Source: an uncultured Desulfospira sp.
GTDB lineage: Bacteria > Desulfobacterota > Desulfobacteria > Desulfobacterales > Desulfobacteraceae
Assembly (NCBI GenBank): GCA_963663165.1
Contig: OY760175.1
Coordinates: forward strand, 1,824,001-1,888,000
DNA length: 64,000 nucleotides
Direction: 5' to 3'
The notes under the pieces are model-generated. The model did no database searches. It saw nothing but the letters and a program-made list of their open reading frames with translations, and was not told where the DNA came from. This document shows, one piece after another, positions 1 through 64,000 of this stretch. How positions within the stretch are numbered: position 1 is the first letter of the stretch; the number at the start of each line of letters is the position of its first letter. The position numbers were made by a program, and so were the translations under genes.

Positions 1-87
1 TTGGCAATGCCGTAAACCTGCTTTTGTCATAATTCTTTTTAATGATCTTTTGCTTGAAAAACATGGTCTATAGGCTATAGTAGCACC

Positions 88-507
88 ATGAAAAATATAA
101 GCCTGTGGATCATACCGGTCTTGCTTTTCCTTTGGGGTGTCCTGCCCGCTTCTCAGGCCTTTGCCGAAGATGGACATGCTGAAAAAATGGTCCTTGAAAG
201 GGGCTTGATGTGCGAATCAATTGAAAATTTCCAACCGGTAAACCCGGCGGTTGTTTTTTCCATTGGCAACGAAGAGGTCTATTGTTATTCCGAGTTTGAC
301 CCGGTCTATGAAAAAGTCAAAATTTTCCATAAATGGTTCAAAAAAGACAAGTTGATTTTTTCCATGCCCCTGACCCTTTCTCCGCCCAAATGGGCCTCTT
401 TGAGTAAAATCCAGCTCAGGGACGCCGATAAAGGCCCCTGGCGGGTGGAAATCCAGGACCTGGAAGGCAACATCCTTAAAACCCTTCGTTTCGGCATATC
501 GGACTGA
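88..507 (+). CDS. Exported DUF2914-like protein
   Basis: Signal peptide ending AFA; C-terminal W-x-S-K...GPWRVEI...L..LRF motif typical of DUF2914. Confidence 0.65.
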   Translation: MKNISLWIIPVLLFLWGVLPASQAFAEDGHAEKMVLERGLMCESIENFQPVNPAVVFSIGNEEVYCYSEFDPVYEKVKIFHKWFKKDKLIFSMPLTLSPPKWASLSKIQLRDADKGPWRVEIQDLEGNILKTLRFGISD

Positions 508-514
508 TCATCCT

Positions 515-1936
515 ATGGAACAGGCCTTAACCTTTTTACCCGGATTTCGATGGCAGGACAGCCTGGATATCATCTTAAATGCATATATTCTGTTCAGGCT
601 TTATGTCCTGTTCCGGGGAACCAACGTATTCAGGGTTTTGATCGCCGTCTGTGTCCTGTGGATTTTGAACCGGAGCGCCGCATCCCTTGGGTTGATCGTT
701 ACCAACTGGGCCATGCAGGGCGTGATTACGGTGGCCGTATTTATTATCATTATTGTTTTCAGGAACGAAATATCCGGGGTGGTCCAGACCAGGGATTTAA
801 AGTCATTTTTATGGGGAGTTCCCAGAAGACAGGCAAACACCCCGCTGGATACCATTATTGAAAGTTTACGGGAACTGGCTGAAAAAAAAATCGGGGCCAT
901 AATTGTCCTGCCTTTAAAGCAGGGCATTGACAGCATTGTTATCGGGGGAGTCCCCATAGAGGCGGCCTTGTCCAGGGAAATGCTGGTCAGCATTTTCTGG
1001 CCGGACAACCCCCTTCACGACGGGGCCGCCCTTATCCAGGGGGACCGGATTACCCGGGCGGGCGTCATCCTGCCATTGTCCCAGGAAAGGGACCTGCCTT
1101 CCGCCTACGGCACCCGCCACAGGGCGGCTTTGGGACTGACAGAACAGACCGATGCCCTGGTCCTGGTGGTTTCAGAAGAGCGGGGAAAAATTTCCATGGT
1201 CAAGGACCACCGGATTCTGCCCATTCAAAAGGTGGCCGATCTTGAAAAAGCCCTGGGACAGGTTAAGGGGATCGGCAAGGACAAAAATGATTTCCGCCGC
1301 CAGACCACAGAGCTTCTTTTGGCCGCAGCCCTTTGCATCGCCTTTACCATCGGTGTCTGGTACAGCTTTGCCAGGGGCATGGAAACCCTGGCCACCCACC
1401 GGGTCCACATTGAATTCACGACCCCGGATCCCGGGATGGAAATTACGGCCGCCTCGGCCTCGGATGTCAAACTGCTCATCAGCGGGACCAAACCCCTGAT
1501 CAATGCCTTAAAGCCTGACCAGATCACCATTAAACTCAACCTTGAAGGGGCTCATGCCGGGACCAATACCATTCCGGTCACCCAGGGAAGCATCCAGCTC
1601 CCCCCGGGCATCCAGTTAAAGCAGGTGGAACCCGAACAGATTGAGGTTACCTTAGATACCTTAGTGGAAAAACAGGTGCCGGTTCAGCCCGACTGGACCG
1701 GGACCCTGCCTGAGGGACTGATAATGACAAAGGCCGAACCAATTCCCGAAACTGCCCTGGTTTCCGGAAGCAAGCTGGCCTTAGATGATATATCCACTGT
1801 TTTTACGGAAAAAATTCCTTTGGACGGGTTAAGGCAGTCCGGCACCACCGTGGTGGACCTTGTGCTGAACCCGGCAACCCTGAAGCTCAAAAACAAAACC
1901 AAGATCCAGATCCGGTACATCATCGAAAAAAAATAA
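515..1936 (+). CDS. cdaA: Diadenylate cyclase (CdaA/DisA_N) fused to YbbR/CdaR-like repeats
   Basis: 3 N-terminal TM helices, PLHDGA and GTRHRAA catalytic motifs, VSEERG; then a TM helix and YbbR-like repeats (P..I.VTLD..VEKQVPV). Confidence 0.85.
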   Translation: MEQALTFLPGFRWQDSLDIILNAYILFRLYVLFRGTNVFRVLIAVCVLWILNRSAASLGLIVTNWAMQGVITVAVFIIIIVFRNEISGVVQTRDLKSFLWGVPRRQANTPLDTIIESLRELAEKKIGAIIVLPLKQGIDSIVIGGVPIEAALSREMLVSIFWPDNPLHDGAALIQGDRITRAGVILPLSQERDLPSAYGTRHRAALGLTEQTDALVLVVSEERGKISMVKDHRILPIQKVADLEKALGQVKGIGKDKNDFRRQTTELLLAAALCIAFTIGVWYSFARGMETLATHRVHIEFTTPDPGMEITAASASDVKLLISGTKPLINALKPDQITIKLNLEGAHAGTNTIPVTQGSIQLPPGIQLKQVEPEQIEVTLDTLVEKQVPVQPDWTGTLPEGLIMTKAEPIPETALVSGSKLALDDISTVFTEKIPLDGLRQSGTTVVDLVLNPATLKLKNKTKIQIRYIIEKK

Positions 1937-2027
1937 CGGAAAGTGGAAACCGAAAACCGGAGACCGGATCGCGCATCCTAAGGGGTTTCGCATCCGGTCT
2001 CCGCTCTCCCTTCTTCCGGTCTCCCCT

Positions 2028-3677
2028 TTAATTGTCCAGCACCTGCCGAATGGATTTAATAATGGTAATGCCCTTGACCGGCTTGGTAAGATATTTTTTG
2101 ATCCCCAAGAACAACGCCCCGTCCCTGTCAATCTCGTCGGTGTAGCCGCTGCAAAGGATAATGGGCATGTCCTCCCGGATTTCCAGAACCTCTTTTGCCA
2201 GAGCCGCTCCGGTCATCTTGGGCATGGTCATGTCGGTAATAATAATGTCAAACCCCATGGTATTTTGCCTAAATACTTCCAGGGCATCTTTGGCGTTACG
2301 GAAAGTGCTGACCTGGTATCCGAATTTTTCCAGAAGGTCTTTGTTTGAATCCAGGATAGGCAGCTCATCGTCTATAAACATCACCCGCTCTGCCCCGGAC
2401 AGCTCCTCCCCTGTCCAGAAATCATCCGCTTCAGGCGATTGAGATTCAAGCAGGGGGAAAAAAATATGAAACCGGGTCCCCTGCCCGGGGGTGCTGTCCA
2501 CTTTTACATAACCGGCATGATCCTCCACAATACCGATCACCGTTGACAGGCCAAGGCCGGTCCCCTCTCCCAACCCCCTGGTGGTAAAATAAGGATCAAA
2601 CATTTTTTGCCGGGTTTCCTGATCCATGCCAACCCCCGTATCGCTGATTTCAAGAACCAGGTATTCTCCCGGCGGAATGGCCAGATCAGCATCAGGCCCA
2701 AGGTCTTCCAAAGGGACCTCCTGGTTGTAAAGCCCGATGGTCAATACGCCGCCGCCGGTTTTCATGGCCTGGAAGGCATTGGCGCACAGGTTCATGATCA
2801 CCTGGTGGATCTGGACCGGATCTGCCATGATTTCGGATTTAGAAGACACGTTCTGCCGGATCTCAATGGTGGACGGAATGGTGGACCGAAGCATTTTAAC
2901 AGATTCCTTGACCACCACATAAAGGGTTACCGGCCGCCGTTTGTTCTCGGCCTGGCGGCCATAGGTCATGATCTGCTGAACCAGTTCGGCAGCCCTTTCA
3001 GCGCTCACCAGGATCTGGCCCAGGTGTTTTTTAACTTTTTCCGGGGTCTCAATGCTCAGCTCCGCCAGATAGGCATACCCGAAGATCCCGGATAAAATAT
3101 TGTTGAAATCATGGGCGATTCCGGCGGCAAGGGTCCCGATGGCCTCCAGCTTCTGGGTCTGGAGCAGCCGTCTTTCCAGCCGGTTCCGGTCTTCTTCGGC
3201 CAGCTTGTAATCGCTGACATCCATAAACGTAATGACGATTTCAACCAGCTGCTGTTTATCGTCAAAAACAGGGTCACCGTTGACCACAAACCAGAGGAGT
3301 GCCCCGTCTGACCGCTGGACCCCCATAAGATAATCCCTTAAGGGCTTTAGGGATTCTTTCACCAGACTGACCGGATGGAACTCCCGGGCCATGGGCAGAC
3401 GCTCTTCATCCAAAAAATCCCACACCGGATCCATCGTATCTTTTCCAAGTATCTGGCCTTCGGAAAGCCCAAGCCATTCCTGAATTTTGGGGTTACACTT
3501 GATGACCCGGGTCTCTTTATCATAAACAACCACCCCGGCCTGAATTTTGTCAATCCGTATCCGGGATCGCTTTTCACTTTCACTTAACGCGGCCAGCATC
3601 TCGTTCCGGGCCTGTTTTTCCTGCTCCAGTTCCCGGATCTGATCCTTGAGTTGTTGTGTATTCACCTGTTCAGACAT
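2028..3677 (-). CDS. PAS-domain hybrid sensor histidine kinase/response regulator
   Basis: PAS, GIAHDFNN H-box, NLCANA, DTGVGM, GTGLGL boxes, C-terminal REC (TDMTMP). Confidence 0.9.
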   Translation of the reverse strand: MSEQVNTQQLKDQIRELEQEKQARNEMLAALSESEKRSRIRIDKIQAGVVVYDKETRVIKCNPKIQEWLGLSEGQILGKDTMDPVWDFLDEERLPMAREFHPVSLVKESLKPLRDYLMGVQRSDGALLWFVVNGDPVFDDKQQLVEIVITFMDVSDYKLAEEDRNRLERRLLQTQKLEAIGTLAAGIAHDFNNILSGIFGYAYLAELSIETPEKVKKHLGQILVSAERAAELVQQIMTYGRQAENKRRPVTLYVVVKESVKMLRSTIPSTIEIRQNVSSKSEIMADPVQIHQVIMNLCANAFQAMKTGGGVLTIGLYNQEVPLEDLGPDADLAIPPGEYLVLEISDTGVGMDQETRQKMFDPYFTTRGLGEGTGLGLSTVIGIVEDHAGYVKVDSTPGQGTRFHIFFPLLESQSPEADDFWTGEELSGAERVMFIDDELPILDSNKDLLEKFGYQVSTFRNAKDALEVFRQNTMGFDIIITDMTMPKMTGAALAKEVLEIREDMPIILCSGYTDEIDRDGALFLGIKKYLTKPVKGITIIKSIRQVLDN

Positions 3678-4498
3678 TCTTGGGACCTTTTGTTAAGGGT
3701 AAACCCACAAGGCAGTTGACCGTTTATACAGCTTATCAATCGCGAGTATGCAACGATTGCGTGCGGCGGTTGTGTCCAATTTTACGAAATGCCATCCCCC
3801 CCCAAAAAAGCGGCAAGCGGCAGTTCACCATTGATAGTGGCGGATACGATATGCTTAACTGCGACATAACTATAATAAAATACGTAGAAATTTAAAACAA
3901 CCCCAAAATTATCCTGTCCCAGGGCAACCGCATTTGTAATCCGGCATGGCATTCTGATATCGCGCGTAAATTTTATAAAATTGGGACTTGGGATATGGGA
4001 CTTGGGGCAGCAAAGATTTCTCAATGTATGGAATGCTTTTCTCTTTGCTCTGTGATGCTAAAATCGAGGGCTTCGCCCTCTTTTTTATATTTTCACGCAA
4101 AGGCGCTAAGGCGCAAAGAATACCATTGCCCAAGGGAATTTAAGCCTTGCGCCTTTACGTCTTGGCGAGAGTTTTTTTGAAAGCAAAGTTCGGTGGGAAA
4201 AAGTGTAGCAGCGTAGCAGCCCGGTAGGGTGGTCAAAAGCGAAGCGTTGCCCACCATTGTCCGTATAACATTTTGTTTTTGAAGGACAAATAAAACGGGC
4301 TCACGCTAACTACCGGCTTGAGACTCGGGATATGGGGCTTGGGAATGCCACGGATACTGCAATCCCCAAGTCCCATATCCCAAGTCCCAAGTCCATTATA
4401 TTAGATTAAATGTATTATTTCAAATTCGGTGGCCCCGGCCCCGGGGGCAGTTCCGAGCGATTTAGCGGCTCAAAACGAAATTATCGTCCCGGCCGTTT

Positions 4499-7042
4499 TC
4501 AGTTCCCCTGTTCCAGCAACTGTGCCAGGGCCGTCTGCCGCAGGCTGATGTCCTCGTTCTTCACGGCAAGGGCAAGGGCCCGCCGGCTACCCACGAAAAC
4601 AGCGAGTTTCCGGGCCCGGGTCACCCCGGTGTAGATCAGGTTCCGGTACAGCATGGTGAAATGCTGGGTCAACACCGGAATAATCACCACTTCAAACTCA
4701 CTGCCCTGGGATTTGTGAATGGTCACGGCATAGGCCAGATCCAGCTCCATGATATCGGCCTGCTGGTAAAAAACATCCCGGTTGTCCGGAAAAAACCGAA
4801 CCGTTAAGGTCAGCGACAGGGGGTCAATCTGCCGGATTTGGCCGATGTCGCCGTTAAACACCCCTAAGGTATAGTTGTTTTTTCTGTGGATCACCCGGTC
4901 CCCGATCCTGAAAATCCGCTGGCCTGCCTGGATCTGGGGTTTTCCCGCCATGGGGGGATTGGCCGCCTCCTGAATGACCCGGTTCAGGGCGACCGTGCCC
5001 ATGCTGCCCCGGGTCATGGGGGAAAGAATCTGGATTTCTTTTTCTTTTCCGTGGTACTTGGGGATCCACTCAAGGTAAAGCTGTCTGACCACATCCTGGG
5101 CTGTGAGCCCGTAGTGAAGGGAGGACCAGGGATGAATGTTTTTCACCACTGCCTTGAGTTCTTCGGCATGGCCGGAACTCAGCAACAGCCGGTCAAGACA
5201 GACATGGGCAAATTTTTCAGGAATGCGGATCTCGGTTTCATAGGGGGCCAGGGGCTGTTCCACCCTGAACTCATATAACCTTTGGGACGGATCAGGTTCA
5301 GCCGCCAGGCCGGCTGAAGCTTCCGGTTCCCGGCCAGCTGCACGCTTTACCTTTTTAACAAACCGAATCTGTTCTCCGGTGGCCTCGTCCGAGTCCAGAA
5401 ACAGGCAGTCTTCCCCATTCTGCCAGATTTCAGGCCGGTTAAACGGAGACCTGATCCAGGGAATTTTGCCGGCATTGATCTGATGGGCATACTTGATAAT
5501 CAGGGATTGGGCCGCCTGACGAAATATTTTGGTCAGCCTGAAACAGGCCACCTGGCCAGAGGCCATCAGGTCCTTGAGAACGTTGCCTGCGCCCACCGGC
5601 GGCAGCTGGTCATCATCCCCGATAAACACCACCCGGCCCTTTTCCGGAACCGCCTTGAGCAAGGCGGCGGTCAGGCTGATATCCAGCATGGATGTCTCGT
5701 CCACCACCAGCACATCCATCTTTAACGGGTTTTCCTCATTTTTCTTAAACCTTGTCCCCTGCCATCCCAAAAGCCGGTGAATGGTTTTGGCCGGCTTGCC
5801 GGTGACCTGGCCCATGCGCTGGGCTGCCCGGCCCGTGGGGGCGGCCAGAAGGACCTTGCACCCCATGGCTTCCAGGAGCCGGACCAGAACCTTTGTGGTG
5901 GTGGTCTTGCCGCAGCCGGGACCACCGGTGAGGATGGCAAAGGCCTGGCCGGCGATGCCCTGAACCGCGTCGCGCTGTTCCGGGCTTAGATTTATTTTCA
6001 CGGTTTTACAAAACAGGTCCATCCAGCGCTTCATTCGCGGGATGTCAATGTCCAAAACCGGTGTCATCTGCCGGATTCTTCGGGCGGTATACAGTTCATC
6101 AAAAAACAGGCTTCGGGCGTAATAACAGTCCTGGTCAAGGCCCTGATCCGATGTCAGGACCCGCTTCATGAGCAGGCGGTCGGCCTCCATAACTTCTATA
6201 ATCGGCAACAGGTTGTCGCCCAATGGGAGATTCAAAAGCTGCGCCACCTGATCTTTGATCTGGGAAAAGGTCAGGTAACAATGGCCAAAATTCCGGGCCC
6301 CTGAAAGCACATGGCGGATGCCGGCCATAATCCGCCGGGGGCTGTCGGTTTCCATTCCCATGGACAGGGCGACCTTGTCTGCCGTAAAAAAGCCGATGCC
6401 GTAAAAATCGTCCGCCAGGCCATAAGGATTTTTTGCCACCCGGGCAATGGCATCATCCCCGTATTCTTTATAAATTCTGACGGCAAACAGGGTGGAGATC
6501 CCGTGGGACTGGAGAAACATCATCACATCCCGGACCGCCCGGTGTTCGAGCCAGGCCTTTGAGATCATGGACAGTTTTTTATGGGCAATGCCCGGAACCT
6601 CCAGAAGGCGGGCCATATCGGTTTCAAAGACATCAAGGGTCTGATCTCTAAAGTGGGCCACAATTTTTTTGGCGGTTTTGGGTCCCACCCCCTTGATCAG
6701 GCCGGAGCCCAGGTATTTTTCAAGGGCCGCCGCAGAGGCGGGTTTCTTTTCAACGGCCTTTGTTGCCTTGAATTGGCGTCCGTAGCGGGGATGGACAATA
6801 AAAGAGCCCCAGAAGGCCATGGTGGCCCCGGCAAACACCCGGGTCTGGTGGACCAGGACGGTCAGCCGTTTCCCGTAGCCGTCAAACGGGGTGACTTTTA
6901 AAACCGACCACCCGTTGTCCGGGTTATGATAGGTCACCCGGTCCACCACCCCGGAGATCTGCTCCGCCACCACCCCGGTCCCGGAAGGCCCAGGAAAAAA
7001 TGTCCCATTGCCCTTGTTCATTTTATGGCAACCATATCCCAA
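4499..7042 (-). CDS. recD2: RecD2-like SF1B DNA helicase (start uncertain)
   Basis: YLGSGLIKGVGPKTA HhH region, GGPGCGKTT, VDETSM, GDDDQLPPVG, YAVTIHKSQGSE, YTGVTRA. Confidence 0.9.
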   Translation of the reverse strand: MGYGCHKMNKGNGTFFPGPSGTGVVAEQISGVVDRVTYHNPDNGWSVLKVTPFDGYGKRLTVLVHQTRVFAGATMAFWGSFIVHPRYGRQFKATKAVEKKPASAAALEKYLGSGLIKGVGPKTAKKIVAHFRDQTLDVFETDMARLLEVPGIAHKKLSMISKAWLEHRAVRDVMMFLQSHGISTLFAVRIYKEYGDDAIARVAKNPYGLADDFYGIGFFTADKVALSMGMETDSPRRIMAGIRHVLSGARNFGHCYLTFSQIKDQVAQLLNLPLGDNLLPIIEVMEADRLLMKRVLTSDQGLDQDCYYARSLFFDELYTARRIRQMTPVLDIDIPRMKRWMDLFCKTVKINLSPEQRDAVQGIAGQAFAILTGGPGCGKTTTTKVLVRLLEAMGCKVLLAAPTGRAAQRMGQVTGKPAKTIHRLLGWQGTRFKKNEENPLKMDVLVVDETSMLDISLTAALLKAVPEKGRVVFIGDDDQLPPVGAGNVLKDLMASGQVACFRLTKIFRQAAQSLIIKYAHQINAGKIPWIRSPFNRPEIWQNGEDCLFLDSDEATGEQIRFVKKVKRAAGREPEASAGLAAEPDPSQRLYEFRVEQPLAPYETEIRIPEKFAHVCLDRLLLSSGHAEELKAVVKNIHPWSSLHYGLTAQDVVRQLYLEWIPKYHGKEKEIQILSPMTRGSMGTVALNRVIQEAANPPMAGKPQIQAGQRIFRIGDRVIHRKNNYTLGVFNGDIGQIRQIDPLSLTLTVRFFPDNRDVFYQQADIMELDLAYAVTIHKSQGSEFEVVIIPVLTQHFTMLYRNLIYTGVTRARKLAVFVGSRRALALAVKNEDISLRQTALAQLLEQGN

Positions 7043-7193
7043 ATCGGCTTATGGGACAACAGGAAACGGAAGACCGGAGCCCGGATGAAAAATACAGACT
7101 GACACGGACGAACAGGGACTGGCACACGGACAGACACGGGCGTGGCCCAAGTCCGTGTCTGTGATCGTCCGTGACTGTCCGTGTAAGTCCTGC

Positions 7194-7238
7194 AAAAAAA
7201 AACCGTCAGCCTTGCCGACGGACCGGCAAGGCTGACGG
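7194..7238 (-). terminator. Rho-independent terminator of the acyl-CoA ligase gene
   Basis: 15-bp stem CCGTCAGCCTTGCCG/CGGCAAGGCTGACGG followed by a T-run on the minus strand. Confidence 0.8.
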
Positions 7239-7269
7239 ATAAACCTATTTTAAGTTGGCCTTATGGTTT

Positions 7270-9024
7270 TTACTTATTTTTAGAACTCAGCTCAGGGAAC
7301 TGATGGTAGAAGTATTCGTTGGCCTTTTCCTGTTTTTCCTTTTCTTCGTTCTCCCTTAACTCAATACGGCGGATCTTGCCGCTGATGGTTTTGGGAAGCT
7401 CGTCCACAAACTCAATGATCCGGGGGATCTTGAATTTGGCCAGCACTTTAATGGTGTGCTGGAACAGTTCAAGGGCCAGTTCCTTGCTGGGCTTATTGCC
7501 CGGGGTCAGAATGACAAAGGCCTTGACCAGCTGATGGCGTTTGGGATCAGGAACTCCGACAACAGCGGTTTCCATGACAGCCGAATGCTCAATCAGGGCA
7601 CTTTCCACCTCAAAGGGGCCCACACGGAAATCCGATGACTTGATCACGTCATCGGCCCGGCCCACAAACCACCAGTACCCGTCTTTATCAAAGGAGGCCT
7701 TGTCTCCGGTAAAGTAAAGGCCTTCCTGGAACGCGGCACTGGTTTTGGCAGGATCGTCAATGTACTCCTGGAACAGGCCGATGGCCCGCCAGTCCGTGAG
7801 GCGAACCACAATATGGCCGGTCTCATCGGGCTCGGTGATTTGCTTGCCCGAATCGTCGGTGAGGATAACATCATACATATAGCTTGGCGCCCCAAAAGAA
7901 CCCAAGCGCATCCGGCCTTCCATCCACGGGCCATTACCGATCATGCAGGTGGATTCGGTCTGGCCGTAAAAATCCCGGATTTCCGTGCCGGTCGCTTTCT
8001 TCCACTGGTCAATGACCTCAGGGTTCAAGGGTTCGCCGGCGCTCAAAGAGTATTTAATGGCGCTCAAGTCGTACTGGGACATGTCCAGGCCGACAAAGGC
8101 ACGCCAGGCCGTTGGCGGGGCGCAAAAAGAATTGATTTTATATTTGGCCACGGTGGCCAGGTATTTTTTAATATCCAGGACCGTAAAATTAAATCCTGTG
8201 GCCGTCGCCCCCACGGACAACGGAGAGAAAAAACTGCTCCATGCCCATTTGGCCCATCCGGGCGCACTCAGGTTATGGTGGATATCTCCTGGTTCCACAC
8301 CAATGATCACGGCCGTCATCAGATGGCCTAAAGGATAGGATACGGCGCTGTGCCCTACCCGTTTGGGAAGCCCTGTGGTCCCGGACGTAAAAAAGCAGAA
8401 CAGGACATCTTCACAATTGGTGTCGGCCGGTTCCGCCTGGCCTGATTCCCGGGCAAGCTCGGCATAAGGGGTCCATCCTTCTTTTTCTCCCAGGACAATT
8501 TTGGCCTTGGGGGAACAGCCGGCGGTTTTAATGGCGTCATCCACCAGATCGGTCAGCCCTTCCATGCAGATGATCACATCGGGTTTATAGGCTTCAAACC
8601 GGAACTGGATTTCCCTTTCCGTCATGGAGGTGGCCGTGGGAACGGTTATGAGTCCCCCCTTGATGCCGGCCAGGGTGGCAAACCAGGTCTCAGGGACAAT
8701 GGGGGTCAGCATGTATAGATTGTCCCCTTTGTTGACGCCTTTTTTCCGTAAAAAGTTCAGGCAGCGGTTCCCGTTCTCTGCCATTTCCGTATACGTGAAC
8801 TGCGCTTCGGCATCCGTGTCCAAATCGGTCCAGATCAACCCGGTCTGATCTCCCCGTTCCTTAACATGGATTCCTTCGAAAATCTCGGAAGCCCAGTTAA
8901 ATTTTTCCGGCAGGCGGGTGTGGTTTAATTCTTTGAAAAACGCCTTTGCCTGGGCTTCACGTTCTCCCATATCCTGGATCTCATTTAGCGCCATTACCTT
9001 TCTGTAAATGCTTTCCAACGACAT
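7270..9024 (-). CDS. AMP-forming acyl-CoA synthetase (short/medium chain)
   Basis: FTSGTTGLPK, YGQTE, TGD, GRADDVIKSS, PKTISGKI adenylate-forming motifs. Confidence 0.9.
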   Translation of the reverse strand: MSLESIYRKVMALNEIQDMGEREAQAKAFFKELNHTRLPEKFNWASEIFEGIHVKERGDQTGLIWTDLDTDAEAQFTYTEMAENGNRCLNFLRKKGVNKGDNLYMLTPIVPETWFATLAGIKGGLITVPTATSMTEREIQFRFEAYKPDVIICMEGLTDLVDDAIKTAGCSPKAKIVLGEKEGWTPYAELARESGQAEPADTNCEDVLFCFFTSGTTGLPKRVGHSAVSYPLGHLMTAVIIGVEPGDIHHNLSAPGWAKWAWSSFFSPLSVGATATGFNFTVLDIKKYLATVAKYKINSFCAPPTAWRAFVGLDMSQYDLSAIKYSLSAGEPLNPEVIDQWKKATGTEIRDFYGQTESTCMIGNGPWMEGRMRLGSFGAPSYMYDVILTDDSGKQITEPDETGHIVVRLTDWRAIGLFQEYIDDPAKTSAAFQEGLYFTGDKASFDKDGYWWFVGRADDVIKSSDFRVGPFEVESALIEHSAVMETAVVGVPDPKRHQLVKAFVILTPGNKPSKELALELFQHTIKVLAKFKIPRIIEFVDELPKTISGKIRRIELRENEEKEKQEKANEYFYHQFPELSSKNK

Positions 9025-9515
9025 AAGTCTCCTCCCCGTTTAAATGTTAACCAGGCATTTTTTATGAAGCCTGCCTGCTCTTGATTTTCTAAGCTTTCCC
9101 CCGGCAACAATGGAACCTGCACCTGCAAATGATGTTTGAGACTGATTCTTTTTAAGCCATTTGCAGCGGCTATAGTCTATAAAGACCAGGGTTTTCTACA
9201 ATCGGCGCAAATCTGATTTTAAATGTAGGCGATTTTGTAAGAATTTGTAGGCAAAAAAGCGTTCCTATTTGTAGGCGCGCAGCCCTACAAGCCTAAACAG
9301 GTCTCCACCGGCGGCTGCCCGGCATAAAAAACACGGGCCGCAGCAGGGAATATCTTGACAGAATTTCCCTGTAAATGATACATATCCTTGGAAAAAAATC
9401 ATTGAATGTCTTAACAAAGGGGCACGGACCTGGCTGATTGCAACCGGCAAAACCAGGGCCTGCCCATAACAAAATATTGAAAGTCCCTTTAAAAAATGTC
9501 TTAGGAGACTTTCCT

Positions 9516-9606
9516 ACAAACGGCCACGGGCCGTCTTGGTTATCCAACCGAGAACCGCCCACAACAAATAATGAAAGTCTTCTCAAGATGTTAGTGAGAC
9601 TTTCCT
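9516..9606 (-). repeat. ~90-bp two-hairpin dispersed repeat, copy 1 (partial extra copy at ~9468-9516)
   Basis: Reverse complement of the unit at 20639-20820 and 34186-34279. Confidence 0.85.
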
Positions 9607-9629
9607 TCAAAAGGAAAAGAGAGCAAACC

Positions 9630-11417
9630 ATGACCTCGACCACCATGAAACAGAAAAACCTGATTTCCCAGTGGGCCTTTGATACGCGCCCCATCCTCGG
9701 CCGGTTTCACCTGTGGCTGGAAGATGTAAAAATCGAATGGATGAGGGGAGAAGAACAAGATGAAATGAACGGTTCCATCTCCTTTGTGGATGACCGGACC
9801 GAACGGATGCTGGCAATGACATCGGCGGTCACCGCCCTTGGCACCAAACTTTTCGGACGGTTCGGCCAGGGCGCCGGAATGGAGAAAAAAGACCTGAACC
9901 TGGTCAAAAAGGATGCCGACGCCATTTCCGCCTATTCCATGAGTGAAAGCCTCTGGTACCTGTCACGAACCCTTCCGGAGAACCATGCCATCATGGTCTG
10001 CTTAGGGGAAGGCCTGATGCCTAAAGCCGGCGAAACCCCTGAAATGGGGGCAAACCCCCTGCTGGGATTCGGCCGTGTCTATGCCAGGCCTGAGGTGGCC
10101 AAATTTCTTGAAGCCTGTGTCTTGAGGCTGATCAATGACCCGGATTACGGCTGGATGGACTTTAAACGGGCCATCACCAAAAAAGACATCACTGTCTGGG
10201 GCGCGGCCATCGACACCCTGGAAAACACGTCCCGGTTCGCCAAAGGTGAGGATACCGGCCCCATGACCGTTCTCCACCTGTTTGACCAGCCCCTGGCCAT
10301 CAGCGACCAGTATGAAGGGTATATCGGGACCCTGGTTCTGCCCAGAAAGGTTGTGGAAACAGCGGCCCTTGATTCGGTACTGGTCAATTATTTTACCCCC
10401 CGGGGCCTGGTGGTGTCCGCTATCAAAAAGGCATATCCCGGCATAGAGGCCAGCAATATTCATGTCTGGACCCTTCACGGCAAGGGCCGGGGCAGACGGA
10501 TCAGCCGCCTGTGGGAAGAATGGGAAAAGGCCGGGGCTCACCTGGTGGACGAAACCTGGGACCTTCCCACGGGGTTCAAGCCCTTTACGGATTCAGGCAC
10601 CTATGCCCCGACGTTTATGGTGGAATCCTGGACCGACGAGGCCGATCAGATTCACCTGTTTGTCGTGGACGGGTATGCCGGATCAGCCGAGGCCATTCAG
10701 GCCGCAAGCCTTGCCCCGGTCCTGGACCTGGATGTTTCCATGGCCGTGCTGTCTTCCAAATTTCACCTTCCCTATGATCTGGATGCCGCCTCCATGAAGC
10801 TGGACCCCCATAAAGATAACTTTGAGGACCGCCTTAAGACAGAATTTTTCAAACGGGATCTGGAACCAGAGCTTGTGGAACAGTACCGGGACAGCATCCT
10901 GGCCGCCCAAAAGGCCGGGATACCGTTAAACAAACGGACCATCAGCGCCGATGACCTGATCTCCGAAAAAGAGTGGAGTGCTCTTGCCACCAACGGGTAT
11001 ATGCTTCCGGACCCCTATACCGGCACCCCGGGCGTCACCCAGATCTCTGATGACACCTATGAAGTGACCACCCGCATGGCCACCCCCAAAGGGGATAAAC
11101 GGATCACCTTTGCCCTGAAGCTCGCGGAAAGCTTTGATGAGAGCAAGCTGGTGTTCACCCCCCTGCTCAACCGGTTCCTCAAGGGCGAGGATTTTACCCG
11201 CCGCCCGGTTAAGGTCTCGGACTCGGGCAGAATCAGGAACGAACTTCAGACCCTTTGCATGGACGCCTTAGAACATTACGGCAACAAGGTGGTGTTAAAA
11301 TTCGACCGGATTCCCAAGGCCACCATCTCCGAAGCCAAGCAGCAAGTCCTGAAAAAAATCCTGGTCTGGTACAAAGAAAATTATCCCATCTGGTTTGAGT
11401 GGCTGGATTTGGAATAA
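9630..11417 (+). CDS. Large divergent GlpX/FBPase class II-like protein
   Basis: KKDADAISAYSM..VCLGEG..PLL..AIDTLENTSRFAKG parallels GlpX motifs AD.AA..AM, IGEGE, DPLEGT..AKG. ATG 9630 has a purine-rich RBS; the upstream ORF extension is repeat-derived. Confidence 0.5.
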   Translation: MTSTTMKQKNLISQWAFDTRPILGRFHLWLEDVKIEWMRGEEQDEMNGSISFVDDRTERMLAMTSAVTALGTKLFGRFGQGAGMEKKDLNLVKKDADAISAYSMSESLWYLSRTLPENHAIMVCLGEGLMPKAGETPEMGANPLLGFGRVYARPEVAKFLEACVLRLINDPDYGWMDFKRAITKKDITVWGAAIDTLENTSRFAKGEDTGPMTVLHLFDQPLAISDQYEGYIGTLVLPRKVVETAALDSVLVNYFTPRGLVVSAIKKAYPGIEASNIHVWTLHGKGRGRRISRLWEEWEKAGAHLVDETWDLPTGFKPFTDSGTYAPTFMVESWTDEADQIHLFVVDGYAGSAEAIQAASLAPVLDLDVSMAVLSSKFHLPYDLDAASMKLDPHKDNFEDRLKTEFFKRDLEPELVEQYRDSILAAQKAGIPLNKRTISADDLISEKEWSALATNGYMLPDPYTGTPGVTQISDDTYEVTTRMATPKGDKRITFALKLAESFDESKLVFTPLLNRFLKGEDFTRRPVKVSDSGRIRNELQTLCMDALEHYGNKVVLKFDRIPKATISEAKQQVLKKILVWYKENYPIWFEWLDLE

Positions 11418-11582
11418 GAATTTTGGGATATGGGACTTGGGATATGGGATTTGCGGAAAAGGCCGCAGGGCAGTCCCCAAATCCCAGGTCCCATATCCCG
11501 TATCCTTTCTGTAGAACCAGACCATGGGAACCCGTGAAGACCGTGGAACCACCTTCAGCCTAAACCCCTTCAGCCTAATCCA

Positions 11583-12278
11583 CTATATCAAGCTTATGCT
11601 TTTTTCCCGGTCAACTCTATCAATGCAGAGAATGGCGTGCTTCTTGACATTGGCAATATGGCTTGCCAAAACCTTCTGGGCGTTTTCAACATCTTTTCCC
11701 GCAATGTAGTCATACAGCTGAATATGCTCTGAATCCACGGTTTCCATGGGGGTAATAAACAGGACATTCCCCCGGTACTTGAGATAAAGCAGGTCAAATA
11801 AAAATTTTAAGGTGTTGTACTGAATAATGGAACCGGACAGTTCGGCCAGCAGAAGATGGAACTCCTTGTCCCTTAGCAGACGGTCTTTCAGATAAATATC
11901 CCGAACCGCTTCCAGGTGAGAATCAAGGGCTTTTCTTAATTTGTTCAGATCCCGTTTGCCAATGGTTTCGATGGTCCGTGGAATCAGCGCCACCTCAATG
12001 AGTTCCCTGAACTCATAAATTTCAGTGATTTCCTTTAGACTGATCTTTTCGGTATAATACCCCCGGTTGGGTTCATGACGGACCAGGCCCTGGAATTCCA
12101 GGCGCTTGAGGGCCTGAATCACCGGGGTCGTACTCATGTTCAGCCGTTTGGCCAGATCCCCGTATGAAATCTTCTGGCCGGGAATGATTTCATTGAGGAA
12201 AAACATGCGCCGGATGCCCATGTAGGCTTCCTGAGTAAAATCTTCCTTAACGGTTTTATTTTTTTTGGGTTGTGCCAT
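11583..12278 (-). CDS. GntR/FCD family transcriptional regulator
   Basis: PGQKI...LAKRLNMSTTPVIQALKRLE..GLV wHTH; FCD-type D.EFH and EH motifs. Confidence 0.9.
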   Translation of the reverse strand: MAQPKKNKTVKEDFTQEAYMGIRRMFFLNEIIPGQKISYGDLAKRLNMSTTPVIQALKRLEFQGLVRHEPNRGYYTEKISLKEITEIYEFRELIEVALIPRTIETIGKRDLNKLRKALDSHLEAVRDIYLKDRLLRDKEFHLLLAELSGSIIQYNTLKFLFDLLYLKYRGNVLFITPMETVDSEHIQLYDYIAGKDVENAQKVLASHIANVKKHAILCIDRVDREKSISLI

Positions 12279-12471
12279 ATGCTGTTTTTCATATACCGGG
12301 ACCAAAAAAAAATCAATCAAAATTTACATTTTTACAGGAGTATATCATGAAAATTTTTATCCGGTTACTACTTGACATTACAGGAATCAGGCTATATTAA
12401 CTCATGAATTTAATCAGATTTATAATTAAATATTTAATCTGAGATTTGGTAACATATGAAGGAGAAAAATA

Positions 12472-13587
12472 ATGGCTTTAGCATTTATGGAAGGCAATGA
12501 AGCCATTGCCAGAGGGGCCATGGCCGCCGGGTGCAATTTTTTTGCAGGCTACCCCATTACGCCGGCCACCACCATATTTAATAACATGCTCAAAATGCTT
12601 CCCCCAAGAGGGGGCATCTGTATCCAGGGAGAAGATGAAATTGCCTCCATGGGATACTGCATCGGCGCATCCATGGCCGGTAAAAAAGCATTGACCGCCA
12701 CTTCCGGACCCGGCATCAGCCTTTACAGCGAACACATCTCATTTGCCATCGGCAGCGAGATCCCGCTGGTGATTGTGGATGTCCAGCGATTAGGCCCGTC
12801 CACGGGCTCTGCCACCAGGGGGGCCGATTCCGATATCCAGTTTTTAAGGTGGGGCGCAACCAGCGGGGTACCGGTGATTGTCCTTGCCCCCTGTGATGCC
12901 AAAGACTGTTATGAACTGGCGGTTCATGCCTTTAATTATGCCGAAGAGTTCCGGTGCCCGGTGTTCATTGCCTCCAACAAGGAAATCGGCATGACCAAGG
13001 AGAGCTTTGACATGGACTCCCTTGTCCTGCCCCCGCTGGTAGAACGGACCATCCATTCCGGAAAAAATTTTCTTCCCTTTGAAGCTGAGCCGGACAAGGC
13101 CCCGCCGTTCCTTCCCATGGGCGGCAAAACCCTGGTCAGGCAGACCTCCTCCACCCACGGCCCGGACGGGTATATCACCATTGACCCGGATGTGATCAGC
13201 GCCATGCAGTACCGCCTGAGAAACAAGCTTCACGCAGCCCGGGAGCGGATCAGCCTTTACACCGACCACATCGTTCCGGATACAGACACCTTAGTGATCA
13301 GCTACGGCATCACCTCAAGGGCCGTGGCAGATGCCGCAGACCTGCTGGCTGAAAAGGGAAAGCCGGTTTCCACCCTGTCGTTGAAAACCCTCTGGCCGGT
13401 TCCCGAACAGGTAATCCAAAAGACCGCTGAAAAATTCAGCCGGATTGTGGTCATAGAAATGAACTTAGGACAATACGTGAACGAAATCCGGCGGGTTCTT
13501 TCAGGCAAAACCGTTGATTTTTACGGCCAGATGAACGGGGTATTGATCTCCCCGGCAAAAATTGCGGAGGTGATTGAAAATGAATAG
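12472..13587 (+). CDS. 2-oxoacid:ferredoxin oxidoreductase alpha subunit
   Basis: GNEAIARGA, FAGYPITP, EDEIAS, TATSGPG, EMNLGQY. Confidence 0.9.
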   Translation: MALAFMEGNEAIARGAMAAGCNFFAGYPITPATTIFNNMLKMLPPRGGICIQGEDEIASMGYCIGASMAGKKALTATSGPGISLYSEHISFAIGSEIPLVIVDVQRLGPSTGSATRGADSDIQFLRWGATSGVPVIVLAPCDAKDCYELAVHAFNYAEEFRCPVFIASNKEIGMTKESFDMDSLVLPPLVERTIHSGKNFLPFEAEPDKAPPFLPMGGKTLVRQTSSTHGPDGYITIDPDVISAMQYRLRNKLHAARERISLYTDHIVPDTDTLVISYGITSRAVADAADLLAEKGKPVSTLSLKTLWPVPEQVIQKTAEKFSRIVVIEMNLGQYVNEIRRVLSGKTVDFYGQMNGVLISPAKIAEVIENE

Positions 13588-14869
13588 CTTTCTCAACACA
13601 AACAGGCCCCCTGTCTTCTGCCCGGGATGTACCCACGAAAGAATTACCGGAAGCCTGGACAAGGCCTTTATTGAACTGGGCTTTCCGGCCGATAAAATTG
13701 CCATTGTGACCGATATCGGGTGTTCCGGCCTGTTTGACACATTTTTTAATGTCCATGCCCTTCACGGGGTCCACGGCCGGGCCTTAACCTATGCCATGGG
13801 CCTGAAAATGGCCGACCCGTCCTTAAATGTTATCGTGACCATGGGAGACGGCGGGCTTGGCATCGGCGGGGCACATGTGCTGTCCGCCTGCCGGAAGAAC
13901 CTGGATTTAACCCTGCTGATTCTCAACAACTTTAACTTCGGCATGACCGGGGGCCAGTATTCGGCCACCACCCCCTGCGAGGCCGTGGTGGGATCGGAAT
14001 TTCTCAACCAGGTTGAAAAACCCATTGATATCTGCGCCATTGCCAGAAGCGCCGGTGCCACTTATGTCTCCCGATGCTCGGGTCTTGACAGCTCCCTGGT
14101 GGATGAACTGGTCAAGGCGGTCCGGCACAAGGGGTTCAGCGTTGTGGAAACCTTGGGGATGTGTACGGGCCGGTATACCAAGCGAAACAAACTGACCCCG
14201 TCGGCCATTGATCAGATGATTGCCGACAAGGCCTTTGAAGGCGGCCCCGTCAAGGAAAATTCAAGGCCTGAATACGGCGAGCTTTACAGGAAAATCGCCA
14301 AAGAAAAAACCACCTTCCCTGAGCCCATGGTGGTGGAAAAAACCTTTGACCTTCCCCATATGAAACGCCAGGAAGTGGTCATCTTAGGCTCCGCCGGCAT
14401 GAGAATTGTCACGGCCGGGGACATGCTGTGCGCCGCCGGTATCAGTGCGGGATATAATGTATCCATTAAAAATGACTACAATATCACTGTCTTAAGGGGA
14501 CAGTCCGTATCTGAAATCATCCTGTCCCCTGAAAAAATCGGGTACACGGGCATCAAATCCCCCACCATTGTCATGGCCTTAAGCGATGAGGGCGTGGCAC
14601 GGCGAAAGGCGGTGTTTGCCAAGCTTTCCCCGGATGCCGTTGTGCTCAGGGAAAAGAGCGTGGCCATTCCTGAAACCCCGGCCAAGGTTGAAGAGATCGA
14701 TTTTAAAGCCCTTAAAATCCGGAACACGGACTGGGCCCTGGCCTCTTTGGCCTGGCTGGCAGCTAAAGGAACCGTATTGAACAAAGAAATGCTTGAATTT
14801 GCCATGAAATCCAGGTTCAACGAAAAGGTTTTTGCCCTGGCCATGGAGACGGTTAACAAAGTCATGTAA
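13574..14869 (+). CDS. 2-oxoacid:ferredoxin oxidoreductase fused beta/gamma subunit
   Basis: FCPGC, DIGCS, HGRA, GDG, FGMTGGQ (TPP-binding beta) followed by a gamma-like domain (GSAGMRIVTAG). Confidence 0.85.
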   Translation: MKMNSFLNTNRPPVFCPGCTHERITGSLDKAFIELGFPADKIAIVTDIGCSGLFDTFFNVHALHGVHGRALTYAMGLKMADPSLNVIVTMGDGGLGIGGAHVLSACRKNLDLTLLILNNFNFGMTGGQYSATTPCEAVVGSEFLNQVEKPIDICAIARSAGATYVSRCSGLDSSLVDELVKAVRHKGFSVVETLGMCTGRYTKRNKLTPSAIDQMIADKAFEGGPVKENSRPEYGELYRKIAKEKTTFPEPMVVEKTFDLPHMKRQEVVILGSAGMRIVTAGDMLCAAGISAGYNVSIKNDYNITVLRGQSVSEIILSPEKIGYTGIKSPTIVMALSDEGVARRKAVFAKLSPDAVVLREKSVAIPETPAKVEEIDFKALKIRNTDWALASLAWLAAKGTVLNKEMLEFAMKSRFNEKVFALAMETVNKVM

Positions 14870-14886
14870 CGGTCCCACTCTCCCTT

Positions 14887-14932
14887 AAAAAATCCCTCTC
14901 CAAATTTTTTTTTTTGGCAGAGGGATTTTTTT
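14887..14932 (+). terminator. Probable terminator after the oxidoreductase operon
   Basis: AAAAATCCCTCT...AGAGGGATTTTT stem with T-run. Confidence 0.7.
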
Positions 14933-15353
14933 ATCCGGCAATTTTGTGGACATGGTGGACATCAGTGGACGTTGCCTAGTCCACTATGTCCACTTCTCAA
15001 GCCCCCCCCTGAAACCCAGGGTCATCGCATGTAAAAAAAAGCAATCTATTCCGGAATTGAAAATAAGGATAATCTCAATAAAACGTAGGGAGACCGGATG
15101 CGCCCTCCAAAGGAACCCGGCATCCGACATCTATCGCTCCATTTTGGGTCAATGCATGGTCCGCTCCAACCCTACCGCTCAAACCAGGGAACTTGACGGT
15201 TTCGGTCTCCCGTCTCCCTTCCTTCCGGTTTCCTTTTTTTACATTATCCTTATCATCAAAATTGACATCACCGGCAGGCAAGTGACATGCGATCACCCTG
15301 CCCTGCCCTATTCACATTGTTCTTTTTGGTTTTTTCATGTATGAGACAATACC

Positions 15354-16079
15354 ATGAAAACAAAAAACAGCCAGATTACTGAAAACTGCTACTCCCCGGC
15401 CCCGGGCATCCACATTCTGGCCTTAAGAATCTCAGACTGCCTGGCCCGGATTCTTCCCGGAAAGATACCTGAAAACTACCTGGGCAAACCCCGCATTGAT
15501 TTTGCGGAATCGGACTTTTGCCAAAGGGTTTTCAGCCCCAGGGAAATAAGGTCCATTAACCATTTCAAAATCCTGAAAAAACAAGCCGAATGGATCTGCG
15601 GCAGGTATACGCTGAAACGGCTTGCCCAAAAGGTTTTAACGCCGGAAAACCGCCTTGAAGAGATAACGGTTTCCTACCTGGCCAAAGGGGCGCCGTTTAT
15701 TGAAGCCCTGCCCCATGTTCCCATTTCCATTTCCCACTCGGGTGATTACACGGCCGCTGCGGTATCCACTGACCCGGACATCACCTTGGGCATCGACATT
15801 GAAAAAATCGGTTCCCTGCCCCGGCCGGGGTTTATGAAAACCGCCTTCACCCAAAATGAAATTGCGGCCATGCCCCAGACGGCCCGGGATGTTTTCATCC
15901 ACTGGACCCTGAAAGAGGCCTATCTTAAATTGATTAAACTTGGGTTTAATGAAAGCCTTCACCGGGTTGAAATTATTAACACCCAGGTGTTTTCACACGG
16001 CAAGCCCCAGCCGGTCAAAAGCGTTACCCAGATCCTTGACGAATCATACGCGCTCAGCCTGATGTGGAACAGCCCTTGA
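15354..16079 (+). CDS. 4'-phosphopantetheinyl transferase (Sfp-like)
   Basis: SISHSGD, LGIDIE, WTLKEAYLK. Confidence 0.9.
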   Translation: MKTKNSQITENCYSPAPGIHILALRISDCLARILPGKIPENYLGKPRIDFAESDFCQRVFSPREIRSINHFKILKKQAEWICGRYTLKRLAQKVLTPENRLEEITVSYLAKGAPFIEALPHVPISISHSGDYTAAAVSTDPDITLGIDIEKIGSLPRPGFMKTAFTQNEIAAMPQTARDVFIHWTLKEAYLKLIKLGFNESLHRVEIINTQVFSHGKPQPVKSVTQILDESYALSLMWNSP

Positions 16080-16231
16080 CAACGGCGAAATGAATATCCT
16101 ATAGTGGTGTTTATTCCGACGTTTACCCACAGAGGTTAAACCATTCACAGGGGATTTGACGCAAGCCACACCGGGATTTTCGTTTCGCGGACAGTGGTTG
16201 ACAGCCTTTAGATTCAAACAAGTTAAGCCAA

Positions 16232-18643
16232 ATGACAGACCAACGGAACCCCCGCATACTTCTCATTGGCGACAATGGGAAAAACATCGCCGACCTTCAG
16301 GAAACCCTGGGAGACCTGAAGGTTGAAATCGCCGAGACCGCTTCCAGCGAAGAGGCGATACAACGGATTCTGGTCACGGATTTCTCCCTGATCGTTCTCG
16401 GTGCCCCCCCAGGCCAAAGCATTGAAACCGCCAGAATGTTGAAAAAAGTGGCTGCTGCGGCCCACCTGCCCATCATCCTGTGGACAGCCGGCGTCACGGA
16501 TGACGCCATGATAGAACAGGCCTATGATGCCGGTGTTACGGATATCATTTCCCCCCCGGTCCACAAAGCGATGCTGCAAAACAAGATCACCGCTTTGATA
16601 GCCCATGGCCCATCCGGTCGGCACATCAACGCCAAAGCCCCCATCGTAAAAAAAGAAAACCCCAAAGTCCTGGTGGTGGACGATACCCCGGCCAATCTCC
16701 TGGTAATGAAAAAGCTGCTGGCCAGATTAGAGGTGGATGTCACCTGTGTCTCTTCTGGAAATGAAGCCTTGACCCAGACCCTGTACAATGACTTTGCCGT
16801 GGTGTTTCTGGACGTGCAGATGCCCGGGATGGACGGGTATGAAGTGGCCGAACTGATGAAATCCAACGAAAGCACAGCCGATATCCCCATTATTTTTCTC
16901 ACCGCCATTGACCGGAACGACGCCAAAGAGGTTAAAGGATACGACAAGGGGGCGGTAGATTTCATTTTCAAGCCCATAAACGAATTTATCCTGCTGAGCA
17001 AAGCCCAAATTTTCCTTGATCTGTATAATCTGCGGGCCAACCTTGAAGCCCTGGTGGAAGAGCGGACTTTTGCCCTTCAAAAAAGCAATGAGAAGCTGCG
17101 CCAGGAGATGTGGAACAAGGAGATGGCCCAAAAAGACCTGATCCGGATGAAAGAATACTTAAGAAGTGTGTTTAACTCCATGTCCACCCTTCTGATCGGC
17201 GCCGATATGACGGGAACCATCTCTAATATTAACCTGGTGGCCCAGCAGCATTCCGGAATCAGCCCGGACGATGCCATAGGAAAAAATATCGCCGATATTT
17301 TCCCTGAATTCAATGATACCATCACCGAACTGACCGGGGAACTGCGCACCAGAAAAGAGCCCATTAAAAGAAACAATGTCCCCATCAGCCGGGACGGCAG
17401 TGACCGGATTTACTTTTTTTCCATCAACCCCCTGGTGGATGCACACATGGAACAGGTGGTCATCAGCATTGCCGATGTCACGGAAACCCGGCAAATGGAA
17501 GAAGAACTGCAACAGCGGCGGCATATTGACTCATTAGGGCAGCTTGCCGGCGGCATTGCCCATGATTTCAACAACCTGTTGACCGCCATCATGGGGGCTT
17601 CGGAACTGCTTCAGATGATTGCCGAAGACAAACCCGAATTTGAGTCGCCCATTCAGACCATATCCGTCTCGGTTGAACGGGCCGCTGAACTGACCGGCAA
17701 ACTGCTCAGTTTTGCCCGCAAGAGCGGGGTTGAAAAGGTTCCCGTGGATATTCACCAGATTCTCAAAGATACCACCACCATTCTCAAACGAAGCATTGAC
17801 AAGAGGATTGAGGTAGCGGTCAAGCCTGAAGCGGCCCACAGCATTATTGAAGGGGGCGTATCCGAGCTGTCCAATGCCTTGCTCAATCTGGGGGTGAATG
17901 CCCGGGACGCCATGCCCGACGGCGGCACCCTGACCTATAAAACCGCCAATTACCAGGCGGCGGGAACTGATCAGGAACAGCTCATGGGCCTTGCCCCGGG
18001 CGAATATGTCCGGGTCGAAATCTCAGATACCGGCACCGGCATCCCTGAGGAAATTCAAAAGAAAGTGTTTGAGCCCTTTTTCACCACCAAAGACCCCGGC
18101 AAAGGAACCGGGTTGGGGCTGGCCTCTGTTTACGGCACGGTCAAAGAACACAGCGGCGTGGTTCAACTGGACAGTGCCATGGGCAAGGGAACTGTTTTTT
18201 CACTTTATTTTCCCATCAGCGCCCAGGCGGCTTCCATGGAAGGCCAGGCCGTCAAATCCTTAGAAGACGAAAAATTCCACGGCACGGTATTGTTCATTGA
18301 TGATGAAGACATTGTCCGTGCCATCGGGGCGGAACTGCTCAAATCCCTGGGCCTTAATGTTCTTTTGGCCGGCAGCGGCCATGAGGCTTTTGACCTTATC
18401 AAACAGCACAGAAATGAGATTTCCCTTATTCTCCTGGATATGGTTATGCCGGAACTGAACGGCAAAGACTGTTATATGGAAATTCGCAGGATCATGCCCG
18501 AAGCCAACGTTGTGCTTTGCAGCGGCTTTACCCCGGATGCCGATATCAAGGAACTTGAGGGAAAAGGGGTCAAAGGGTTTATCCCCAAGCCCTTTTACAT
18601 GTCAGGCCTGCGGGAGGCCATGGCAGCCTACCTGCCCGCTTAA
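16232..18643 (+). CDS. Hybrid histidine kinase (REC-REC-PAS-HisKA-HATPase-REC)
   Basis: VDDTPANL/LDVQMP REC, AHDFNN, NARDAM, GTGLGL, LDMVMP. Confidence 0.9.
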   Translation: MTDQRNPRILLIGDNGKNIADLQETLGDLKVEIAETASSEEAIQRILVTDFSLIVLGAPPGQSIETARMLKKVAAAAHLPIILWTAGVTDDAMIEQAYDAGVTDIISPPVHKAMLQNKITALIAHGPSGRHINAKAPIVKKENPKVLVVDDTPANLLVMKKLLARLEVDVTCVSSGNEALTQTLYNDFAVVFLDVQMPGMDGYEVAELMKSNESTADIPIIFLTAIDRNDAKEVKGYDKGAVDFIFKPINEFILLSKAQIFLDLYNLRANLEALVEERTFALQKSNEKLRQEMWNKEMAQKDLIRMKEYLRSVFNSMSTLLIGADMTGTISNINLVAQQHSGISPDDAIGKNIADIFPEFNDTITELTGELRTRKEPIKRNNVPISRDGSDRIYFFSINPLVDAHMEQVVISIADVTETRQMEEELQQRRHIDSLGQLAGGIAHDFNNLLTAIMGASELLQMIAEDKPEFESPIQTISVSVERAAELTGKLLSFARKSGVEKVPVDIHQILKDTTTILKRSIDKRIEVAVKPEAAHSIIEGGVSELSNALLNLGVNARDAMPDGGTLTYKTANYQAAGTDQEQLMGLAPGEYVRVEISDTGTGIPEEIQKKVFEPFFTTKDPGKGTGLGLASVYGTVKEHSGVVQLDSAMGKGTVFSLYFPISAQAASMEGQAVKSLEDEKFHGTVLFIDDEDIVRAIGAELLKSLGLNVLLAGSGHEAFDLIKQHRNEISLILLDMVMPELNGKDCYMEIRRIMPEANVVLCSGFTPDADIKELEGKGVKGFIPKPFYMSGLREAMAAYLPA

Positions 18644-18664
18644 CCCACAGATAAACAGGCGTTT

Positions 18665-20617
18665 TCATTCAGCCTGGCGCATCAGGTTCTGTTCCTTTAA
18701 GGCCTGGTTTTCTTTCTCCAGTTCTTCCTGGCGGTACAGCAGCTCCTGGGACAAGCGTTTAAACCGGTCATTGACAATGGCGGAATAAACCGCCACGGCA
18801 ATGAGCGTCTGGGCCTGCTCTGCCAGGTTCAGGTGTTTTTCTTCCAGGGGAAAGCAGGCGGCAAGCTCCATTACCCCTAACACCTCATCCTCATACACCA
18901 GGGGGATAATGAGAACATCGCTGGGGGTTCCTGACCCCAAAGACGAATTTATCCTTAAATATTCACTGGGAATCCGGGTCAGATGAAGGGTCTTTTTTCC
19001 CATCACCACCTGACCGGGCAGGCCTTCCCCTTGCCGGAAAACACAGGAGACATTTTCTTGCAAGGGATAGGCAAAGGAAGCGGCCAGTTCATAAAAATCC
19101 CCGCCGTCATTGTCCTCCTGGCGGCGGATAAACACGGTCCCGGTAAGCGCCCCAATATAACGGGCAATAAAGGTAACGGCTTTTTCACACAATTCGTTTA
19201 GCTGGTAATTGCCGCTGATCTGTTCACTGAGCCGGGTTAAGCCGGTTTTGATCCAGTCTTCTTCCCGGTTCCTGATGTCGGCTTTTTCAAGGGTTTCCAG
19301 CATGGAATTCAATGAGTCCACCAGGTCATCGCTCCCCTGTTTTTCACGGGAAAACCGGAATCCGTAGTTTTTTGAGCCAATGGCCTTTTGAAGCTTTTCA
19401 AAAATAGTGCGAAACCGTGACTCACTTTCCCGCAAGGTCACTGAAGAGGTCTTAATTTTTTCGAGCAGGGAATTAAATTCTTTGGCCAGATAAGCAATTT
19501 CATCCCGGCTGTCAATGGTGGCCCGAACCGAATCATCGCCATTGGTATACTGCTGTAACACGCGGACAAGACGGTTGATGGGGCGGGTGAGCATTTTTGA
19601 TGTTAACGAACTGAGCAGCAGGGCAAAAACCAGGCCTAACCCGGCAATCCCCATGGTCAGCATCAATGTGCGGTGAACCTTGGCCATGATTTCCCTTTCA
19701 TCTACACTGATGGCCAGGCAAAAAGAAACCGGAATTTTGCGGGACTGGTCAAGATCTGAAATAAAATTTAAGGGAAGGTGATTATAATGGCGGTTTCCGT
19801 CCCTGGTTTGAAAGACGGTTATGGTGCCTTCTTTGGCGTCACTGAAAAGGGTCCGGGCAGGGACCAGGGGGTTAAATTCATCTTCTTGAACATTGTTGGC
19901 TGCCCAGCAGACCACCTTTTCCGAAGACTTGTCCAGGACAAACACCTTGCTGCCCGGAAGGGATGAAAATTCCAATTCCTTTAGCACCTCATGGCAGATT
20001 CTGGTCAGGGTGGACAAGTCAAGAAACCCCAGGAAATAGCCATTGGTTTCCCCAAGGGCATCAACGGTCTGATGAACAAAAATCAGAAAAGGCGAGCCAT
20101 CTTTGCTCCGGATGTCCTTATCACCGGGCACCACCAGGGCAAGACCATTGTCACAGGATTTGATTCGGGAAAAATAGGAAAGCGCCCCCCCGATGAGGCT
20201 GTCCGCCTGGGTACCGTTATCCAAGGTACGGCTTTCCTGTATAATTCTACCGTTTTTATCCACCATGAGCATGGCCGGAAACTCTGTGTGGGTCTTCTGG
20301 ATATAGGCCATTTGATATTTGAGATCATCCCAGGCATCAAACTCCGTGGCCAGGCGAAAAATATCGCCCTGGACCCATTCTTGAAAAAACCGGGAGGATG
20401 TGGACAAAAAAGCGTTGAGTTTATCCCTGCCGCTGCTGCTGATCAGGACCATCTGCCGGTCACTGTTCTCAAGGGTATTTTCCTTTAAGGGCAGATACGT
20501 GGCCCCTGCAATTAAAAACATGGGCAGAACCGTCAGGAAAAAGGCCAGACGAATTCTGGCGGTTATCTTTCCGGTATATTCATTTTCCGGGGGGTGATCG
20601 TTATGGCCGGCATTCAT
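18665..20617 (-). CDS. Membrane sensor (Cache-like, HAMP, GAF) without a kinase core
   Basis: 2 TM helices, HAMP (DEIAYLAKEFN), GAF (GEGLPGQ..PL..GVMEL); ends in a short coiled coil. Confidence 0.75.
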   Translation of the reverse strand: MNAGHNDHPPENEYTGKITARIRLAFFLTVLPMFLIAGATYLPLKENTLENSDRQMVLISSSGRDKLNAFLSTSSRFFQEWVQGDIFRLATEFDAWDDLKYQMAYIQKTHTEFPAMLMVDKNGRIIQESRTLDNGTQADSLIGGALSYFSRIKSCDNGLALVVPGDKDIRSKDGSPFLIFVHQTVDALGETNGYFLGFLDLSTLTRICHEVLKELEFSSLPGSKVFVLDKSSEKVVCWAANNVQEDEFNPLVPARTLFSDAKEGTITVFQTRDGNRHYNHLPLNFISDLDQSRKIPVSFCLAISVDEREIMAKVHRTLMLTMGIAGLGLVFALLLSSLTSKMLTRPINRLVRVLQQYTNGDDSVRATIDSRDEIAYLAKEFNSLLEKIKTSSVTLRESESRFRTIFEKLQKAIGSKNYGFRFSREKQGSDDLVDSLNSMLETLEKADIRNREEDWIKTGLTRLSEQISGNYQLNELCEKAVTFIARYIGALTGTVFIRRQEDNDGGDFYELAASFAYPLQENVSCVFRQGEGLPGQVVMGKKTLHLTRIPSEYLRINSSLGSGTPSDVLIIPLVYEDEVLGVMELAACFPLEEKHLNLAEQAQTLIAVAVYSAIVNDRFKRLSQELLYRQEELEKENQALKEQNLMRQAE

Positions 20618-20638
20618 AGCTTCTCCATCAACGCCTTT

Positions 20639-20820
20639 TATATGAAAATCTCACTAAGGTCCTGAAAAGACTTTCAATATTTGTTGTGGGCGGCTCTTGG
20701 TTGGATAACCAAAGCGGCCCGTGGCCGTTATATGAAAGTCTCACTAACAAGCTGAAAAGACTTTCATTATTTGTTGTGGGCGGTTTTTGGTTGGATAACC
20801 AAATCAGCCCGTGGCTGTTA
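20639..20820 (+). repeat. ~90-bp two-hairpin repeat, tandem copies 2 and 3
   Basis: TATGAAAnTCTCACTAA...AGACTTTCA..ATTTGTTGTGGGCGG...GGTTGGATAACC...CCCGTGGCnGTTA repeated with a 90-bp period. Confidence 0.9.
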
Positions 20821-21092
20821 TTTAAAATCGATTGTCCTGGTGTCTGAATAAAAAGGTAATTTTTCAAAGTATGCAAAAATCGCCGAACCGTGTCAACCTG
20901 CTTTTGGTTTTTTCGCCGGGGTCGCCTTTTGCCGGGGAACCTGCCTTAACCGCGATCTTGGAGGGAATGTAATGTAAAAACTTTAGGGGATTAGGCTGAA
21001 GGCTGAAGGGGTTTAGGGTTGCGAATCCCTAAAGATGGTGCATCCCTTCAGCCTAACCACCTTCAGCCTAAACCCCTAAACTTAATTGAAGA

Positions 21093-21671
21093 TTATCCTT
21101 CCATTCCCAGGATTCGTTTCACTGCCAGCGGGATCTTTTCCAGCGGCAAGACCACATCAACGACATTGGCTTCAATGGCCGCTTTTGGCATAACAGCGGC
21201 CTTTGCCTGGGCCGGGTCCTGGGCAATGGTATATCCGCCGCTGGCCTTTACCGCAGCCATCCCCCGGGTGCCATCTGAGTTGGCGCGGGTAAGGATAATG
21301 GCGATCAGGTTATGGCCGTAAGCTTGTGCGGCAGACTCGAACAACACATCAATGGACGGCCGTGAGTAGCAGACCGGATCATCCACAGACAGGGCAAAAT
21401 GGCGATCCTTTTCCACCAGAAGATGATACCCGGCCGGTGCCACATAAACGATTCCCGGCAGGACCGGTTCCTTATCCACGACTTCTTTTATTTTGAGCCG
21501 GCAATTTTGGCCAATGGCGTCAACCAGCCAGGATTCCTCATCCTCGCTCCGGTGCTGCACCAGGATGACAGCACCGGCAAACCCCCTGCCAAATTGCGGC
21601 AAAATCAGGCTCAAGGCTTTCACCCCCCCGGCGGATGCGCCGACGGCCACGGCCTTAAATGCGGTCTTCAC
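21093..21671 (-). CDS. cheB: Stand-alone CheB methylesterase
   Basis: GASAGG, VQH, RPSIDVLFESAA, A..DG, MPKAAI; no REC domain. Confidence 0.9.
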   Translation of the reverse strand: MKTAFKAVAVGASAGGVKALSLILPQFGRGFAGAVILVQHRSEDEESWLVDAIGQNCRLKIKEVVDKEPVLPGIVYVAPAGYHLLVEKDRHFALSVDDPVCYSRPSIDVLFESAAQAYGHNLIAIILTRANSDGTRGMAAVKASGGYTIAQDPAQAKAAVMPKAAIEANVVDVVLPLEKIPLAVKRILGMEG

Positions 21672-22516
21672 TGTTTTTCCTTTGCAACACCGCCCGGCCG
21701 TTTCTGATATATTTTCCGCTCTTTATCAATGGTCACAAAATCAGACGAAACCGATGAAAATTCAATGGTCTCCCGTCCTCCGAGACAGAGAAACCCGTTG
21801 TTTAACAGGCTGTCATAAAATTTTTTGAGCACCTTATTTTTAAGGGCCCGGTTAAAGTAAATGAGGACATTCCGGCACAAAATAAGATTCATCTCCCCAA
21901 AAACCCCGTCACAGACCAGATTATGATTGGCAAACACGATATTTTTCTTTAATGATGACCTGAAAATCACCGCGTTGTAATCAGCGCGAAAATACTTGCC
22001 AAAGGATTCTTTACCGCCGCTGTGCTGGTAGTTGACGGTGCTTTTTTTGATCATGGATGCGGCGTATATCCCCTTTCTGGCCTCGGCCAGGGAGTCTTCA
22101 TCAAAATCCGTGGCATAGATGACGGCATTGTCATACAGCCCTTCTTCTGTGAGCAGCACTGCCAGGGAGTAGGCCTCAAGACCGGTTGCCGTTCCCGCAG
22201 ACCAGATTTTGAGGAACGGATAGGTTTTAAGGTAAGGGGCTATGGCGGTTCTCAATGCCAGATAAAAGGCTGGATTTCGAAACATCTCGGTAACATTAAC
22301 CGAAAGATTGGCCAGAAACCGTTTAAAACAGTCAGGGTCATCAAGGATCTTGAGGATCAGTTCCCCTGCCCGGCCAAGGTTTTCCTCTTTAAGGTTTTTC
22401 CGGATCCGCCGGGTCAGCGACGCCTGGGCATAATTGGTAAAATCATACCCGTACTTTAACTGTACAGCCTTTAACAGAAGGGCCATTTCGATTTCTTCAT
22501 CGGTCATCATCATCAC
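21668..22516 (-). CDS. cheR: CheR-type protein-glutamate methyltransferase
   Basis: YGYDF..Y, NVTEMFR, IWSAG..TG.EAYS, ILCRNVLIYF. Confidence 0.92.
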   Translation of the reverse strand: MMMMTDEEIEMALLLKAVQLKYGYDFTNYAQASLTRRIRKNLKEENLGRAGELILKILDDPDCFKRFLANLSVNVTEMFRNPAFYLALRTAIAPYLKTYPFLKIWSAGTATGLEAYSLAVLLTEEGLYDNAVIYATDFDEDSLAEARKGIYAASMIKKSTVNYQHSGGKESFGKYFRADYNAVIFRSSLKKNIVFANHNLVCDGVFGEMNLILCRNVLIYFNRALKNKVLKKFYDSLLNNGFLCLGGRETIEFSSVSSDFVTIDKERKIYQKRPGGVAKEKQ

Positions 22517-22574
22517 TGGCCACTACCGGCCTCCCTTCTTCCAGTCTCCGGACTCCCGTTCTCCCGTTCTTCAT

Positions 22575-25500
22575 CTAAGACAACCATACCCTGAGCATGG
22601 TCAACAGCTTGTCCGTATCCAATGGTTTGGACAGGTAGTCATTGGCACCGCACTCAATGCATTTATCCCTGTCAGAGGCCATGGCCTTTGCCGTCAGGGC
22701 CAGTATGGGAAGATCCTTGAACTTTTCCTGTTTGCGAATCTGCTTCATGGTTTCATACCCGTCCATTACCGGCATCATGATGTCCATTAAAACAATATCC
22801 GGGGTATCCTCTTTTTCAAGGGCCTCAAGGGCTTTTTCACCGTTATTGGCAATCATCACAGCCATGCCCTTTGATTTGAGGAATTTATTCAGGGCAAAGG
22901 CATTGCGCATGTCATCATCCACCACCAGCACCTTTTTGTCTTTAAGGCTGCCGTGTTTTTCACGCTCTTTTTTAAGCCCCTGCTTCTGGTCTTTGGACAT
23001 GTCGGTTTCCACCTGATGAAGAAACAGGGCGGTTTCATCAAGCAGGCGCTCCATTGACGCCGCCCGTTTTAAGACAATGCTCGACGCATAGGTTTCAAGT
23101 TCCCGGGTTTCTTCACGGGTCAGGTCCCTGCCGGTATAGATAATGACCGGGATCATGTTGATATCAGGGTCCTTTTTAATCATGTTCAGCAGCTTAAAGC
23201 CGGAAATATCGGGAAGCCCGATATCCAGGATCATGCAGTCAAACCGGCCGGTTTTAAGCAGGTCCATGGCTTCCTTTCCCGTATTGGCGGCCGTGGCCTT
23301 GACATGGTTGGAGCCGATCAGCTTCATGATGCTCAATTGAAGTTCTTTATCATCTTCAATGACCAGCAGATTTTTCACATCATCGGATAAAATATTTTCA
23401 ATCTTTTCCAGGGCCAGATTTAAGCCGTCCGGGGAAACCGGCTTGGTTAAATAGCCCACAGCCCCCTTTTTGATTCCCTGTTCGGACTCGTCGAGTCCGC
23501 TGATAATATGAACCGGGATGTGGCGGGTAAAGGAATTTTGTTTGAGTTCGGCAAGGACTTCCCAGCCGTCAATGCCCGGCAGGCCGATGTCCAGGATAAT
23601 GGCGGCGGGGTGTTTTTCAATGGCATATTGAATCCCGGTTTCCCCATCCGGGGCCACCAGAGGCTCATACCCGTTTTTCCTGAAATAATCTTCAAGAAGC
23701 GTTGAAAATTGCCGGTCATCTTCAATGATCAGCATGGTTTTGGGGCACTGGCTTACGGATGAAGGCAATGTCGGCCCCTCCCGGGTCTCCTGTGGCGGGG
23801 GGGGCGCCGGTTTAATTTTTCCGGCCGGCGGGGCCGGCGGCCGGGGCCCGGGCTCAGCCACCGGGGCAGGCGCCCCATTTTCGCCGGTAAAATGAATGGG
23901 AATATAGACGGTAAAGGTAGATCCCCTGCCGTAAACACTGGTGGCTTTGAGCTCTCCGCCCAGGATGGCACAAAGCTCCTTTGAAATGGACAGGCCAAGA
24001 CCGGTGCCGCCGTGCTTACGGCTGATGGAGCCGTCCACCTGCTTAAAGGCTTCAAATATAATTTTGATTTTATCTTCGGGAATCCCCTCTCCCGTGTCAA
24101 TAACGGAAATGGCCATACAGGTTTCATGGGAAAGGGTTGGATTGGAAAGTTTAACGGCTGGATCAGGAAAGGAAAAATCAAGGGTAATGGATCCTTTCTC
24201 TGTAAATTTCATGGCATTGCCCACCAGGTTCCTGATGACCTGCTCCAACCGGTGGACATCCGTGGTGATGGTCTCGGGCAGCCCCTCTGCCATGGTCACC
24301 ACAAATTCAAGGTGTTTCTCTTTGGCCATGTGAAGAAATTCTGTTTTAAAATTTTGGCCCAGTTCTTCAATGGTAATCCCGGTGATGCTCAGTTCGATCT
24401 TATTGGCTTCAATTTTGGATAAATCAAGAATATCATTGATTAAATGCAACAGGTTCTGGCCGCTTCGATAAATGGAGGTGGCGCTTTCTATCTGATCCTC
24501 GGTCAGGTTCTGCTCGTCATTTTCAGCCAGCATATTGGCCAGAATCAACAGGCTGTTCAACGGGGTTCTCAACTCATGGGACATGTTGGCCAGAAACTCT
24601 GATTTGTATTTGGTTTCAATCGTGAGCTGTTCGGCTTTTTCTTCAATCTCCTGCTGTTTGACCTGAAGAATGGTATTCTTTTTTTCAATTTCTTCTTTTT
24701 TGGCTTCCAGCATTTCGGTTTTTTCTTCAAGTTCCTCATTGCTGGCCTGGAGTTCCTCCTGCTGGGCCTGAAGTTTTTCTTCAGATTCTTTTAAGACCTG
24801 GGTCTGTTCTTCCAACTCCTCATTGGATGCCTTGAGTTCTTCCTGCTGGCTTTTGAGTTCTAAGGCCTGCTTTTTGGTCTGGTCTAAAAGCCTGGACAGC
24901 TGATCGTTAAACATGGCGGCATTGATGGCAATGGCCAGGGTATCGCCAACAGATTCCAGAAATTCCATCTTGGTGTCGGAAAAAGAGGTTAAGGACCCCA
25001 GCTCAAGCACCCCTTTAACCTCTCCTTCGTAAATCAGGGGAATCACCAGGATCAAATGGGGCACCACATTTCCCAGGGAAGATTCGATATGGATATAATC
25101 TTTGGGGATATCCGTAAAGACAATGGTCTTTTTTTCCAAAACCGCCTGGCCGCCAAGGCCCTGGCCCGGTTTAAACCGGTTGGCAAGCCCCTTCCGGTAT
25201 TTGAAGGCGTAACTGGCCACCAGATAAAATTCTTCGGCCTGCTCATCCAAGACAAAAATGGTCCCCACATGGGCCCCTGAATAAGTACAAATAAAATTAA
25301 CCGCTTTGCCGGCCAGCTTGGTGATGCTCTGTTCGCCGCCGATGATACCGCTCAGTTCTGCCTGCCCGTTTTTTATCCAGTTCTGGTTTTTTGTGACGCT
25401 GTCGGCTTTTTCAAGGGTTTCCAGCATTTTATTTAACGACGGGACCAGGTCATCCTCCCGGGATATGGGGGACATCCGGTAAGCATAGGCTTCATTATCA

Positions 25501-26315
25501 ACAGCCGTTTGCAGGCTTTCAAACAACTGCCTGAAATTTGAAATCCGTTCTTCGAGTTCTGCTTGCAGATCGTCGCGCTCCTGCTTCCTGGCCTTGATCT
25601 GCTCAACCATATCAATAAAACTGTTAAACAGGACCCCGACCTCATCGGCTTGTTTTTTCCGGTTCAATTTAATTGAAAAATCTCTGGACCGGGCCAGATT
25701 CCGGGCAATGCCGGCCAATTCTTCAATGGGCTTGACGATGCGCAGGATTGAAAACAATACCACGCAGACAACGATCAGACTGCTGATGACATAAGCCGCC
25801 AGAATTCTATAGTTGAAATGATGAACCGCCTCAAGGATATGCCGGTCCGTATAGAAAAGCTCGAACCTTCCGACCGTTTTGTCATTAAACCGGATGTCTT
25901 TTGAAACTTTCTTAATGTTCGAAACCCCCGAAGGAATCCGGTAAGGCACCTTTGAGCTGCTAACGGCAATTTTTTGATTTTCCTGTCCCTTTTCGCCCTT
26001 TACAGGGGGCAGCTGCCTGGAGGTACTGATACAGGAGGCCTTGTCAAAAATATTAATGGCAACGATAAAATCATTTTCCAGGATCATCCCGTTCAACCGC
26101 TCGATCTCACTGTAATCCTGCCCCCATAGGGGCTTGGAATAGATAAACTCCGAAAAATGGATAACGCTTGACAGGGAATTGTTCAAATATCCGGTCAACC
26201 GGACCGTATTGTCCCGGGCCATGATAAAAAGCGCCACCATACCGATCATTGAAACCGCAAGCAGGATAATGGCCGCAAGTTTAAAGGCGACTTTCTGTTT
26301 GATTCGCGAAAACAT
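22575..26315 (-). CDS. Hybrid histidine kinase (HAMP-GAF-coiled coil-HisKA-HATPase-3xREC)
   Basis: [34 protein letters not shown], three REC domains; adjacent to cheR/cheB. Confidence 0.92.
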
Positions 26316-26632
26316 AGATTTTATTTCTCCCTAGCGTGATACGAGGATACGATCACTTTGAACATACTGTTATCCTTTTTTTTTCGTCAAGCTTTTTAAT
26401 TAAAACCGGCATTTTTTTCAAACCTATGGGGAAATATATCGAAAAACACATAATGGCTGAAGCGGCCGTGGCCATAAGTCCGGTTGAAAGGATATTTCCG
26501 TTTAAAGGCGAACCATTGCAAGCCTTATGCTTTACAAGGGATAAAGAAAAGTGGTAAAAGCATGGCCGGCCTTTTAACGTAAGGGCCGTAAAAGGGTTAA
26601 TAACCCCATAATGATTAAAGGAGACTTAACGT

Positions 26633-27319
26633 ATGAAAAAGTATAGCGCAGAATTTTTTGGAACCTTCTGGCTGGTTCTCGGGGGGTGCGGCAGTGCGGT
26701 GCTGGCCGCCGGATTCCCGGACGTGGGCATTGGGCTTTTAGGGGTTTCCCTGGCCTTTGGCCTCACGGTGCTGACCATGGCCTTTGCCATCGGCCATATA
26801 TCCGGATGCCATCTTAATCCGGCGGTTTCCGTCGGGCTGTGGGCCGGGGGCCGGTTTCCGGCAAAAGACCTGGGACCCTATATTATTGCCCAGGTGCTCG
26901 GGGCCATCGCCGCCGGCGGGGTGCTGTACCTCATTGCCAGCGGGAAAGCCGGATTTGAACTGTCTGCCGGATTTGCATCAAACGGGTACGGGGAGCATTC
27001 TCCGGGAGGCTACAGCCTGTTTAGCGCCCTCATCACCGAGGTGGTCATGACCATGATGTTTATTATCGTCATTCTCGGTGCCACAGACCAGCGGGCACCC
27101 CAGGGGTTTGCCCCCATCGCCATCGGGCTGTGCCTGACCCTGATCCACCTGATCTCTATCCCGGTAACCAACACCTCAGTCAACCCGGCCCGCAGCACCG
27201 GCGTTGCTTTATTTGCCGGCGGCCCGGCCATGTCACAGCTCTGGCTGTTCTGGATCGCGCCCATTCTGGGCGGCCTGCTCGGGGCAGCGGTGTATCGCCT
27301 TATCCTTGACAAAGAATAA
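26633..27319 (+). CDS. aqpZ: Aquaporin Z
   Basis: ISGCHLNPA and [12 protein letters not shown] motifs; AqpZ-like [15 protein letters not shown]. Confidence 0.95.
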
Positions 27320-27415
27320 GCGCCCGCTGTTTATCGCATAAATGTAAAACGGTGCCGGGATTTTTCATATCCCCGCACCGTTTTAATTTCCAAAAGCCTT
27401 CAGAGACAAGCCTTC

Positions 27416-29377
27416 TTATTCACAGTCACCCACATACTCCCAGGCATCTTCCCAGTCCGATCCCACGCCGGGTTCGTAATAATCGGCCGCATCAATATTG
27501 GCCCATGCCCCATAGGGCCATTCTCTGACCTGATAAATGGAACCGTTATTCTGCACCTGCTGACCGTAATCATAGTCACCCAGCCCTTGGGGGTAGTCCA
27601 GCAGGTCGGCACAGGAACCGGTGCTTTGCGACGAACTTTGCACGGTGATGGCAACGGTTTCAGAAGTGGTGGTGTCCCCCTGGTCATCGGTGGCCACGGC
27701 CGTGAGGTCGTAACTGCCGGCGGCAGGTTCAGCCCATTCAACGGCAAAAGGGCTCTCATCATCCACCCCCAGGGAGGTCCCGTCATAAAAGAACTCTACC
27801 TGGGCAATGGTGCCGTCTTCATCTGAGGCGTCAGCTTCAATGGTCACACTGTCGCCCACCGTATAAACATCCCCGTCTTCCGGGCAGGTGATGGAAACCT
27901 CCGGGGCCTGGTTGCCGCTGCTGCTCCCGCCGCCGCTGCCGCTGTTGCAGGTGCCCTGGTCTTCCCATACCCCCCATTCATCGTCTTCATCGGGTTCATC
28001 GCCCTGGGTCCACCACTTGGCCTCCCACTCGTGCCCGTTATAGGAGACCACATCACCGGCGGTATAGGTGTCATCTTCATCCCATTCATCGGCCGTACAG
28101 ACATCTTCTCCCACCACAATGGTTACCGTGGAAGAGGTGACCTGTGCCCCGGTATCGTCCGTGGCCACCGCCGTCAGGTCAACCATGCCCGAGGTTGAAG
28201 TGGACCAGGTCATGCTGTAGGGAGCGGCAGCATCGGTTCCCGTCGTGGTGCCGTCCACCAAAAATTCCACCTGGGTGATGGAACCGTCACTGTCGCTGGC
28301 ATCGGCGGTAATGGTAATGGTTTCATCCAGATCAAAGGTATCCCCGTCTGCAGGAGAGGTGATGGAAACCGACGGCCACAGGTTACCGCCGCTGCCGTCC
28401 ACAGTGTAATTTTGAAACACCGTGGTATAGGCGTAATCCTCTATTTCAAGGCCGCTGCACTTGGCGCTGACGGTTCCAACATCACAGTCGCCGTTGTCCC
28501 GGCTCACCGACCACATGGACAGCAGGCTGACCTCAGAACTGGATTGGGCCCAGCTCAGCAGGGTGGCCGCATCGCTTAAGTAAAACACCTCGGTGGTAAC
28601 ATCATTATAGCCGATCATGGGGGTGACCCCCATGGTCACATCCGTATCAATACCCAGGGCCAGGATCTGCTCATAGGTATTCTCGGCGGCCTGGATCGCA
28701 TAATCGCCCATCTGCCCGTCAGGATCCGGTGCGGCACTGTCCCCGTAATCCATGGCCATGACATTGACCACATCAATATCAACCCCGGCCTCTATGGCGC
28801 TTTGAATTACATAAAGCCCGTCACTGGTCAACCCGGTGGGCAGCACCGGAAGGCAGAACGCCACTTTCAAATCCGGGTTGGCATCCTGCAACTGCTTGAT
28901 CACCCGGTTCCTTCGGTCAATAGATGCTGTATCGGCCACGGCAGCCCCTTCAATATCAAAGTCCACCCAGGTCAGGTCATAGGCATCAATCACACCCTGA
29001 TAGGCGGCCAGAAGTTCTGCTTCATCTTCAACGCTGAGGGCAAGCTCGGTGCCGTTGGCCCCGCCAAAAGAGACAATCACATCCCCGCCAAGGGCCCGCA
29101 GTTCTGCAATTTCATCGGCATAAAAATCGGTGCCGTAGGTGGACTGCCCGCCCCAACCGGGCTGGGCCGTTCCGCTTTCCGTGATAAAGGCCAGGGTAAA
29201 ATACTTTTGCCCGGTTTCTTCATAGATCTCCACCAGGGACGGGGTGGGCCACAGGGTAATATCAATATACGGGGCAAATACCCGGTCCGGCAGGGTGCCA
29301 AAGGCCGACAGGGGCCACCACACGGCCATGAACAGGAATGCCAGGCACCATTTTTTTATGTTTTCTGTTAACCTCAA
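27416..29377 (-). CDS. Secreted GH18 chitinase with Ig-like and chitin-binding modules
   Basis: Signal peptide, FAPYID, VSFGGANG, DFDIE, NVMAMDYG; two Big-like repeats (P.VSIT.P..G); CBM5/12-like Y..GD.VSY.G..W.AKWWTQG. Confidence 0.88.
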   Translation of the reverse strand: MRLTENIKKWCLAFLFMAVWWPLSAFGTLPDRVFAPYIDITLWPTPSLVEIYEETGQKYFTLAFITESGTAQPGWGGQSTYGTDFYADEIAELRALGGDVIVSFGGANGTELALSVEDEAELLAAYQGVIDAYDLTWVDFDIEGAAVADTASIDRRNRVIKQLQDANPDLKVAFCLPVLPTGLTSDGLYVIQSAIEAGVDIDVVNVMAMDYGDSAAPDPDGQMGDYAIQAAENTYEQILALGIDTDVTMGVTPMIGYNDVTTEVFYLSDAATLLSWAQSSSEVSLLSMWSVSRDNGDCDVGTVSAKCSGLEIEDYAYTTVFQNYTVDGSGGNLWPSVSITSPADGDTFDLDETITITADASDSDGSITQVEFLVDGTTTGTDAAAPYSMTWSTSTSGMVDLTAVATDDTGAQVTSSTVTIVVGEDVCTADEWDEDDTYTAGDVVSYNGHEWEAKWWTQGDEPDEDDEWGVWEDQGTCNSGSGGGSSSGNQAPEVSITCPEDGDVYTVGDSVTIEADASDEDGTIAQVEFFYDGTSLGVDDESPFAVEWAEPAAGSYDLTAVATDDQGDTTTSETVAITVQSSSQSTGSCADLLDYPQGLGDYDYGQQVQNNGSIYQVREWPYGAWANIDAADYYEPGVGSDWEDAWEYVGDCE

Positions 29378-29886
29378 TGTTTGTTTCCTCCTTTGCTCGT
29401 TTCAAGTTAATGGCCGGGTTTCGGCCGGCACAGGAAACATTTAGCAGCAACCATGCCGAAGTCAGCACCATCCCCTGATTTTGTAACCGGCAGCCCTGGT
29501 TCAAGGCACGGATAAGGCAAAAGGAAAAGGCCGGTAAGAACCGTATTTTAATGGAAAGAAGGCGGGTTATAAAAAAAGAAACCCGGTATTTCAAAAAAAA
29601 CTGATTCTGATACCGGGCAGGTCCATTAAACGGATACGGCCGGTGACAGAAGGGTAACCTTTCAGCGTTTTAAGTGAAGATATCGTAACCCGGGTGAAAA
29701 TATGGTAACTAACGGCCATGGGCCGCTCCCGCCTAAAGCCAAATTGGTTTAAAGATTTGTTCGATTTCGATACCGATTTCGATTCCGACAGCCTTGAAAA
29801 ATTGATGGAAACAAGGGTAATCTTTTAAAGCGTGAGGCCTGGGTTTAAAAATGACGGCACAATTCAAAAGGGAACCTCTGGGCTAA

Positions 29887-31083
29887 ATGAAGACCTTCAT
29901 CATTACAGCACTGTTGATACTATCCTTTCTTTACGGGTTTTCAGGACTTCGAATGATTGCCCCCTTAAAACTTAAAAGGAAATGGCGGGTCTGCCTGTGG
30001 GGGGCCTTGATTTTCTGTCTGGCCGCCCTGCCCCTGGCCATGGTGGCCCGTTACCGGTTCCCCGGCCACTGTCTTGCCCCGTTTTTGGCCTGGTTTGCCT
30101 ATATCGCCTTTGGGTTCATCACCCTTATATTCCCCGGTATTTTGATCAGAGACGCCGGCCTTGTCGTGCTTAAGATCATTAAAAAATCATTCAGAAGGCA
30201 GCCCAAAGCCCGCCATAAAGAGGGGGCCGGCAAACCGGACGCGGCCGATCCGTCCCGGCGTCTGTTCCTGGTCAATACCACCAATGCCGCCCTTGCCGGC
30301 AGTGCCGCCGCCCTGACCGGGTACGGCATTTTCCGGGCCGTGAACGCCCCGGATGTGGTCCATGTGGATATCCCCATGGCCAACCTGCCGGCGTCGTTCC
30401 AGGGATTTAAAATCCTTCAGATTTCAGACCTGCACATCAGCATGACCTTGAAAAAGAACCATGTTCAGGCCGTGGTGGACCGGGCCTGCCAGGAACAGGC
30501 CGACATGATTGTGGTGACCGGAGATATGGCCGACGGCCATGAAAAAGACCTGGGCCCCAATGCCCTGCCCCTGTCAGACCTGAAGGCCAAATTCGGAAAA
30601 TACTTTGTCACCGGGAACCATGACTACTATTCAGGGGTCGCCCCATGGCTTTTGCGGATGAACCGTTTGGGGTTTACCCCCTTGATCAACGAACACCGCA
30701 TCATTGAAAAAAACAACGCCCGAATCGTCCTGGCCGGGATCACGGATTACCGGGCCGGCCGGATGGTTCCCGGCCATGCCTCAGATCCGGTAAAAGCCCT
30801 TTATGGCGCCCCCCAGTCCATTCCCAAAATCATGCTGGCCCACCAGCCCAAAAGCATATTCGGGGTGTCCCCTTTAGGGGTGGACCTGATGATCTGCGGC
30901 CACACCCATGGCGGCCAGTATATTCCGTGGAATTTCATGGTTCCCCTGGATCAGCCCTATGTTCACGGGCTTCACCGCCACGGCAATACCTTGGTCTATG
31001 TCAGCCGGGGGACCGGCTACTGGGGACCCCCCATAAGGGTCGGGGCCCCCCCGGAAATCACCATCTTAAGACTGACAGCCTGA
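29887..31083 (+). CDS. Membrane-anchored metallophosphoesterase (YkuE-like)
   Basis: SDLH, TGD..D, GNHD, AHQP, GHTHGGQ. Confidence 0.9.
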   Translation: MKTFIITALLILSFLYGFSGLRMIAPLKLKRKWRVCLWGALIFCLAALPLAMVARYRFPGHCLAPFLAWFAYIAFGFITLIFPGILIRDAGLVVLKIIKKSFRRQPKARHKEGAGKPDAADPSRRLFLVNTTNAALAGSAAALTGYGIFRAVNAPDVVHVDIPMANLPASFQGFKILQISDLHISMTLKKNHVQAVVDRACQEQADMIVVTGDMADGHEKDLGPNALPLSDLKAKFGKYFVTGNHDYYSGVAPWLLRMNRLGFTPLINEHRIIEKNNARIVLAGITDYRAGRMVPGHASDPVKALYGAPQSIPKIMLAHQPKSIFGVSPLGVDLMICGHTHGGQYIPWNFMVPLDQPYVHGLHRHGNTLVYVSRGTGYWGPPIRVGAPPEITILRLTA

Positions 31084-31190
31084 TCGGGCCACCCATCTTT
31101 GGCTGAAGCCTTCTAACCCGGATATAAAAAAATCCCTTTTCCCGGGTAAGCATTTATACCCGGGGAAAGGGGACGGTTCAGAACCTGAAA

Positions 31191-33494
31191 TCAGCGCTGG
31201 GGTGGGGGTTGATTTGAACTTGAGCCATAGGAGACTTTCTCCACAGGATCATCTATGGTAAAAGTGCCTGCGGATGTGCCGCCTGAATAGGTGCCGCCGG
31301 TATAAAGGCCGTCCTCTTCACTGCCGGTGCAGGTTCCCCCGGTGTAGACATTGTAGGTTGGGCTGGTGCTCAGCGATGGGGATGAGAACAGGATTGACGA
31401 ATAGGTATGGGCCGGCTGGAAGGTGACCAGGGCGGTACCGTCAGCCTCCTCAATGTGGAAAAGGCTTGCTGTTCCCGGTGATTCAACGCTGTGAAAACCG
31501 CCGCCCGGACCACCGGGGTTGCCGCCATTGTTGTCATTCTCGGTCAGCAGGACTGCGTACTGTCCTGAGACCGTGGGGACTTCCACCATGTTGGAATCGA
31601 CCTGTGAAACAATTACCAATCCGCCGGTGATGAGAAATTCTCCATTAACATCCACCCCCACGTTGGGCCCGGTTGCCGGGCCGTGGGCAATAAGGGTTCC
31701 GCCGGTGATGGTCAGGGTGCCGTTGCTGTCAATCCCGTCACCTTCCACGGCGGTGACGGCAACGTATCCGTCATTGATAACCAGTGTACTGCCGTCATTA
31801 AATTCAGAAGCCCCGCCTGTGGTGGCATTGAGGCCGTCATCGGTGGAGGCGATATGGAGTTCTCCCCCGTTGATTTGAATATCAGGGGCTTCCATGCCCT
31901 CAAAGGATTGCTGGATATCAATATATCCGCCCTGGATTTCAATGCCCTCTTCAGACTTAATCCCGTCGTCGGCCGAACTAATGGTGATGTTCCCGCTGAT
32001 AACGGTAACCTGCCCGTCAGCTTTAACCGCTTTGGCTTCAGCCGCATCATCCTGGCTGATATAAATTTCGGCACCGCTGGTGGTGACCTCAAGTGTGGGG
32101 GAGGTCTCCTCGGTGCCGATGGTAAGGGCCCCGTCCACGGAAATCCCCCTGCCGCCATCGCCGTCGTGGGCCAGGCTTATGGTGCCGCCGGCAATATCAA
32201 AATTTCCATCCGCTTTGATGCATACGCCATGGTAGGCGTCTGCCTCTCCGTCTTCATTAGTGTATGTACCCCCGCCACCGGAGGATGTAATGGTCAGTTC
32301 TCCGGAGGATATCACCACGTCTCCGTCACTGGAAATCCCCCGGCTGGCCTCACCGTCTGTGGTGATGGTGACAACGGCACCGTCAAGCAAAAACTCATCT
32401 TCAGGCTTTATGGCCGTGCAATAGGACGGGTCATAATACCCCATGTCTTCGTCTACCGCCTCGAGAACCGCATCCCCATGGGTTTCAATGGTGATGGACC
32501 CGCCGCTGAGCAGCATGGTTTCGGCTTTCAATCCCTTGGACTGGTCACCGTTCACGAGCAGGTCAACGGTGCCGCCGGAAATGGTGAGGTCGCCGTCACA
32601 TTTAACAGCGTCCCGGTCGTCATCATCTATTTCTACTGCCAGATCGCCCCCTGATATCCGGACCGGCCCGTCCCCGGCATCAACACCGTCGCTGCCGGCA
32701 ATCACATCGACCATTCCGCCGGACTGGTAATACCCGTCATTGGTGTGGATGCCGTCCTTAGCAGAACCGGTGACATAAATGGTGCCGCCAATAACTTCAA
32801 TATAATCGTCACTGGCAAGCCCGTGTTGGTCGTCTCCCTGGCCGTTGATGGTCAGACTGCCGTCCCCGGAAAAAATCAATTCCGCTTCGCTGAAAAAGGC
32901 GGCTTTTTGATCCTCATCATCGGGCGCTTCTGCGTATTCTTCCCCGTCGGTTAACACGGATTCCGTATCCTGGCCAAGTTCCACTGAAATGGTTTTACCG
33001 GACTGGATATTGATGGCCGGCCCCTGGGTGCTGGTGATGGTGACACCATTGAGCTGAAGGGTCACATCATCCTCTGAATAAAGTTTAAACGTTCCGTCGC
33101 CGGTTGCGCCGGACAGGGCAAATATAATTCCCGGAACCCCGGCAACAGATGTCACGGTGACATAAGCGCCGCTGGCCGATATATCCACACCGGCATCTTC
33201 CCAGGGGTTGCCTATGGTCACGGTTGAATCGCCGTAAATGATGGTAACCGGGGTTTGAGCGCAATCCGGACAGGACTGACGGCCAAAGTGCGCGGCAAGC
33301 AGTTCAAGCCGGTCTGCCTGTCCGTCAAAATCCTCCAGAAAAGTGGTCAGATCCAGGCCGTCCACATCCCCGTCCATAGTCAAATCTCCGTAGCAGGCCA
33401 AATTCTCAGCCGCCTGCAACGGACAGGACAAAATGCATACAACGCAGCAGATGGCTGCAAATGGCAATATCATATACGGTCTTAAATTTTTCAT
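31191..33494 (-). CDS. Secreted beta-helix carbohydrate-binding-domain protein (Cthe_2159/DUF4353-like) with dockerin-like N-terminus
   Basis: GDLTMDGDVDGLDL EF/dockerin-like motif; repeated I.GG.I.I....DGI; DGIDSNG. Confidence 0.75.
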   Translation of the reverse strand: MKNLRPYMILPFAAICCVVCILSCPLQAAENLACYGDLTMDGDVDGLDLTTFLEDFDGQADRLELLAAHFGRQSCPDCAQTPVTIIYGDSTVTIGNPWEDAGVDISASGAYVTVTSVAGVPGIIFALSGATGDGTFKLYSEDDVTLQLNGVTITSTQGPAINIQSGKTISVELGQDTESVLTDGEEYAEAPDDEDQKAAFFSEAELIFSGDGSLTINGQGDDQHGLASDDYIEVIGGTIYVTGSAKDGIHTNDGYYQSGGMVDVIAGSDGVDAGDGPVRISGGDLAVEIDDDDRDAVKCDGDLTISGGTVDLLVNGDQSKGLKAETMLLSGGSITIETHGDAVLEAVDEDMGYYDPSYCTAIKPEDEFLLDGAVVTITTDGEASRGISSDGDVVISSGELTITSSGGGGTYTNEDGEADAYHGVCIKADGNFDIAGGTISLAHDGDGGRGISVDGALTIGTEETSPTLEVTTSGAEIYISQDDAAEAKAVKADGQVTVISGNITISSADDGIKSEEGIEIQGGYIDIQQSFEGMEAPDIQINGGELHIASTDDGLNATTGGASEFNDGSTLVINDGYVAVTAVEGDGIDSNGTLTITGGTLIAHGPATGPNVGVDVNGEFLITGGLVIVSQVDSNMVEVPTVSGQYAVLLTENDNNGGNPGGPGGGFHSVESPGTASLFHIEEADGTALVTFQPAHTYSSILFSSPSLSTSPTYNVYTGGTCTGSEEDGLYTGGTYSGGTSAGTFTIDDPVEKVSYGSSSNQPPPQR

Positions 33495-33948
33495 GGTACT
33501 CCCCTGTGTCTGCTTATGTTTTTTCTATTTTTTCAACCCCTTGCCTTTTATAATAAAACCACCTGATGAAATGGCGCAGGCCCGGCGACCTTAAGACAGA
33601 ACTCTATCTTTTAACCTGTAAAAACACAACTCTAACCGTTTTCTACCCACTTTCAAACATGAGCCCTAAATGAAACTATTCGGCCCGGATATTCACCAAT
33701 TTTTTGTCCTCTTATATTAAAGCACTGGCCGGGAAGCTGCCGTGACTTTACCGCGACCGGACAGCGACGCAGGTGACGGGGAAAAAAAGCTTCGATAAAG
33801 AGCAATAAATTTTTTTAATTTTTAAAAATTTACACAACAAACCATCTAACCGGTTGTAATGATGTTTTTTTCTTCATAATCATACAAGAAACCATAAAAC
33901 ATCCGGATTAGAGATAATGGCTGACAATCCTCTGTACAATATGGTATG

Positions 33949-34072
33949 CAATGCCATTAACTTAAGAAATTTTGCATAGCGCGCAGGGGTTATAAAATGG
34001 GCGCCAACGGCGCTTCACCCTCTTGTCTCTTGTTTCCAGTTTCTTGTATTAACGCTTAAGTTAATGACATTG
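33949..34072. mobile_element. 124-bp MITE, copy 1
   Basis: Terminal IR CAATGCCATTAACTTAAG/CTTAAGTTAATGACATTG; 10-bp TSD ATATGGTATG. Confidence 0.9.
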
Positions 34073-34185
34073 ATATGGTATGGATGATCCGGGAGGGGGA
34101 TTTTTCTCATTCGTCGGGTTAAGAGAATTATATCCTGCCCGTTTATCAAAAAATTGTTCTAAAAGCGGTATTGCCCCGGCAATTT

Positions 34186-34279
34186 TATATGAAAGTCTCA
34201 CTAACAGCGTGACAAGACTTTCATTATTCGTTGTGGGCGATACTTGGTTGGATAACCAAGGCGGCCCGTGGCCGTTATA
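34186..34279 (+). repeat. ~90-bp two-hairpin repeat, copy 4
   Basis: Same unit as 20639-20820. Confidence 0.85.
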
Positions 34280-34294
34280 AAAAGGAACTGACCT

Positions 34295-35245
34295 ATGGAA
34301 ATGAATAGTGTAAAGCACATTGGAATCATCGGCACCGGTATGATGGCCTCCAGCATAGCGGTGTTAACCACCGGCCACGGCTATCGGACAACCCTGCTGG
34401 CCAGATCACCCCAGAGGGCAGACAGCTGCAAGGCTCAGATTGACAACTTTTACACCGAAATTGCCCGGCAGAACCTTATCACTGAAAATCAGGTGGATAT
34501 CTGCAAGGGTTACCTGAACTTTGCTTTGGGCTATGATGGGCTTTCGGATGTTGACGTCTTTTATGAATGTGTTGCCGAGGTCATAGAGACAAAACACGAG
34601 GTCTACAGGCAGATAGAAGAACACTGCCCGGCCGTTAAAGCGATCTGTTCCGTCAGTTCTTCCATCGTTGTTGACGATCTGGTCAAAGGCATTGATAAGT
34701 ACAAAGACCGGGTGGTGGTCGCCCACCCCTTTAATCCCCCCCACATGGTCCCCTTTTTCGAGCTGGCAAAGGGAACAGATACGGCCGCCGGTGTTATCGA
34801 GTTCGCGGCCGAATTGCTTAAGGCCCTGGACCGCAAACCAGTGATATTGAAAAAAGGGATTCCCGGGTTTATCGGGAACCGGCTCCAGTTCGCTTTGTGG
34901 AGAGAATGCCTCCATCTGGTGGAAAATGGTATTGCTGACCCGGAAGACATTGATACCTGCCTTCAGTACAGTTTCTGCCCGAGATATACGTCCATTGGAA
35001 TTTTTGAACACTTTGACAACGGCGGCATGCAGCTCAACTACAACGTGGTCAAGACATTGTTCCCGCTGTTAAGCGACCAGAAGGAGGTCCCCAAAGCCAT
35101 TACCGACAAGATTGCCACCGGCGACATGGGGCAAAAAACCGGAAAGGGGTTTTATGACTGGCGAAATGTTGATATGGACGCCTACAATGAGCGGGTCAAC
35201 GCGCCCTATTGGAAATTTTTCAACTGGGATTATCCCAAAAAATAG
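34295..35245 (+). CDS. 3-hydroxyacyl-CoA dehydrogenase family protein
   Basis: IGIIGTGMMA, ECVAE...K, AHPFNP, PGFIGNRLQ, GQKTGKGFY. Confidence 0.9.
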   Translation: MEMNSVKHIGIIGTGMMASSIAVLTTGHGYRTTLLARSPQRADSCKAQIDNFYTEIARQNLITENQVDICKGYLNFALGYDGLSDVDVFYECVAEVIETKHEVYRQIEEHCPAVKAICSVSSSIVVDDLVKGIDKYKDRVVVAHPFNPPHMVPFFELAKGTDTAAGVIEFAAELLKALDRKPVILKKGIPGFIGNRLQFALWRECLHLVENGIADPEDIDTCLQYSFCPRYTSIGIFEHFDNGGMQLNYNVVKTLFPLLSDQKEVPKAITDKIATGDMGQKTGKGFYDWRNVDMDAYNERVNAPYWKFFNWDYPKK

Positions 35246-35281
35246 CTTTATATTTTGCTAAGTTTTCAGCATTAGCTGAAT

Positions 35282-35405
35282 CAATGCCATTAACTTAAGA
35301 AATTTGGCATAACGCGCAGGGGTTATAAAATGGGCGCCAACGGCGCTTCACCCTCTTGTCTCTTGTTTCCAGTTTCTTGTATTAACGCTTAAGTTAATGA
35401 CATTG
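35282..35405. mobile_element. 124-bp MITE, copy 2
   Basis: Near-identical to 33949-34072; own 10-bp TSD TTAGCTGAAT. Confidence 0.9.
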
Positions 35406-35455
35406 TTAGCTGAATAGTTACTATATGTTAAGGAAAATCAAAAAAGGAAACTACA

Positions 35456-35890
35456 ATGGATACCAGTAAATTGATTGTTCAGGATCTCAAAGACCCCAAT
35501 ATGGGAAGCCCCGAATTTCAGGCCATGTACAAAAAATTCTCCAACCGGATCCTCTGGATTGACGATAATGTGGTGGAAGGTGCGTTTCAAATGAACACCG
35601 CATGGTACTTTGATGTCCCCGAAAAAGACCCGGTTTTCGAAGAGCATGCCCATGACCATGGTGAATTGATCGGTTTTTTCGGCAGCAATCCTGATGACCC
35701 ATATGATCTGGGCGCCCGGATGGAAGCCACCCTCAACGGCGATAAGTATGAACTCACCCGGACGTCCATGATTTTTGTTCCGGCCAACATGCCCCATATG
35801 CCCTTGAGAATTTTACAGGTTGACCGGCCGGTGTTTCACTTTTCCATCGTAATGAACGGTGAGTACTCCGGCGGGAGCGCTTATAAATGA
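35456..35890 (+). CDS. Cupin-fold hypothetical protein
   Basis: H.HD..E and FVPA..PH.P cupin-like metal motifs; RBS AAGGA. Confidence 0.65.
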   Translation: MDTSKLIVQDLKDPNMGSPEFQAMYKKFSNRILWIDDNVVEGAFQMNTAWYFDVPEKDPVFEEHAHDHGELIGFFGSNPDDPYDLGARMEATLNGDKYELTRTSMIFVPANMPHMPLRILQVDRPVFHFSIVMNGEYSGGSAYK

Positions 35891-36596
35891 ATAGGCCCTG
35901 TTTTTCCGGCTCTTATTTGGGTTGACAAAAAGTAAGCTCATATCTTATAAAATAATTTCTTATACTAGTAAAGAATGCCAACAGGGAATAGGAGGAAGTC
36001 GCATGAGTTGTTCTTTCAGTTATGGCCCGCAAAGAGACGCATATGAAATGAAAAATTCTTTCAGAACCCGGCGACCGCCGCAAAGCAACAGCCAGTTTCC
36101 AACTTATATCCGGGTCAACCGAGTAAGTTCCTCATTCTATTTATGTGGTGACGGTGAAAACCACCTTCTTGATCTTTTGCTAAGGAAATCCAGTGCAATC
36201 ATTGAGGCAAAATTGCCCATCGACCTGTTGGTCGTCCGAAACGGCCCTCTTGTTATCGCACAGGTGATGGAATCCTCTTACAGAATTCAAGGTGCCCGTG
36301 GTGTTGGCATTTTCCACCCAATGGGCAGGGAAAGCATCACAGGGGCATCCCTGTATTTCGCACTTCAAAAAGATATTTTTCCCGAGCTCCGGCACATCAA
36401 TCCGCCGCCGGTCCCGCCCCGGTTGGTCAGTTTATTGGGCCATAACAAAAGCTTTTTTAGTTGAACCTCAGCGAATCGTTCAGCCTCCGGCACATCATGC
36501 CGGAGGCTTCGGACCGGGGTCTGCCCAACTAACGGATTAAAATTATAAGCAATGGGCTAAAAACAATGCTGATTCTTTGCCATAATCAGCCCATTT

Positions 36597-37226
36597 TCAT
36601 TTATTGCTGACCGCAAGCCCGACACCAGCCCCGATAAAAGTGCCGCCCATAATTCTTTTCAAATATTTCCCTGCCCCTGCTTTGGAAAACAGCAGAACCA
36701 TTTTTTGACCGCTAACGGCGTAAATCATAAAACAACTGAAGGCTATGACAGCGCACAGTCCCAATAGAATGCAAGATTGGAATAAGTATGCCGAATCGGG
36801 ATCAATAAACTGCGGAAATATGGCCGTAAAAAAGACAATGGCTTTAGGGTTTCCTGCAGTTACCAGCGCGGCCTGTAAAAACATTTTTCTCAATGTATTC
36901 AGTTCTTTCACCTTATGGGAGTTCTGCTGATATCCCGGCATATCAGGCGAAAAGAAAATGGTAAGGCCAATATAAATAAGGTATGCCGCCCCGGCCCATT
37001 TGATCGTATAAAAGACCGTCTCGGAGGCAATCAAGACAGTTCCCAGCCCGGCAATGGAAACAGATGCCTGAAGTAAGGTAACGGTCACATTTCCCAGGGC
37101 AGATGCGATTGTTTTTTTTGCCCCGTACTGCATCCCATGGGTCAGGGCCAGCAACATGCTTGGACCCGGGAGGATAGAAGCGATAAACACGGTGATTGAA
37201 TACAAGAATAAAAAATTAAACGTCAT
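36597..37226 (-). CDS. LysE/RhtB family amino-acid exporter
   Basis: PGP, KWAGAAYL.YIG, NPKA..FF...FPQF. Confidence 0.9.
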   Translation of the reverse strand: MTFNFLFLYSITVFIASILPGPSMLLALTHGMQYGAKKTIASALGNVTVTLLQASVSIAGLGTVLIASETVFYTIKWAGAAYLIYIGLTIFFSPDMPGYQQNSHKVKELNTLRKMFLQAALVTAGNPKAIVFFTAIFPQFIDPDSAYLFQSCILLGLCAVIAFSCFMIYAVSGQKMVLLFSKAGAGKYLKRIMGGTFIGAGVGLAVSNK

Positions 37227-37331
37227 TTGCCAAAAACCTTATAAAGATTCCAATTGATTTTTTTGTACAGGCTCACTTCATATCTTCAACGAATAATTGT
37301 GCGTTACCCGAAGTCGTCAGTACGCTCGGCG

Positions 37332-39201
37332 ATCGGGTAGGTCGGGGGCTTTACAGCCCCTTTCCCCCCTCAGAACCGTACGTGACAGTTTCCCGTCATA
37401 CGGCTCAAGCATTTCTAAGGCTGAGCCTTGCGGGGCCGCCCGGCTGTTTTCTCTTGCCAATGCTGAAATTTACAGTTATTTCATTACATATTTTCTCGGC
37501 CGCTGTGACAGGGATCACCTTTGGTTTCACCCGTCTTGCCCAGTGGATTTTATCCATGAAGGCCTGCACATTTTTCCTGGATGGTTTAATGAGCAGTTTG
37601 CCGTCATACTTACGAACGTTTTGGCCCAGAAAATCGAATCCCCGGTCAATTCGGGTAATCAGGGTCTTTTCTTCAGACAGGGATAGATCCCGTTCCGAGA
37701 GAAATCTGATTATGGCCGGTTTGACCTTGTCTTCAAGAAGTTCCCGGGTTGCACCGGTAATAATGAAATCATCAGCATACCGAATGACGTTGATTTTGGA
37801 ACTGATGTCCTTACCGTTGCGTCTGTCCCTGACAGGGGCAACAGATCCGGCAGTCCCTTCAATGCCGTCCAGAACCATGTTGGCCAGTGTGGGAGAGGCA
37901 ATGCCGCCTTGCGGCGTTCCCCGGAGGGATATGGTCGATCATCCAGTCATGGATAGTTTCATCAAATCAGGCTTTAATATCCGCTTCAAGTATCCAGACC
38001 GGCGAGGTTTTCTTGGCCAGTGTATTAAAGCATTGGGATATGGCGTCCGCACATCGCCTGTATGACCTGAATCCGTATGAATTGTGGTCGGCCAGTGTTT
38101 CTGCTATCGGCTCCACTGCCAGTTTATACAATGCCTGAACAGCCCTGTCGATCATTGTGGGAATACTTAACGAACGTTTCTTGCCGTTCTTTTTGGGAAT
38201 ATAGATCCGCCTGAGCGGTGATGGCTGGTATCCTCTCCGTTTGAGGTTGCCTGCTGCCTGGAATTTCTGCCTGGCGGTTTTCCAGGTGACGTTGTCGACA
38301 CCCGGAGTGCGTTTCCCTTTATTGGAGGTCACGCGTTTTACAGCTAACAGCTTTGCCTGGTAAGAGTGGGTCAGAAGCCACTGGAGGGCCTTGGCCCGTC
38401 CGTATCTTCCTTCTTTCACAGCCTTTGCGATACGCATTTGCAGTCTTTTAACAGCTTCATAAATGGCTTTCCAATGAATGGACTTCCAATTCCTGAAACT
38501 GCCGATGGGCGCACCAGCTGTTGCCGTCATTTGCCTTCCCATCTTCAAAGATTCTCCAGACTATCTCGCAAAGAAACACCTGCCCGGGTGTGCCTGTAGC
38601 CACACCCGCCGGACGTCAGCTCCCTTTCGGGCCGGATAATGTTGAAGGTCAGTAGATCCATCTCAATCCGTATCCACCTCATTACAAGACGGCATTCGCT
38701 TCTTCCTGCATCTTATTCCCGCACCCCCATCAGTGTGCCTTGCGGTTTCACCTGCCGAATGTTCCCGGCGAAGATACGGGGTTTCCACGTTCCGCATTAT
38801 TGCCAATTAGTGGATGACTTAGGCCTGCCCTCTGCACCGGCGGCGCAACATCTCCGTGCAGGCAGTTGAGAAACCTGCATCCTGACCGCTCACCTTTTGG
38901 TCCAAGCTTACCAGCCTCTTTAGCTTGTTCTCCCTGACGGTACTTACGGAACATTCAACTACTTTGACCATATCATCCAAACCCTTGCCCTCACCCGGAT
39001 TGAGGCTTCCAGGAGGGTATCTGCCTCACGGCTTCCACCCCTTCCACAGTTGCGGAATTCGGTACGTTGTCGGTTGGGCTTTACACCGTTGCCGGATGCA
39101 CCGACCACCGCATGCCATCTAGGGTACCGGCAGGAGAATGCCGGGTTTGGTCAGGACCGACTGGCCCGCCAAACAGCCAATAATGCGACTTCGTGTCGCA
39201 C
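37332..39201 (-). mobile_element. Group II intron copy 1 (CL-like/IIB), defective RT
   Basis: 5' GTGCG at 39201; DV GAGCCGTATGACGGGAAACTGTCACGTACGGTTC; 3' CTACCCGAT at 37332. Confidence 0.92.
37405..38548 (-). pseudogene. Intron-encoded reverse transcriptase/maturase pseudogene
   Basis: LLAVKRVT.NKG..TPGVD and RYADD present; relative to copy 5 it has a TGC>TGA nonsense change and a 71-bp deletion. Confidence 0.9.
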
Positions 39202-39334
39202 CGACAACGGGGAGCTGAGGGGCCAGGCTTTTAAACCCCAAAAAACTCCGATAAAAAGTTTAATTTTCCTGAACCAGGGACTCCCGAAAAGGCCGCGCCA
39301 GTAAGCCTGGTCCCTCTCCGGCGTTTTGTTGGCC
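39202..39334 (-). other. attC site A
   Basis: R'' GGCCAAC directly after the vapC stop; inverted arms GAGAGGGACCAGGCTT/AAGCCTGGCCCCTC; R' GTTGTCG. Confidence 0.88.
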
Positions 39335-39720
39335 TAATTTTTGGAATAGACCGCTTTTAAATTTTCAATCATCGGGTAATGTTTGATATTTAGCGTTTTA
39401 AGCTGAGCATTTTTTGAATGACACGTTGCAGCAATGATGGCATCAGCCAATCCTACGCCATGAGATTTGCCGAAATCACGTTTATATAGTCCACCAATCT
39501 TAGCAATTTCAGAGGTAATTGGAATGACGTCAAAAAGGGAAACAAAATTATTCAAAATCGTTAATTCTTGTTTCCCCCTTACCCCTGCATAAAGTTCAGC
39601 GATCACTATCGTGGATAATATTATTTGAGATGCATTGTCATTTATAAAATCAACAGCTTGCTGATAGCCTCGTAAAAAATCAATAAGAACATCAGTATCA
39701 GGAAGGAATAATTGCGCCAT
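39334..39720 (-). CDS. vapC: PIN-domain toxin (VapC family)
   Basis: DTDVLID, AEL..G, LADAIIAAT, TLN.KHY. Confidence 0.9.
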   Translation of the reverse strand: MAQLFLPDTDVLIDFLRGYQQAVDFINDNASQIILSTIVIAELYAGVRGKQELTILNNFVSLFDVIPITSEIAKIGGLYKRDFGKSHGVGLADAIIAATCHSKNAQLKTLNIKHYPMIENLKAVYSKN

Positions 39721-39722
39721 TT

Positions 39723-39956
39723 TTATTCCCTGTCCCATTCAGAACGCATTGTTTTAAAATCGGGGATATCTGACCGATCTTTCCAGAGGCCAGCGGTTTC
39801 ACATAATATTTTTTTTCGTCTTTCCTGACTTGCCTGTTCAATTAAAATATCAATTGCTTCTCGGATCAGTTCGCTTTGTTTTTTCCCTTGGATTTCTGAA
39901 AGAATGGCCAATTCAGTTCGTTGCTGATCAGTCAAATATATTTGAGTTCGTATCAT
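39723..39956 (-). CDS. RHH/CopG antitoxin
   Basis: MIRTQIYL...SELIREAID; directly upstream of the PIN toxin. Confidence 0.85.
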   Translation of the reverse strand: MIRTQIYLTDQQRTELAILSEIQGKKQSELIREAIDILIEQASQERRKKILCETAGLWKDRSDIPDFKTMRSEWDRE

Positions 39957-40014
39957 TGTGAATCTCCCTTTTTGATGTATACATTATAGTTGTACATCAC
40001 GAGGGTTTTGTCAA

Positions 40015-40077
40015 GGCCAACGGTAAGCTCACCGGACCGGCGTTTTATGCCGGGTCCGGTGAAGCGTTTGGTTATAC
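40015..40077 (-). other. attC site B (short, 63 bp)
   Basis: GTATAAC-CAAAC-GCTTCACCGGACC...GGTCCGGTGAGC-TTACC-GTTGGCC; R' is complementary to the R'' of the vapBC cassette. Confidence 0.92.
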
Positions 40078-40082
40078 CAATT

Positions 40083-40907
40083 TTATGATTTCCCCGTTAT
40101 TGACTCACTGAAGTCTGTGATAAAATGACCAAATTCAATGCCATAAATTTTCTTAAAAATTTTATCATGGTCACTGATAGTTGTGAGTTCTTTCATATAT
40201 GATAAAAATTTTTCCTTTCCAAATTTTTCAATTAGATAATCAACTATGCACGCAAACTCGGAATACATGAATGTAATTCTGTACTGAACATCAAGCTTGA
40301 TCCGGTCCTCGTTCTTAGTCTTGAAATATTCAGGAGGCATAAAATTGCCTTTTTGAATATAATCATAGGTTTCCTTTTTTGAAGGATACCATGATGTTCC
40401 CATTTGATTGGCACTATAAACAGCGATCCCCTCAAGCAACCATTCCGGGTAATTATAAGCTCTTGAAATACCGGAATGCTGATGAAGCAAACAATGGGAT
40501 AACTCATGTGTAAGATAAATTTCTAATGAAATTTCGCCATTTTCAGCTTCTTTTAATGCCCATGGAGAAATAATTAAATCTCCATTATAAAAAGCACAAA
40601 ACCGCGCTTTTGATATTGAACGTTTATAGTAACTGTTTTTGTCCTTAAAAATGAATATTCTTGGTTTCTTTAAAAACTTCCATTCATGAAACTTTTCAAC
40701 GTTAGGGATTAAAGAATCAATTATTTTTAAATCAGGGCATTCTGCACCTTTTTGAACATAAACAATTGTGTTTGTTAATTCCTTTTTAGAAAACCCGATT
40801 ATGAGAGGGGAATAAGGGAATAGCTTACCAAATAGAAAACTATAGACAACTAGTCCCAAGATAAGAATGAAGCCAATTGCGATTGAATATTTCAGTTTAT
40901 TCTTCAT
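40083..40907 (-). CDS. Cassette-borne zinc metallopeptidase-like (peptidase MA-like) protein
   Basis: N-terminal TM, HELSH then P.WL.EG.A; low GC. Confidence 0.7.
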   Translation of the reverse strand: MKNKLKYSIAIGFILILGLVVYSFLFGKLFPYSPLIIGFSKKELTNTIVYVQKGAECPDLKIIDSLIPNVEKFHEWKFLKKPRIFIFKDKNSYYKRSISKARFCAFYNGDLIISPWALKEAENGEISLEIYLTHELSHCLLHQHSGISRAYNYPEWLLEGIAVYSANQMGTSWYPSKKETYDYIQKGNFMPPEYFKTKNEDRIKLDVQYRITFMYSEFACIVDYLIEKFGKEKFLSYMKELTTISDHDKIFKKIYGIEFGHFITDFSESITGKS

Positions 40908-40937
40908 TTCAAAAACATCAGTTTTTTATTCTGGTAT

Positions 40938-41472
40938 CTCGCGGTAGGAACGCCGGTTACCCGACGCCCCCCGCACAGACCCGGACGTGCGGTTTTCCCG
41001 CATCCGGTTCCTCGGTTATACTCGCTTTCGTGTAAGACATCCGTTTATGTAAACGCTCGATGTCGCCTGTTAACCACTCGCATCCTTGGTTTGGCAATAC
41101 CCAAAAGAGCCACTGCTCTGGTAAAGACTTCCCAGGTGAAGCTTTTCCGCTTCCCACCTCGACGATTCAACCACTTGAATGCACACTCTTCGGCCCAGCT
41201 GTAAAAATGCCATAATGCCGACAGGTTACCTGGTACATTATAATAGTTGTAATAGCCGCGCAACCGTCTATTCAACCCTTTTATAAAGGTGATTCCTTTT
41301 AAATGACGGTTATCCTTTATCCATTCCTTGATTCGCCGGCAGGCTCCTTGCAATTTCTTTGGCGCAGTCCGTTGTTTAACTTTCACGGTACCGGTTCTGT
41401 CTTTTTCCCAGAAGAGTTCAAAGCCTAAAAAGCTTATCCGTACTTTCATACCGGGATGGAAACGATTAAACC
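40938..41472 (-). mobile_element. 3' remnant of a second, unrelated group II intron (class E-like), truncated by IS66
   Basis: RT7/X-domain remnant (FLGF..., LRGYYNYY...WLNRR); DV GAACCGGATGCGGGAAAACCGCACGTCCGGGTC; DVI ending CTACCGCGAG. Confidence 0.85.
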
Positions 41473-41551
41473 GTGTCCCTTCGGTAAGCCTGCATGAATT
41501 AAGTTTTCGCAGCTGATATAACGGTCCCATCAACATTTTAAGGAAGGACCC

Positions 41552-41965
41552 ATGAATAAAACAAAGCTGACAGGCAAACAGTATTCAGCACTTGAAAAAG
41601 TGGCACAACAGTTTGCAGCCTGGAGAGAAACGCGGACAAAAATCGGATGTATTCCGGATTCATTATGGTCTGCGGCTGTAAATCTTTTTTATTCTTATAA
41701 CCTGAGTATAAACAAGATTGCCCGGACTTTAAGGCTCAATTATACAGACCTGAAATTACACATCACAGCAAGCCCGCCGGTTGCCATACAACCCATTGAG
41801 GATGAGCCAGCCACATTTGTTGAACTGGAACCGCCATTTGCCGCCACGGATTGCATCATAGAGATGGAAAAACCATCCGGAGTAAAGCTGCGCATGTGCT
41901 TCCGGGGGCGGGCAGATCCCGCGGCCATTGATCTTGGCAGATATTTTCTTGAGGGACTGCCATGA
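41552..41965 (+). CDS. IS66 TnpA-like accessory protein
   Basis: F..WR...IP..LW..AV.L...L.L.Y..LK, FVEL, IE...G..LR. Confidence 0.75.
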   Translation: MNKTKLTGKQYSALEKVAQQFAAWRETRTKIGCIPDSLWSAAVNLFYSYNLSINKIARTLRLNYTDLKLHITASPPVAIQPIEDEPATFVELEPPFAATDCIIEMEKPSGVKLRMCFRGRADPAAIDLGRYFLEGLP

Positions 41966-42315
41966 TCCAGATCACACCTCATATGAAGATCTTACTGGCT
42001 GTTGATCCGGTAGATTTCAGGAAAGGCATTGACGGCCTGGCCGGGTTATGCCGGAAGATACTCCATTCCGATCCTTTTTCCGGATACCTGTTTGTATTTA
42101 TCAACCGGAGACGAACAGCCATAAAGGTATTATGCTATGACTTTCAAGGTTTCTGGTTATGCCAGAAGCGGTTATCCCAAGGCCGTTTTAAATGGTGGCC
42201 GGTAAACGCAACCGGATGCAAAACCCTTGATGCGCATGAACTTCAAATGCTGCTATGGAACGGTGATCCGTTTAATACCAGGGCAGCCCCGGCATGGAAA
42301 AAGCTGTCTGCATAA
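41962..42315 (+). CDS. tnpB: IS66 accessory protein TnpB
   Basis: PVDFRKGIDGL, LFVF.NRRR..IK.L.YD.QGFWL..KRL..GRF.W. Confidence 0.92.
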   Translation: MIQITPHMKILLAVDPVDFRKGIDGLAGLCRKILHSDPFSGYLFVFINRRRTAIKVLCYDFQGFWLCQKRLSQGRFKWWPVNATGCKTLDAHELQMLLWNGDPFNTRAAPAWKKLSA

Positions 42316-42360
42316 TTTTTTTCGTACGTTCGAACCCAAAATCTATTATAAGACGTTGCC

Positions 42361-43257
42361 ATGACAGATGACATCGTACTTACATATAGAGGCAGGACGG
42401 CAACCCGTGATGATATTGCCTTCATCAACCGGTTAATAAAGGATAACCCCCAAGCCAGCCGTTTGGCATTGTCAAAAATGCTGTGCACGGAATGGAATTG
42501 GGTTCAGCCCAACGGTAATCTTCGTGACATGATTGCCAGAGGATACATGCTGGCACTTCACAGGCAGGGGCATATCACCCTTCCAGCCAGAAAGCAGACT
42601 CCCAATAATCCATTTTTGAACCGAAAAAAACCGGCAAAAATACAGATAGATCAAACCCGGGTGACGGCCGGTCTTAATGAGCTCACACCCCTTGATATTG
42701 AACTGGTTAAAAATACCCCCAATGAGGCATTGTTCAATAGCCTGATCGAGCACCATCATTATCTGGGATATTGCCATCCAGTTGGAGAGCAGCTCAAGTA
42801 CATGGTTTTTTATCAAAAAAGGCCTGTGGCATGTTTTTCATGGTCATCGGCACCACTGCATATTGGTGCCAGGGACCGGTACATCGGATGGGAGAAAAAA
42901 CACAGGGATCACAATCTTTGTTACATTGCATATAACAGCCGCTTTTTGATTTTACCTTGGTTCCGGGTGCCTCACCTGGCCTCCTGTCTTTTGGGTTACA
43001 TGGCCAGAAACCTGTCAAAAGACTGGGAGCGTATCTATTGCCATCCTGTTTATTACCTTGAGACATTCGTCGATACCGAATTATTTTCAGGAACCTGTTA
43101 CAAGGCCTCGAACTGGCAATATCTTGGAGAGACAACCGGGCGAGGCAAGCATGAACGCCGGCATATCAAGACCAGATCAATCAAAGCGGTCTGGGGATAT
43201 CCCTTGGTGAAAAATTTTAGAACCCTCATGACAAAGCTGCCCGATGAAATCATTTAG
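42361..43257 (+). CDS. DUF4338 (DruA-like) protein
   Basis: HHYLG, RD.YIGW, NSRFLILPW, LETFVD, GTCYKASNW..LG.T.GRG. Confidence 0.8.
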   Translation: MTDDIVLTYRGRTATRDDIAFINRLIKDNPQASRLALSKMLCTEWNWVQPNGNLRDMIARGYMLALHRQGHITLPARKQTPNNPFLNRKKPAKIQIDQTRVTAGLNELTPLDIELVKNTPNEALFNSLIEHHHYLGYCHPVGEQLKYMVFYQKRPVACFSWSSAPLHIGARDRYIGWEKKHRDHNLCYIAYNSRFLILPWFRVPHLASCLLGYMARNLSKDWERIYCHPVYYLETFVDTELFSGTCYKASNWQYLGETTGRGKHERRHIKTRSIKAVWGYPLVKNFRTLMTKLPDEII

Positions 43258-44791
43258 CCTGAAGGAGGAAGAGCTTGACGCGCTCATAAATCGAGTGGAG
43301 TCAGGCTGTCTTAAAGCGGGGGATGCCGACATTATCAAAGCCATGGTAGATGCTGTAAAATCTTTGAGTCAGGCAGTCAATGATAAGGCAACATCCATTA
43401 AAAAACTTTTAAAAATGATTTTCGGTTCCAAGACTGAGAAAAAGAAAAGCCCTTCTAAAAACAAAAAATCAGGTTCCACCACCCAAAAGGAAAAGAAGAA
43501 AGGCCATGGCAACCGTTGCGCCGATGAATTTACAGGTGCTGACAAGGTTGCTATTGCCCATGAAACCCTGTCTCATAAAGACCCGTGCCCTTTATGCCCA
43601 AATGGGATTCTTTACCTTCAGAAAAAACCGGGTCTTGTGATCCACTTTACAGGGCATGCACCGATCAATGCCACAATCTATGAAACTGAAAAACTTCGGT
43701 GTAATCTGTTCGGCGAAGTTTTTACTGCCCAGGCACCGGAAAACAAAACCGGCAGGCACTATGACCCAAGTGCCATGGCAATGATGGCCATTTTAAGATA
43801 TGGATGCGGATTACCCTGGAACCGTTTGGCAAATCTCCAGGAAAGTATGGGAGTCCCGCTTCCGGCTTCGACTCAGTGGGAGAAGACAGAAGCGGCAGCC
43901 GACCTCATTTATCCGGTTTTTAATGAACTCGTTTTCCAGGCAGCCCAGGGAGACACCCTTCATAACGATGACACCACCATGAAAATCCTTTCGTTGATGA
44001 AGGAGAATCAAGACAAAACAACAAATGAACGAACCGGGATGTTTACAACGGGCATTATCTCCCAAATCGGTGATGACCGGAAAATAGCCCTGTTTTACAC
44101 AGGCCGGAACCATGCCGGTGAAAACATCGCCCGGCTCTACGGAATGCGGGACAAAGACTGTCCCACGCCGGTTCAGATGTGTGATGCTTTGTCGCGCAAC
44201 TTTTCTGATGAATTTAAAAGGATTCTTTGTAACTGTCTCACCCATGCCCGCCGAAATTTTGTGGATGTAGAAGAGCATTTCCCAGATGAATGCGGGCATG
44301 TCATAGATGTCCTGGCTGATGTTTATCATAATGATGCCCATACAAAAAAACAGGCGATGACACCGGAACAACGGTTGGCTTATCATAAGGAACACAGCAG
44401 ACCTTTGATGGCAGCTCTTCGATCCTGGCTGGACAAACAACTTAATGAACATCTGGCGGAACCGAATTCTGGCCTGGGCAAAGCCATCGCCTATATGATT
44501 AAACATTGGCCTGAGTTAACCCGTTTTTTGAAAACGCCTGGTGCCCCCCTGGATAACAACATTTGCGAACGTAGCCTGAAACAGAGTATCCTGCATCGAA
44601 AAAACGCACTATTTTATAAAACGGAACATGGTGCCTTTGTTGGTGATATGTTCATGAGCCTGATTCAGACCTGCAATCTGATGAAGGTCAATCCATTTGA
44701 TTATCTGATCACATTGCTGAATAACGCAACTGAGCTGAGAACCGATCCTTCCCGGTGGATGCCTTGGAATTATAAAACCGTATCAGCGTAA
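43244..44791 (+). CDS. IS66 transposase TnpC
   Basis: HNDDT, MCDAL, NCL.HARR.F, PLDNN.CER.LK....RKN. Confidence 0.9.
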   Translation: MKSFSLKEEELDALINRVESGCLKAGDADIIKAMVDAVKSLSQAVNDKATSIKKLLKMIFGSKTEKKKSPSKNKKSGSTTQKEKKKGHGNRCADEFTGADKVAIAHETLSHKDPCPLCPNGILYLQKKPGLVIHFTGHAPINATIYETEKLRCNLFGEVFTAQAPENKTGRHYDPSAMAMMAILRYGCGLPWNRLANLQESMGVPLPASTQWEKTEAAADLIYPVFNELVFQAAQGDTLHNDDTTMKILSLMKENQDKTTNERTGMFTTGIISQIGDDRKIALFYTGRNHAGENIARLYGMRDKDCPTPVQMCDALSRNFSDEFKRILCNCLTHARRNFVDVEEHFPDECGHVIDVLADVYHNDAHTKKQAMTPEQRLAYHKEHSRPLMAALRSWLDKQLNEHLAEPNSGLGKAIAYMIKHWPELTRFLKTPGAPLDNNICERSLKQSILHRKNALFYKTEHGAFVGDMFMSLIQTCNLMKVNPFDYLITLLNNATELRTDPSRWMPWNYKTVSA

Positions 44792-44886
44792 TGCAATCCC
44801 AGCATGCCCGTCCCCCTTTTTTTTTGTGACGAATTCAACTGGTTTATCCCCGAAAAAAAGCTTGTGCATGTTTACCGAAGGGACAC

Positions 44887-44951
44887 AAAATAACTAATAA
44901 AATAGTTGGGGTTAATTGAATTGGCGTTTTTAATATTGTCCAAATGTTCAT
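44887..44951 (-). pseudogene. 5' stub of a cassette gene truncated by IS66
   Basis: ATG a few nt after R' GTTCGGA; frame MNIWTILKTPIQ... runs into the IS66 IR. Confidence 0.55.
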
Positions 44952-44959
44952 AATATTTT

Positions 44960-45090
44960 TCCGAACGGGGAGCTGATGGGGCAGGCTTTTGAACCCCAAA
45001 ACTCTCGATAAAAAGTTGAATTTTCCTGAACCAGGGACTCCCGAAAAGGCCGCGCAGTAAGCCTGGTCCCTCTCCACCGTTTTGTTCGGC
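44960..45090 (-). other. attC site C (intron-free)
   Basis: R'' GCCGAAC ... AGCTCCCC-GTTCGGA; close homologue of attC A and E. Confidence 0.88.
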
Positions 45091-45251
45091 ATTTATGGAT
45101 TGTCAGGTACGGTACTTCCAATAACCAGGCTTACGGTGCTCATGGGCAACAGCCGCTATGATGATCTTTTCACCCCGTATGAAAAATGGAATATAATACG
45201 GAAATACCGGGCAATTCACTCTTCTATAACCACCAGAACGTTCTCTCCAAA

Positions 45252-47152
45252 CTTACTTTCCGCACCCATAAATAAAAAATAAGTGTGAATTTATTATTCT
45301 ATAAATTCAGGTAGATAGAGTTTACTGAATTCTATTCAGTAAATAAATTTTGTTCAGACTAGATTTTTTTCCTTCTAGGTGATATCGATTTCCCAGTAAA
45401 GCAAATCAACAGACACCTTGGAGGTTAAATGGAAATCAAAGACTTCGGCAGTCTGACAATAACCGATGTGCAGTTCCTACCCATAGTCAAAGAATATGCC
45501 CGCCGGATAAATCTGGTAGAAACAATCAACCAGATGGTGAATACCCAGATGGATCTTCAGCCGGGCCCTGTTGTTCTCGGCATGGTTTTGGATACCCTGT
45601 CCGGGAGATCACCCCTTTACCGGTTAAAAGATTTTCTCGACGAAAAAGACATCGAACTGCTGCTTGGCAAGGCAGTATCCCTGGAACAGTTTACAGACCA
45701 TAATATTGGCCGTGCATTGGATAAAATTTTTGAAACAGGAACCCAAAAGATATTCGGCCAATTGAGCCAGAACGCTGTCAATGGTTTCCAAATCAAGCCG
45801 ACCGGAGCCCACTATGACACAACATCTGTCAGTGTTTACGGTGATTACGCCATGACAGATGAGCCGTTTGAAATCACTTACGGCCACAGCAAAGATAAGC
45901 GTCCGGATCTAAAGCAGTTCCTTGTTGAAATGCTGTGTGTTGACAGAAACATTCCCTTATTTGGAGGGACTCGGGATGGCAATGCATCCGACAAGACCTT
46001 GAACAATGAAGTGCTGACTACGATCTCCAAACACATGGCCAACCATGGACTTAAAGAAAATGCGTTCGTGTATGTTGCAGATTCTGCCTTTGTAACGGAA
46101 GATAACCTTGGGAAAGCTGGAAAAACAAAATTTGTCAGTCGGCTGCCGGCCACTTATAATGAATGCAGCCGCGCTATCAAAGAAGCGGTTCAGGCCGATA
46201 ATTGGGTTGATATCGGTGTCCTTGCTGAAACAGAGGATACACAGAAACGACCGGCAGCACACTACAAAGCCTTTGAGACCACCGTGACCTTGTATGGGAC
46301 CACTTATCGGGCGGTGGTCGTACATTCCAGCGCTCACGATAAGCGCCGACACAAAAAAATCGATCGTCAATTAGGCAAGAACAAAAAAGAGCTTGAACAG
46401 CAGGTCCAGAAACTACTCACAGAACCGTATTACTGCAACGATGATGCCCAGGCTGCGGTTGAAAAAATATCCCGGTTGCCGAAAAAATCGGATCTTTTCA
46501 CCGTATCGGCAACCATTGATAAGGCGCCCAAATATTCGAGGGGCCGCCCGAAAAAGGGAGAGACGCGCGTTCCGGATAGATTTGAATATCGCATAACCCT
46601 TTTCGTTGATGAGGATGAAGAAAAGGTCCAATTTCTTCGGGAAGAAGCTGGATGTTTTGTACTTCTTTCCAACTTAACTTCTCATCAGGAAGAATCTGAA
46701 TGGTCTGCTAAAGATCTTCTAAAATTGTATAAGAACCAGAGCGGCATTGAACAAAACTTCGGCTTCCTAAAAGATCCCGTTATCATCAACAGCGTTTTTC
46801 TGAAAAAAAACTCAAGGATTGAAGTCCTCGGGATGATTTTGCTGATTTCATTGCTGATATGGCGCCTTATTGAAAGGGCTATGCGTTTGTATATCAAAGA
46901 TAATCAGACAACAATGACAGGTTGGGTAAGAAGAAGGACCAAACGGCCCACTTCATTCATGATGTCAACCAAGTTCCATACGGTTCTTGTGGTTAAAAGC
47001 GGAAACCAAAGACAGCTTGCCAAACCCTTGAAATCTGTTCATCTGGAATATCTCAAAGCACTTGATGTCAAGCCGGAGGTTTTCATTACACCTTGACCTC
47101 TATAACCCTTAAAATTACTCACATCTTATCGGAGTGGGGTGCGGAAAGTAAG
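45252..47152 (+). mobile_element. IS1634-family element
   Basis: IR CTTACTTTCCGCACCC; 6-bp TSD TCCAAA. Confidence 0.9.
45429..47096 (+). CDS. IS1634-family transposase
   Basis: HYDTTS, YGHSKDKRPDLKQ, GNASD, VADSA, YK.Q..IE..F.FLK. Confidence 0.9.
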   Translation: MEIKDFGSLTITDVQFLPIVKEYARRINLVETINQMVNTQMDLQPGPVVLGMVLDTLSGRSPLYRLKDFLDEKDIELLLGKAVSLEQFTDHNIGRALDKIFETGTQKIFGQLSQNAVNGFQIKPTGAHYDTTSVSVYGDYAMTDEPFEITYGHSKDKRPDLKQFLVEMLCVDRNIPLFGGTRDGNASDKTLNNEVLTTISKHMANHGLKENAFVYVADSAFVTEDNLGKAGKTKFVSRLPATYNECSRAIKEAVQADNWVDIGVLAETEDTQKRPAAHYKAFETTVTLYGTTYRAVVVHSSAHDKRRHKKIDRQLGKNKKELEQQVQKLLTEPYYCNDDAQAAVEKISRLPKKSDLFTVSATIDKAPKYSRGRPKKGETRVPDRFEYRITLFVDEDEEKVQFLREEAGCFVLLSNLTSHQEESEWSAKDLLKLYKNQSGIEQNFGFLKDPVIINSVFLKKNSRIEVLGMILLISLLIWRLIERAMRLYIKDNQTTMTGWVRRRTKRPTSFMMSTKFHTVLVVKSGNQRQLAKPLKSVHLEYLKALDVKPEVFITP

Positions 47153-47296
47153 TCCAAAGCATTGGGTCTTCGAGGATTTTATCAAGAACATGGCCAACCT
47201 CTTTGCGGAAACGTTTTCCTAACCCAGGTTCTTTAGATTCATACCAAGTGGCTGCTTCAAATAGCTCTAATTCAGCCTCATCCAGAAATTCAATTA

Positions 47297-47527
47297 TCAT
47301 TGATTAAGTCGACGGTCTAAATCGGCAAAAACGCTGCAGGCAGGTCGAGAGCTAATTTCGCCCCTGTCATAACGAGCAATACGCTCCTTAATGGTCGTAT
47401 CCCAGGCGGAACTTACATCTTCTGATGCATTAGGCTCGTTTAACATCAAAATTCGGTTGGCAAGGGTAAGCCTTTGATCTTCAGGTAAGAGAATAGCGTC
47501 TTGTAATATTTGATTTATCGAGTTCAT
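47297..47527 (-). CDS. Addiction-module antitoxin component
   Basis: A..LP...R..LA......AW...I..R......G pattern; overlaps the relE start (ATGA). Confidence 0.8.
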   Translation of the reverse strand: MNSINQILQDAILLPEDQRLTLANRILMLNEPNASEDVSSAWDTTIKERIARYDRGEISSRPACSVFADLDRRLNQ

Positions 47528-47960
47528 ATCTGTAATATATCAACCTTCACTTTATTTGTCATGGTCTATTTCTTTAGAGATCGGGTAGCCGGGGGTAGTT
47601 GTCTACCCCAGGCCCCCTCAGAACCGTACGTGACAGTTTCCCGTCATACGGCTCAAGCATTTCTAAGGCTAAGCCTGGCGGGGCCGCCCGGTTGTTTAAG
47701 CAATAATGAAATTTACAGTTATTCCATAGCATGCTTCTTTGAGCATCCGCCAGGGAAGTACAGTTCTTTTTTCCCTGTTCAAAAAACCAGTGCTGACGCA
47801 TGAAAATTTATAGTCAATGATATCAATGACGCAGCTCGATATCCAAAATTATTTTGTCGCAAAATTTAAATAGACAAAATTTCGGCCTTTTGATAATGTA
47901 GCATAGGGTACGAATGAGCGCCCCCCCAATCGAGACACTACATTTGAAGAGGAGGATGTC

Positions 47961-48836
47961 GTGATTGTCCAATGTGGCCGGAAAATTAAAGACGAAGAGC
48001 TTATACAGATTTGCGAGACAGTAGAGACCTTTTCGAATTTGAGTCAGACTGAACTGGCTCATACAATATGCGAACATTTGGGCTGGTATACCGCTTCTGG
48101 TAGGAACAAGGTGGATGCCTGCCGGAAATTGCTTCTGCGACTGGAGTCCCAAGGTCTCATACGGTTGCCTGAAAAAGAGAAACTCGGTCCCATAAAGGGC
48201 TCTCAACAGAAACTGCCGGTAGCGGACGACAGGACCCAGCCCCAAGATAAGGTAGCGGGCACGCTTTCGGATATCGGGCCGATCGTTGTCAGGGTCGCAC
48301 AAGACACGGAAGAACGCTCACTGGTTAATGAATACCTGCACCGTTACCATTATCTTGGCTACAAGCGGCCGTTCGGATGTCATCTGCGTTATTTGATACA
48401 AGCTCAAGAGCGCATATTGGGATGTATGCTGTTCTCAGGGGCGGCCAAGGCGCTGACCCCGAGGGATCGATGGATCGGCTGGAGCACCAACGAACGCTTA
48501 AGAAACTTGGGATTTGTTGTAAACAATGGACGCTTCCTGATTTTTCCGTGGGTCAAGGTCCGGTATCTGGCAAGTCACGTATTGGGTAAAATTGTCAGAG
48601 ATCTGGTGCAAGACTGGGAGCGGAGCTGGGGGTATCGGCCGGCTTTGCTGGAGACCTTTGTCGACCCACAACACTTCGATGGGACGTGCTATCGGGCGGC
48701 CAATTTTAGACACCTTGGCATGACCAGCGGAAAGGGGCTTGTCCGGCAGGGTAGAAGTTACAGGACCAGTCCCAAAAAAATCTTCGTTTATCCGCTGGTG
48801 AATAATTTCCGTCAGGTTTTGAGGCAGATCGGATGA
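47961..48836 (+). CDS. DUF4338 (DruA-like) protein
   Basis: YHYLG, RDRWIGW, NNGRFLI.PW, LETFVD, GTCYRAANF. Confidence 0.8.
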   Translation: MIVQCGRKIKDEELIQICETVETFSNLSQTELAHTICEHLGWYTASGRNKVDACRKLLLRLESQGLIRLPEKEKLGPIKGSQQKLPVADDRTQPQDKVAGTLSDIGPIVVRVAQDTEERSLVNEYLHRYHYLGYKRPFGCHLRYLIQAQERILGCMLFSGAAKALTPRDRWIGWSTNERLRNLGFVVNNGRFLIFPWVKVRYLASHVLGKIVRDLVQDWERSWGYRPALLETFVDPQHFDGTCYRAANFRHLGMTSGKGLVRQGRSYRTSPKKIFVYPLVNNFRQVLRQIG

Positions 48837-50461
48837 GCAAGCCTATCCGACGCCCCAATCGTGAGGAGATAAAGGCCAAAAGAAAGCAGTTTAAAAAGGA
48901 GCAGAGAAAATTACGTCGGGATGAAGAGGCCAGGGGATTTCAGCCGCCCTCTCATGGCACAATTTCTAACTGCAAATGCCGATATGAAAGTGTAGAACAG
49001 GAGGGGCGCATCCGCAATGAGGCCGTGGCTGAGAAAATGAGTATTTTTCGCGCTAAGCTGCCCATTCTGCTCAAACGTATGGCCAAGATTGAAGACCCTC
49101 GAAACCCTAAGAAGATAAAACACCAAATATCCACACTCATGATCTATGGGATACTGACCTTTGTGTTTCAGATGGCTTCTTGCCGTGAGGCCAACAAAGA
49201 AATGAGCCGGCCGATGTTCTGGAAGAATCTTCAATATTTTTTCCCGGAGCTTGAAACGCTTCCCCATCATGATACGTTAAAACGCCTATTGTCTAAGATT
49301 GATATCAATCAAATCAAGAAGCTTCATCTCGATCTGGTCAGAGATCTGATCCGGAAAAAGAAATTTCGACGGTACCTGGTCAATGGCTGTTATCCGATTG
49401 CCATAGATGGTACAGGTAAATTCAAACGCGACTGGCTTTGGGATGAAGAGTGCCTGGAACGTAACATCAAGAAAGAGGATGGCACCAGGAAACAGTATCA
49501 TGTCTATGTTCTGGAAGCTAATCTTGCGTTTTCCGATGGCATGAGCATTCCGCTGATAAGCGAAATCCTGAGCTACACCGAAGGAGATACCGCTAATGAT
49601 AAGCAGGACTGCGAACTCAAGGCGTTTTACCGGTTAGCCTCTTGCCTGAAGGCGGCATTTCCCGCCCTAAAAATTATGGTGCTTTTGGATGGGCTTTATG
49701 CCAAGGGCCCCGTGGCAGAAATTTGCCGAACAAACAAATGGCAGTTCATGATTGTACTGAAAGATGACGCTCTACCCAGCGTAATGAATGAATTTGAAAC
49801 GCTTGCCGCACTCGATACAGAAAACTGCCACCAACACACATGGGGCAATAGGAAACAGGTTTTTCGGTGGATCAACGCCATTGACTACCGGTTTGGTCCG
49901 AACGGCAAGAAAAGTCAAATCCTGCACGTTGTTGAATGCAAAGAGAGCTGGAAAGAGGTTAGCCGGGAAAGCGGTCAACCGGAAAAGAAAAATAGTCGTC
50001 ATGTGTGGTTGTCCAGCGAACCTTTGGACAGATTTAATCTTCACGAACGATGCAACATAGCCGCCCGTTCCCGTTGGTGTATTGAAACCGGTATTCTCGT
50101 TGAGAAACATCATGGATATGAGTACGAGCACTGTTTTTCGTATGATTGGATGCTAAGATTCAAAAAATGTAACGCGGATACGCCAAATCAGCTACAAAAT
50201 AATATAACGGGAAGATATCCCGCCGCTTTACCCCGCCAATAAAATATATAAACCTTACCTCGCTTACCCCGCAGTTATCCCGCCGCGAATTTTTTCGAAA
50301 AAAGCTTTGCCAATCTATTTGGAAGAAGTCAATACTTCCTTGATAAAAAAGGCTCGAAGCTGCAACTTCGAGCCTTCAATGTAGACATCCGAGTAGGTTA
50401 CGGAAGCCACACCACCGTTTTTATCTAACCACGGCTTCCGTAATTTAGCAAGAGCGGAAGC

Positions 50462-50851
50462 ATGGAAATCGTTTTATTAAAACGTATCGAGTGTAAGCGA
50501 TGTTTCCAAATTTTCTATGTGTGCCGCAGTTGCTGGCGGGGGCAGGCATATTGCTGTCAAGAATGCCGCCAGGAGGCCCGCAAAGAAGCGCACTGCAAAG
50601 CTCAAAAAAAATATCGACAAACGCCAAAAGGTAAAGAGGCCCACCGTCGTCAAGAAAAAAACAAAAGATTACGTCAAGCTGAAAAAACCATGGATGATAC
50701 ATCTACTATACCCGGTGTAACCCATGATAGTGTCTCTCCCAAGCCATTATGTTCCGGCCCCTGTTGCCATTTTTGTGGGAAAATTGGTTGGGTTGTAGAG
50801 CATTTTCCCTGGCGCGGATATGCAAAACGACCTGTAAGGGCCAATCAATGA
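50462..50851 (+). CDS. Cys-rich (Zn-binding) hypothetical protein
   Basis: CxxC..CxxC.RGQ.YC...C and a C-terminal CxxC. Confidence 0.65.
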   Translation: MEIVLLKRIECKRCFQIFYVCRSCWRGQAYCCQECRQEARKEAHCKAQKKYRQTPKGKEAHRRQEKNKRLRQAEKTMDDTSTIPGVTHDSVSPKPLCSGPCCHFCGKIGWVVEHFPWRGYAKRPVRANQ

Positions 50852-50860
50852 AACATCTTA

Positions 50861-51265
50861 ATGGAGGATAAGACAATGAAAAAAGAAATATTGACAGGCC
50901 ATTGCAACAAAATGAAAAACAGATTTTCATCCCGGGAGCTATTTAAACTGAGAAACGATATCCCTGTGGATATGCTGATCCGTGACCATTTACAGATTCC
51001 ATCCAAAATCAGGGATGGTGTTTTCCGGTTTTTATGTCCTTTGTGCAATGAGTTTCAAACCGCTGTAAATCCAGCCACCAATCTGGCCAGGTGTTTTCGG
51101 TGTGAGAAGAATTTCAACACCATTGATCTGGTCATGGAAGTCAAGGGATATGGATTCAGGGACAGTGTATTTTTTTTGAAAGAACTGGATGCGGTCTCCT
51201 ATGTCCCGGCAAATGTGTTGACGTCTCTTGCCACCGGTATCGGTCAACCCTGGCCTGGGAAGTAA
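50861..51265 (+). CDS. CHC2-type (primase-like) zinc-finger protein
   Basis: RFLCPLC...N...NLARCFRC..NFN.IDLVM...F...V..L. Confidence 0.7.
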   Translation: MEDKTMKKEILTGHCNKMKNRFSSRELFKLRNDIPVDMLIRDHLQIPSKIRDGVFRFLCPLCNEFQTAVNPATNLARCFRCEKNFNTIDLVMEVKGYGFRDSVFFLKELDAVSYVPANVLTSLATGIGQPWPGK

Positions 51266-51267
51266 AG

Positions 51268-51822
51268 ATGAAACGGCTGCTTCAACTGGAGACCCTTATT
51301 GCCCGTAATCAGGAGAGTTTCTATAAGATCGGTCAGGCGTTAAAAGAAATCCGTGACAGCCGCCTGTACAAACTGGCCCTGTTTGAGACATTTGAAGCAT
51401 ATACCAGGGAACGGTGGGATATGGGCAAGTCCCATGCATACCGCCTGATCAAATCTTATGAAGTGATCTATAATTTGTCCCCAATTGGGGACAAAACACC
51501 TGCCAATGAATCCCAGGTCCGGCCTCTTGCTCAATTGGACCCCCTGGACCAGCGCAACACCTGGAAGGCAATCATAGACAACGGTATTGAGTTAACCGCA
51601 CGGAACATCAAAAAATTTGTAGAGGCCCAAAAAATACCCCCGGAGAACAAACCGGATTTGGCGGAACGGATTTCGGCTGAATACATGGCAGCCGTACATG
51701 CAATGATTGAACAGGTGCGGGTGGCCCAGCATGATCATTGGCAGCAAACGTCCCGGCAGGCTGCATTGTTGTGGCACAGGGTGATCCGCGAAAAAATTTT
51801 ATCAAAAGGGGCAAGACAATGA
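51268..51822 (+). CDS. Hypothetical DNA-binding protein (DUF3102-like)
   Basis: IG.AL.EIRD.RLY.....TFE.Y...RW......AYRLI, NE.Q.RPL. Confidence 0.6.
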   Translation: MKRLLQLETLIARNQESFYKIGQALKEIRDSRLYKLALFETFEAYTRERWDMGKSHAYRLIKSYEVIYNLSPIGDKTPANESQVRPLAQLDPLDQRNTWKAIIDNGIELTARNIKKFVEAQKIPPENKPDLAERISAEYMAAVHAMIEQVRVAQHDHWQQTSRQAALLWHRVIREKILSKGARQ

Positions 51823-53486
51823 AGAACCTGAGCCTTGATGACCGTTTTTATTTGCTGCTCCATAAAAAAATCATGAATAAAACCGGATCAGCCAAAAGAA
51901 GGTCCAAAAAATATTACAAAGACCAGTACAGGAAAACCGGCATTATCCCGACGCCCCTTCTACTGGTTGAAAAAGGGATTATGGACGGCCGCAAATGCAG
52001 CGGCCGGCCCCGGTCCATAGATGAACAAACCAAAAGGCGGTTTATCGAAATGGTCAAGGCCTCCTGTGACCCGTCATCCCAGGGGTTTATTTTTATTACC
52101 CGAAAAGCCAGAACCATTAAAAATTACCACTATTGGCTTGAAAGAGAATTGGGAAAAACCATCAGCCTTCCGGCACTCAGGCGATGTGCCCAAAGGGAAG
52201 GCCTTAAATTTTACCTGGAAAAAGAAGATTTTGAAGAAAATGCCCCGGTGAAAAACGCATTCAAGCCTGTTCCGGTGTTTGGCCTGATACAGGTAGACGG
52301 TTGCAACTTTCGATATTTAAAAATCAAAAATGAGGCTGGCCACTGGCAAAAACCCCAAGTCATTGAAACGTTTGATACCGGTTCCCGGTACATGTTTGAA
52401 CTTGATGCCTATTTCGATGAAAGCAGCTTAAGCTCAGTGGATTTGTTTAACCGGTTTTTGCTTTCCACCCCATTTCCCCAGAAGAAAGTCCGGTTCAGGC
52501 CGGATAACGCCACAGGATTTGTAAATCTCAAAAGAGTCATCAACGCCTTGAATATAAAACATTCCGTTCCCGGAGGATTTTATCTGGCGCCGGATTTTTC
52601 AAGGGTAAGTGCCCCCAGGGACAAGGCCCATCTTGAGTCCTCCCATCGCAGTCTTCATAATTTTGAAATCCGAATCATCAAGGCGTTTGAAGACAGGATT
52701 GTAAAGACCGTTCCAGGGGTTATCTTCAATAATAAGAAAAAAGAAAAAATCACTGTGACACTCCTTGATATTACACTCCGGGATTTAAGACACAGCCCCC
52801 TGATAAAAGAATACCGCCACGAACATAACCACACCAAACATTATTTTAGCGAAAATGGAAAGATCAGTGCATGGGTTCCGGCACAAAAGCTGGAAGAATT
52901 TTTATCAAGGCAAGCCGATATCCTTACCTTTTCACCGGATGAGGTGCAGGAATATATGAAGTATGGCTACAGGAAAATAAAAGCCACTGTATCTAACAAA
53001 AGAACCATTCGCCATGACAACCGGATCTATTGTGTAACCAGTGGTACAGACCGGTTCAGCAGGCATAAAAGTACACCGGTGCAAATATCAGTATATAAGG
53101 GCAAGCTGTTTATTTTTGAACGGGGGGAAGACGGCATACTATTGGGCGAAGCCCTTGCCACAAAGCCGTTTGACAAACCACCTGACCCAAAATCTGTACC
53201 AGTGGCCCCGGATGAACTCGACATGATGATCATTTTTCTGGAAAAGCACAACATGGCCGTCGACCGGCGAGTCTTAATTGAAGCTTATCATAGCGGCCTC
53301 ACTCTGGCCCGGGCTCAACAAGTGCTTCATCATAATCAATCCAGGTACAAGAATTATATGAAAAAGATGCGGCAACCTGAAACACAGAAAAAGCAGGCGG
53401 TATTCAATGCCTTTATGCTTGACTGCCGGAAATTGATCAATACAAACCATGTGGCCACGTATGCATCCTGCGGAGATTTAACATGA
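51819..53486 (+). CDS. Integrase-core (DDE) transposase
   Basis: SGRPRS HTH, QVDG, DTGSR, PDN..GF, P.DKA.LE. Confidence 0.75.
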   Translation: MKNLSLDDRFYLLLHKKIMNKTGSAKRRSKKYYKDQYRKTGIIPTPLLLVEKGIMDGRKCSGRPRSIDEQTKRRFIEMVKASCDPSSQGFIFITRKARTIKNYHYWLERELGKTISLPALRRCAQREGLKFYLEKEDFEENAPVKNAFKPVPVFGLIQVDGCNFRYLKIKNEAGHWQKPQVIETFDTGSRYMFELDAYFDESSLSSVDLFNRFLLSTPFPQKKVRFRPDNATGFVNLKRVINALNIKHSVPGGFYLAPDFSRVSAPRDKAHLESSHRSLHNFEIRIIKAFEDRIVKTVPGVIFNNKKKEKITVTLLDITLRDLRHSPLIKEYRHEHNHTKHYFSENGKISAWVPAQKLEEFLSRQADILTFSPDEVQEYMKYGYRKIKATVSNKRTIRHDNRIYCVTSGTDRFSRHKSTPVQISVYKGKLFIFERGEDGILLGEALATKPFDKPPDPKSVPVAPDELDMMIIFLEKHNMAVDRRVLIEAYHSGLTLARAQQVLHHNQSRYKNYMKKMRQPETQKKQAVFNAFMLDCRKLINTNHVATYASCGDLT

Positions 53487-54145
53487 AGGCAGATTTTATC
53501 AGTGACAAACGAAGGGTATCATACCTGAGCGCCACTTATAGCCGGATCTACCGGGGCCGGAGCGTACTCATTGAGGGAGATTTTGGAGCGGGAAAAACCA
53601 GGTTTTTAAAACTGCTTCGTCCCAAAAAACTTCATGCCGTATGGGTAGAGTCCCTGTTCAACATACACGAAACCCTGGCATCCATACTCAAAGAATTGAA
53701 CTATGACACCACAGCCACATATCGCAGAACTCCCCAGTACCTGAAAATGATCTGCAACCTGTCCAACTGCTTTATTATTATTGATGAGGCCAATGATCTG
53801 GATACCAGGGTCTGGCCATATCTTAAGCGGATCATTGATGCCGGTGTTCCTATTGTTTTTGCAGGGCTTCCAAAGGTCAGGACCTATTTGATTCGCAATC
53901 ACCCTGATATCCTCAGCCGGTTGAAAACCCTGATTTTATATCCCATAGAGGTTGAGGGCTTTATCGAACAATATAAAGATATCCAGCAGGAAGCCGTTGA
54001 GCAAATTTATATGGCGGTCAAAGGCGACATGCGTAAATTTAAAGAAATCTGTACTGACTGCCGGGACAAGGCAAAGGAATTGAACCACCAATTTGTTGAC
54101 ATTAATCTTGCCCTGGAGTTTATATCTGACCTTCCTCCCCAGTAA
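53483..54145 (+). CDS. AAA ATPase (TnsC/MuB/ExeA-like)
   Basis: GDFGAGKT, IIIDEA, VFAG.P, SR, GDMR. Confidence 0.85.
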   Translation: MKADFISDKRRVSYLSATYSRIYRGRSVLIEGDFGAGKTRFLKLLRPKKLHAVWVESLFNIHETLASILKELNYDTTATYRRTPQYLKMICNLSNCFIIIDEANDLDTRVWPYLKRIIDAGVPIVFAGLPKVRTYLIRNHPDILSRLKTLILYPIEVEGFIEQYKDIQQEAVEQIYMAVKGDMRKFKEICTDCRDKAKELNHQFVDINLALEFISDLPPQ

Positions 54146-55647
54146 TCCCTGAAAAGTAGATCCGTAAAAACAGGCCACTTCTGATTTAACCGGAAGATGG
54201 CCTGTTTATATTTTGACCTTAATTGATTAACGCAATTTTTCGCCTGGATATACCTGTGAAAATCAGGGAACCACAGATTGTTTTTGAATCTTTTTTGAAC
54301 CGTTACATTAATTTGCAACTTTCAATATTTTTGACTGCCAACCTAACCTACTAAATTTATATGAAAAACCATTTCTTTTTTGAAATAATGAACGAAAAAA
54401 AATCCGTTACATTATTTGAATGTGAGCAATTGGAACGTCATGAAAGGGTATCATGCCTTGATGCGCCTGGGCCATATGTTTAACGTTTTGGCCAGATACT
54501 CGCAGCGGCTTGCCAGGATTATTGAAGATACCGGCGCACGGGGCCTGATTCGTTTAGTCCGGGATACCATGTCCGGCCCGTGGCTGGATTACATGTGGCT
54601 GGAAGATCGTCTGTCCACTCCCTTTCAACTCCGATTAGTATGACGGCAACGACGGACGGGTAATCGAAAACACTCTCCCAAGCAGAGAGGTGGGAACGCT
54701 ATGTTCGGACCGAAGGACCGTCTTTCGTTTCGGCCATAGTCAGTGTCTGAAGGACTGCCTTTTTGAATTAAAAAAGGCTGGATCTCCCCCCAAAGGGAGT
54801 GGTTAGATCGACTAAAGCCAACCTTTTTTTATTCATGCGTCAGCACTGTCAAAAAACATACGTCCTTTGAAAATGCCTCTGGATGTGCATGCCGTGTGCT
54901 TCTCTAACAACCTTTGCGATACTCATCTACAGTCTTTTAACAGTATAAACTGCTGATGGGCGCACCAGCTATTGCCGTCATTTGCTTTCCCATCCTCAAA
55001 GATTCTCCAGACTCTCTCGCAAAGAAACACCTGCCCGGGTGTGCCTGTAGCCACACCCGCCGGACGTCAGCTCCCTTTCGGGCCGGGTGATGTTGGGATG
55101 TTCTCCTCAACCCGTATCCACCTTATTACAAGATTGGCCTTCGCTTTTTCCTGCATCTTACTCCCGCACCCCCATCTGTGTGCCTTACGGTTTCACCTGC
55201 CGAATGTCCCCGGCGAGGATACGGGGTTTCCACGTTCCACATTATTGCCAATTAATGGATGACTTAGGCCTGCCCACTGCACCGGCGGCGCAACATCTCC
55301 GTGCAGGCAGTTGAGAAACCTGCATCCTGACCGCTAACCTTTTGGTCCAAGCTTATCAGCCTCTTTAGCTTGTTCTCCCTGACGACGCTTGAAGAACATT
55401 CAATTAATTTGACCATATCATCCAAACCCTTGCCCTCACCCGGAATGAGGCTTCCAGGAGGGTATCCGCCTCACGGCTTCCACCCCTTCCGCAATTGCGG
55501 AATTCGGTACGTTGTCGGTTGGGCTTCACACCGTTGCCGGATGCACCGGGAACCGCATGCCACCTAGGGTACCGGCAGGAGAATGCCCGGGTTTGGTCAG
55601 GACCGACAGGCCCGCCAAACAGCCAATAATGCGACCTCGTGTCGCAC

Positions 55648-55774
55648 CCGAACGGGGAGCTCAGCCGACCGGGGCATACAGCCGAGCAGATTGTCGAAGC
55701 CAAGTTTTTTCGAAAACCAAGGACTTTCGAAAAGCCGCTATCCCCCCCGGGTCGGCTGCAGCGTTTTGTTCTCT
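55648..55774 (-). other. attC site D
   Basis: R'' AGAGAAC-AAAAC-GCTGCAGCCGACC...GGTCGGCTGAGC-TCCCC-GTTCGG|intron. Confidence 0.88.
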
Positions 55775-55805
55775 TTATATTCTTGAATGGTTACCCCGGC
55801 CCCTT

Positions 55806-56105
55806 TTAAGCAGTGACCGCTTGCAGGGGGATAATTTCATTCTCGATTTTTGCCACATTTTGTTTGGCCATTTTAAGATCATAACTGACTTGCAGGTTCA
55901 TCCAAAATTGGGGGGTGGTGTTGAAGTATCGAGCCAGCCTGAGGGCAGTATCAATGCTGATTCCTCTCTTTTGTCTTATCACATCGTTGATCCGAGGGGC
56001 TGGCACACGCAAGGCAATAGCCAGAGCATTAGCACTCATATTTAATGGTTCTAAATATTCTTCTTTGATTATTTCTCCAGGATGAATTGGTCGCATATTA
56101 TTCAT
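55806..56105 (-). CDS. higA: HigA antitoxin
   Basis: IHPGEI..EYL, TALRLARYF.T..QFWMNLQ. Confidence 0.92.
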   Translation of the reverse strand: MNNMRPIHPGEIIKEEYLEPLNMSANALAIALRVPAPRINDVIRQKRGISIDTALRLARYFNTTPQFWMNLQVSYDLKMAKQNVAKIENEIIPLQAVTA

Positions 56106-56117
56106 AATCGGTTCCTC

Positions 56118-56393
56118 CTAATGGTAGTCTGTTATTTCTACATCGTATGGTTCATCAGACCACGAAAAGCACACACGCCATTGCTTATTTATTCTTATGC
56201 TGTACTGTCCCTGTCTATCGCCTCCCAATTTTTCAAATCGATTACCGGGAGGGGACCGTAAATCAAGCAACTCGACCGCGCTATCAAGTATTTGGAGTTT
56301 ACGTTCTGCTTGCGCTTGAAAAGATCTAAATGGCTTGGGGCTGTTTCCTTCATAAAGTGCTTGTGTATGCTTGCATTTAAAATTTTTTATCAT
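56118..56393 (-). CDS. higB: HigB toxin
   Basis: DLRSPPGNR.E.L.G.R.GQYSIRIN.QWR.CF, EI.DYH. Confidence 0.92.
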   Translation of the reverse strand: MIKNFKCKHTQALYEGNSPKPFRSFQAQAERKLQILDSAVELLDLRSPPGNRFEKLGGDRQGQYSIRINKQWRVCFSWSDEPYDVEITDYH

Positions 56394-56843
56394 AGTTAAA
56401 ACTATAACGCCATGTGTTAAATGTCAAGCGTGTGTTTTTAAGAAATCGGGTAGCCGGGGGTAGTTATCTACCCCAGGCCCCCTCAGAACCGTACGTGACA
56501 GTTTCCCGTCATACGGCTCAAGCATTTCTAAGGCTAAGCCTTGCGGGGCCGCCCGGTTGTTTGAGCAATAATGAAATTTACAGTCATTTCATAGCATGCG
56601 TCCTTGGGCATCGGCCAGGAAGTACTGTTTTTTTCTATAACCGCAAATGACAGTTGGATTTTTTCAACCAACTGATTTTTAATTCAATTAATACAACTTG
56701 TTTCAATTTGCAAAGTATATGTTTTAGTCGTTGAATCGAAAAACTCTAAGATTCTGGGCGAAATGGATTATTTTTCCTGTTATTGCTTCGTAGTATATGA
56801 TATTATTTGGCACAAATATCATATACTACGAAGAGAGGTTGTC

Positions 56844-57509
56844 ATGCCTATTATCGACGTTCAAAAAATTGAATCGGCCAGATCAACGCTTAAAAAACAA
56901 AAAATTTTTACCCTCAAAAAGCTTGTTTCAATTCTGGATTGTTCCTCCAGAACTGCCCAAACAAAACTTAAACAGTGGAAGACCTACACAAGTTACAATC
57001 AAAACGGGAAGTATTATACTTTGCCTGAAATCCCTCAATTTGACGTTTATGGTATATGGCAATTTAAAAATGCCGCGTTCTCTAAGTATGGTAATCTAAA
57101 AAAAACCATTATCCATTTAGTGAACTCCTCATCTGAAGGGCTTACCGGCAGACAACTTGGTGAACTTCTTGGGTTATCACCACAATCCTTTGTGCATCAT
57201 TTCCGTAGTTGTCCGGGTATCTGTCGAGAAAAGCACGCTGGTGTCTATGTCTACTTCTCTGACAACATTTCAATATTTAAAAATCAAGTAAAACAAAGGA
57301 GTTCCCTTGTCCTCCGTCAAGCGGCTATTTCCATTTCTGACCAGGAAGCAGTCATGATTCTGGTTGCTATTATCAGGCATCATGGCATATCCGCAGAAGA
57401 CATTTTGGGCTTGCCGGAGATCAAAAAGAGCAAACTAAAGCCGGCTAATATCCAAGGATTTATGGAGTCTCATGAGTTGTTAAAAAAAATTCCGGATTCC
57501 AAGCATTAA
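56844..57509 (+). CDS. IS ORF A (winged-helix-like)
   Basis: RBS GAGG before ATG 56844; TSYN.NG.YYTL; ends just past an A8 run. Confidence 0.7.
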   Translation: MPIIDVQKIESARSTLKKQKIFTLKKLVSILDCSSRTAQTKLKQWKTYTSYNQNGKYYTLPEIPQFDVYGIWQFKNAAFSKYGNLKKTIIHLVNSSSEGLTGRQLGELLGLSPQSFVHHFRSCPGICREKHAGVYVYFSDNISIFKNQVKQRSSLVLRQAAISISDQEAVMILVAIIRHHGISAEDILGLPEIKKSKLKPANIQGFMESHELLKKIPDSKH

Positions 57510-59314
57510 AACTGCTCAAAAGCTTTATCTCCAAGCTGACTGGGTCCGTCCAAACTAGTGTGCTATTCTCAGCAAAGCCGACTTTGCATTTTTACCCGGA
57601 AATTTTAAAATGCCCTGATTGTAATTCTACACTCCATGTTCAGAAAACCGATACGAAGACCAGGGTCACCATGGACATCGGTGCCTATTTTGCCAAGGAA
57701 ACGGTATTGTATTGCCCCCACGGTCACGGAACGTTCAGGTCCGAACAGCTTCGAAACCTTGTACCCAGGGGCGGCACTTTCGGGTTTGATGTCATTGTGG
57801 AGGTGGGGTTTGCACTTTTTGTCCGTTGTCTCAGCAATCAGGAGGTCATGGCTGAATTGGCGATCAAGAATGTATTCATCTCTGAACGGGAGATCAGCTT
57901 TCTGGGCCGTAAGTTTATCATTTATCTTGCCCTGGCTCACCGACAGAGCCGGCCGGCTCTGCGAAAGTTCTTCACAAGCAGGGGAGGATATATCCTTCAT
58001 GTGGATGGAACTTGTGAAGATGATAGCCCCAATCTATTTTGCGGCCTTGACGGACTCTCAGAACTGGTCCTTGATACGGTAAAAATTTCTTCAGAGAAAA
58101 AAGATGAGCTCATCCCATTTTTCCGTAGCATCAAAGAGCAGTATGGTGAACCAAGGGCACTCGTACACGATATGGGTAAAGGGATTGTCAGTGCGGTGGA
58201 GGAAGTTTTCCCAGGGACACCCGATTTTATATGTCATTTTCATTTCCTGCGTGACATTGGCAAAGACCTGCTAGCTGATGAATATAGTTTTTTGCAGAAA
58301 CGGTTAAAGAAACTCAAGGTTCGACCTGCATTGAGGAGGCAGGCCAAGTATCTTGAGAAAAAAATTGATCCGGTCGGCAAGGATATTGATGAAATTATTG
58401 AGAGCCTTCAAAGTGGGAATTGGCAGGCAACTGATTTCGATCATATCCCCACGATTATGGCATATGCTTTAATCCATTGGATATTTGACTATCCAAATCA
58501 ATCCAACGGATATGGTTTCCCTTTTGACCGTCCATACCTTGATTTTTATCGACGTCTTCAAGATGTTCTCCGGTTGCTGGAACAAATCATGACCGTGAAC
58601 CTCAGTGAGGCAGCAAATTTAAACAGAGCCTTTTCCCAATTATATAAAGTAGTCATAAAAGTCGTAGAAGATAAGCGTCTTAATGATCTTGCCAAAAACA
58701 TGGAATCAAAGGCAGCCGTATTTGACAAGCTGCGTTGTGCTATGCGAATTGCCCTTCCTGATGGCAAAAATGGCATTAATGATAATGGCGATTCCATGAA
58801 CATGAAAAGTATTGAAGAAAAAGTGACTGAATTCAGGAACTGGCTCCTTGAGAATAAACACAGACAAAAAACCTATGCTAACATGGTGGCACAGATTGAC
58901 AAATACTGGGAAAAGCTCTTTGCCGACCCGATACCAGTCGTCACATCGGACGGAATTTTTACGGTCCAACCACAGAGGACGAATAACCTTCTGGAGAGAT
59001 TTTTCCGGGATGAAAAACGACGAGGTCGGAAAAAAACCGGCATGGGATCGCTGAACAAAATGCTAAAAGCGGTCCTTGCCGACACGCCGCTGGTGCAAAA
59101 TTTAAAAAACGACAAGTATATGGAGATTATTCTCAATGGATGTTCCAACCTGGCAGAAAGGTTTTCACAAATTGATGCTGATCTGGTACAAAAAGAGCTG
59201 ACCAAGGCGGCTGAAAACAATTGCAAAATATTCCCGGGGATCAAAAAAATGATAAGGGATACTGAATTAACGGTAAAAATCTCAACGCTGTTTTGTCCAG
59301 CAGATGCAAAATAA
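57482..59314 (+). CDS. IS ORF B transposase (probably fused to ORF A by a -1 frameshift)
   Basis: LHVDGT, VHDMG, CHFH (CxxH), RTNN.LE; the frame is open upstream through the A8 run at 57482-57489. Confidence 0.75.
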   Translation, partial: KKNSGFQALKLLKSFISKLTGSVQTSVLFSAKPTLHFYPEILKCPDCNSTLHVQKTDTKTRVTMDIGAYFAKETVLYCPHGHGTFRSEQLRNLVPRGGTFGFDVIVEVGFALFVRCLSNQEVMAELAIKNVFISEREISFLGRKFIIYLALAHRQSRPALRKFFTSRGGYILHVDGTCEDDSPNLFCGLDGLSELVLDTVKISSEKKDELIPFFRSIKEQYGEPRALVHDMGKGIVSAVEEVFPGTPDFICHFHFLRDIGKDLLADEYSFLQKRLKKLKVRPALRRQAKYLEKKIDPVGKDIDEIIESLQSGNWQATDFDHIPTIMAYALIHWIFDYPNQSNGYGFPFDRPYLDFYRRLQDVLRLLEQIMTVNLSEAANLNRAFSQLYKVVIKVVEDKRLNDLAKNMESKAAVFDKLRCAMRIALPDGKNGINDNGDSMNMKSIEEKVTEFRNWLLENKHRQKTYANMVAQIDKYWEKLFADPIPVVTSDGIFTVQPQRTNNLLERFFRDEKRRGRKKTGMGSLNKMLKAVLADTPLVQNLKNDKYMEIILNGCSNLAERFSQIDADLVQKELTKAAENNCKIFPGIKKMIRDTELTVKISTLFCPADAK

Positions 59315-60151
59315 ATACCAACCGTCATTTGCGGTCATAGGTTTTTTTTCCTGGTCAAAGACATACGTCCTTTGAAAATGCCTTGGATGTAAATGCCGTA
59401 CGCTCCTTTAACAACCTTTGCGATACGCATCTACAGTCTTTTAGCAGCATAAAGCTGCTGATGGGCGCACCAGCTAATGCCGTCATTTGCTTTCCCATCT
59501 TAAAAGATTCTCTAAACTCTCTCGCAAAGAAACACCTGCCCGGGTGTGTCTGTAGTCACACCCACCGGACGTCAGCTTCCTTTCGGACCGGGTAATATCG
59601 GGGTTTTCTCCTCAACCCGTATCCACCTCATTACGAGATGGCCTTCGCTTTTTTCCTGCATCTTACGCCCGCACCCCCATCAGTGTGCCTTGCGGTTTCA
59701 CCTGCCGAATGTTCCCGGCGAAGATACGGGGTTTCCACGTTCCACATTATTGCCGATTAATGGATGACTTAGGCCTGCCCACTGCACCGGCGGCGCAACA
59801 TCTCCGTGCAGGCAGTTCCGACACCTGCATCCTGACCGCTCACCTTTTGGTCCAAGCTTACCAGCCTCTTTAGCTTGTTCTCCCTGACGACGCTTAAGGA
59901 ACATTCAATTAATTTGACCATATCATCCAAACCCTCGCCCTCACCCGGATTGAGGCTTCCAGGAGGGTATCCGCCTCACGGCTTCCACCCCTTCCGCAAC
60001 TGCGGAATTCGGTACTTTGTCGGTTGGGCTTCACACCGTTGCCGGATGCACCGACCACCGCATGCCACCTAGGGTACCGGCAGGAGAATGCCGGGTTTGG
60101 TCAGGACCGACAGGCCTGCCAAACAGTCAATAATGCGACCTCGTGTCGCAC

Positions 60152-60280
60152 CACAACGGGGAGCTGAGGGGCCAGGCTTTTAAACCCAAAAAGCGCCAAT
60201 AAAAGTTTAAATTTCCCTGAACCAGGCACTCCCAAAAGGCCGCTCTGTAAGCCTGGTAACTCTCCAACGTTTTGTTCAAG
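60152..60280 (-). other. attC site E
   Basis: R'' CTTGAAC ... CAGCTCCCC-GTTGTG|intron; homologue of attC A and C. Confidence 0.88.
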
Positions 60281-60487
60281 TAAGCCGCTCCGCGGCAGGC
60301 GGCAGAATGAAAGCTTGACCCATAAGCACGGTTGCCATACTATTTGTGTATGAATCAATTCGCAATTTCTCTAACATTCAAAGCGTTTTCATTTTATCGA
60401 AAACCACAAGATATTGTAGTTTTGAACCCTTCCCCTTAACCTACATATTGTGTTTTATCACTCTTTTTCCAACCGCGGCTTCTTGAA
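60281..60487 (-). other. ORF-less gene cassette
   Basis: Starts GTTCAAG and ends CTTGAAC (perfect complement); no credible ORF. Confidence 0.75.
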
Positions 60488-60548
60488 CTAAAGGATTAGT
60501 ACCGAGCCTCGTTCCTCGGCACGGTTACTAATCCTTTATTTGTTCTCC
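60482..60548 (-). other. attC site F (short, intron-free)
   Basis: GGAGAAC-AAA-TAAAGGATTAGTAACCG...CGGTACTAATCCTTTA-GTTCAAG. Confidence 0.75.
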
Positions 60549-60831
60549 TTTTATTTTGATTTAAGATAACTTTTAAATCCCTATAATAATTCTCATGCGG
60601 TCCTATCATGATTAATTCAAGGTCATCGCCTACAAAACGATAAGAAAGCAGGTACTGAATAGTTTGTATTTTGAATTTATGAACAAAAACACCTCTTAAA
60701 TCTCCCTTTTTTTCTGTACCAATAGTTGGATTTTCAGCAATGTTTTTTACTTCGCTATCAAGTATCTCTTTTTCCTGCTTGGAAAATTTTTTAACCTTTC
60801 GTTCAAAAGATCGGGACTGAAAAATTTTCAT
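60496..60831 (-). CDS. RelE/ParE-family toxin
   Basis: F.R.VKK, NP.IG..K.GDL..V.V.KF, GPHENYYRDLK; reads into attC F. Confidence 0.85.
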   Translation of the reverse strand: MKIFQSRSFERKVKKFSKQEKEILDSEVKNIAENPTIGTEKKGDLRGVFVHKFKIQTIQYLLSYRFVGDDLELIMIGPHENYYRDLKVILNQNKRRTNKGLVTVPRNEARY

Positions 60832-60837
60832 TTTTTG

Positions 60838-61056
60838 TTACTCAAATTTATATTCGGTTGTTTCTCCGTAGTCCAATTCAGCTATACCAATGAGAATTTC
60901 TTTTATAAGATCATAGGTTAAATCGGGATTTTCTTCAGCACATTTTCCAATCCGAGCCCAATGTTCAATTTGCCCAGTTAAAGATCGCTTATCGATTTTG
61001 CTGAATATTTTAGCTTCCCTAACTAATTCGTCAGTGATTCTTACTGCAGTTGTCAT
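60838..61056 (-). CDS. ParD-like antitoxin
   Basis: RS..GQIEHWARIG..AEENPDL. Confidence 0.85.
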   Translation of the reverse strand: MTTAVRITDELVREAKIFSKIDKRSLTGQIEHWARIGKCAEENPDLTYDLIKEILIGIAELDYGETTEYKFE

Positions 61057-61150
61057 GATATAATCCCCCATTTATTTTTCTTTTAAATATAATGGTTCGA
61101 ATTGCACTTTGCAACTTAAAATTGCACTTTGCGACATTGTGGGTTTTGAG

Positions 61151-62142
61151 ATCGGGTAGCCGGGGGTAGTTATCTACCCCAGGCCCCCTCAGAACCGTAC
61201 GTGACAGTTTCCCGTCATACGGCTCAAGCATTTCTAAGGCTAAGCCTTGCGGGGCCGCCCGGTTGTTTGAGCAATAATGAAATTTACAGTCATTTCATAG
61301 CATGCGTCCTTGGGCATCGGCCAGGAAGTACTGTTTTTTTTCCTGGTCAAAGACATACGTCCTTTGAAAATGCCTTGGATGTAAATGCCGTACGCTCCTT
61401 TAACAACCTTTGCGATACGCATCTACAGTCTTTTAGCAGCATAAAGCTGCTGATGGGCGCACCAGCTAATGCCGTCATTTGCTTTCCCATCTTAAAAGAT
61501 TCTCTAAACTCTCTCGCAAAGAAACACCTGCCCGGGTGTGTCTGTAGTCACACCCACCGGACGTCAGCTTCCTTTCGGACCGGGTAATATCGGGGTTTTC
61601 TCCTCAACCCGTATCCACCTCATTACGAGATGGCCTTCGCTTTTTTCCTGCATCTTACGCCCGCACCCCCATCAGTGTGCCTTGCGGTTTCACCTGCCGA
61701 ATGTTCCCGGCGAAGATACGGGGTTTCCACGTTCCACATTATTGCCGATTAATGGATGACTTAGGCCTGCCCACTGCACCGGCGGCGCAACATCTCCGTG
61801 CAGGCAGTTCCGACACCTGCATCCTGACCGCTCACCTTTTGGTCCAAGCTTACCAGCCTCTTTAGCTTGTTCTCCCTGACGACGCTTAAGGAACATTCAA
61901 TTAATTTGACCATATCATCCAAACCCTCGCCCTCACCCGGATTGAGGCTTCCAGGAGGGTATCCGCCTCACGGCTTCCACCCCTTCCGCAACTGCGGAAT
62001 TCGGTACTTTGTCGGTTGGGCTTCACACCGTTGCCGGATGCACCGACCACCGCATGCCACCTGGGTACCGGCAGGAGAATGCCGGGTTTGGTCAGGACCG
62101 ACAGGCCTGCCAAACAGCCAATAATGCGACCTCGTGTCGCAC
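61151..62142 (-). mobile_element. Group II intron copy 4, ORF-less, uninterrupted (992 nt)
   Basis: GTGCG at 62142, DV/DVI intact, CTACCCGAT at 61151; only decayed traces of the RT ORF. Confidence 0.92.
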
Positions 62143-62269
62143 CGAGAACGGGGAGCTGAGCCGACCGGGGCATACAGCCGAGCAGGTTGTCGAAGCCAAG
62201 TTTTTTCGAAAACCAGGAGCTTCCGAAAAGCCGCGAGCCCCCCGGGTCGGCTGCAGCGTTTTTTTGTGC
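62143..62269 (-). other. attC site G (R'' mutated to GCACAAA)
   Basis: Homologue of attC D; ...GCTCCCC-GTTCTCG|intron. Confidence 0.82.
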
Positions 62270-62274
62270 CAATA

Positions 62275-62604
62275 TTATTGACTGAGACGAGAACTGACGA
62301 GCCTATTTATACTTACCCCTGATTCTGCTGCTTGGATCGCCAAACTTCTATGAACTTCCGGTGGAACACGAACCATAAATTTACCACTATAATTTTTTGA
62401 AACGATTGGCTGTGGAATTCTTTCATCATTGTCTTTCATATCTTGAATGACCGATTCCACCGTTTTACGAATACCTTTTAATGCTGATTCAGGAGATTTG
62501 GCCAGCCAGCTTAAGCTTGGGAATTCCGCACATAAGCCGATATATTCTTCGTCTTCAGGAGACCAAGTAACCCTATATGTATAATGATCATTTAGTAGTG
62601 TCAC
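62275..62604 (-). CDS. hicB: HicB-family antitoxin
   Basis: YTYRVTWS.ED..Y.G.C.EFPSLS, YSGKF.VR.P..VHR.LA..A...GVS.N. Confidence 0.9.
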   Translation of the reverse strand: MTLLNDHYTYRVTWSPEDEEYIGLCAEFPSLSWLAKSPESALKGIRKTVESVIQDMKDNDERIPQPIVSKNYSGKFMVRVPPEVHRSLAIQAAESGVSINRLVSSRLSQ

Positions 62605-62848
62605 TTTCTTCCTCCAATCTTTCAATAGCCTTGATCACTTGCTTAACTTGATAGGCTTTTGCTTTTCCTTTACTGTTTTGAATATTTACCCGAGGGTCAC
62701 CTTGCCATGGTGTTTTATATATTCGATGACTGCTACCAGATTGGCGAGCCTTTCCAAAATAATGTTCACAGACCCTGCATAAATCTGTAAATTTTACATT
62801 GGTTGGATTTTTATAAATCTCATTTAATAGCTTTTCAATTTGGCCCAT
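62588..62848 (-). CDS. hicA: HicA-like toxin
   Basis: F.DL..VC..YFG..RQ...SH..YKTPW.GDPRVNIQ...G.AK.YQVKQV. Confidence 0.85.
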   Translation of the reverse strand: MGQIEKLLNEIYKNPTNVKFTDLCRVCEHYFGKARQSGSSHRIYKTPWQGDPRVNIQNSKGKAKAYQVKQVIKAIERLEEESDTTK

Positions 62849-62849
62849 G

Positions 62850-62884
62850 TTTATATGATACTAATATTGATACTATTGTCAACG
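62850..62884 (-). promoter_or_regulatory. Cassette-internal sigma70 promoter/operator of hicAB
   Basis: TTGACA-16 nt-TATCAT, overlapping repeated TAGTATCA boxes. Confidence 0.6.
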
Positions 62885-62895
62885 GTGTTTTTAGG

Positions 62896-64000
62896 ATCGG
62901 GTAGGTCGGGGGCTTTACAGCCCCTTTCCCCCCTCAGAACCGTACGTGACAGTTTCCCGTCATACGGCTCAAGCATTTCTAAGGCTGAGCCTTGCGGGGC
63001 CGCCCGGCTGTTTTCTCTTGCCAATGCTGAAATTTACAGTTATTTCATTACATATTTTCTCGGCCGCTGTGACAGGGATCACCTTTGGTTTCACCCGTCT
63101 TGCCCAGTGGATTTTATCCATGAAGGCCTGCACATTTTTCCTGGATGGTTTAATGAGCAGTTTGCCGTCATACTTACGAACGTTTTGGCCCAGAAAATCG
63201 AATCCCCGGTCAATTCGGGTAATCAGGGTCTTTTCTTCAGACAGGGATAGATCCCGTTCCGAGAGAAATCTGATTATGGCCGGTTTGACCTTGTCTTCAA
63301 GAAGTTCCCGGGTTGCACCGGTAATAATGAAATCATCAGCATACCGGATGACGTTGATTTTGGAACTGATGTCCTTACCGTTGCGTCTGTCCCTGACAGG
63401 GGCAACAGATCCGGCAGTCCCTTCAATGCCGTCCAGAACCATGTTGGCCAGTGTGGGAGAGGCAATGCCGCCTTGCGGCGTTCCCCGGCCTGTTGGAAAG
63501 AATTTACCGTCCTCCATAAACCCGGAAGCCAGCCATTTGGTAAGGATCATCTTATCCATAGGGATATGGTCGATCATCCAGTCATGGCTGATTTCATCAA
63601 AGCAGGCTTTAATATCCGCTTCAAGTATCCAGACCGGCGAGGTTTTCTTGGCCAGTGTATTAAAGCATTGGGATATGGCGTCCGCACATCGCCTGTATGA
63701 CCTGAATCCGTATGAATTGTGGTCGGCCAGTGTTTCTGCTATCGGCTCCAATGCCAGTTTATACAATGCCTGAACAGCCCTGTCGATCATTGTGGGAATA
63801 CTTAACGGACGTTTCTTGCCGTTCTTTTTGGGAATATAGATCCGCCTGAGCGGTGATGGCTGGTATCCTCTCCGTTTGAGGTTGCCTGCTGCCTGGAATT
63901 TCTGCCTGGCGGTTTTCCAGGTGACGTTGTCGACACCCGGAGTGCGTTTCCCTTTATTGGAGGTCACGCGTTTTACAGCTAACAGCTTTGCCTGGTAAGA
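62896..64000 (-). mobile_element. Group II intron copy 5 (5' end beyond the window)
   Basis: 3' CTACCCGAT at 62896; near-identical to copy 1. Confidence 0.92.
62969..64000 (-). CDS. Intron RT, RT0-RT7 intact but maturase X domain truncated (partial at the window edge)
   Basis: RPLSIPT..DR, SYGFR, GTPQGG..SP, RYADD, FDFLG; RT-like sequence ends after KPSRKNV. Confidence 0.8.
   Translation of the reverse strand, partial: SYQAKLLAVKRVTSNKGKRTPGVDNVTWKTARQKFQAAGNLKRRGYQPSPLRRIYIPKKNGKKRPLSIPTMIDRAVQALYKLALEPIAETLADHNSYGFRSYRRCADAISQCFNTLAKKTSPVWILEADIKACFDEISHDWMIDHIPMDKMILTKWLASGFMEDGKFFPTGRGTPQGGIASPTLANMVLDGIEGTAGSVAPVRDRRNGKDISSKINVIRYADDFIITGATRELLEDKVKPAIIRFLSERDLSLSEEKTLITRIDRGFDFLGQNVRKYDGKLLIKPSRKNVQAFMDKIHWARRVKPKVIPVTAAEKICNEITVNFSIGKRKQPGGPARLSLRNA

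What the first reader, a model, noticed from the sequence alone, without database searches (positions are those of the whole stretch)
37332..64000. CL/IIB-type group II introns whose EBS loops match the integron attC R' box on the top strand
Seen: all four copies with a visible 5' end follow ...GCTCCCC-GTT(n2-3)G (GTTGTCG|39201, GTTCGG|55647, GTTGTG|60151, GTTCTCG|62142), in the same orientation as the cassette genes. Each copy has GGGAG (copy 1: 38930-38934) and a hairpin loop CnnAAC (copy 1: 38865-38870). These are complementary to CTCCC and GTTnnG with the usual IBS2/IBS1 spacing. Established: described attC introns are class IIC, lack EBS2 and insert in the bottom strand. The RT here (W..I.W...V..LQ.RI.KA...LLAV.RVT.N.G..TPGVD) looks CL-like. 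Inference: an independent intron lineage reads the invariant GTT crossover triplet by base pairing. It lands just 3' of the crossover, so the attC hairpin is left essentially intact and the intron becomes part of the next cassette, where integrase could move it.
Basis: partly seen in the sequence, partly recalled or inferred. Interest (0 to 1): 0.92.

Follow-up and report, generated by a model that had tools for sequence, protein, structure and literature searches.

The report
Mobile intron family homing into integron sites
A self-splicing mobile intron has multiplied in this bacterium by inserting, in the sense direction, right behind the recombination sites of its integron gene cassettes, which it appears to find by base pairing with the one triplet that all such sites share.

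Summary

- **Window copies.** It holds five minus-strand copies of one group II intron, four with a visible 5' end. Each 5' end follows an attC-like repeat ending GCTCCCC-GTT(n2-3)G.
- **Genome-wide.** 13 of 16 intron 5' ends sit there. 13 of 50 complete repeats are occupied. A bona fide integron integrase lies beside one array.
- **Intron class.** The reverse transcriptase (RT) matches the CL/IIB1 TeI4h RT at 555 bits, against 98-128 bits for IIC and ML RTs. It lacks an endonuclease domain.
- **Lineage.** In an RT tree, one 17-row clade (support 99) holds every relative whose EBS1 contains AAC and whose exon ends GTT plus 0-4 bases: 14 of 14 with a known exon. Several lie near integrases in other Desulfobacterota.

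Caveats:
- The two variable EBS1 bases are the most variable intron columns, but they match their resident sites only partly.
- No splicing, mobility or integrase-mediated transfer was shown.
- All window copies are RT-defective.
- One CL1 intron behind an attC was reported in 2021 (PMC7923331).
- This scan noted the same family elsewhere in this genome (e1-7817437).

The parts
37332..39201 (-). Intron copy 1, 1870 nt. The RT frame is broken by a stop, a 72-nt deletion and a deletion of the maturase region.
38930..38934 (-). EBS2 (GGGAG) of copy 1, intron positions 268-272. It lies in the single-stranded stretch 5' of a covarying hairpin.
38865..38870 (-). EBS1 (CTCAAC) of copy 1, intron positions 332-337, in the terminal loop of a hairpin with 7 covarying pairs.
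39202..39339 (-). attC-like repeat, occupied. R' GTTGTCG lies at 39202-39208 and the spacer CTCCC (IBS2) at 39210-39214.
39337..39738 (-). Cassette ORF with a PIN domain, directly upstream of that repeat.
44962..45094 (-). attC-like repeat, empty. It ends GCTCCCCGTTCGG and is followed by unique sequence.
54852..55647 (-). 5' part (mini-intron positions 1-794) of an ORF-less intron split by a 7068-nt insertion.
47580..47783 (-). 3' part (mini-intron positions 792-992) of the same split intron, including D5/D6.
55649..55779 (-). attC-like repeat, occupied, ending GCTCCCCGTTCGG.
59341..60151 (-). 5' part (positions 1-810) of an ORF-less intron split by a 2706-nt insertion sequence with an 8-nt duplication.
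56445..56634 (-). 3' part (positions 803-992) of that split intron, including D5/D6.
60153..60280 (-). attC-like repeat, occupied, ending GCTCCCCGTTGTG.
60499..60831 (-). Cassette ORF for a ParE-like toxin, downstream of the 61151-62142 intron.
61151..62142 (-). Uninterrupted ORF-less intron of 992 nt: D1-D3, remnants of D4, then D5 and D6.
62143..62274 (-). attC-like repeat, occupied, ending GCTCCCCGTTCTCG.
62896..64000 (-). 3' part of a 1934-nt intron whose 5' end lies 829 nt beyond the window. Its RT frame is open but lacks the maturase region.

Best explanation
These are copies of one endonuclease-less CL1/IIB1 group II intron family that retrohomes into the top (sense) strand of integron attC sites.

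Proposed target recognition. The intron RNA reads the site by base pairing.
- EBS1 (5'-C-nn-AAC) pairs with the R' box GTT-nn-G. Its AAC reads the invariant crossover triplet and its first C reads the base before the splice site.
- EBS2 (GGGAG) pairs with CTCCC in the spacer between L' and R'.
- Insertion falls after position 6 or 7 of R', which is 5-6 nt 3' of the G|TT crossover. The attC hairpin stays whole and the intron becomes the first part of the next cassette.

Proposed life cycle. In the sense orientation the intron can be transcribed with the cassettes and spliced out. The ORF-less and maturase-deleted copies, which include all those in this window, would depend on the RT of the single intact copy (genome 5573101-5575411). 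Without an endonuclease, cDNA priming would come from replication.

Shown here: class, copy distribution, site geometry, EBS positions, complementarity and lineage.
Inferred: splicing, retrohoming, supply of RT in trans, and priming.
For: Class.
- The RT has RVT_N, RVT_1 and GIIM domains and no HNH domain.
- It scores 555 bits to the TeI4h RT (6ME0), 128 to LtrA and 98-121 to IIC RTs.
- TeI4h is CL/IIB1 according to passages of PMC2882425.

Site.
- 13 of 16 intron 5' ends follow the repeat.
- 13 of 50 complete repeats are occupied.
- The 14 ends with the canonical 3'-end motif have 14 different 3' exons, starting C (9) or T (5), so they are separate insertions. A 15th D5/D6 remnant lacked the motif and was not scored.
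- An integrase scoring 456 bits against a cut-off of 265 lies divergently beside the 4.18-4.19 Mb array.

EBS positions.
- Across 37 non-redundant relatives, the own exon pairs with the EBS1 region at 5.49 of 6 positions, against 4.22 for other exons.
- For the EBS2 region the figures are 4.70 of 5 against 3.96. No permutation of 5000 reached either observed value.
- The EBS1 hairpin is 92.5% paired, and 7 of 7 pairs show compensatory changes.

Relatives in attC-like sites have matching EBS1 sequences: CATAAC/GTTATG, GCGAAC/GTTCGC, CTAACGC/GCGTTAG, TTAACG/CGTTAA and TAACGG/CCGTTA.

Integrases lie near relatives in the divergent geometry: 13 kb from L039, 41 kb from L038, 2.4 kb from L040 and, if contig C4 is its contig, about 6 kb from L089.

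An RT clade of 17 rows (SH-aLRT 99) holds 14 of 14 members with a known exon of the GTT type.

The sister species G006 shows three more attC-resident copies.

The nn positions 333 and 334 are the two most variable of 434 aligned columns in 14 copies.
Against: - None of the 12 attC-resident copies scored pairs at 6 of 6 positions, ungapped, with its own site. Own-site pairing barely exceeds permuted pairings: 819 of 10000 permutations reach it ungapped, and 370 of 10000 with one bulge allowed.
- Two occupied repeats carry CTTATC instead of CTCCC. Occupancy is 11 of 34 for CTCCC repeats and 2 of 16 for others, Fisher p = 0.18.
- Three 5' ends lie elsewhere: one behind a short hairpin, one a divergent fragment, and one directly behind another intron.
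- Only 1 of 5 ORF-bearing copies examined has an intact RT. That copy's EBS1 stem carries a 2-nt deletion variant.
- No data on splicing or mobility were obtained.
- The window's own array has no integrase nearby.
- A second GTT-reading clade, in a Bacteroidales MAG, has no integrase at E <= 1e-40.
Confidence: 0.8

Rival explanations
1. The intron recognises the attC hairpin as a structure, as IIC introns recognise terminators and attC bottom strands. On this view the EBS/IBS complementarity adds little.
For: In the DNA folds, the target bases lie just 3' of a long hairpin. One non-attC copy (genome 903578) also follows a hairpin. Pairing at the variable EBS1 positions is loose. The authors of PMC7923331 speculated on such a role.
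Against: Both EBS1 and EBS2 covary with exons across the family. Sub-lineages insert 1, 2, 3 or 4 nt after GTT, and the EBS1 register shifts to match. Non-attC relatives with the same RNA architecture home to ordinary gene sites. Structure and pairing could act together.
Confidence: 0.12
2. The copies spread as passengers of cassettes that the integrase duplicated or moved, or by recombination between arrays, and not by retrohoming.
For: Cassettes are duplicated between arrays: identical cassette starts occur at genome 1918590 and 5594608. The intron lies inside the cassette unit.
Against: The 14 ends with the canonical 3'-end motif have 14 different 3' exons. Upstream repeats belong to different subfamilies. 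No paralogous empty or occupied copy of any intron-bearing cassette exists in the genome. EBS1 alleles differ between copies.
Confidence: 0.05
3. The repeat is not an attC site but another kind of repeated palindrome. The link to integrons would then be incidental.
For: The window's array and the 5.5 Mb array have no integrase next to them. No attC covariance model could be run. The spacer is asymmetric, with 5 extra bases on the R' side.
Against: The repeat has AAC...GTT ends and L''/L' arms with extra bases on the '' arm. Short same-strand ORFs, including toxin-antitoxin genes, lie between repeats. An integrase above the curated cut-off lies divergently beside an array of the same repeat. 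Relatives lie near integrases in three or four other genomes.
Confidence: 0.03

Closest known systems
UHB.I2, a CL1/IIB1 intron from a soda-lake metagenome (Sonbol and Siam 2021, PMC7923331; abstract, sections 7 and 10, and passages read)
   Same: It has an endonuclease-less CL1 RT and a IIB1 RNA. It is inserted immediately behind an attC site, in the same orientation as the cassettes.
   Different: It is a single copy on one contig. The authors saw poor exon conservation and did not propose pairing with GTT. Its reported boundaries are UUGCG...GU. Here there is a multi-copy family, EBS1/EBS2 complementarity to R' and the spacer, and a clade of such introns. I could not place UHB.I2 in the tree because its sequence was not at hand.
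Thermosynechococcus elongatus TeI3/TeI4 introns (CL/IIB1; Mohr et al. 2010, PMC2882425, passages read; RT structure 6ME0)
   Same: TeI4h has the closest solved RT (555 bits). It also shows proliferation within one genome, ORF-less copies served by a few RTs, EBS families with diverged targets, and insertion into other introns and insertion sequences.
   Different: The TeI4h RT has an endonuclease domain, and its targets are unrelated genomic sites. Here all families share one repeated target class, and only two EBS1 bases diverge.
Group IIC-attC introns such as S.ma.I2 (as described in PMC7923331 and PMC4424553, passages read)
   Same: They are mobile group II introns specialised on integron attC sites and they lack an endonuclease domain.
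   Different: They have a class C RT and a IIC RNA without EBS2. They insert into the bottom strand at R'' (TTGT/T), antisense to the cassettes, and use the hairpin as the recognition element.

Membership tests
Group II intron, CL1 RT / IIB1 RNA | RT with N-terminal extension, RT fingers-palm and maturase (X) domains | tested here: met
   RVT_N 110.6 bits, RVT_1 130.2 bits and GIIM 78.8 bits in the intact copy.
Group II intron, CL1 RT / IIB1 RNA | RT closest to classified CL RTs and not to ML, class C or other classes | tested here: inconclusive
   555 bits to TeI4h (CL/IIB1), against 128 to LtrA (ML) and 98-121 to IIC RTs. No references for classes A, B, D, E, F or CL2 were available, so the assignment within the IIB-type classes rests on this one reference.
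Group II intron, CL1 RT / IIB1 RNA | Six-domain ribozyme with GUGYG...AY ends and D5/D6 | tested here: met
   RF02012 at 86-95 bits and RF00029 at 69-72 bits. The 5' end reads GTGCG and the 3' end reads ...CCCGAT.
Group II intron, CL1 RT / IIB1 RNA | Both EBS1 and EBS2 pair with the 5' exon | tested here: met
   Covariation in 37 relatives, with 0 of 5000 permutations reaching the observed value for either. GGGAG/CTCCC and CnnAAC/GTTnnG in this genome.
Group IIC-attC introns | Class C RT | tested here: not met
   IIC RTs (GsI-IIC, E.r., R.i.) score 98-121 bits, against 555 for the CL RT.
Group IIC-attC introns | No EBS2; insertion into the attC bottom strand, antisense to the cassettes | tested here: not met
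   EBS2 is present. The introns lie on the cassette sense strand.
Integron attC site | R'' ...AAC and R' GTT... at the ends of an imperfect inverted repeat, with extra bases on the R''/L'' arm | tested here: met
   Alignment of 13 repeats and DNA folds with unpaired bases on the '' arm.
Integron attC site | Arrays of short same-strand cassettes next to an integron integrase | tested here: inconclusive
   An integrase at 456 bits, above the cut-off, lies beside the 4.18-4.19 Mb array. The window's array and the 5.5 Mb array have none, so they are clusters of attC sites without an integrase.
Integron attC site | Match to the IntegronFinder attC covariance model; recombination by the integrase | not testable with these tools
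   No attC model or assay was available.

The most novel reading that the evidence does not exclude
A monophyletic CL1/IIB1 lineage, spread through Desulfobacterota and seen in metagenomes, has become a specialist of integrons. It reads the crossover triplet GTT with a fixed AAC in EBS1. It diversifies the two neighbouring EBS1 bases to follow the cassette-specific part of R'. It sits in the sense strand, where it can splice out of cassette transcripts, and it travels between arrays and hosts inside cassettes that the integrase excises and integrates.
Probability: 0.35. Interest if true: 0.8.

Novelty: new variant of a known kind. Interest (0 to 1): 0.6.

Why it matters
Until 2021, only class C introns were known to target integron attC sites. 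They use the bottom-strand hairpin and sit antisense, where they block cassette expression.

A second, unrelated intron lineage that finds attC sites by ordinary EBS/IBS pairing and sits in the sense strand would matter for three reasons.
- It would show convergent specialisation of retroelements on integrons.
- It would give a simple sequence rule (AAC in EBS1) for finding such introns.
- It raises a testable idea: introns and cassettes may move as one unit.

It would also offer a natural IIB intron aimed at a site present in every integron.

Tried and rejected
- **Public sequencing runs.** Only assembled contigs of four coded runs could be laid on 60300-62700. They break at the repeats. No contig joins precisely across the intron (61151-62142), and the single long joint (60537 to 62259, run X4) is not an intron-precise junction. 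This says nothing for or against splicing or empty alleles.
- **Replication strand bias.** Cumulative GC skew puts the origin near 4.0-4.2 Mb and the terminus near 0.74 Mb. The window's array would then lie on the lagging-strand template and the 5.5 Mb array on the leading-strand template, in a stretch of anomalous local skew. dnaA lies at 2.12 Mb. No consistent bias could be claimed.
- **Paralogous empty sites.** None were found for intron-bearing cassettes.
- **Same intron-plus-cassette unit behind a different attC in sister species G006.** The ParE cassette there is preceded only by a 144-nt intron remnant with no attC upstream, so the comparison was uninformative.
- **MFE fold of the 646-nt 5' region.** The z-score was -0.74, so the fold was not used.
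- **tblastn against plasmids.** It showed only the general CL1 family at about 54% identity, with no class labels.
- **Entropy ranking over 640 nt.** It was inflated by truncated copies, so I redid it over 430 nt.
- **First attempt to sort repeats by spacer type.** It mis-sorted them, so I redid it.
Full report
**What is in the window**

Rfam finds four group II D1 matches (RF02012, 86-95 bits) and six D5/D6 matches (RF00029), all on the minus strand. Comparison with the whole genome resolves five copies of one family:
- 39201->37332: 1870 nt, RT frame broken.
- 55647->47580: a 992-nt ORF-less form split by a 7068-nt insertion.
- 60151->56445: the same ORF-less form split by a 2706-nt insertion sequence with an 8-nt duplication.
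- 62142->61151: the uninterrupted 992-nt ORF-less form.
- A 1934-nt copy that ends at 62896 and starts beyond the window.

A sixth, weak D5/D6 match (40938-41012) belongs to a different intron.

The four visible 5' ends follow GCTCCCC plus GTTGTCG, GTTCGG, GTTGTG or GTTCTCG. All four copies carry GGGAG, and a loop C-nn-AAC, at the same aligned positions.

**The flank is an attC-type repeat**

The 125-135 nt upstream of the introns align as one repeat family with two subtypes. It starts ...ACAAAACG and ends ...GAGCTCCCCGTT. A profile of it finds 54 places in the 6.74 Mb genome, nearly all on the minus strand, in three arrays at 1.86-1.92, 4.18-4.19 and 5.54-5.61 Mb.

An integron integrase (TIGR02249, 456 bits against a cut-off of 265) lies at 4194663-4195604 on the plus strand. 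It is divergent from the 4.18-4.19 Mb array and about 1.4 kb from it. The window's array has no integrase next to it.

Several features match integron cassettes:
- Between repeats lie short minus-strand ORFs, such as a PIN gene and a ParE-like gene.
- The arms pair as L''/L', with unpaired bases on the R''/L'' arm.
- The bases after GTT differ from repeat to repeat, as expected when they belong to the next cassette.

The minus strand as read (AAC...GTT) is therefore the top strand, and the introns lie in it, sense to the cassettes.

**Distribution**

- Of 16 intron 5' ends in the genome, 13 lie directly behind such a repeat.
- The exceptions are one behind a short hairpin with AAC...GTT ends (903578), one divergent fragment (2945506), and one directly behind another intron's 3' end (4188777).
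- Of 50 complete repeats, 13 are occupied. In the window the figure is 4 of 5.
- The 14 ends with the canonical 3'-end motif have 14 different 3' exons, starting with C (9) or T (5). A 15th D5/D6 remnant lacked the motif. No intron-bearing cassette has a paralogue elsewhere. These are separate insertions, not duplicated cassettes.
- Joining the exons restores sequences like those at empty sites, for example GTTGTG|C. Insertion therefore falls after position 6 or 7 of R', 5-6 nt 3' of the canonical G|TT crossover.

**Intron class**

The one intact copy (genome 5575411->5573101, 2311 nt) encodes a 525-aa RT with RVT_N, RVT_1 and GIIM domains and no HNH domain.

Against solved structures it scores 555 bits to the TeI4h RT (6ME0), aligned over residues 7-489 of the query and 11-483 of 562. 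It scores 128 bits to LtrA and 98-121 bits to three IIC RTs. TeI4h is CL/IIB1 (PMC2882425, passages). No references for classes A, B, D-F or CL2 were available.

The other four ORF-bearing copies examined carry a frameshift, a 377-nt deletion of the maturase region, or stops. Every copy in the window therefore depends on an RT supplied in trans.

**EBS positions**

I collected 79 loci encoding relatives (47-70% identity) from species genomes and defined 49 intron 5' ends.

| Measure, 37 non-redundant introns | Own exon | Other exons | Permutations reaching observed |
|---|---|---|---|
| EBS1 region vs last six exon bases | 5.49 of 6 | 4.22 of 6 | 0 of 5000 |
| EBS2 region vs exon positions -5 to -15 | 4.70 of 5 | 3.96 of 5 | 0 of 5000 |

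The EBS1 bases lie in the loop of a hairpin whose seven pairs all show compensatory changes (92.5% of cells paired). The EBS2 bases lie in the strand 5' of a second covarying hairpin.

C pairs with exon position -1, AAC pairs with GTT, and GGGAG pairs with CTCCC at -8 to -12, with one base between.

**A lineage, not a single case**

Relatives whose exons end in GTT plus 0-4 bases have EBS1 loops containing AAC in the matching register:

| EBS1 | Exon end |
|---|---|
| CATAAC | GTTATG |
| GCGAAC | GTTCGC |
| CTAACGC | GCGTTAG |
| TTAACG | CGTTAA |
| TAACGG | CCGTTA |
| CTAACG | CGTTAG |

Their flanks show typical L'-spacer-R' ends. Three more came from metagenomes.

In an RT tree of 83 rows (IQ-TREE quick search, LG+G4), a clade of 17 rows with SH-aLRT 99 holds:
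- 14 GTT-type introns;
- two with no exon in hand;
- one inserted behind another intron.

No intron with an ordinary homing site falls in this clade (the first tree is).

Integrases above the cut-off lie 13 kb, 41 kb and 2.4 kb from three of these relatives, in the divergent geometry. A fourth lies about 6 kb away if contig C4 is its contig.

A separate clade in a Bacteroidales MAG reads CGTTR with YAACG, but that genome shows no integrase at E <= 1e-40.

The sister species G006 has three further copies behind the same repeat, plus one 3' remnant.

**Variable EBS1 bases**

Among 14 copies aligned over 434 columns, the two nn positions (333 and 334) are the two most variable columns. They are 2 of only 5 columns with three alleles. 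The alleles are CTCAAC, CCTAAC, CGGAAC and CCGAAC.

They match their resident sites only in part. Typically 5 of 6 positions pair. None of the 12 attC-resident copies scored pairs at 6 of 6 ungapped. Own-site pairing is only weakly better than permuted pairing: 819 of 10000 permutations reach it ungapped, and 370 of 10000 with one bulge allowed.

CGGAAC copies sit at GTTCTNG in 3 of 4 cases across the two genomes, which fits a one-base bulge.

Occupancy is higher for repeats with CTCCC (11 of 34) than for others (2 of 16), but not significantly so (p = 0.18).

Divergence of EBS sequences within a proliferating CL/IIB1 family is known from T. elongatus (PMC2882425).

**Mechanism**

The best reading is ordinary IIB retrohoming aimed at a repeated site. 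The fixed parts of EBS1 and EBS2 read the conserved GTT, the G before the splice site, and the spacer. The attC hairpin may help by exposing these bases in single-stranded DNA, since they lie just 3' of the stem in the DNA folds.

Sense orientation would allow transcription with the cassettes and splicing out of cassette transcripts. The lack of an endonuclease implies priming by replication.

None of these steps was observed. The strand-bias analysis was inconclusive, and the public runs gave only fragmented contigs.

That the intron lies inside the next cassette follows from the coordinates. That the integrase moves such cassettes is untested, and I found no comparative trace of it.

**Comparison with what is known**

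Reviews list attC targeting only for class C introns (PMC4424553, passages; PMC8876359, passages).

One paper (PMC7923331; abstract, sections 7 and 10, and passages) reports a single CL1/IIB1, endonuclease-less intron, UHB.I2, immediately behind an attC in sense orientation. It reports poor exon conservation and only speculates about a role for the hairpin.

Three full-text searches found no description of GTT-reading EBS1 or of a CL1 attC lineage. Subscription journals and supplements that I did not open could hold one.

I tested its claims independently here.

**Verdict**

It is a new variant of a known kind: a CL1/IIB1 intron lineage specialised on integron attC top strands through EBS/IBS pairing, with one thin precedent in print.

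Noticed in passing
window 56635-59340 and 47784-54851: Two ORF-less introns are split in D4 by mobile elements. One is a 2706-nt element with an 8-nt duplication and a Mutator-like transposase. The other is a 7068-nt element with a 3-nt overlap that carries a DruA-like ORF, a DDE transposase, a CHC2 zinc-finger ORF and an AAA_22 ORF.
   Followed up: partly
window 42361-43254 and 47961-48833: Two ORFs with a Druantia DruA domain (118 and 139 bits) each lie next to a transposase gene, IS66 in one case and DDE_Tnp_1_assoc in the other.
   Followed up: no
window 40938-41536: This is the 3' fragment of a different group II intron: RF00029 at 41 bits, a 163-aa ORF with only a GIIM match and no PDB relative. 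It ends where an IS66 element begins.
   Followed up: partly
window 60473-60546: A stretch of about 72 nt at the end of the ParE cassette recurs at 90-96% identity in many related genomes. It has very high contig depth in the public runs.
   Followed up: no
G000:C1:388063-388900 (outside the window): A 91-nt intron 5' fragment behind an attC-like repeat is followed at once by CRISPR-like direct repeats of about 37 nt.
   Followed up: no
G000:C1:4188777-4188778; L038:1891 and 4116; L058:1866: Introns of this family sit directly, or within 7 nt, behind the 3' end of another copy. This forms tandem introns both in this genome and in relatives.
   Followed up: partly
first 7-16 nt after GTT at many cassette starts, e.g. 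window 62880-62895: Cassette starts share a motif like YTTnAAAAC, in both empty and intron-bearing sites.
   Followed up: no
intron positions about 340-346 (copy at G000:C1:5573101-5575411 and five others): Six copies, including the only one with an intact RT, carry a 2-nt deletion variant of the 3' strand of the EBS1 hairpin. The variant weakens the stem.
   Followed up: no

Follow-up and report, generated by a model that had tools for sequence, protein, structure and literature searches.

The cassette array and its introns

The window (the whole stretch of 64,000 nucleotides that was analysed) contains minus-strand cassette ORFs, toxin-antitoxin cassettes among them, and seven imperfect AAC...GTT hairpins, each immediately 3' of a cassette ORF. 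Being inverted repeats bounded by ...AAC and GTT... and placed behind cassette ORFs in arrays, these repeats are the attC sites of a chromosomal cassette array. When positions 36000-66000 were scanned for hairpins, no further convincing attC was observed between the outermost sites A and G. Every sequence that the preliminary description had given for the seven sites was found on the minus strand. The sites are as follows (a slash precedes the first intron or 3'-exon base).

Site A, occupied: 39202..39332 (-), R'' AAC 39325-39323, R' GTT 39208-39206; 5' exon CAGCTCCCCGTTGTCG/GTGCG; intron starts at 39201, first 3'-exon base C, past 37332 (hairpin scan, central-motif census, 5' exon sequence)
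Site B, empty, short type: 40015..40076 (-), GAGCTTACC-GTTGGC/C; junction letters GAGCTTACCGTTGGCC at 40028->40019 (-) (hairpin scan, sequence)
Site C, empty: 44958..45088 (-), CTCCCC-GTTCGG/A; letters CAGCTCCCCGTTCGG, then A, at 44972->44958 (-) (hairpin scan, central-motif census, native 71-nt 3' flank)
Site D, occupied: 55648..55772 (-); 5' exon GAGCTCCCCGTTCGG/; intron starts at 55647, first 3'-exon base C, past 47580 (hairpin scan, z = -3.3, central-motif census)
Site E, occupied: 60152..60271 (-); 5' exon CAGCTCCCCGTTGTG/; intron starts at 60151, first 3'-exon base T, past 56445 (hairpin scan, central-motif census)
Site F, empty, short type: 60482..60548 (-), CCTTTA-GTTCAA/G, directly 3' of a ParE-like gene; letters CCTTTAGTTCAAG at 60494->60486 (-) (hairpin scan)
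Site G, occupied: 62143..62260 (-); 5' exon CAGCTCCCCGTTCTCG/; intron starts at 62142, first 3'-exon base C, past 61151 (hairpin scan, central-motif census)

Site C is genuinely empty. That an abutting IS makes it a false empty site was considered and rejected, as 71 nt of non-IS sequence separate the site from the end of an IS66-family element at 44886. This element has 22-nt inverted repeats and its 8-bp flanks differ, which points to a rearrangement further downstream.

The introns are located on the minus strand within the attC R' core (GTTNNN/Y). They begin with GTGCGAC and end with ...CTACCCGAT, in agreement with the conserved 5' GUGYG and 3' AY ends, and scored 69-72 bits with RF00029 and 86-95 bits with RF02012. 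An intact IEP, of 528 aa, is kept by one copy in the genome, at 5573101-5575411. The window copies and their guide elements (see below) are as follows.

Copy A: 37332..39201 (-), 1870 nt, IEP frameshifted (Rfam RF02012 and RF00029, ORFs); EBS2 GGGAG 38934-38930, EBS1 CTCAAC 38870-38865, EBS3 G 38832 (all -)
Copy D: 47580..55647 (-), interrupted by a ~7-kb insertion (about 47770-54835); EBS2 55379-55375, EBS1 CTCAAC 55315-55310, EBS3 G 55277 (all -)
Copy E: 56445..60151 (-), holding a ~2.7-kb IS (56635-59340); EBS2 59884-59880, EBS1 CGGAAC 59820-59815, EBS3 G 59782 (all -)
Copy G: 61151..62142 (-), 992-nt derivative without an ORF; EBS2 61876-61872, EBS1 CGGAAC 61812-61807, EBS3 G 61774 (all -)
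Copy 5, 3' part: 62896..64000 (-), 5' end beyond the window (window-equivalent 64829); 3' exon begins with C at 62895

A true IntI (TIGR02249, 456 bits; cut-off 265) is encoded at genome position 4194663-4195604 (+) and adjoins another array at 4.18-4.19 Mb; to its left, cassette ORFs, attC sites and introns are all on the minus strand. For the window array, no IntI gene was found in the window or among the TIGR02249 hits, and the array is thus considered a CALIN-like cluster. The replication-strand bias expected of an En-minus intron was also considered and rejected: by cumulative GC skew, which puts the replication origin at about 3.95 Mb and the terminus at about 0.7 Mb, the window array is co-directional with the fork and the other two arrays are head-on, and the bias is thus not uniform.

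Intron class and guide elements

The window elements are group IIB introns of the IIB1/chloroplast-like type and not group IIC. RVT_N, RVT_1 and GIIM domains were identified in the IEP, which gave no match to an endonuclease domain. By similarity search, its closest PDB match was 6ME0_C (E 1.4e-165), which we take to be the TeI4h RNP. The GsI-IIC RT matched with an E-value of 6.9e-33, and IIA and IIC RTs with about 1e-33 to 1e-36. A IIC classification was ruled out by this similarity together with the presence of a covarying EBS2. Neither the IEP nor the RNA is of class C. Bottom-strand insertion into attC, antisense to the cassettes, is not seen either: the introns run in the same direction as the cassette ORFs and diverge from intI.

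Three guide elements were identified. The partner of EBS2 (GGGAG, near intron nt 268-272) is CTCCC, and that of EBS1, a hypervariable CNNAAC loop at nt 332-337, is GTTNNG. About 30 nt 3' of EBS1 lies EBS3, a G. Among the copies in the genome, no stretch of domain I varies more than EBS1 (CTC, CCT, CGG or CCG, then AAC), and within each copy no more than 4-5 of the 6 EBS1 positions match the site that the copy occupies. When 41 introns (this one and 40 from other genomes) were compared with 2000 shuffles of their partners, own-exon pairing was 5.39/6 for EBS1 (shuffled 4.13 +/- 0.10) and 3.95/5 for EBS2 (shuffled 3.26 +/- 0.09), and no shuffle reached either value. A 6-bp EBS1-IBS1 pairing and a separate EBS2-IBS2 pairing, as in group IIB, are therefore found by covariation.

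In the MFE fold of domain I, EBS1 lay in a hairpin loop, but the architecture was not canonical IIB and the fold was discarded as a locator of EBS3. EBS3 was thus sought by covariation: in 31 introns, the columns of D1 were compared for how well they pair with the first base of the 3' exon. The best column (reference nt 368) gave 68% Watson-Crick pairs, or 77% with wobble, and the next column 50%; the EBS3-IBS3 pair, apart from EBS1, is accordingly placed by covariation. The preliminary description had proposed IIB-type recognition with EBS3 = G, and both proposals held, as EBS2, EBS1 and EBS3 are separate elements and the EBS3 base, a G in all four window copies, covaries with the +1 base.

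Structural recognition as in group IIC, where the upstream folded hairpin would be read and the CTCCC/GGGAG complementarity would be incidental, is unlikely. Each attC does present a hairpin ending just 5' of the insertion site, IBS2 mismatches are tolerated, and one copy (genome 903578), which has no IBS2 match, lies behind a simple terminator-like hairpin. However, the EBS2 window covaries with exon positions -12..-8 in the same 41 introns (0/2000 shuffles), the RNA is, and the IEP appears to be, of IIB type, and the G013 copy has no evident hairpin-family site. In addition, 51 of 77 related IEPs come from introns without AAC/GTT targets or attC context.

Occupied and empty attC sites

The preliminary description had stated that occupancy across the seven sites follows CTCCC, GTTnnG and a +1 pyrimidine. 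The perfect 4-vs-3 split is one of 35 possible labellings, and its chance in the window, estimated from the genome-wide pass rates, is about 0.14; the seven sites alone therefore prove little. A genome-wide census was made, in which the sites, being within one genome, are not fully independent. Because background is considerable when the hairpin scan is used alone (16 hits with a score of at least 30 per 160 kb of non-array DNA vs 49 in arrays), the census was anchored on the central attC motif, with the IBS region excluded. This motif has 45 copies, in three arrays and at solo sites, and the census covered the 44 attC sites of the ~115-120-nt class only.

All three elements were present in 10/13 occupied vs 8/31 empty sites (Fisher p = 0.0024). 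CTCCC alone (11/13 vs 19/31, p = 0.12) was not significant. The -1 G alone gave p = 0.04, and p = 0.39 (8/13 vs 16/31) when the extra G of 7-nt junctions was not counted as exon. The +1 base is the firmest single element of the targeting rule: a pyrimidine was present at 15/15 junctions here vs 22/31 empty sites (p = 0.018); +1 Y belongs to the attC consensus too, and 71% of empty sites carry it. The sequence CTCCCC-GTTAGG provides natural controls, as it is empty twice when followed by G (1899289, 1917889) and occupied when followed by C (5575504). GTT is located 3-4 nt before the intron at 14/15 intact 5' junctions in the genome, and the 3' exon begins with C or T in 15/15 cases here and at 6/6 further 3' junctions in relatives.

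Occupancy did not follow the rule strictly, since eight of 31 empty sites comply (six of them GTTGTG/C) and three of 13 occupied attC sites fail. Two of these are CTTATC sites without CTCCC (genome 387970 and 5543455); at 5566613 an occupied CTCCCT-GTTGGC has CTCCC, but -1 is not G. The two genome copies outside attC, at 903578 and at 2945506, have no IBS2 match. CTCCC is also missing from 4/8 occupied sites of near relatives (CTACCC, CTATCC, CTGCCC and one non-attC site), so that the emptiness of site B is not explained by its CTTAC. A +1 purine was absent from all 21 junctions (15 here and 6 in relatives). The rule is thus a bias, which looks close to necessary at +1 and is not sufficient; base pairing biases site occupancy without fully deciding it.

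We also considered that the introns have no selectivity, CTCCCC-GTT...Y being simply the host attC consensus and intron-plus-attC units having spread by cassette duplication or recombination instead of independent retrohoming. GTTRRRY is the general attC R' consensus, and among the empty sites CTCCC (19/31) and +1 Y (22/31) are frequent. In the congener G001, a ParE cassette starts right behind the 3' end of an intron, so that intron and cassette can be inherited or moved together; the 5' end of that intron was not found within 4.7 kb. This explanation is nevertheless very unlikely. All 14 of the 3' exons tested are unique sequences, which argues for separate insertion events, and the 5' attC subtypes differ. 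EBS1, EBS2 and EBS3 covary with the exons across 31-41 introns of other genomes, the family is also inserted outside attC at sites that still carry GTT and +1 T, and the combined criteria are enriched at occupied sites (p = 0.002). No empty paralogue of an occupied cassette was found within the genome, where each 3' exon matches only itself. When congeners were searched for a pre-insertion allele, the array-end flank of site A was found to be kept in G001, but not before nt 83.

Proposed targeting and comparison with known introns

It is very probable that the intron finds its attC target by EBS2/EBS1/EBS3 pairing and that the array carries copies of one IIB family. In the 3' arm of the attC stem, CTCCC would be bound by EBS2 GGGAG; after one skipped base, EBS1 (5'-CNNAAC) would pair with GTTNNG of the R' core, where the invariant GTT would be read by the invariant AAC of EBS1. 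The EBS3 G would pair with the first 3'-exon base, C, or T by wobble. The 7-mer recognised in this way, GTTNNN/Y, is the canonical R' core GTTRRRY, and the guides would therefore imitate the attC 5' arm (R'' ...YYYAAC, then GG(T)GGAG). Insertion is in the top, cassette-coding strand and lies 3' of the IntI crossover point by 5 nt; the intron thus forms the head of the downstream cassette and could be spliced from cassette transcripts. The pairing elements, their covariation with the targets, the strand and the position were observed, and we infer that pairing quality sets the permissible sites. GTT and the +1 Y both look near-obligatory, while an IBS2 mismatch, or the complete lack of IBS2, would be tolerated. 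Which permissible sites are filled would depend on history and chance.

The introns belong to a multi-phylum clade of 26 IEPs with AAC in EBS1. A broader reading, on which our confidence is evenly divided, is that this IIB clade is specialised on the sense-strand attC R' core, with EBS3/EBS1/EBS2 mimicking the R'' arm and three bases of EBS1 diversifying to follow the RRR of R'. Since insertion falls 5 nt into the downstream cassette, intron and cassette could be moved jointly by IntI. The clade would then be a second, independent and mechanistically different attC-homing lineage beside IIC-attC.

To our knowledge, attC-homing introns were previously known essentially as class IIC introns, which read a hairpin, lie antisense and block cassette transcription. 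Here a IIB intron would read attC purely by a three-part base-pairing code and in sense orientation, so that cassette transcripts could stay intact once spliced and the intron could travel with cassettes. The targeting model can be tested directly, since its code is explicit (GGGAG / CNNAAC / G), one copy has an intact IEP and the natural targets in this genome, occupied or empty, number in the dozens; it is also relevant to the way in which large cassette arrays are shaped by introns, IS elements and integrons.

Group IIC-attC introns (e.g. S.ma.I2) are mobile, are specialised on attC, insert immediately behind the attC hairpin, on its 3' side, at a GTT-containing core, occur also in integrase-less arrays and can use terminator-like hairpins (PMC3001079, PMC7923331); the window introns, presumably mobile as well, resemble them in these features. 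As described there, however, the IIC-attC introns are of class C, their insertion is antisense, at R'' (TTGT/T) of the bottom strand, and they lack EBS2 and have an IBS1 of 3-4 bp, whereas the window introns are IIB and insert in sense in the top strand at R' (GTTNNN/Y), with a 6-bp EBS1, a 5-bp EBS2 and EBS3.

The Thermosynechococcus elongatus TeI3/TeI4 introns are IIB1 (Mohr et al. 2010, PMC2882425). Within-genome proliferation, ORF-less ~1-kb derivatives, families differing in EBS, intron-in-intron insertions and a 5' U variant are common to the published account of them and to the present introns. Their targets in that account are not attC, and the TeI4h IEP is described with an En domain (PMC2882425), which was not detected here.

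UHB.I2, a IIB1/CL1 intron that directly follows an attC, comes from a soda-lake metagenome (Sonbol and Siam 2021, PMC7923331) and is compared by its published description. It is likewise IIB, immediately 3' of attC, in cassette orientation and with an En-minus IEP, and its unusual 5'-UUGCG...GU-3' ends are also found in relatives here (e.g. L019, L027, L042). In that description UHB.I2 is a single case, for which its authors were unable to locate EBS3 and found no conservation of the target (PMC7923331), whereas the present introns form a clade, occur in many copies, have a defined EBS1/2/3 code and can be set against a census of empty sites.

Intron copies and inserted elements

Four Rfam matches to group II D1-D4 and six to domain V/VI were observed between 37.3 and 63.0 kb of the window, all on the minus strand. 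The small ORFs between these matches are on the minus strand too; they encode typical cassette cargo (PIN, HigB plus HTH, ParE-like and HicA/HicB), and 3' of each lies an imperfect hairpin bounded by AAC and GTT, 50-130 nt in length. Transposases and their companions account for the large plus-strand ORFs, which are inserted into two of the introns or between cassettes. Intron ends are well defined (5' GTGCGAC, 3' ...CTACCCGAT). Copies A, D, E and G are named after the attC sites they occupy; sites B, C and F are empty.

Intron copies and inserted elements (window positions)
Intron copy A, minus strand: 1870 nt, reverse transcriptase frameshifted
40938-41472, minus strand: 3' part of a second, different group II intron, cut off by the IS66-family element (domain V 41 bits; GIIM ORF 41045-41536)
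41473-44886: IS66-family element, 22-nt inverted repeats, 8-bp flanks do not match
Intron copy D, minus strand: G-like, split by about 7 kb of inserted DNA (about 47770-54835)
Intron copy E, minus strand: G-like, split by ~2.7 kb of inserted DNA (56635-59340)
Intron copy G, minus strand: 992 nt, ORF-less derivative

When intron E was compared with copy G, the two parts of G overlapped by 8 nt at the insertion, which, judging from the alignment coordinates, would be a target duplication. Within this insertion, 56763-57509 codes for an HTH protein and 57560-59314 for a Mutator-like transposase. The insert in intron D carries a DruA-like ORF (47961-48836), a DDE_Tnp_1-associated transposase, a CHC2 zinc-finger protein, an AAA protein and ORFs of unknown function. 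An extra DruA-like ORF (42361-43257) lies between TnpB_IS66 and the DDE transposase of the IS66-family element, of which a partial second copy is found at genome positions 3259356-3260756. The family of the truncated second intron recurs at genome 1889656-1889795. Head-to-tail introns were seen at genome 4188777-4188780 (locus L010), where one copy is joined at its 3' end to a second copy missing the first three bases, and at locus L013. At a CTTATC attC, a CRISPR-like array with ~37-nt repeats immediately follows the first ~90 nt of an intron copy (genome about 388063-388700).

Guide elements and the attC arm

The preliminary description had proposed a IIB-type target code, in which the intron guide elements (EBS) recognise IBS2 (CTCCC), IBS1 (GTTNNG) and a pyrimidine (Y) as IBS3, with EBS3 = G. 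When domain I was aligned for 15 copies of the intron family in this genome, the sole hypervariable stretch was the loop GGU(U/G)U-NNN-AAC-UGCC (nt about 332-337), with NNN being CUC, CCU, CGG or CCG. An invariant GGGAG lies between conserved flanks about 60 nt upstream of it.

For covariation, 79 loci with related intron-encoded proteins (IEPs; 49-70 % identity) were taken from other genomes. The domain I alignment comprised 43 intron rows with a defined 5' junction, the reference counted in, and 41 of these entered the EBS1/EBS2 pairing test, the two head-to-tail L013 copies being left out. The EBS1 loop matched the last six bases of its own exon at a mean of 5.39/6 positions, against 4.13 +/- 0.10 for the exons of other introns, and the EBS2 window matched its own exon positions -12..-8 at 3.95/5, against 3.26 +/- 0.09 when shuffled; in neither case did any of 2000 shuffles score as high. 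To find the pairing partner of the first 3'-exon base (+1), every domain I column was scored for complementarity to it across the 31 introns whose 3' end was defined. The best column, reference nt 368 (CCGG-UGCA-[G]-AGGGC), reached 68 % Watson-Crick pairing, or 77 % with wobble; the runner-up reached 50 % and the chance level is 25 %. All four window copies carry G there, as does every genome copy spanning the position except a diverged one at 903 kb, where the context is altered (TTAA for AGA) and +1 is T. The predicted kind of code, with one base skipped between IBS2 and IBS1 and with EBS3 = G, was thus confirmed at the level of covariation. Within each copy, EBS1 matches only 4-5 of the six positions of its own site, as expected if mismatches are tolerated or copies recombine.

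The general consensus of the attC core carrying GTT (R') is GTTRRRY. By sequence, the 7-mer that the intron would read, GTTNNN/Y (a slash marks the insertion or crossover point), is the R' core itself. CNNAAC and GGGAG repeat the content of the attC's own 5' arm (...AAC-GG(T)GGAG), and the intron RNA would therefore compete with, or replace, the 5' arm of the hairpin. With the IntI crossover at G/TT, the insertion point is 5 nt 3' of the crossover, which formally makes the intron the leading element of the downstream cassette. Consistent with this, in the congener genome G001 the window's ParE cassette has an orthologue (L115 / L120, G001:C1:5088220) that is likewise immediately preceded by an intron 3' end (CTCAAAA...); the 4.7 kb upstream of it yielded no intron 5' end.

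Occupancy of attC sites

All strings that had been quoted for the seven window sites were found in place, and site C is indeed empty, with 71 nt of unrelated sequence between the end of the IS66-family element (44886) and the attC. The seven sites had been offered as an internal control for a rule of CTCCC, GTTnnG and +1 Y. They are too few for this purpose, as a perfect split has a probability of about 0.14 given the genome-wide rates. Sites C (+1 A) and F (no IBS2 match, A at -1, the last 5'-exon base, and +1 G) agree with the rule. It does not explain the emptiness of site B, because CTTAC is no worse than IBS2 variants used elsewhere, and both IBS1 GTTGGC and +1 C occur at other, occupied sites.

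In this genome, the junctions of the intron family comprise 15 intact and one truncated on the 5' side, and 15 on the 3' side. GTT precedes the intron by 3-4 nt at 14 of the 15 intact 5' junctions (GTC at the other), +1 is C (9) or T (6) at all 3' junctions, and the 3' exons were unique in the genome in 14/14 cases tested. For a census independent of the IBS region, attC sites of the ~115-120-nt class were detected by their conserved central motif. Among 45 matches with E below 0.01, one was dropped (5592557, 3' arm unrecognisable), which left 44 sites, 13 occupied and 31 empty; 4133802 (E 0.01, without GTT) and one non-attC match (E 0.02) are also outside the census.

Census criteria compared by one-sided Fisher tests (occupied; empty; p)
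CTCCC: 11/13; 19/31; 0.12
G at -1: 11/13; 16/31; 0.04
+1 Y, occupied sites with known 3' exon: 10/10; 22/31; 0.058
+1 Y, all 15 3' junctions: 15/15; 22/31; 0.018
All three, unknown +1 counted as pass: 10/13; 8/31; 0.0024

The claim that occupancy follows the rule stands as a real statistical bias (three-part p = 0.0024), but compliance with the rule is not sufficient for occupancy, and not strictly necessary either. Eight compliant census sites are empty, six of them CTCCCC-GTTGTG/C, as is a ninth of another attC type (1898591, hairpin scan). Introns occupy three deviating sites, two with CTTATC and one with CTCCCT-GTTGGC, and two copies lie outside attC sites without an IBS2 match. For IBS3, CTCCCC-GTTAGG serves as the best natural control: two such sites with +1 G are empty, and one with +1 C is occupied. 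Near relatives (introns at least 92 % identical, four other genomes) have CTCCC at only four of eight 5' junctions, the others being CTACCC, CTATCC, CTGCCC and one non-attC site, and +1 is C or T at 6/6 3' junctions seen. Occupied sites lacking CTCCC therefore exist, but no +1 purine was found at an occupied 3' junction, and +1 Y and GTT are the firm parts of the rule.

At some junctions seven bases follow CCCC (GTTNNN+G), with an extra G between IBS1 and GUGCG. This was seen in five of the 15 copies here, including A and G (window 39202 and 62143; genome 4182871, 5543363 and 903577), and in one of G001 (L103). The GTT:AAC register holds only when this last G is excluded from IBS1. The occupied G001 site, GTTCTT-G-[intron]-TTTTGAATGAAACG, has an identical but empty counterpart in this genome that lacks this G; the extra G therefore probably arrived with the intron. 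When it was not counted as exon, G at -1 (8/13 occupied vs 16/31 empty, p = 0.39) and the three-part rule (7/13 vs 8/31, p = 0.076) weakened, and enrichment was kept for CTCCC plus +1 Y (10/12 vs 11/31, p = 0.006).

Intron class, relatives and known integron introns

A full-length copy elsewhere in the genome encodes an intact IEP of 528 aa with RVT_N, RVT_1 and GIIM; no endonuclease domain was detected in it by domain search. Among solved structures, its closest relative is 6ME0 chain C (E 1.4e-165), from the Thermosynechococcus TeI4h IIB RNP; for IIC and IIA reverse transcriptases, E was no better than about 1e-33 to 1e-36. The introns in a quick maximum-likelihood tree, built from 77 IEPs, were labelled for AAC in EBS1 and/or a GTT at the junction. 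All 18 labelled introns fell in one 26-row group (SH-aLRT 98), whose status as a clade depends on the midpoint root, and none among the 51 rows outside. Of its eight unlabelled rows, five, for which no 5' exon was available, also have AAC in the EBS1 loop and three, on long branches, do not. Within this group the insertion register slides along R' (CCCGTT/, CCGTTN/, CGTTNN/, GTTNNN/). At least five relatives follow strong AAC...GTT hairpins (score at least 34) and two more follow weaker ones; these hairpin-associated relatives come from Verrucomicrobiota, Chlorobiota and several Thermodesulfobacteriota.

One true integron integrase was found in the genome (TIGR02249, 456 bits, cut-off 265; 4,194,663-4,195,604, plus strand). 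To its left, cassette ORFs, same-family attC sites and same-family introns are all on the minus strand. Being co-oriented with the cassettes and opposite to the integrase, the introns lie in the cassette-coding (top) strand. No integrase for the window's own array was found in the window or among the genome's integrase profile matches, and that array is therefore an attC cluster without a neighbouring integrase.

Known IIC-attC introns, as described in PMC3001079, are inserted in the bottom strand, in antisense orientation, whereas the present introns occupy the cassette-coding top strand. For IIB introns in integrons, the literature search gave no report beyond Sonbol and Siam 2021 (PMC7923331). 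That paper describes one full IIB1/CL1 intron lying after an attC in cassette orientation, for which EBS3 could not be placed and no conserved target was seen. Its 5'-UUGCG...GU-3' ends are found in several of the relatives here too.
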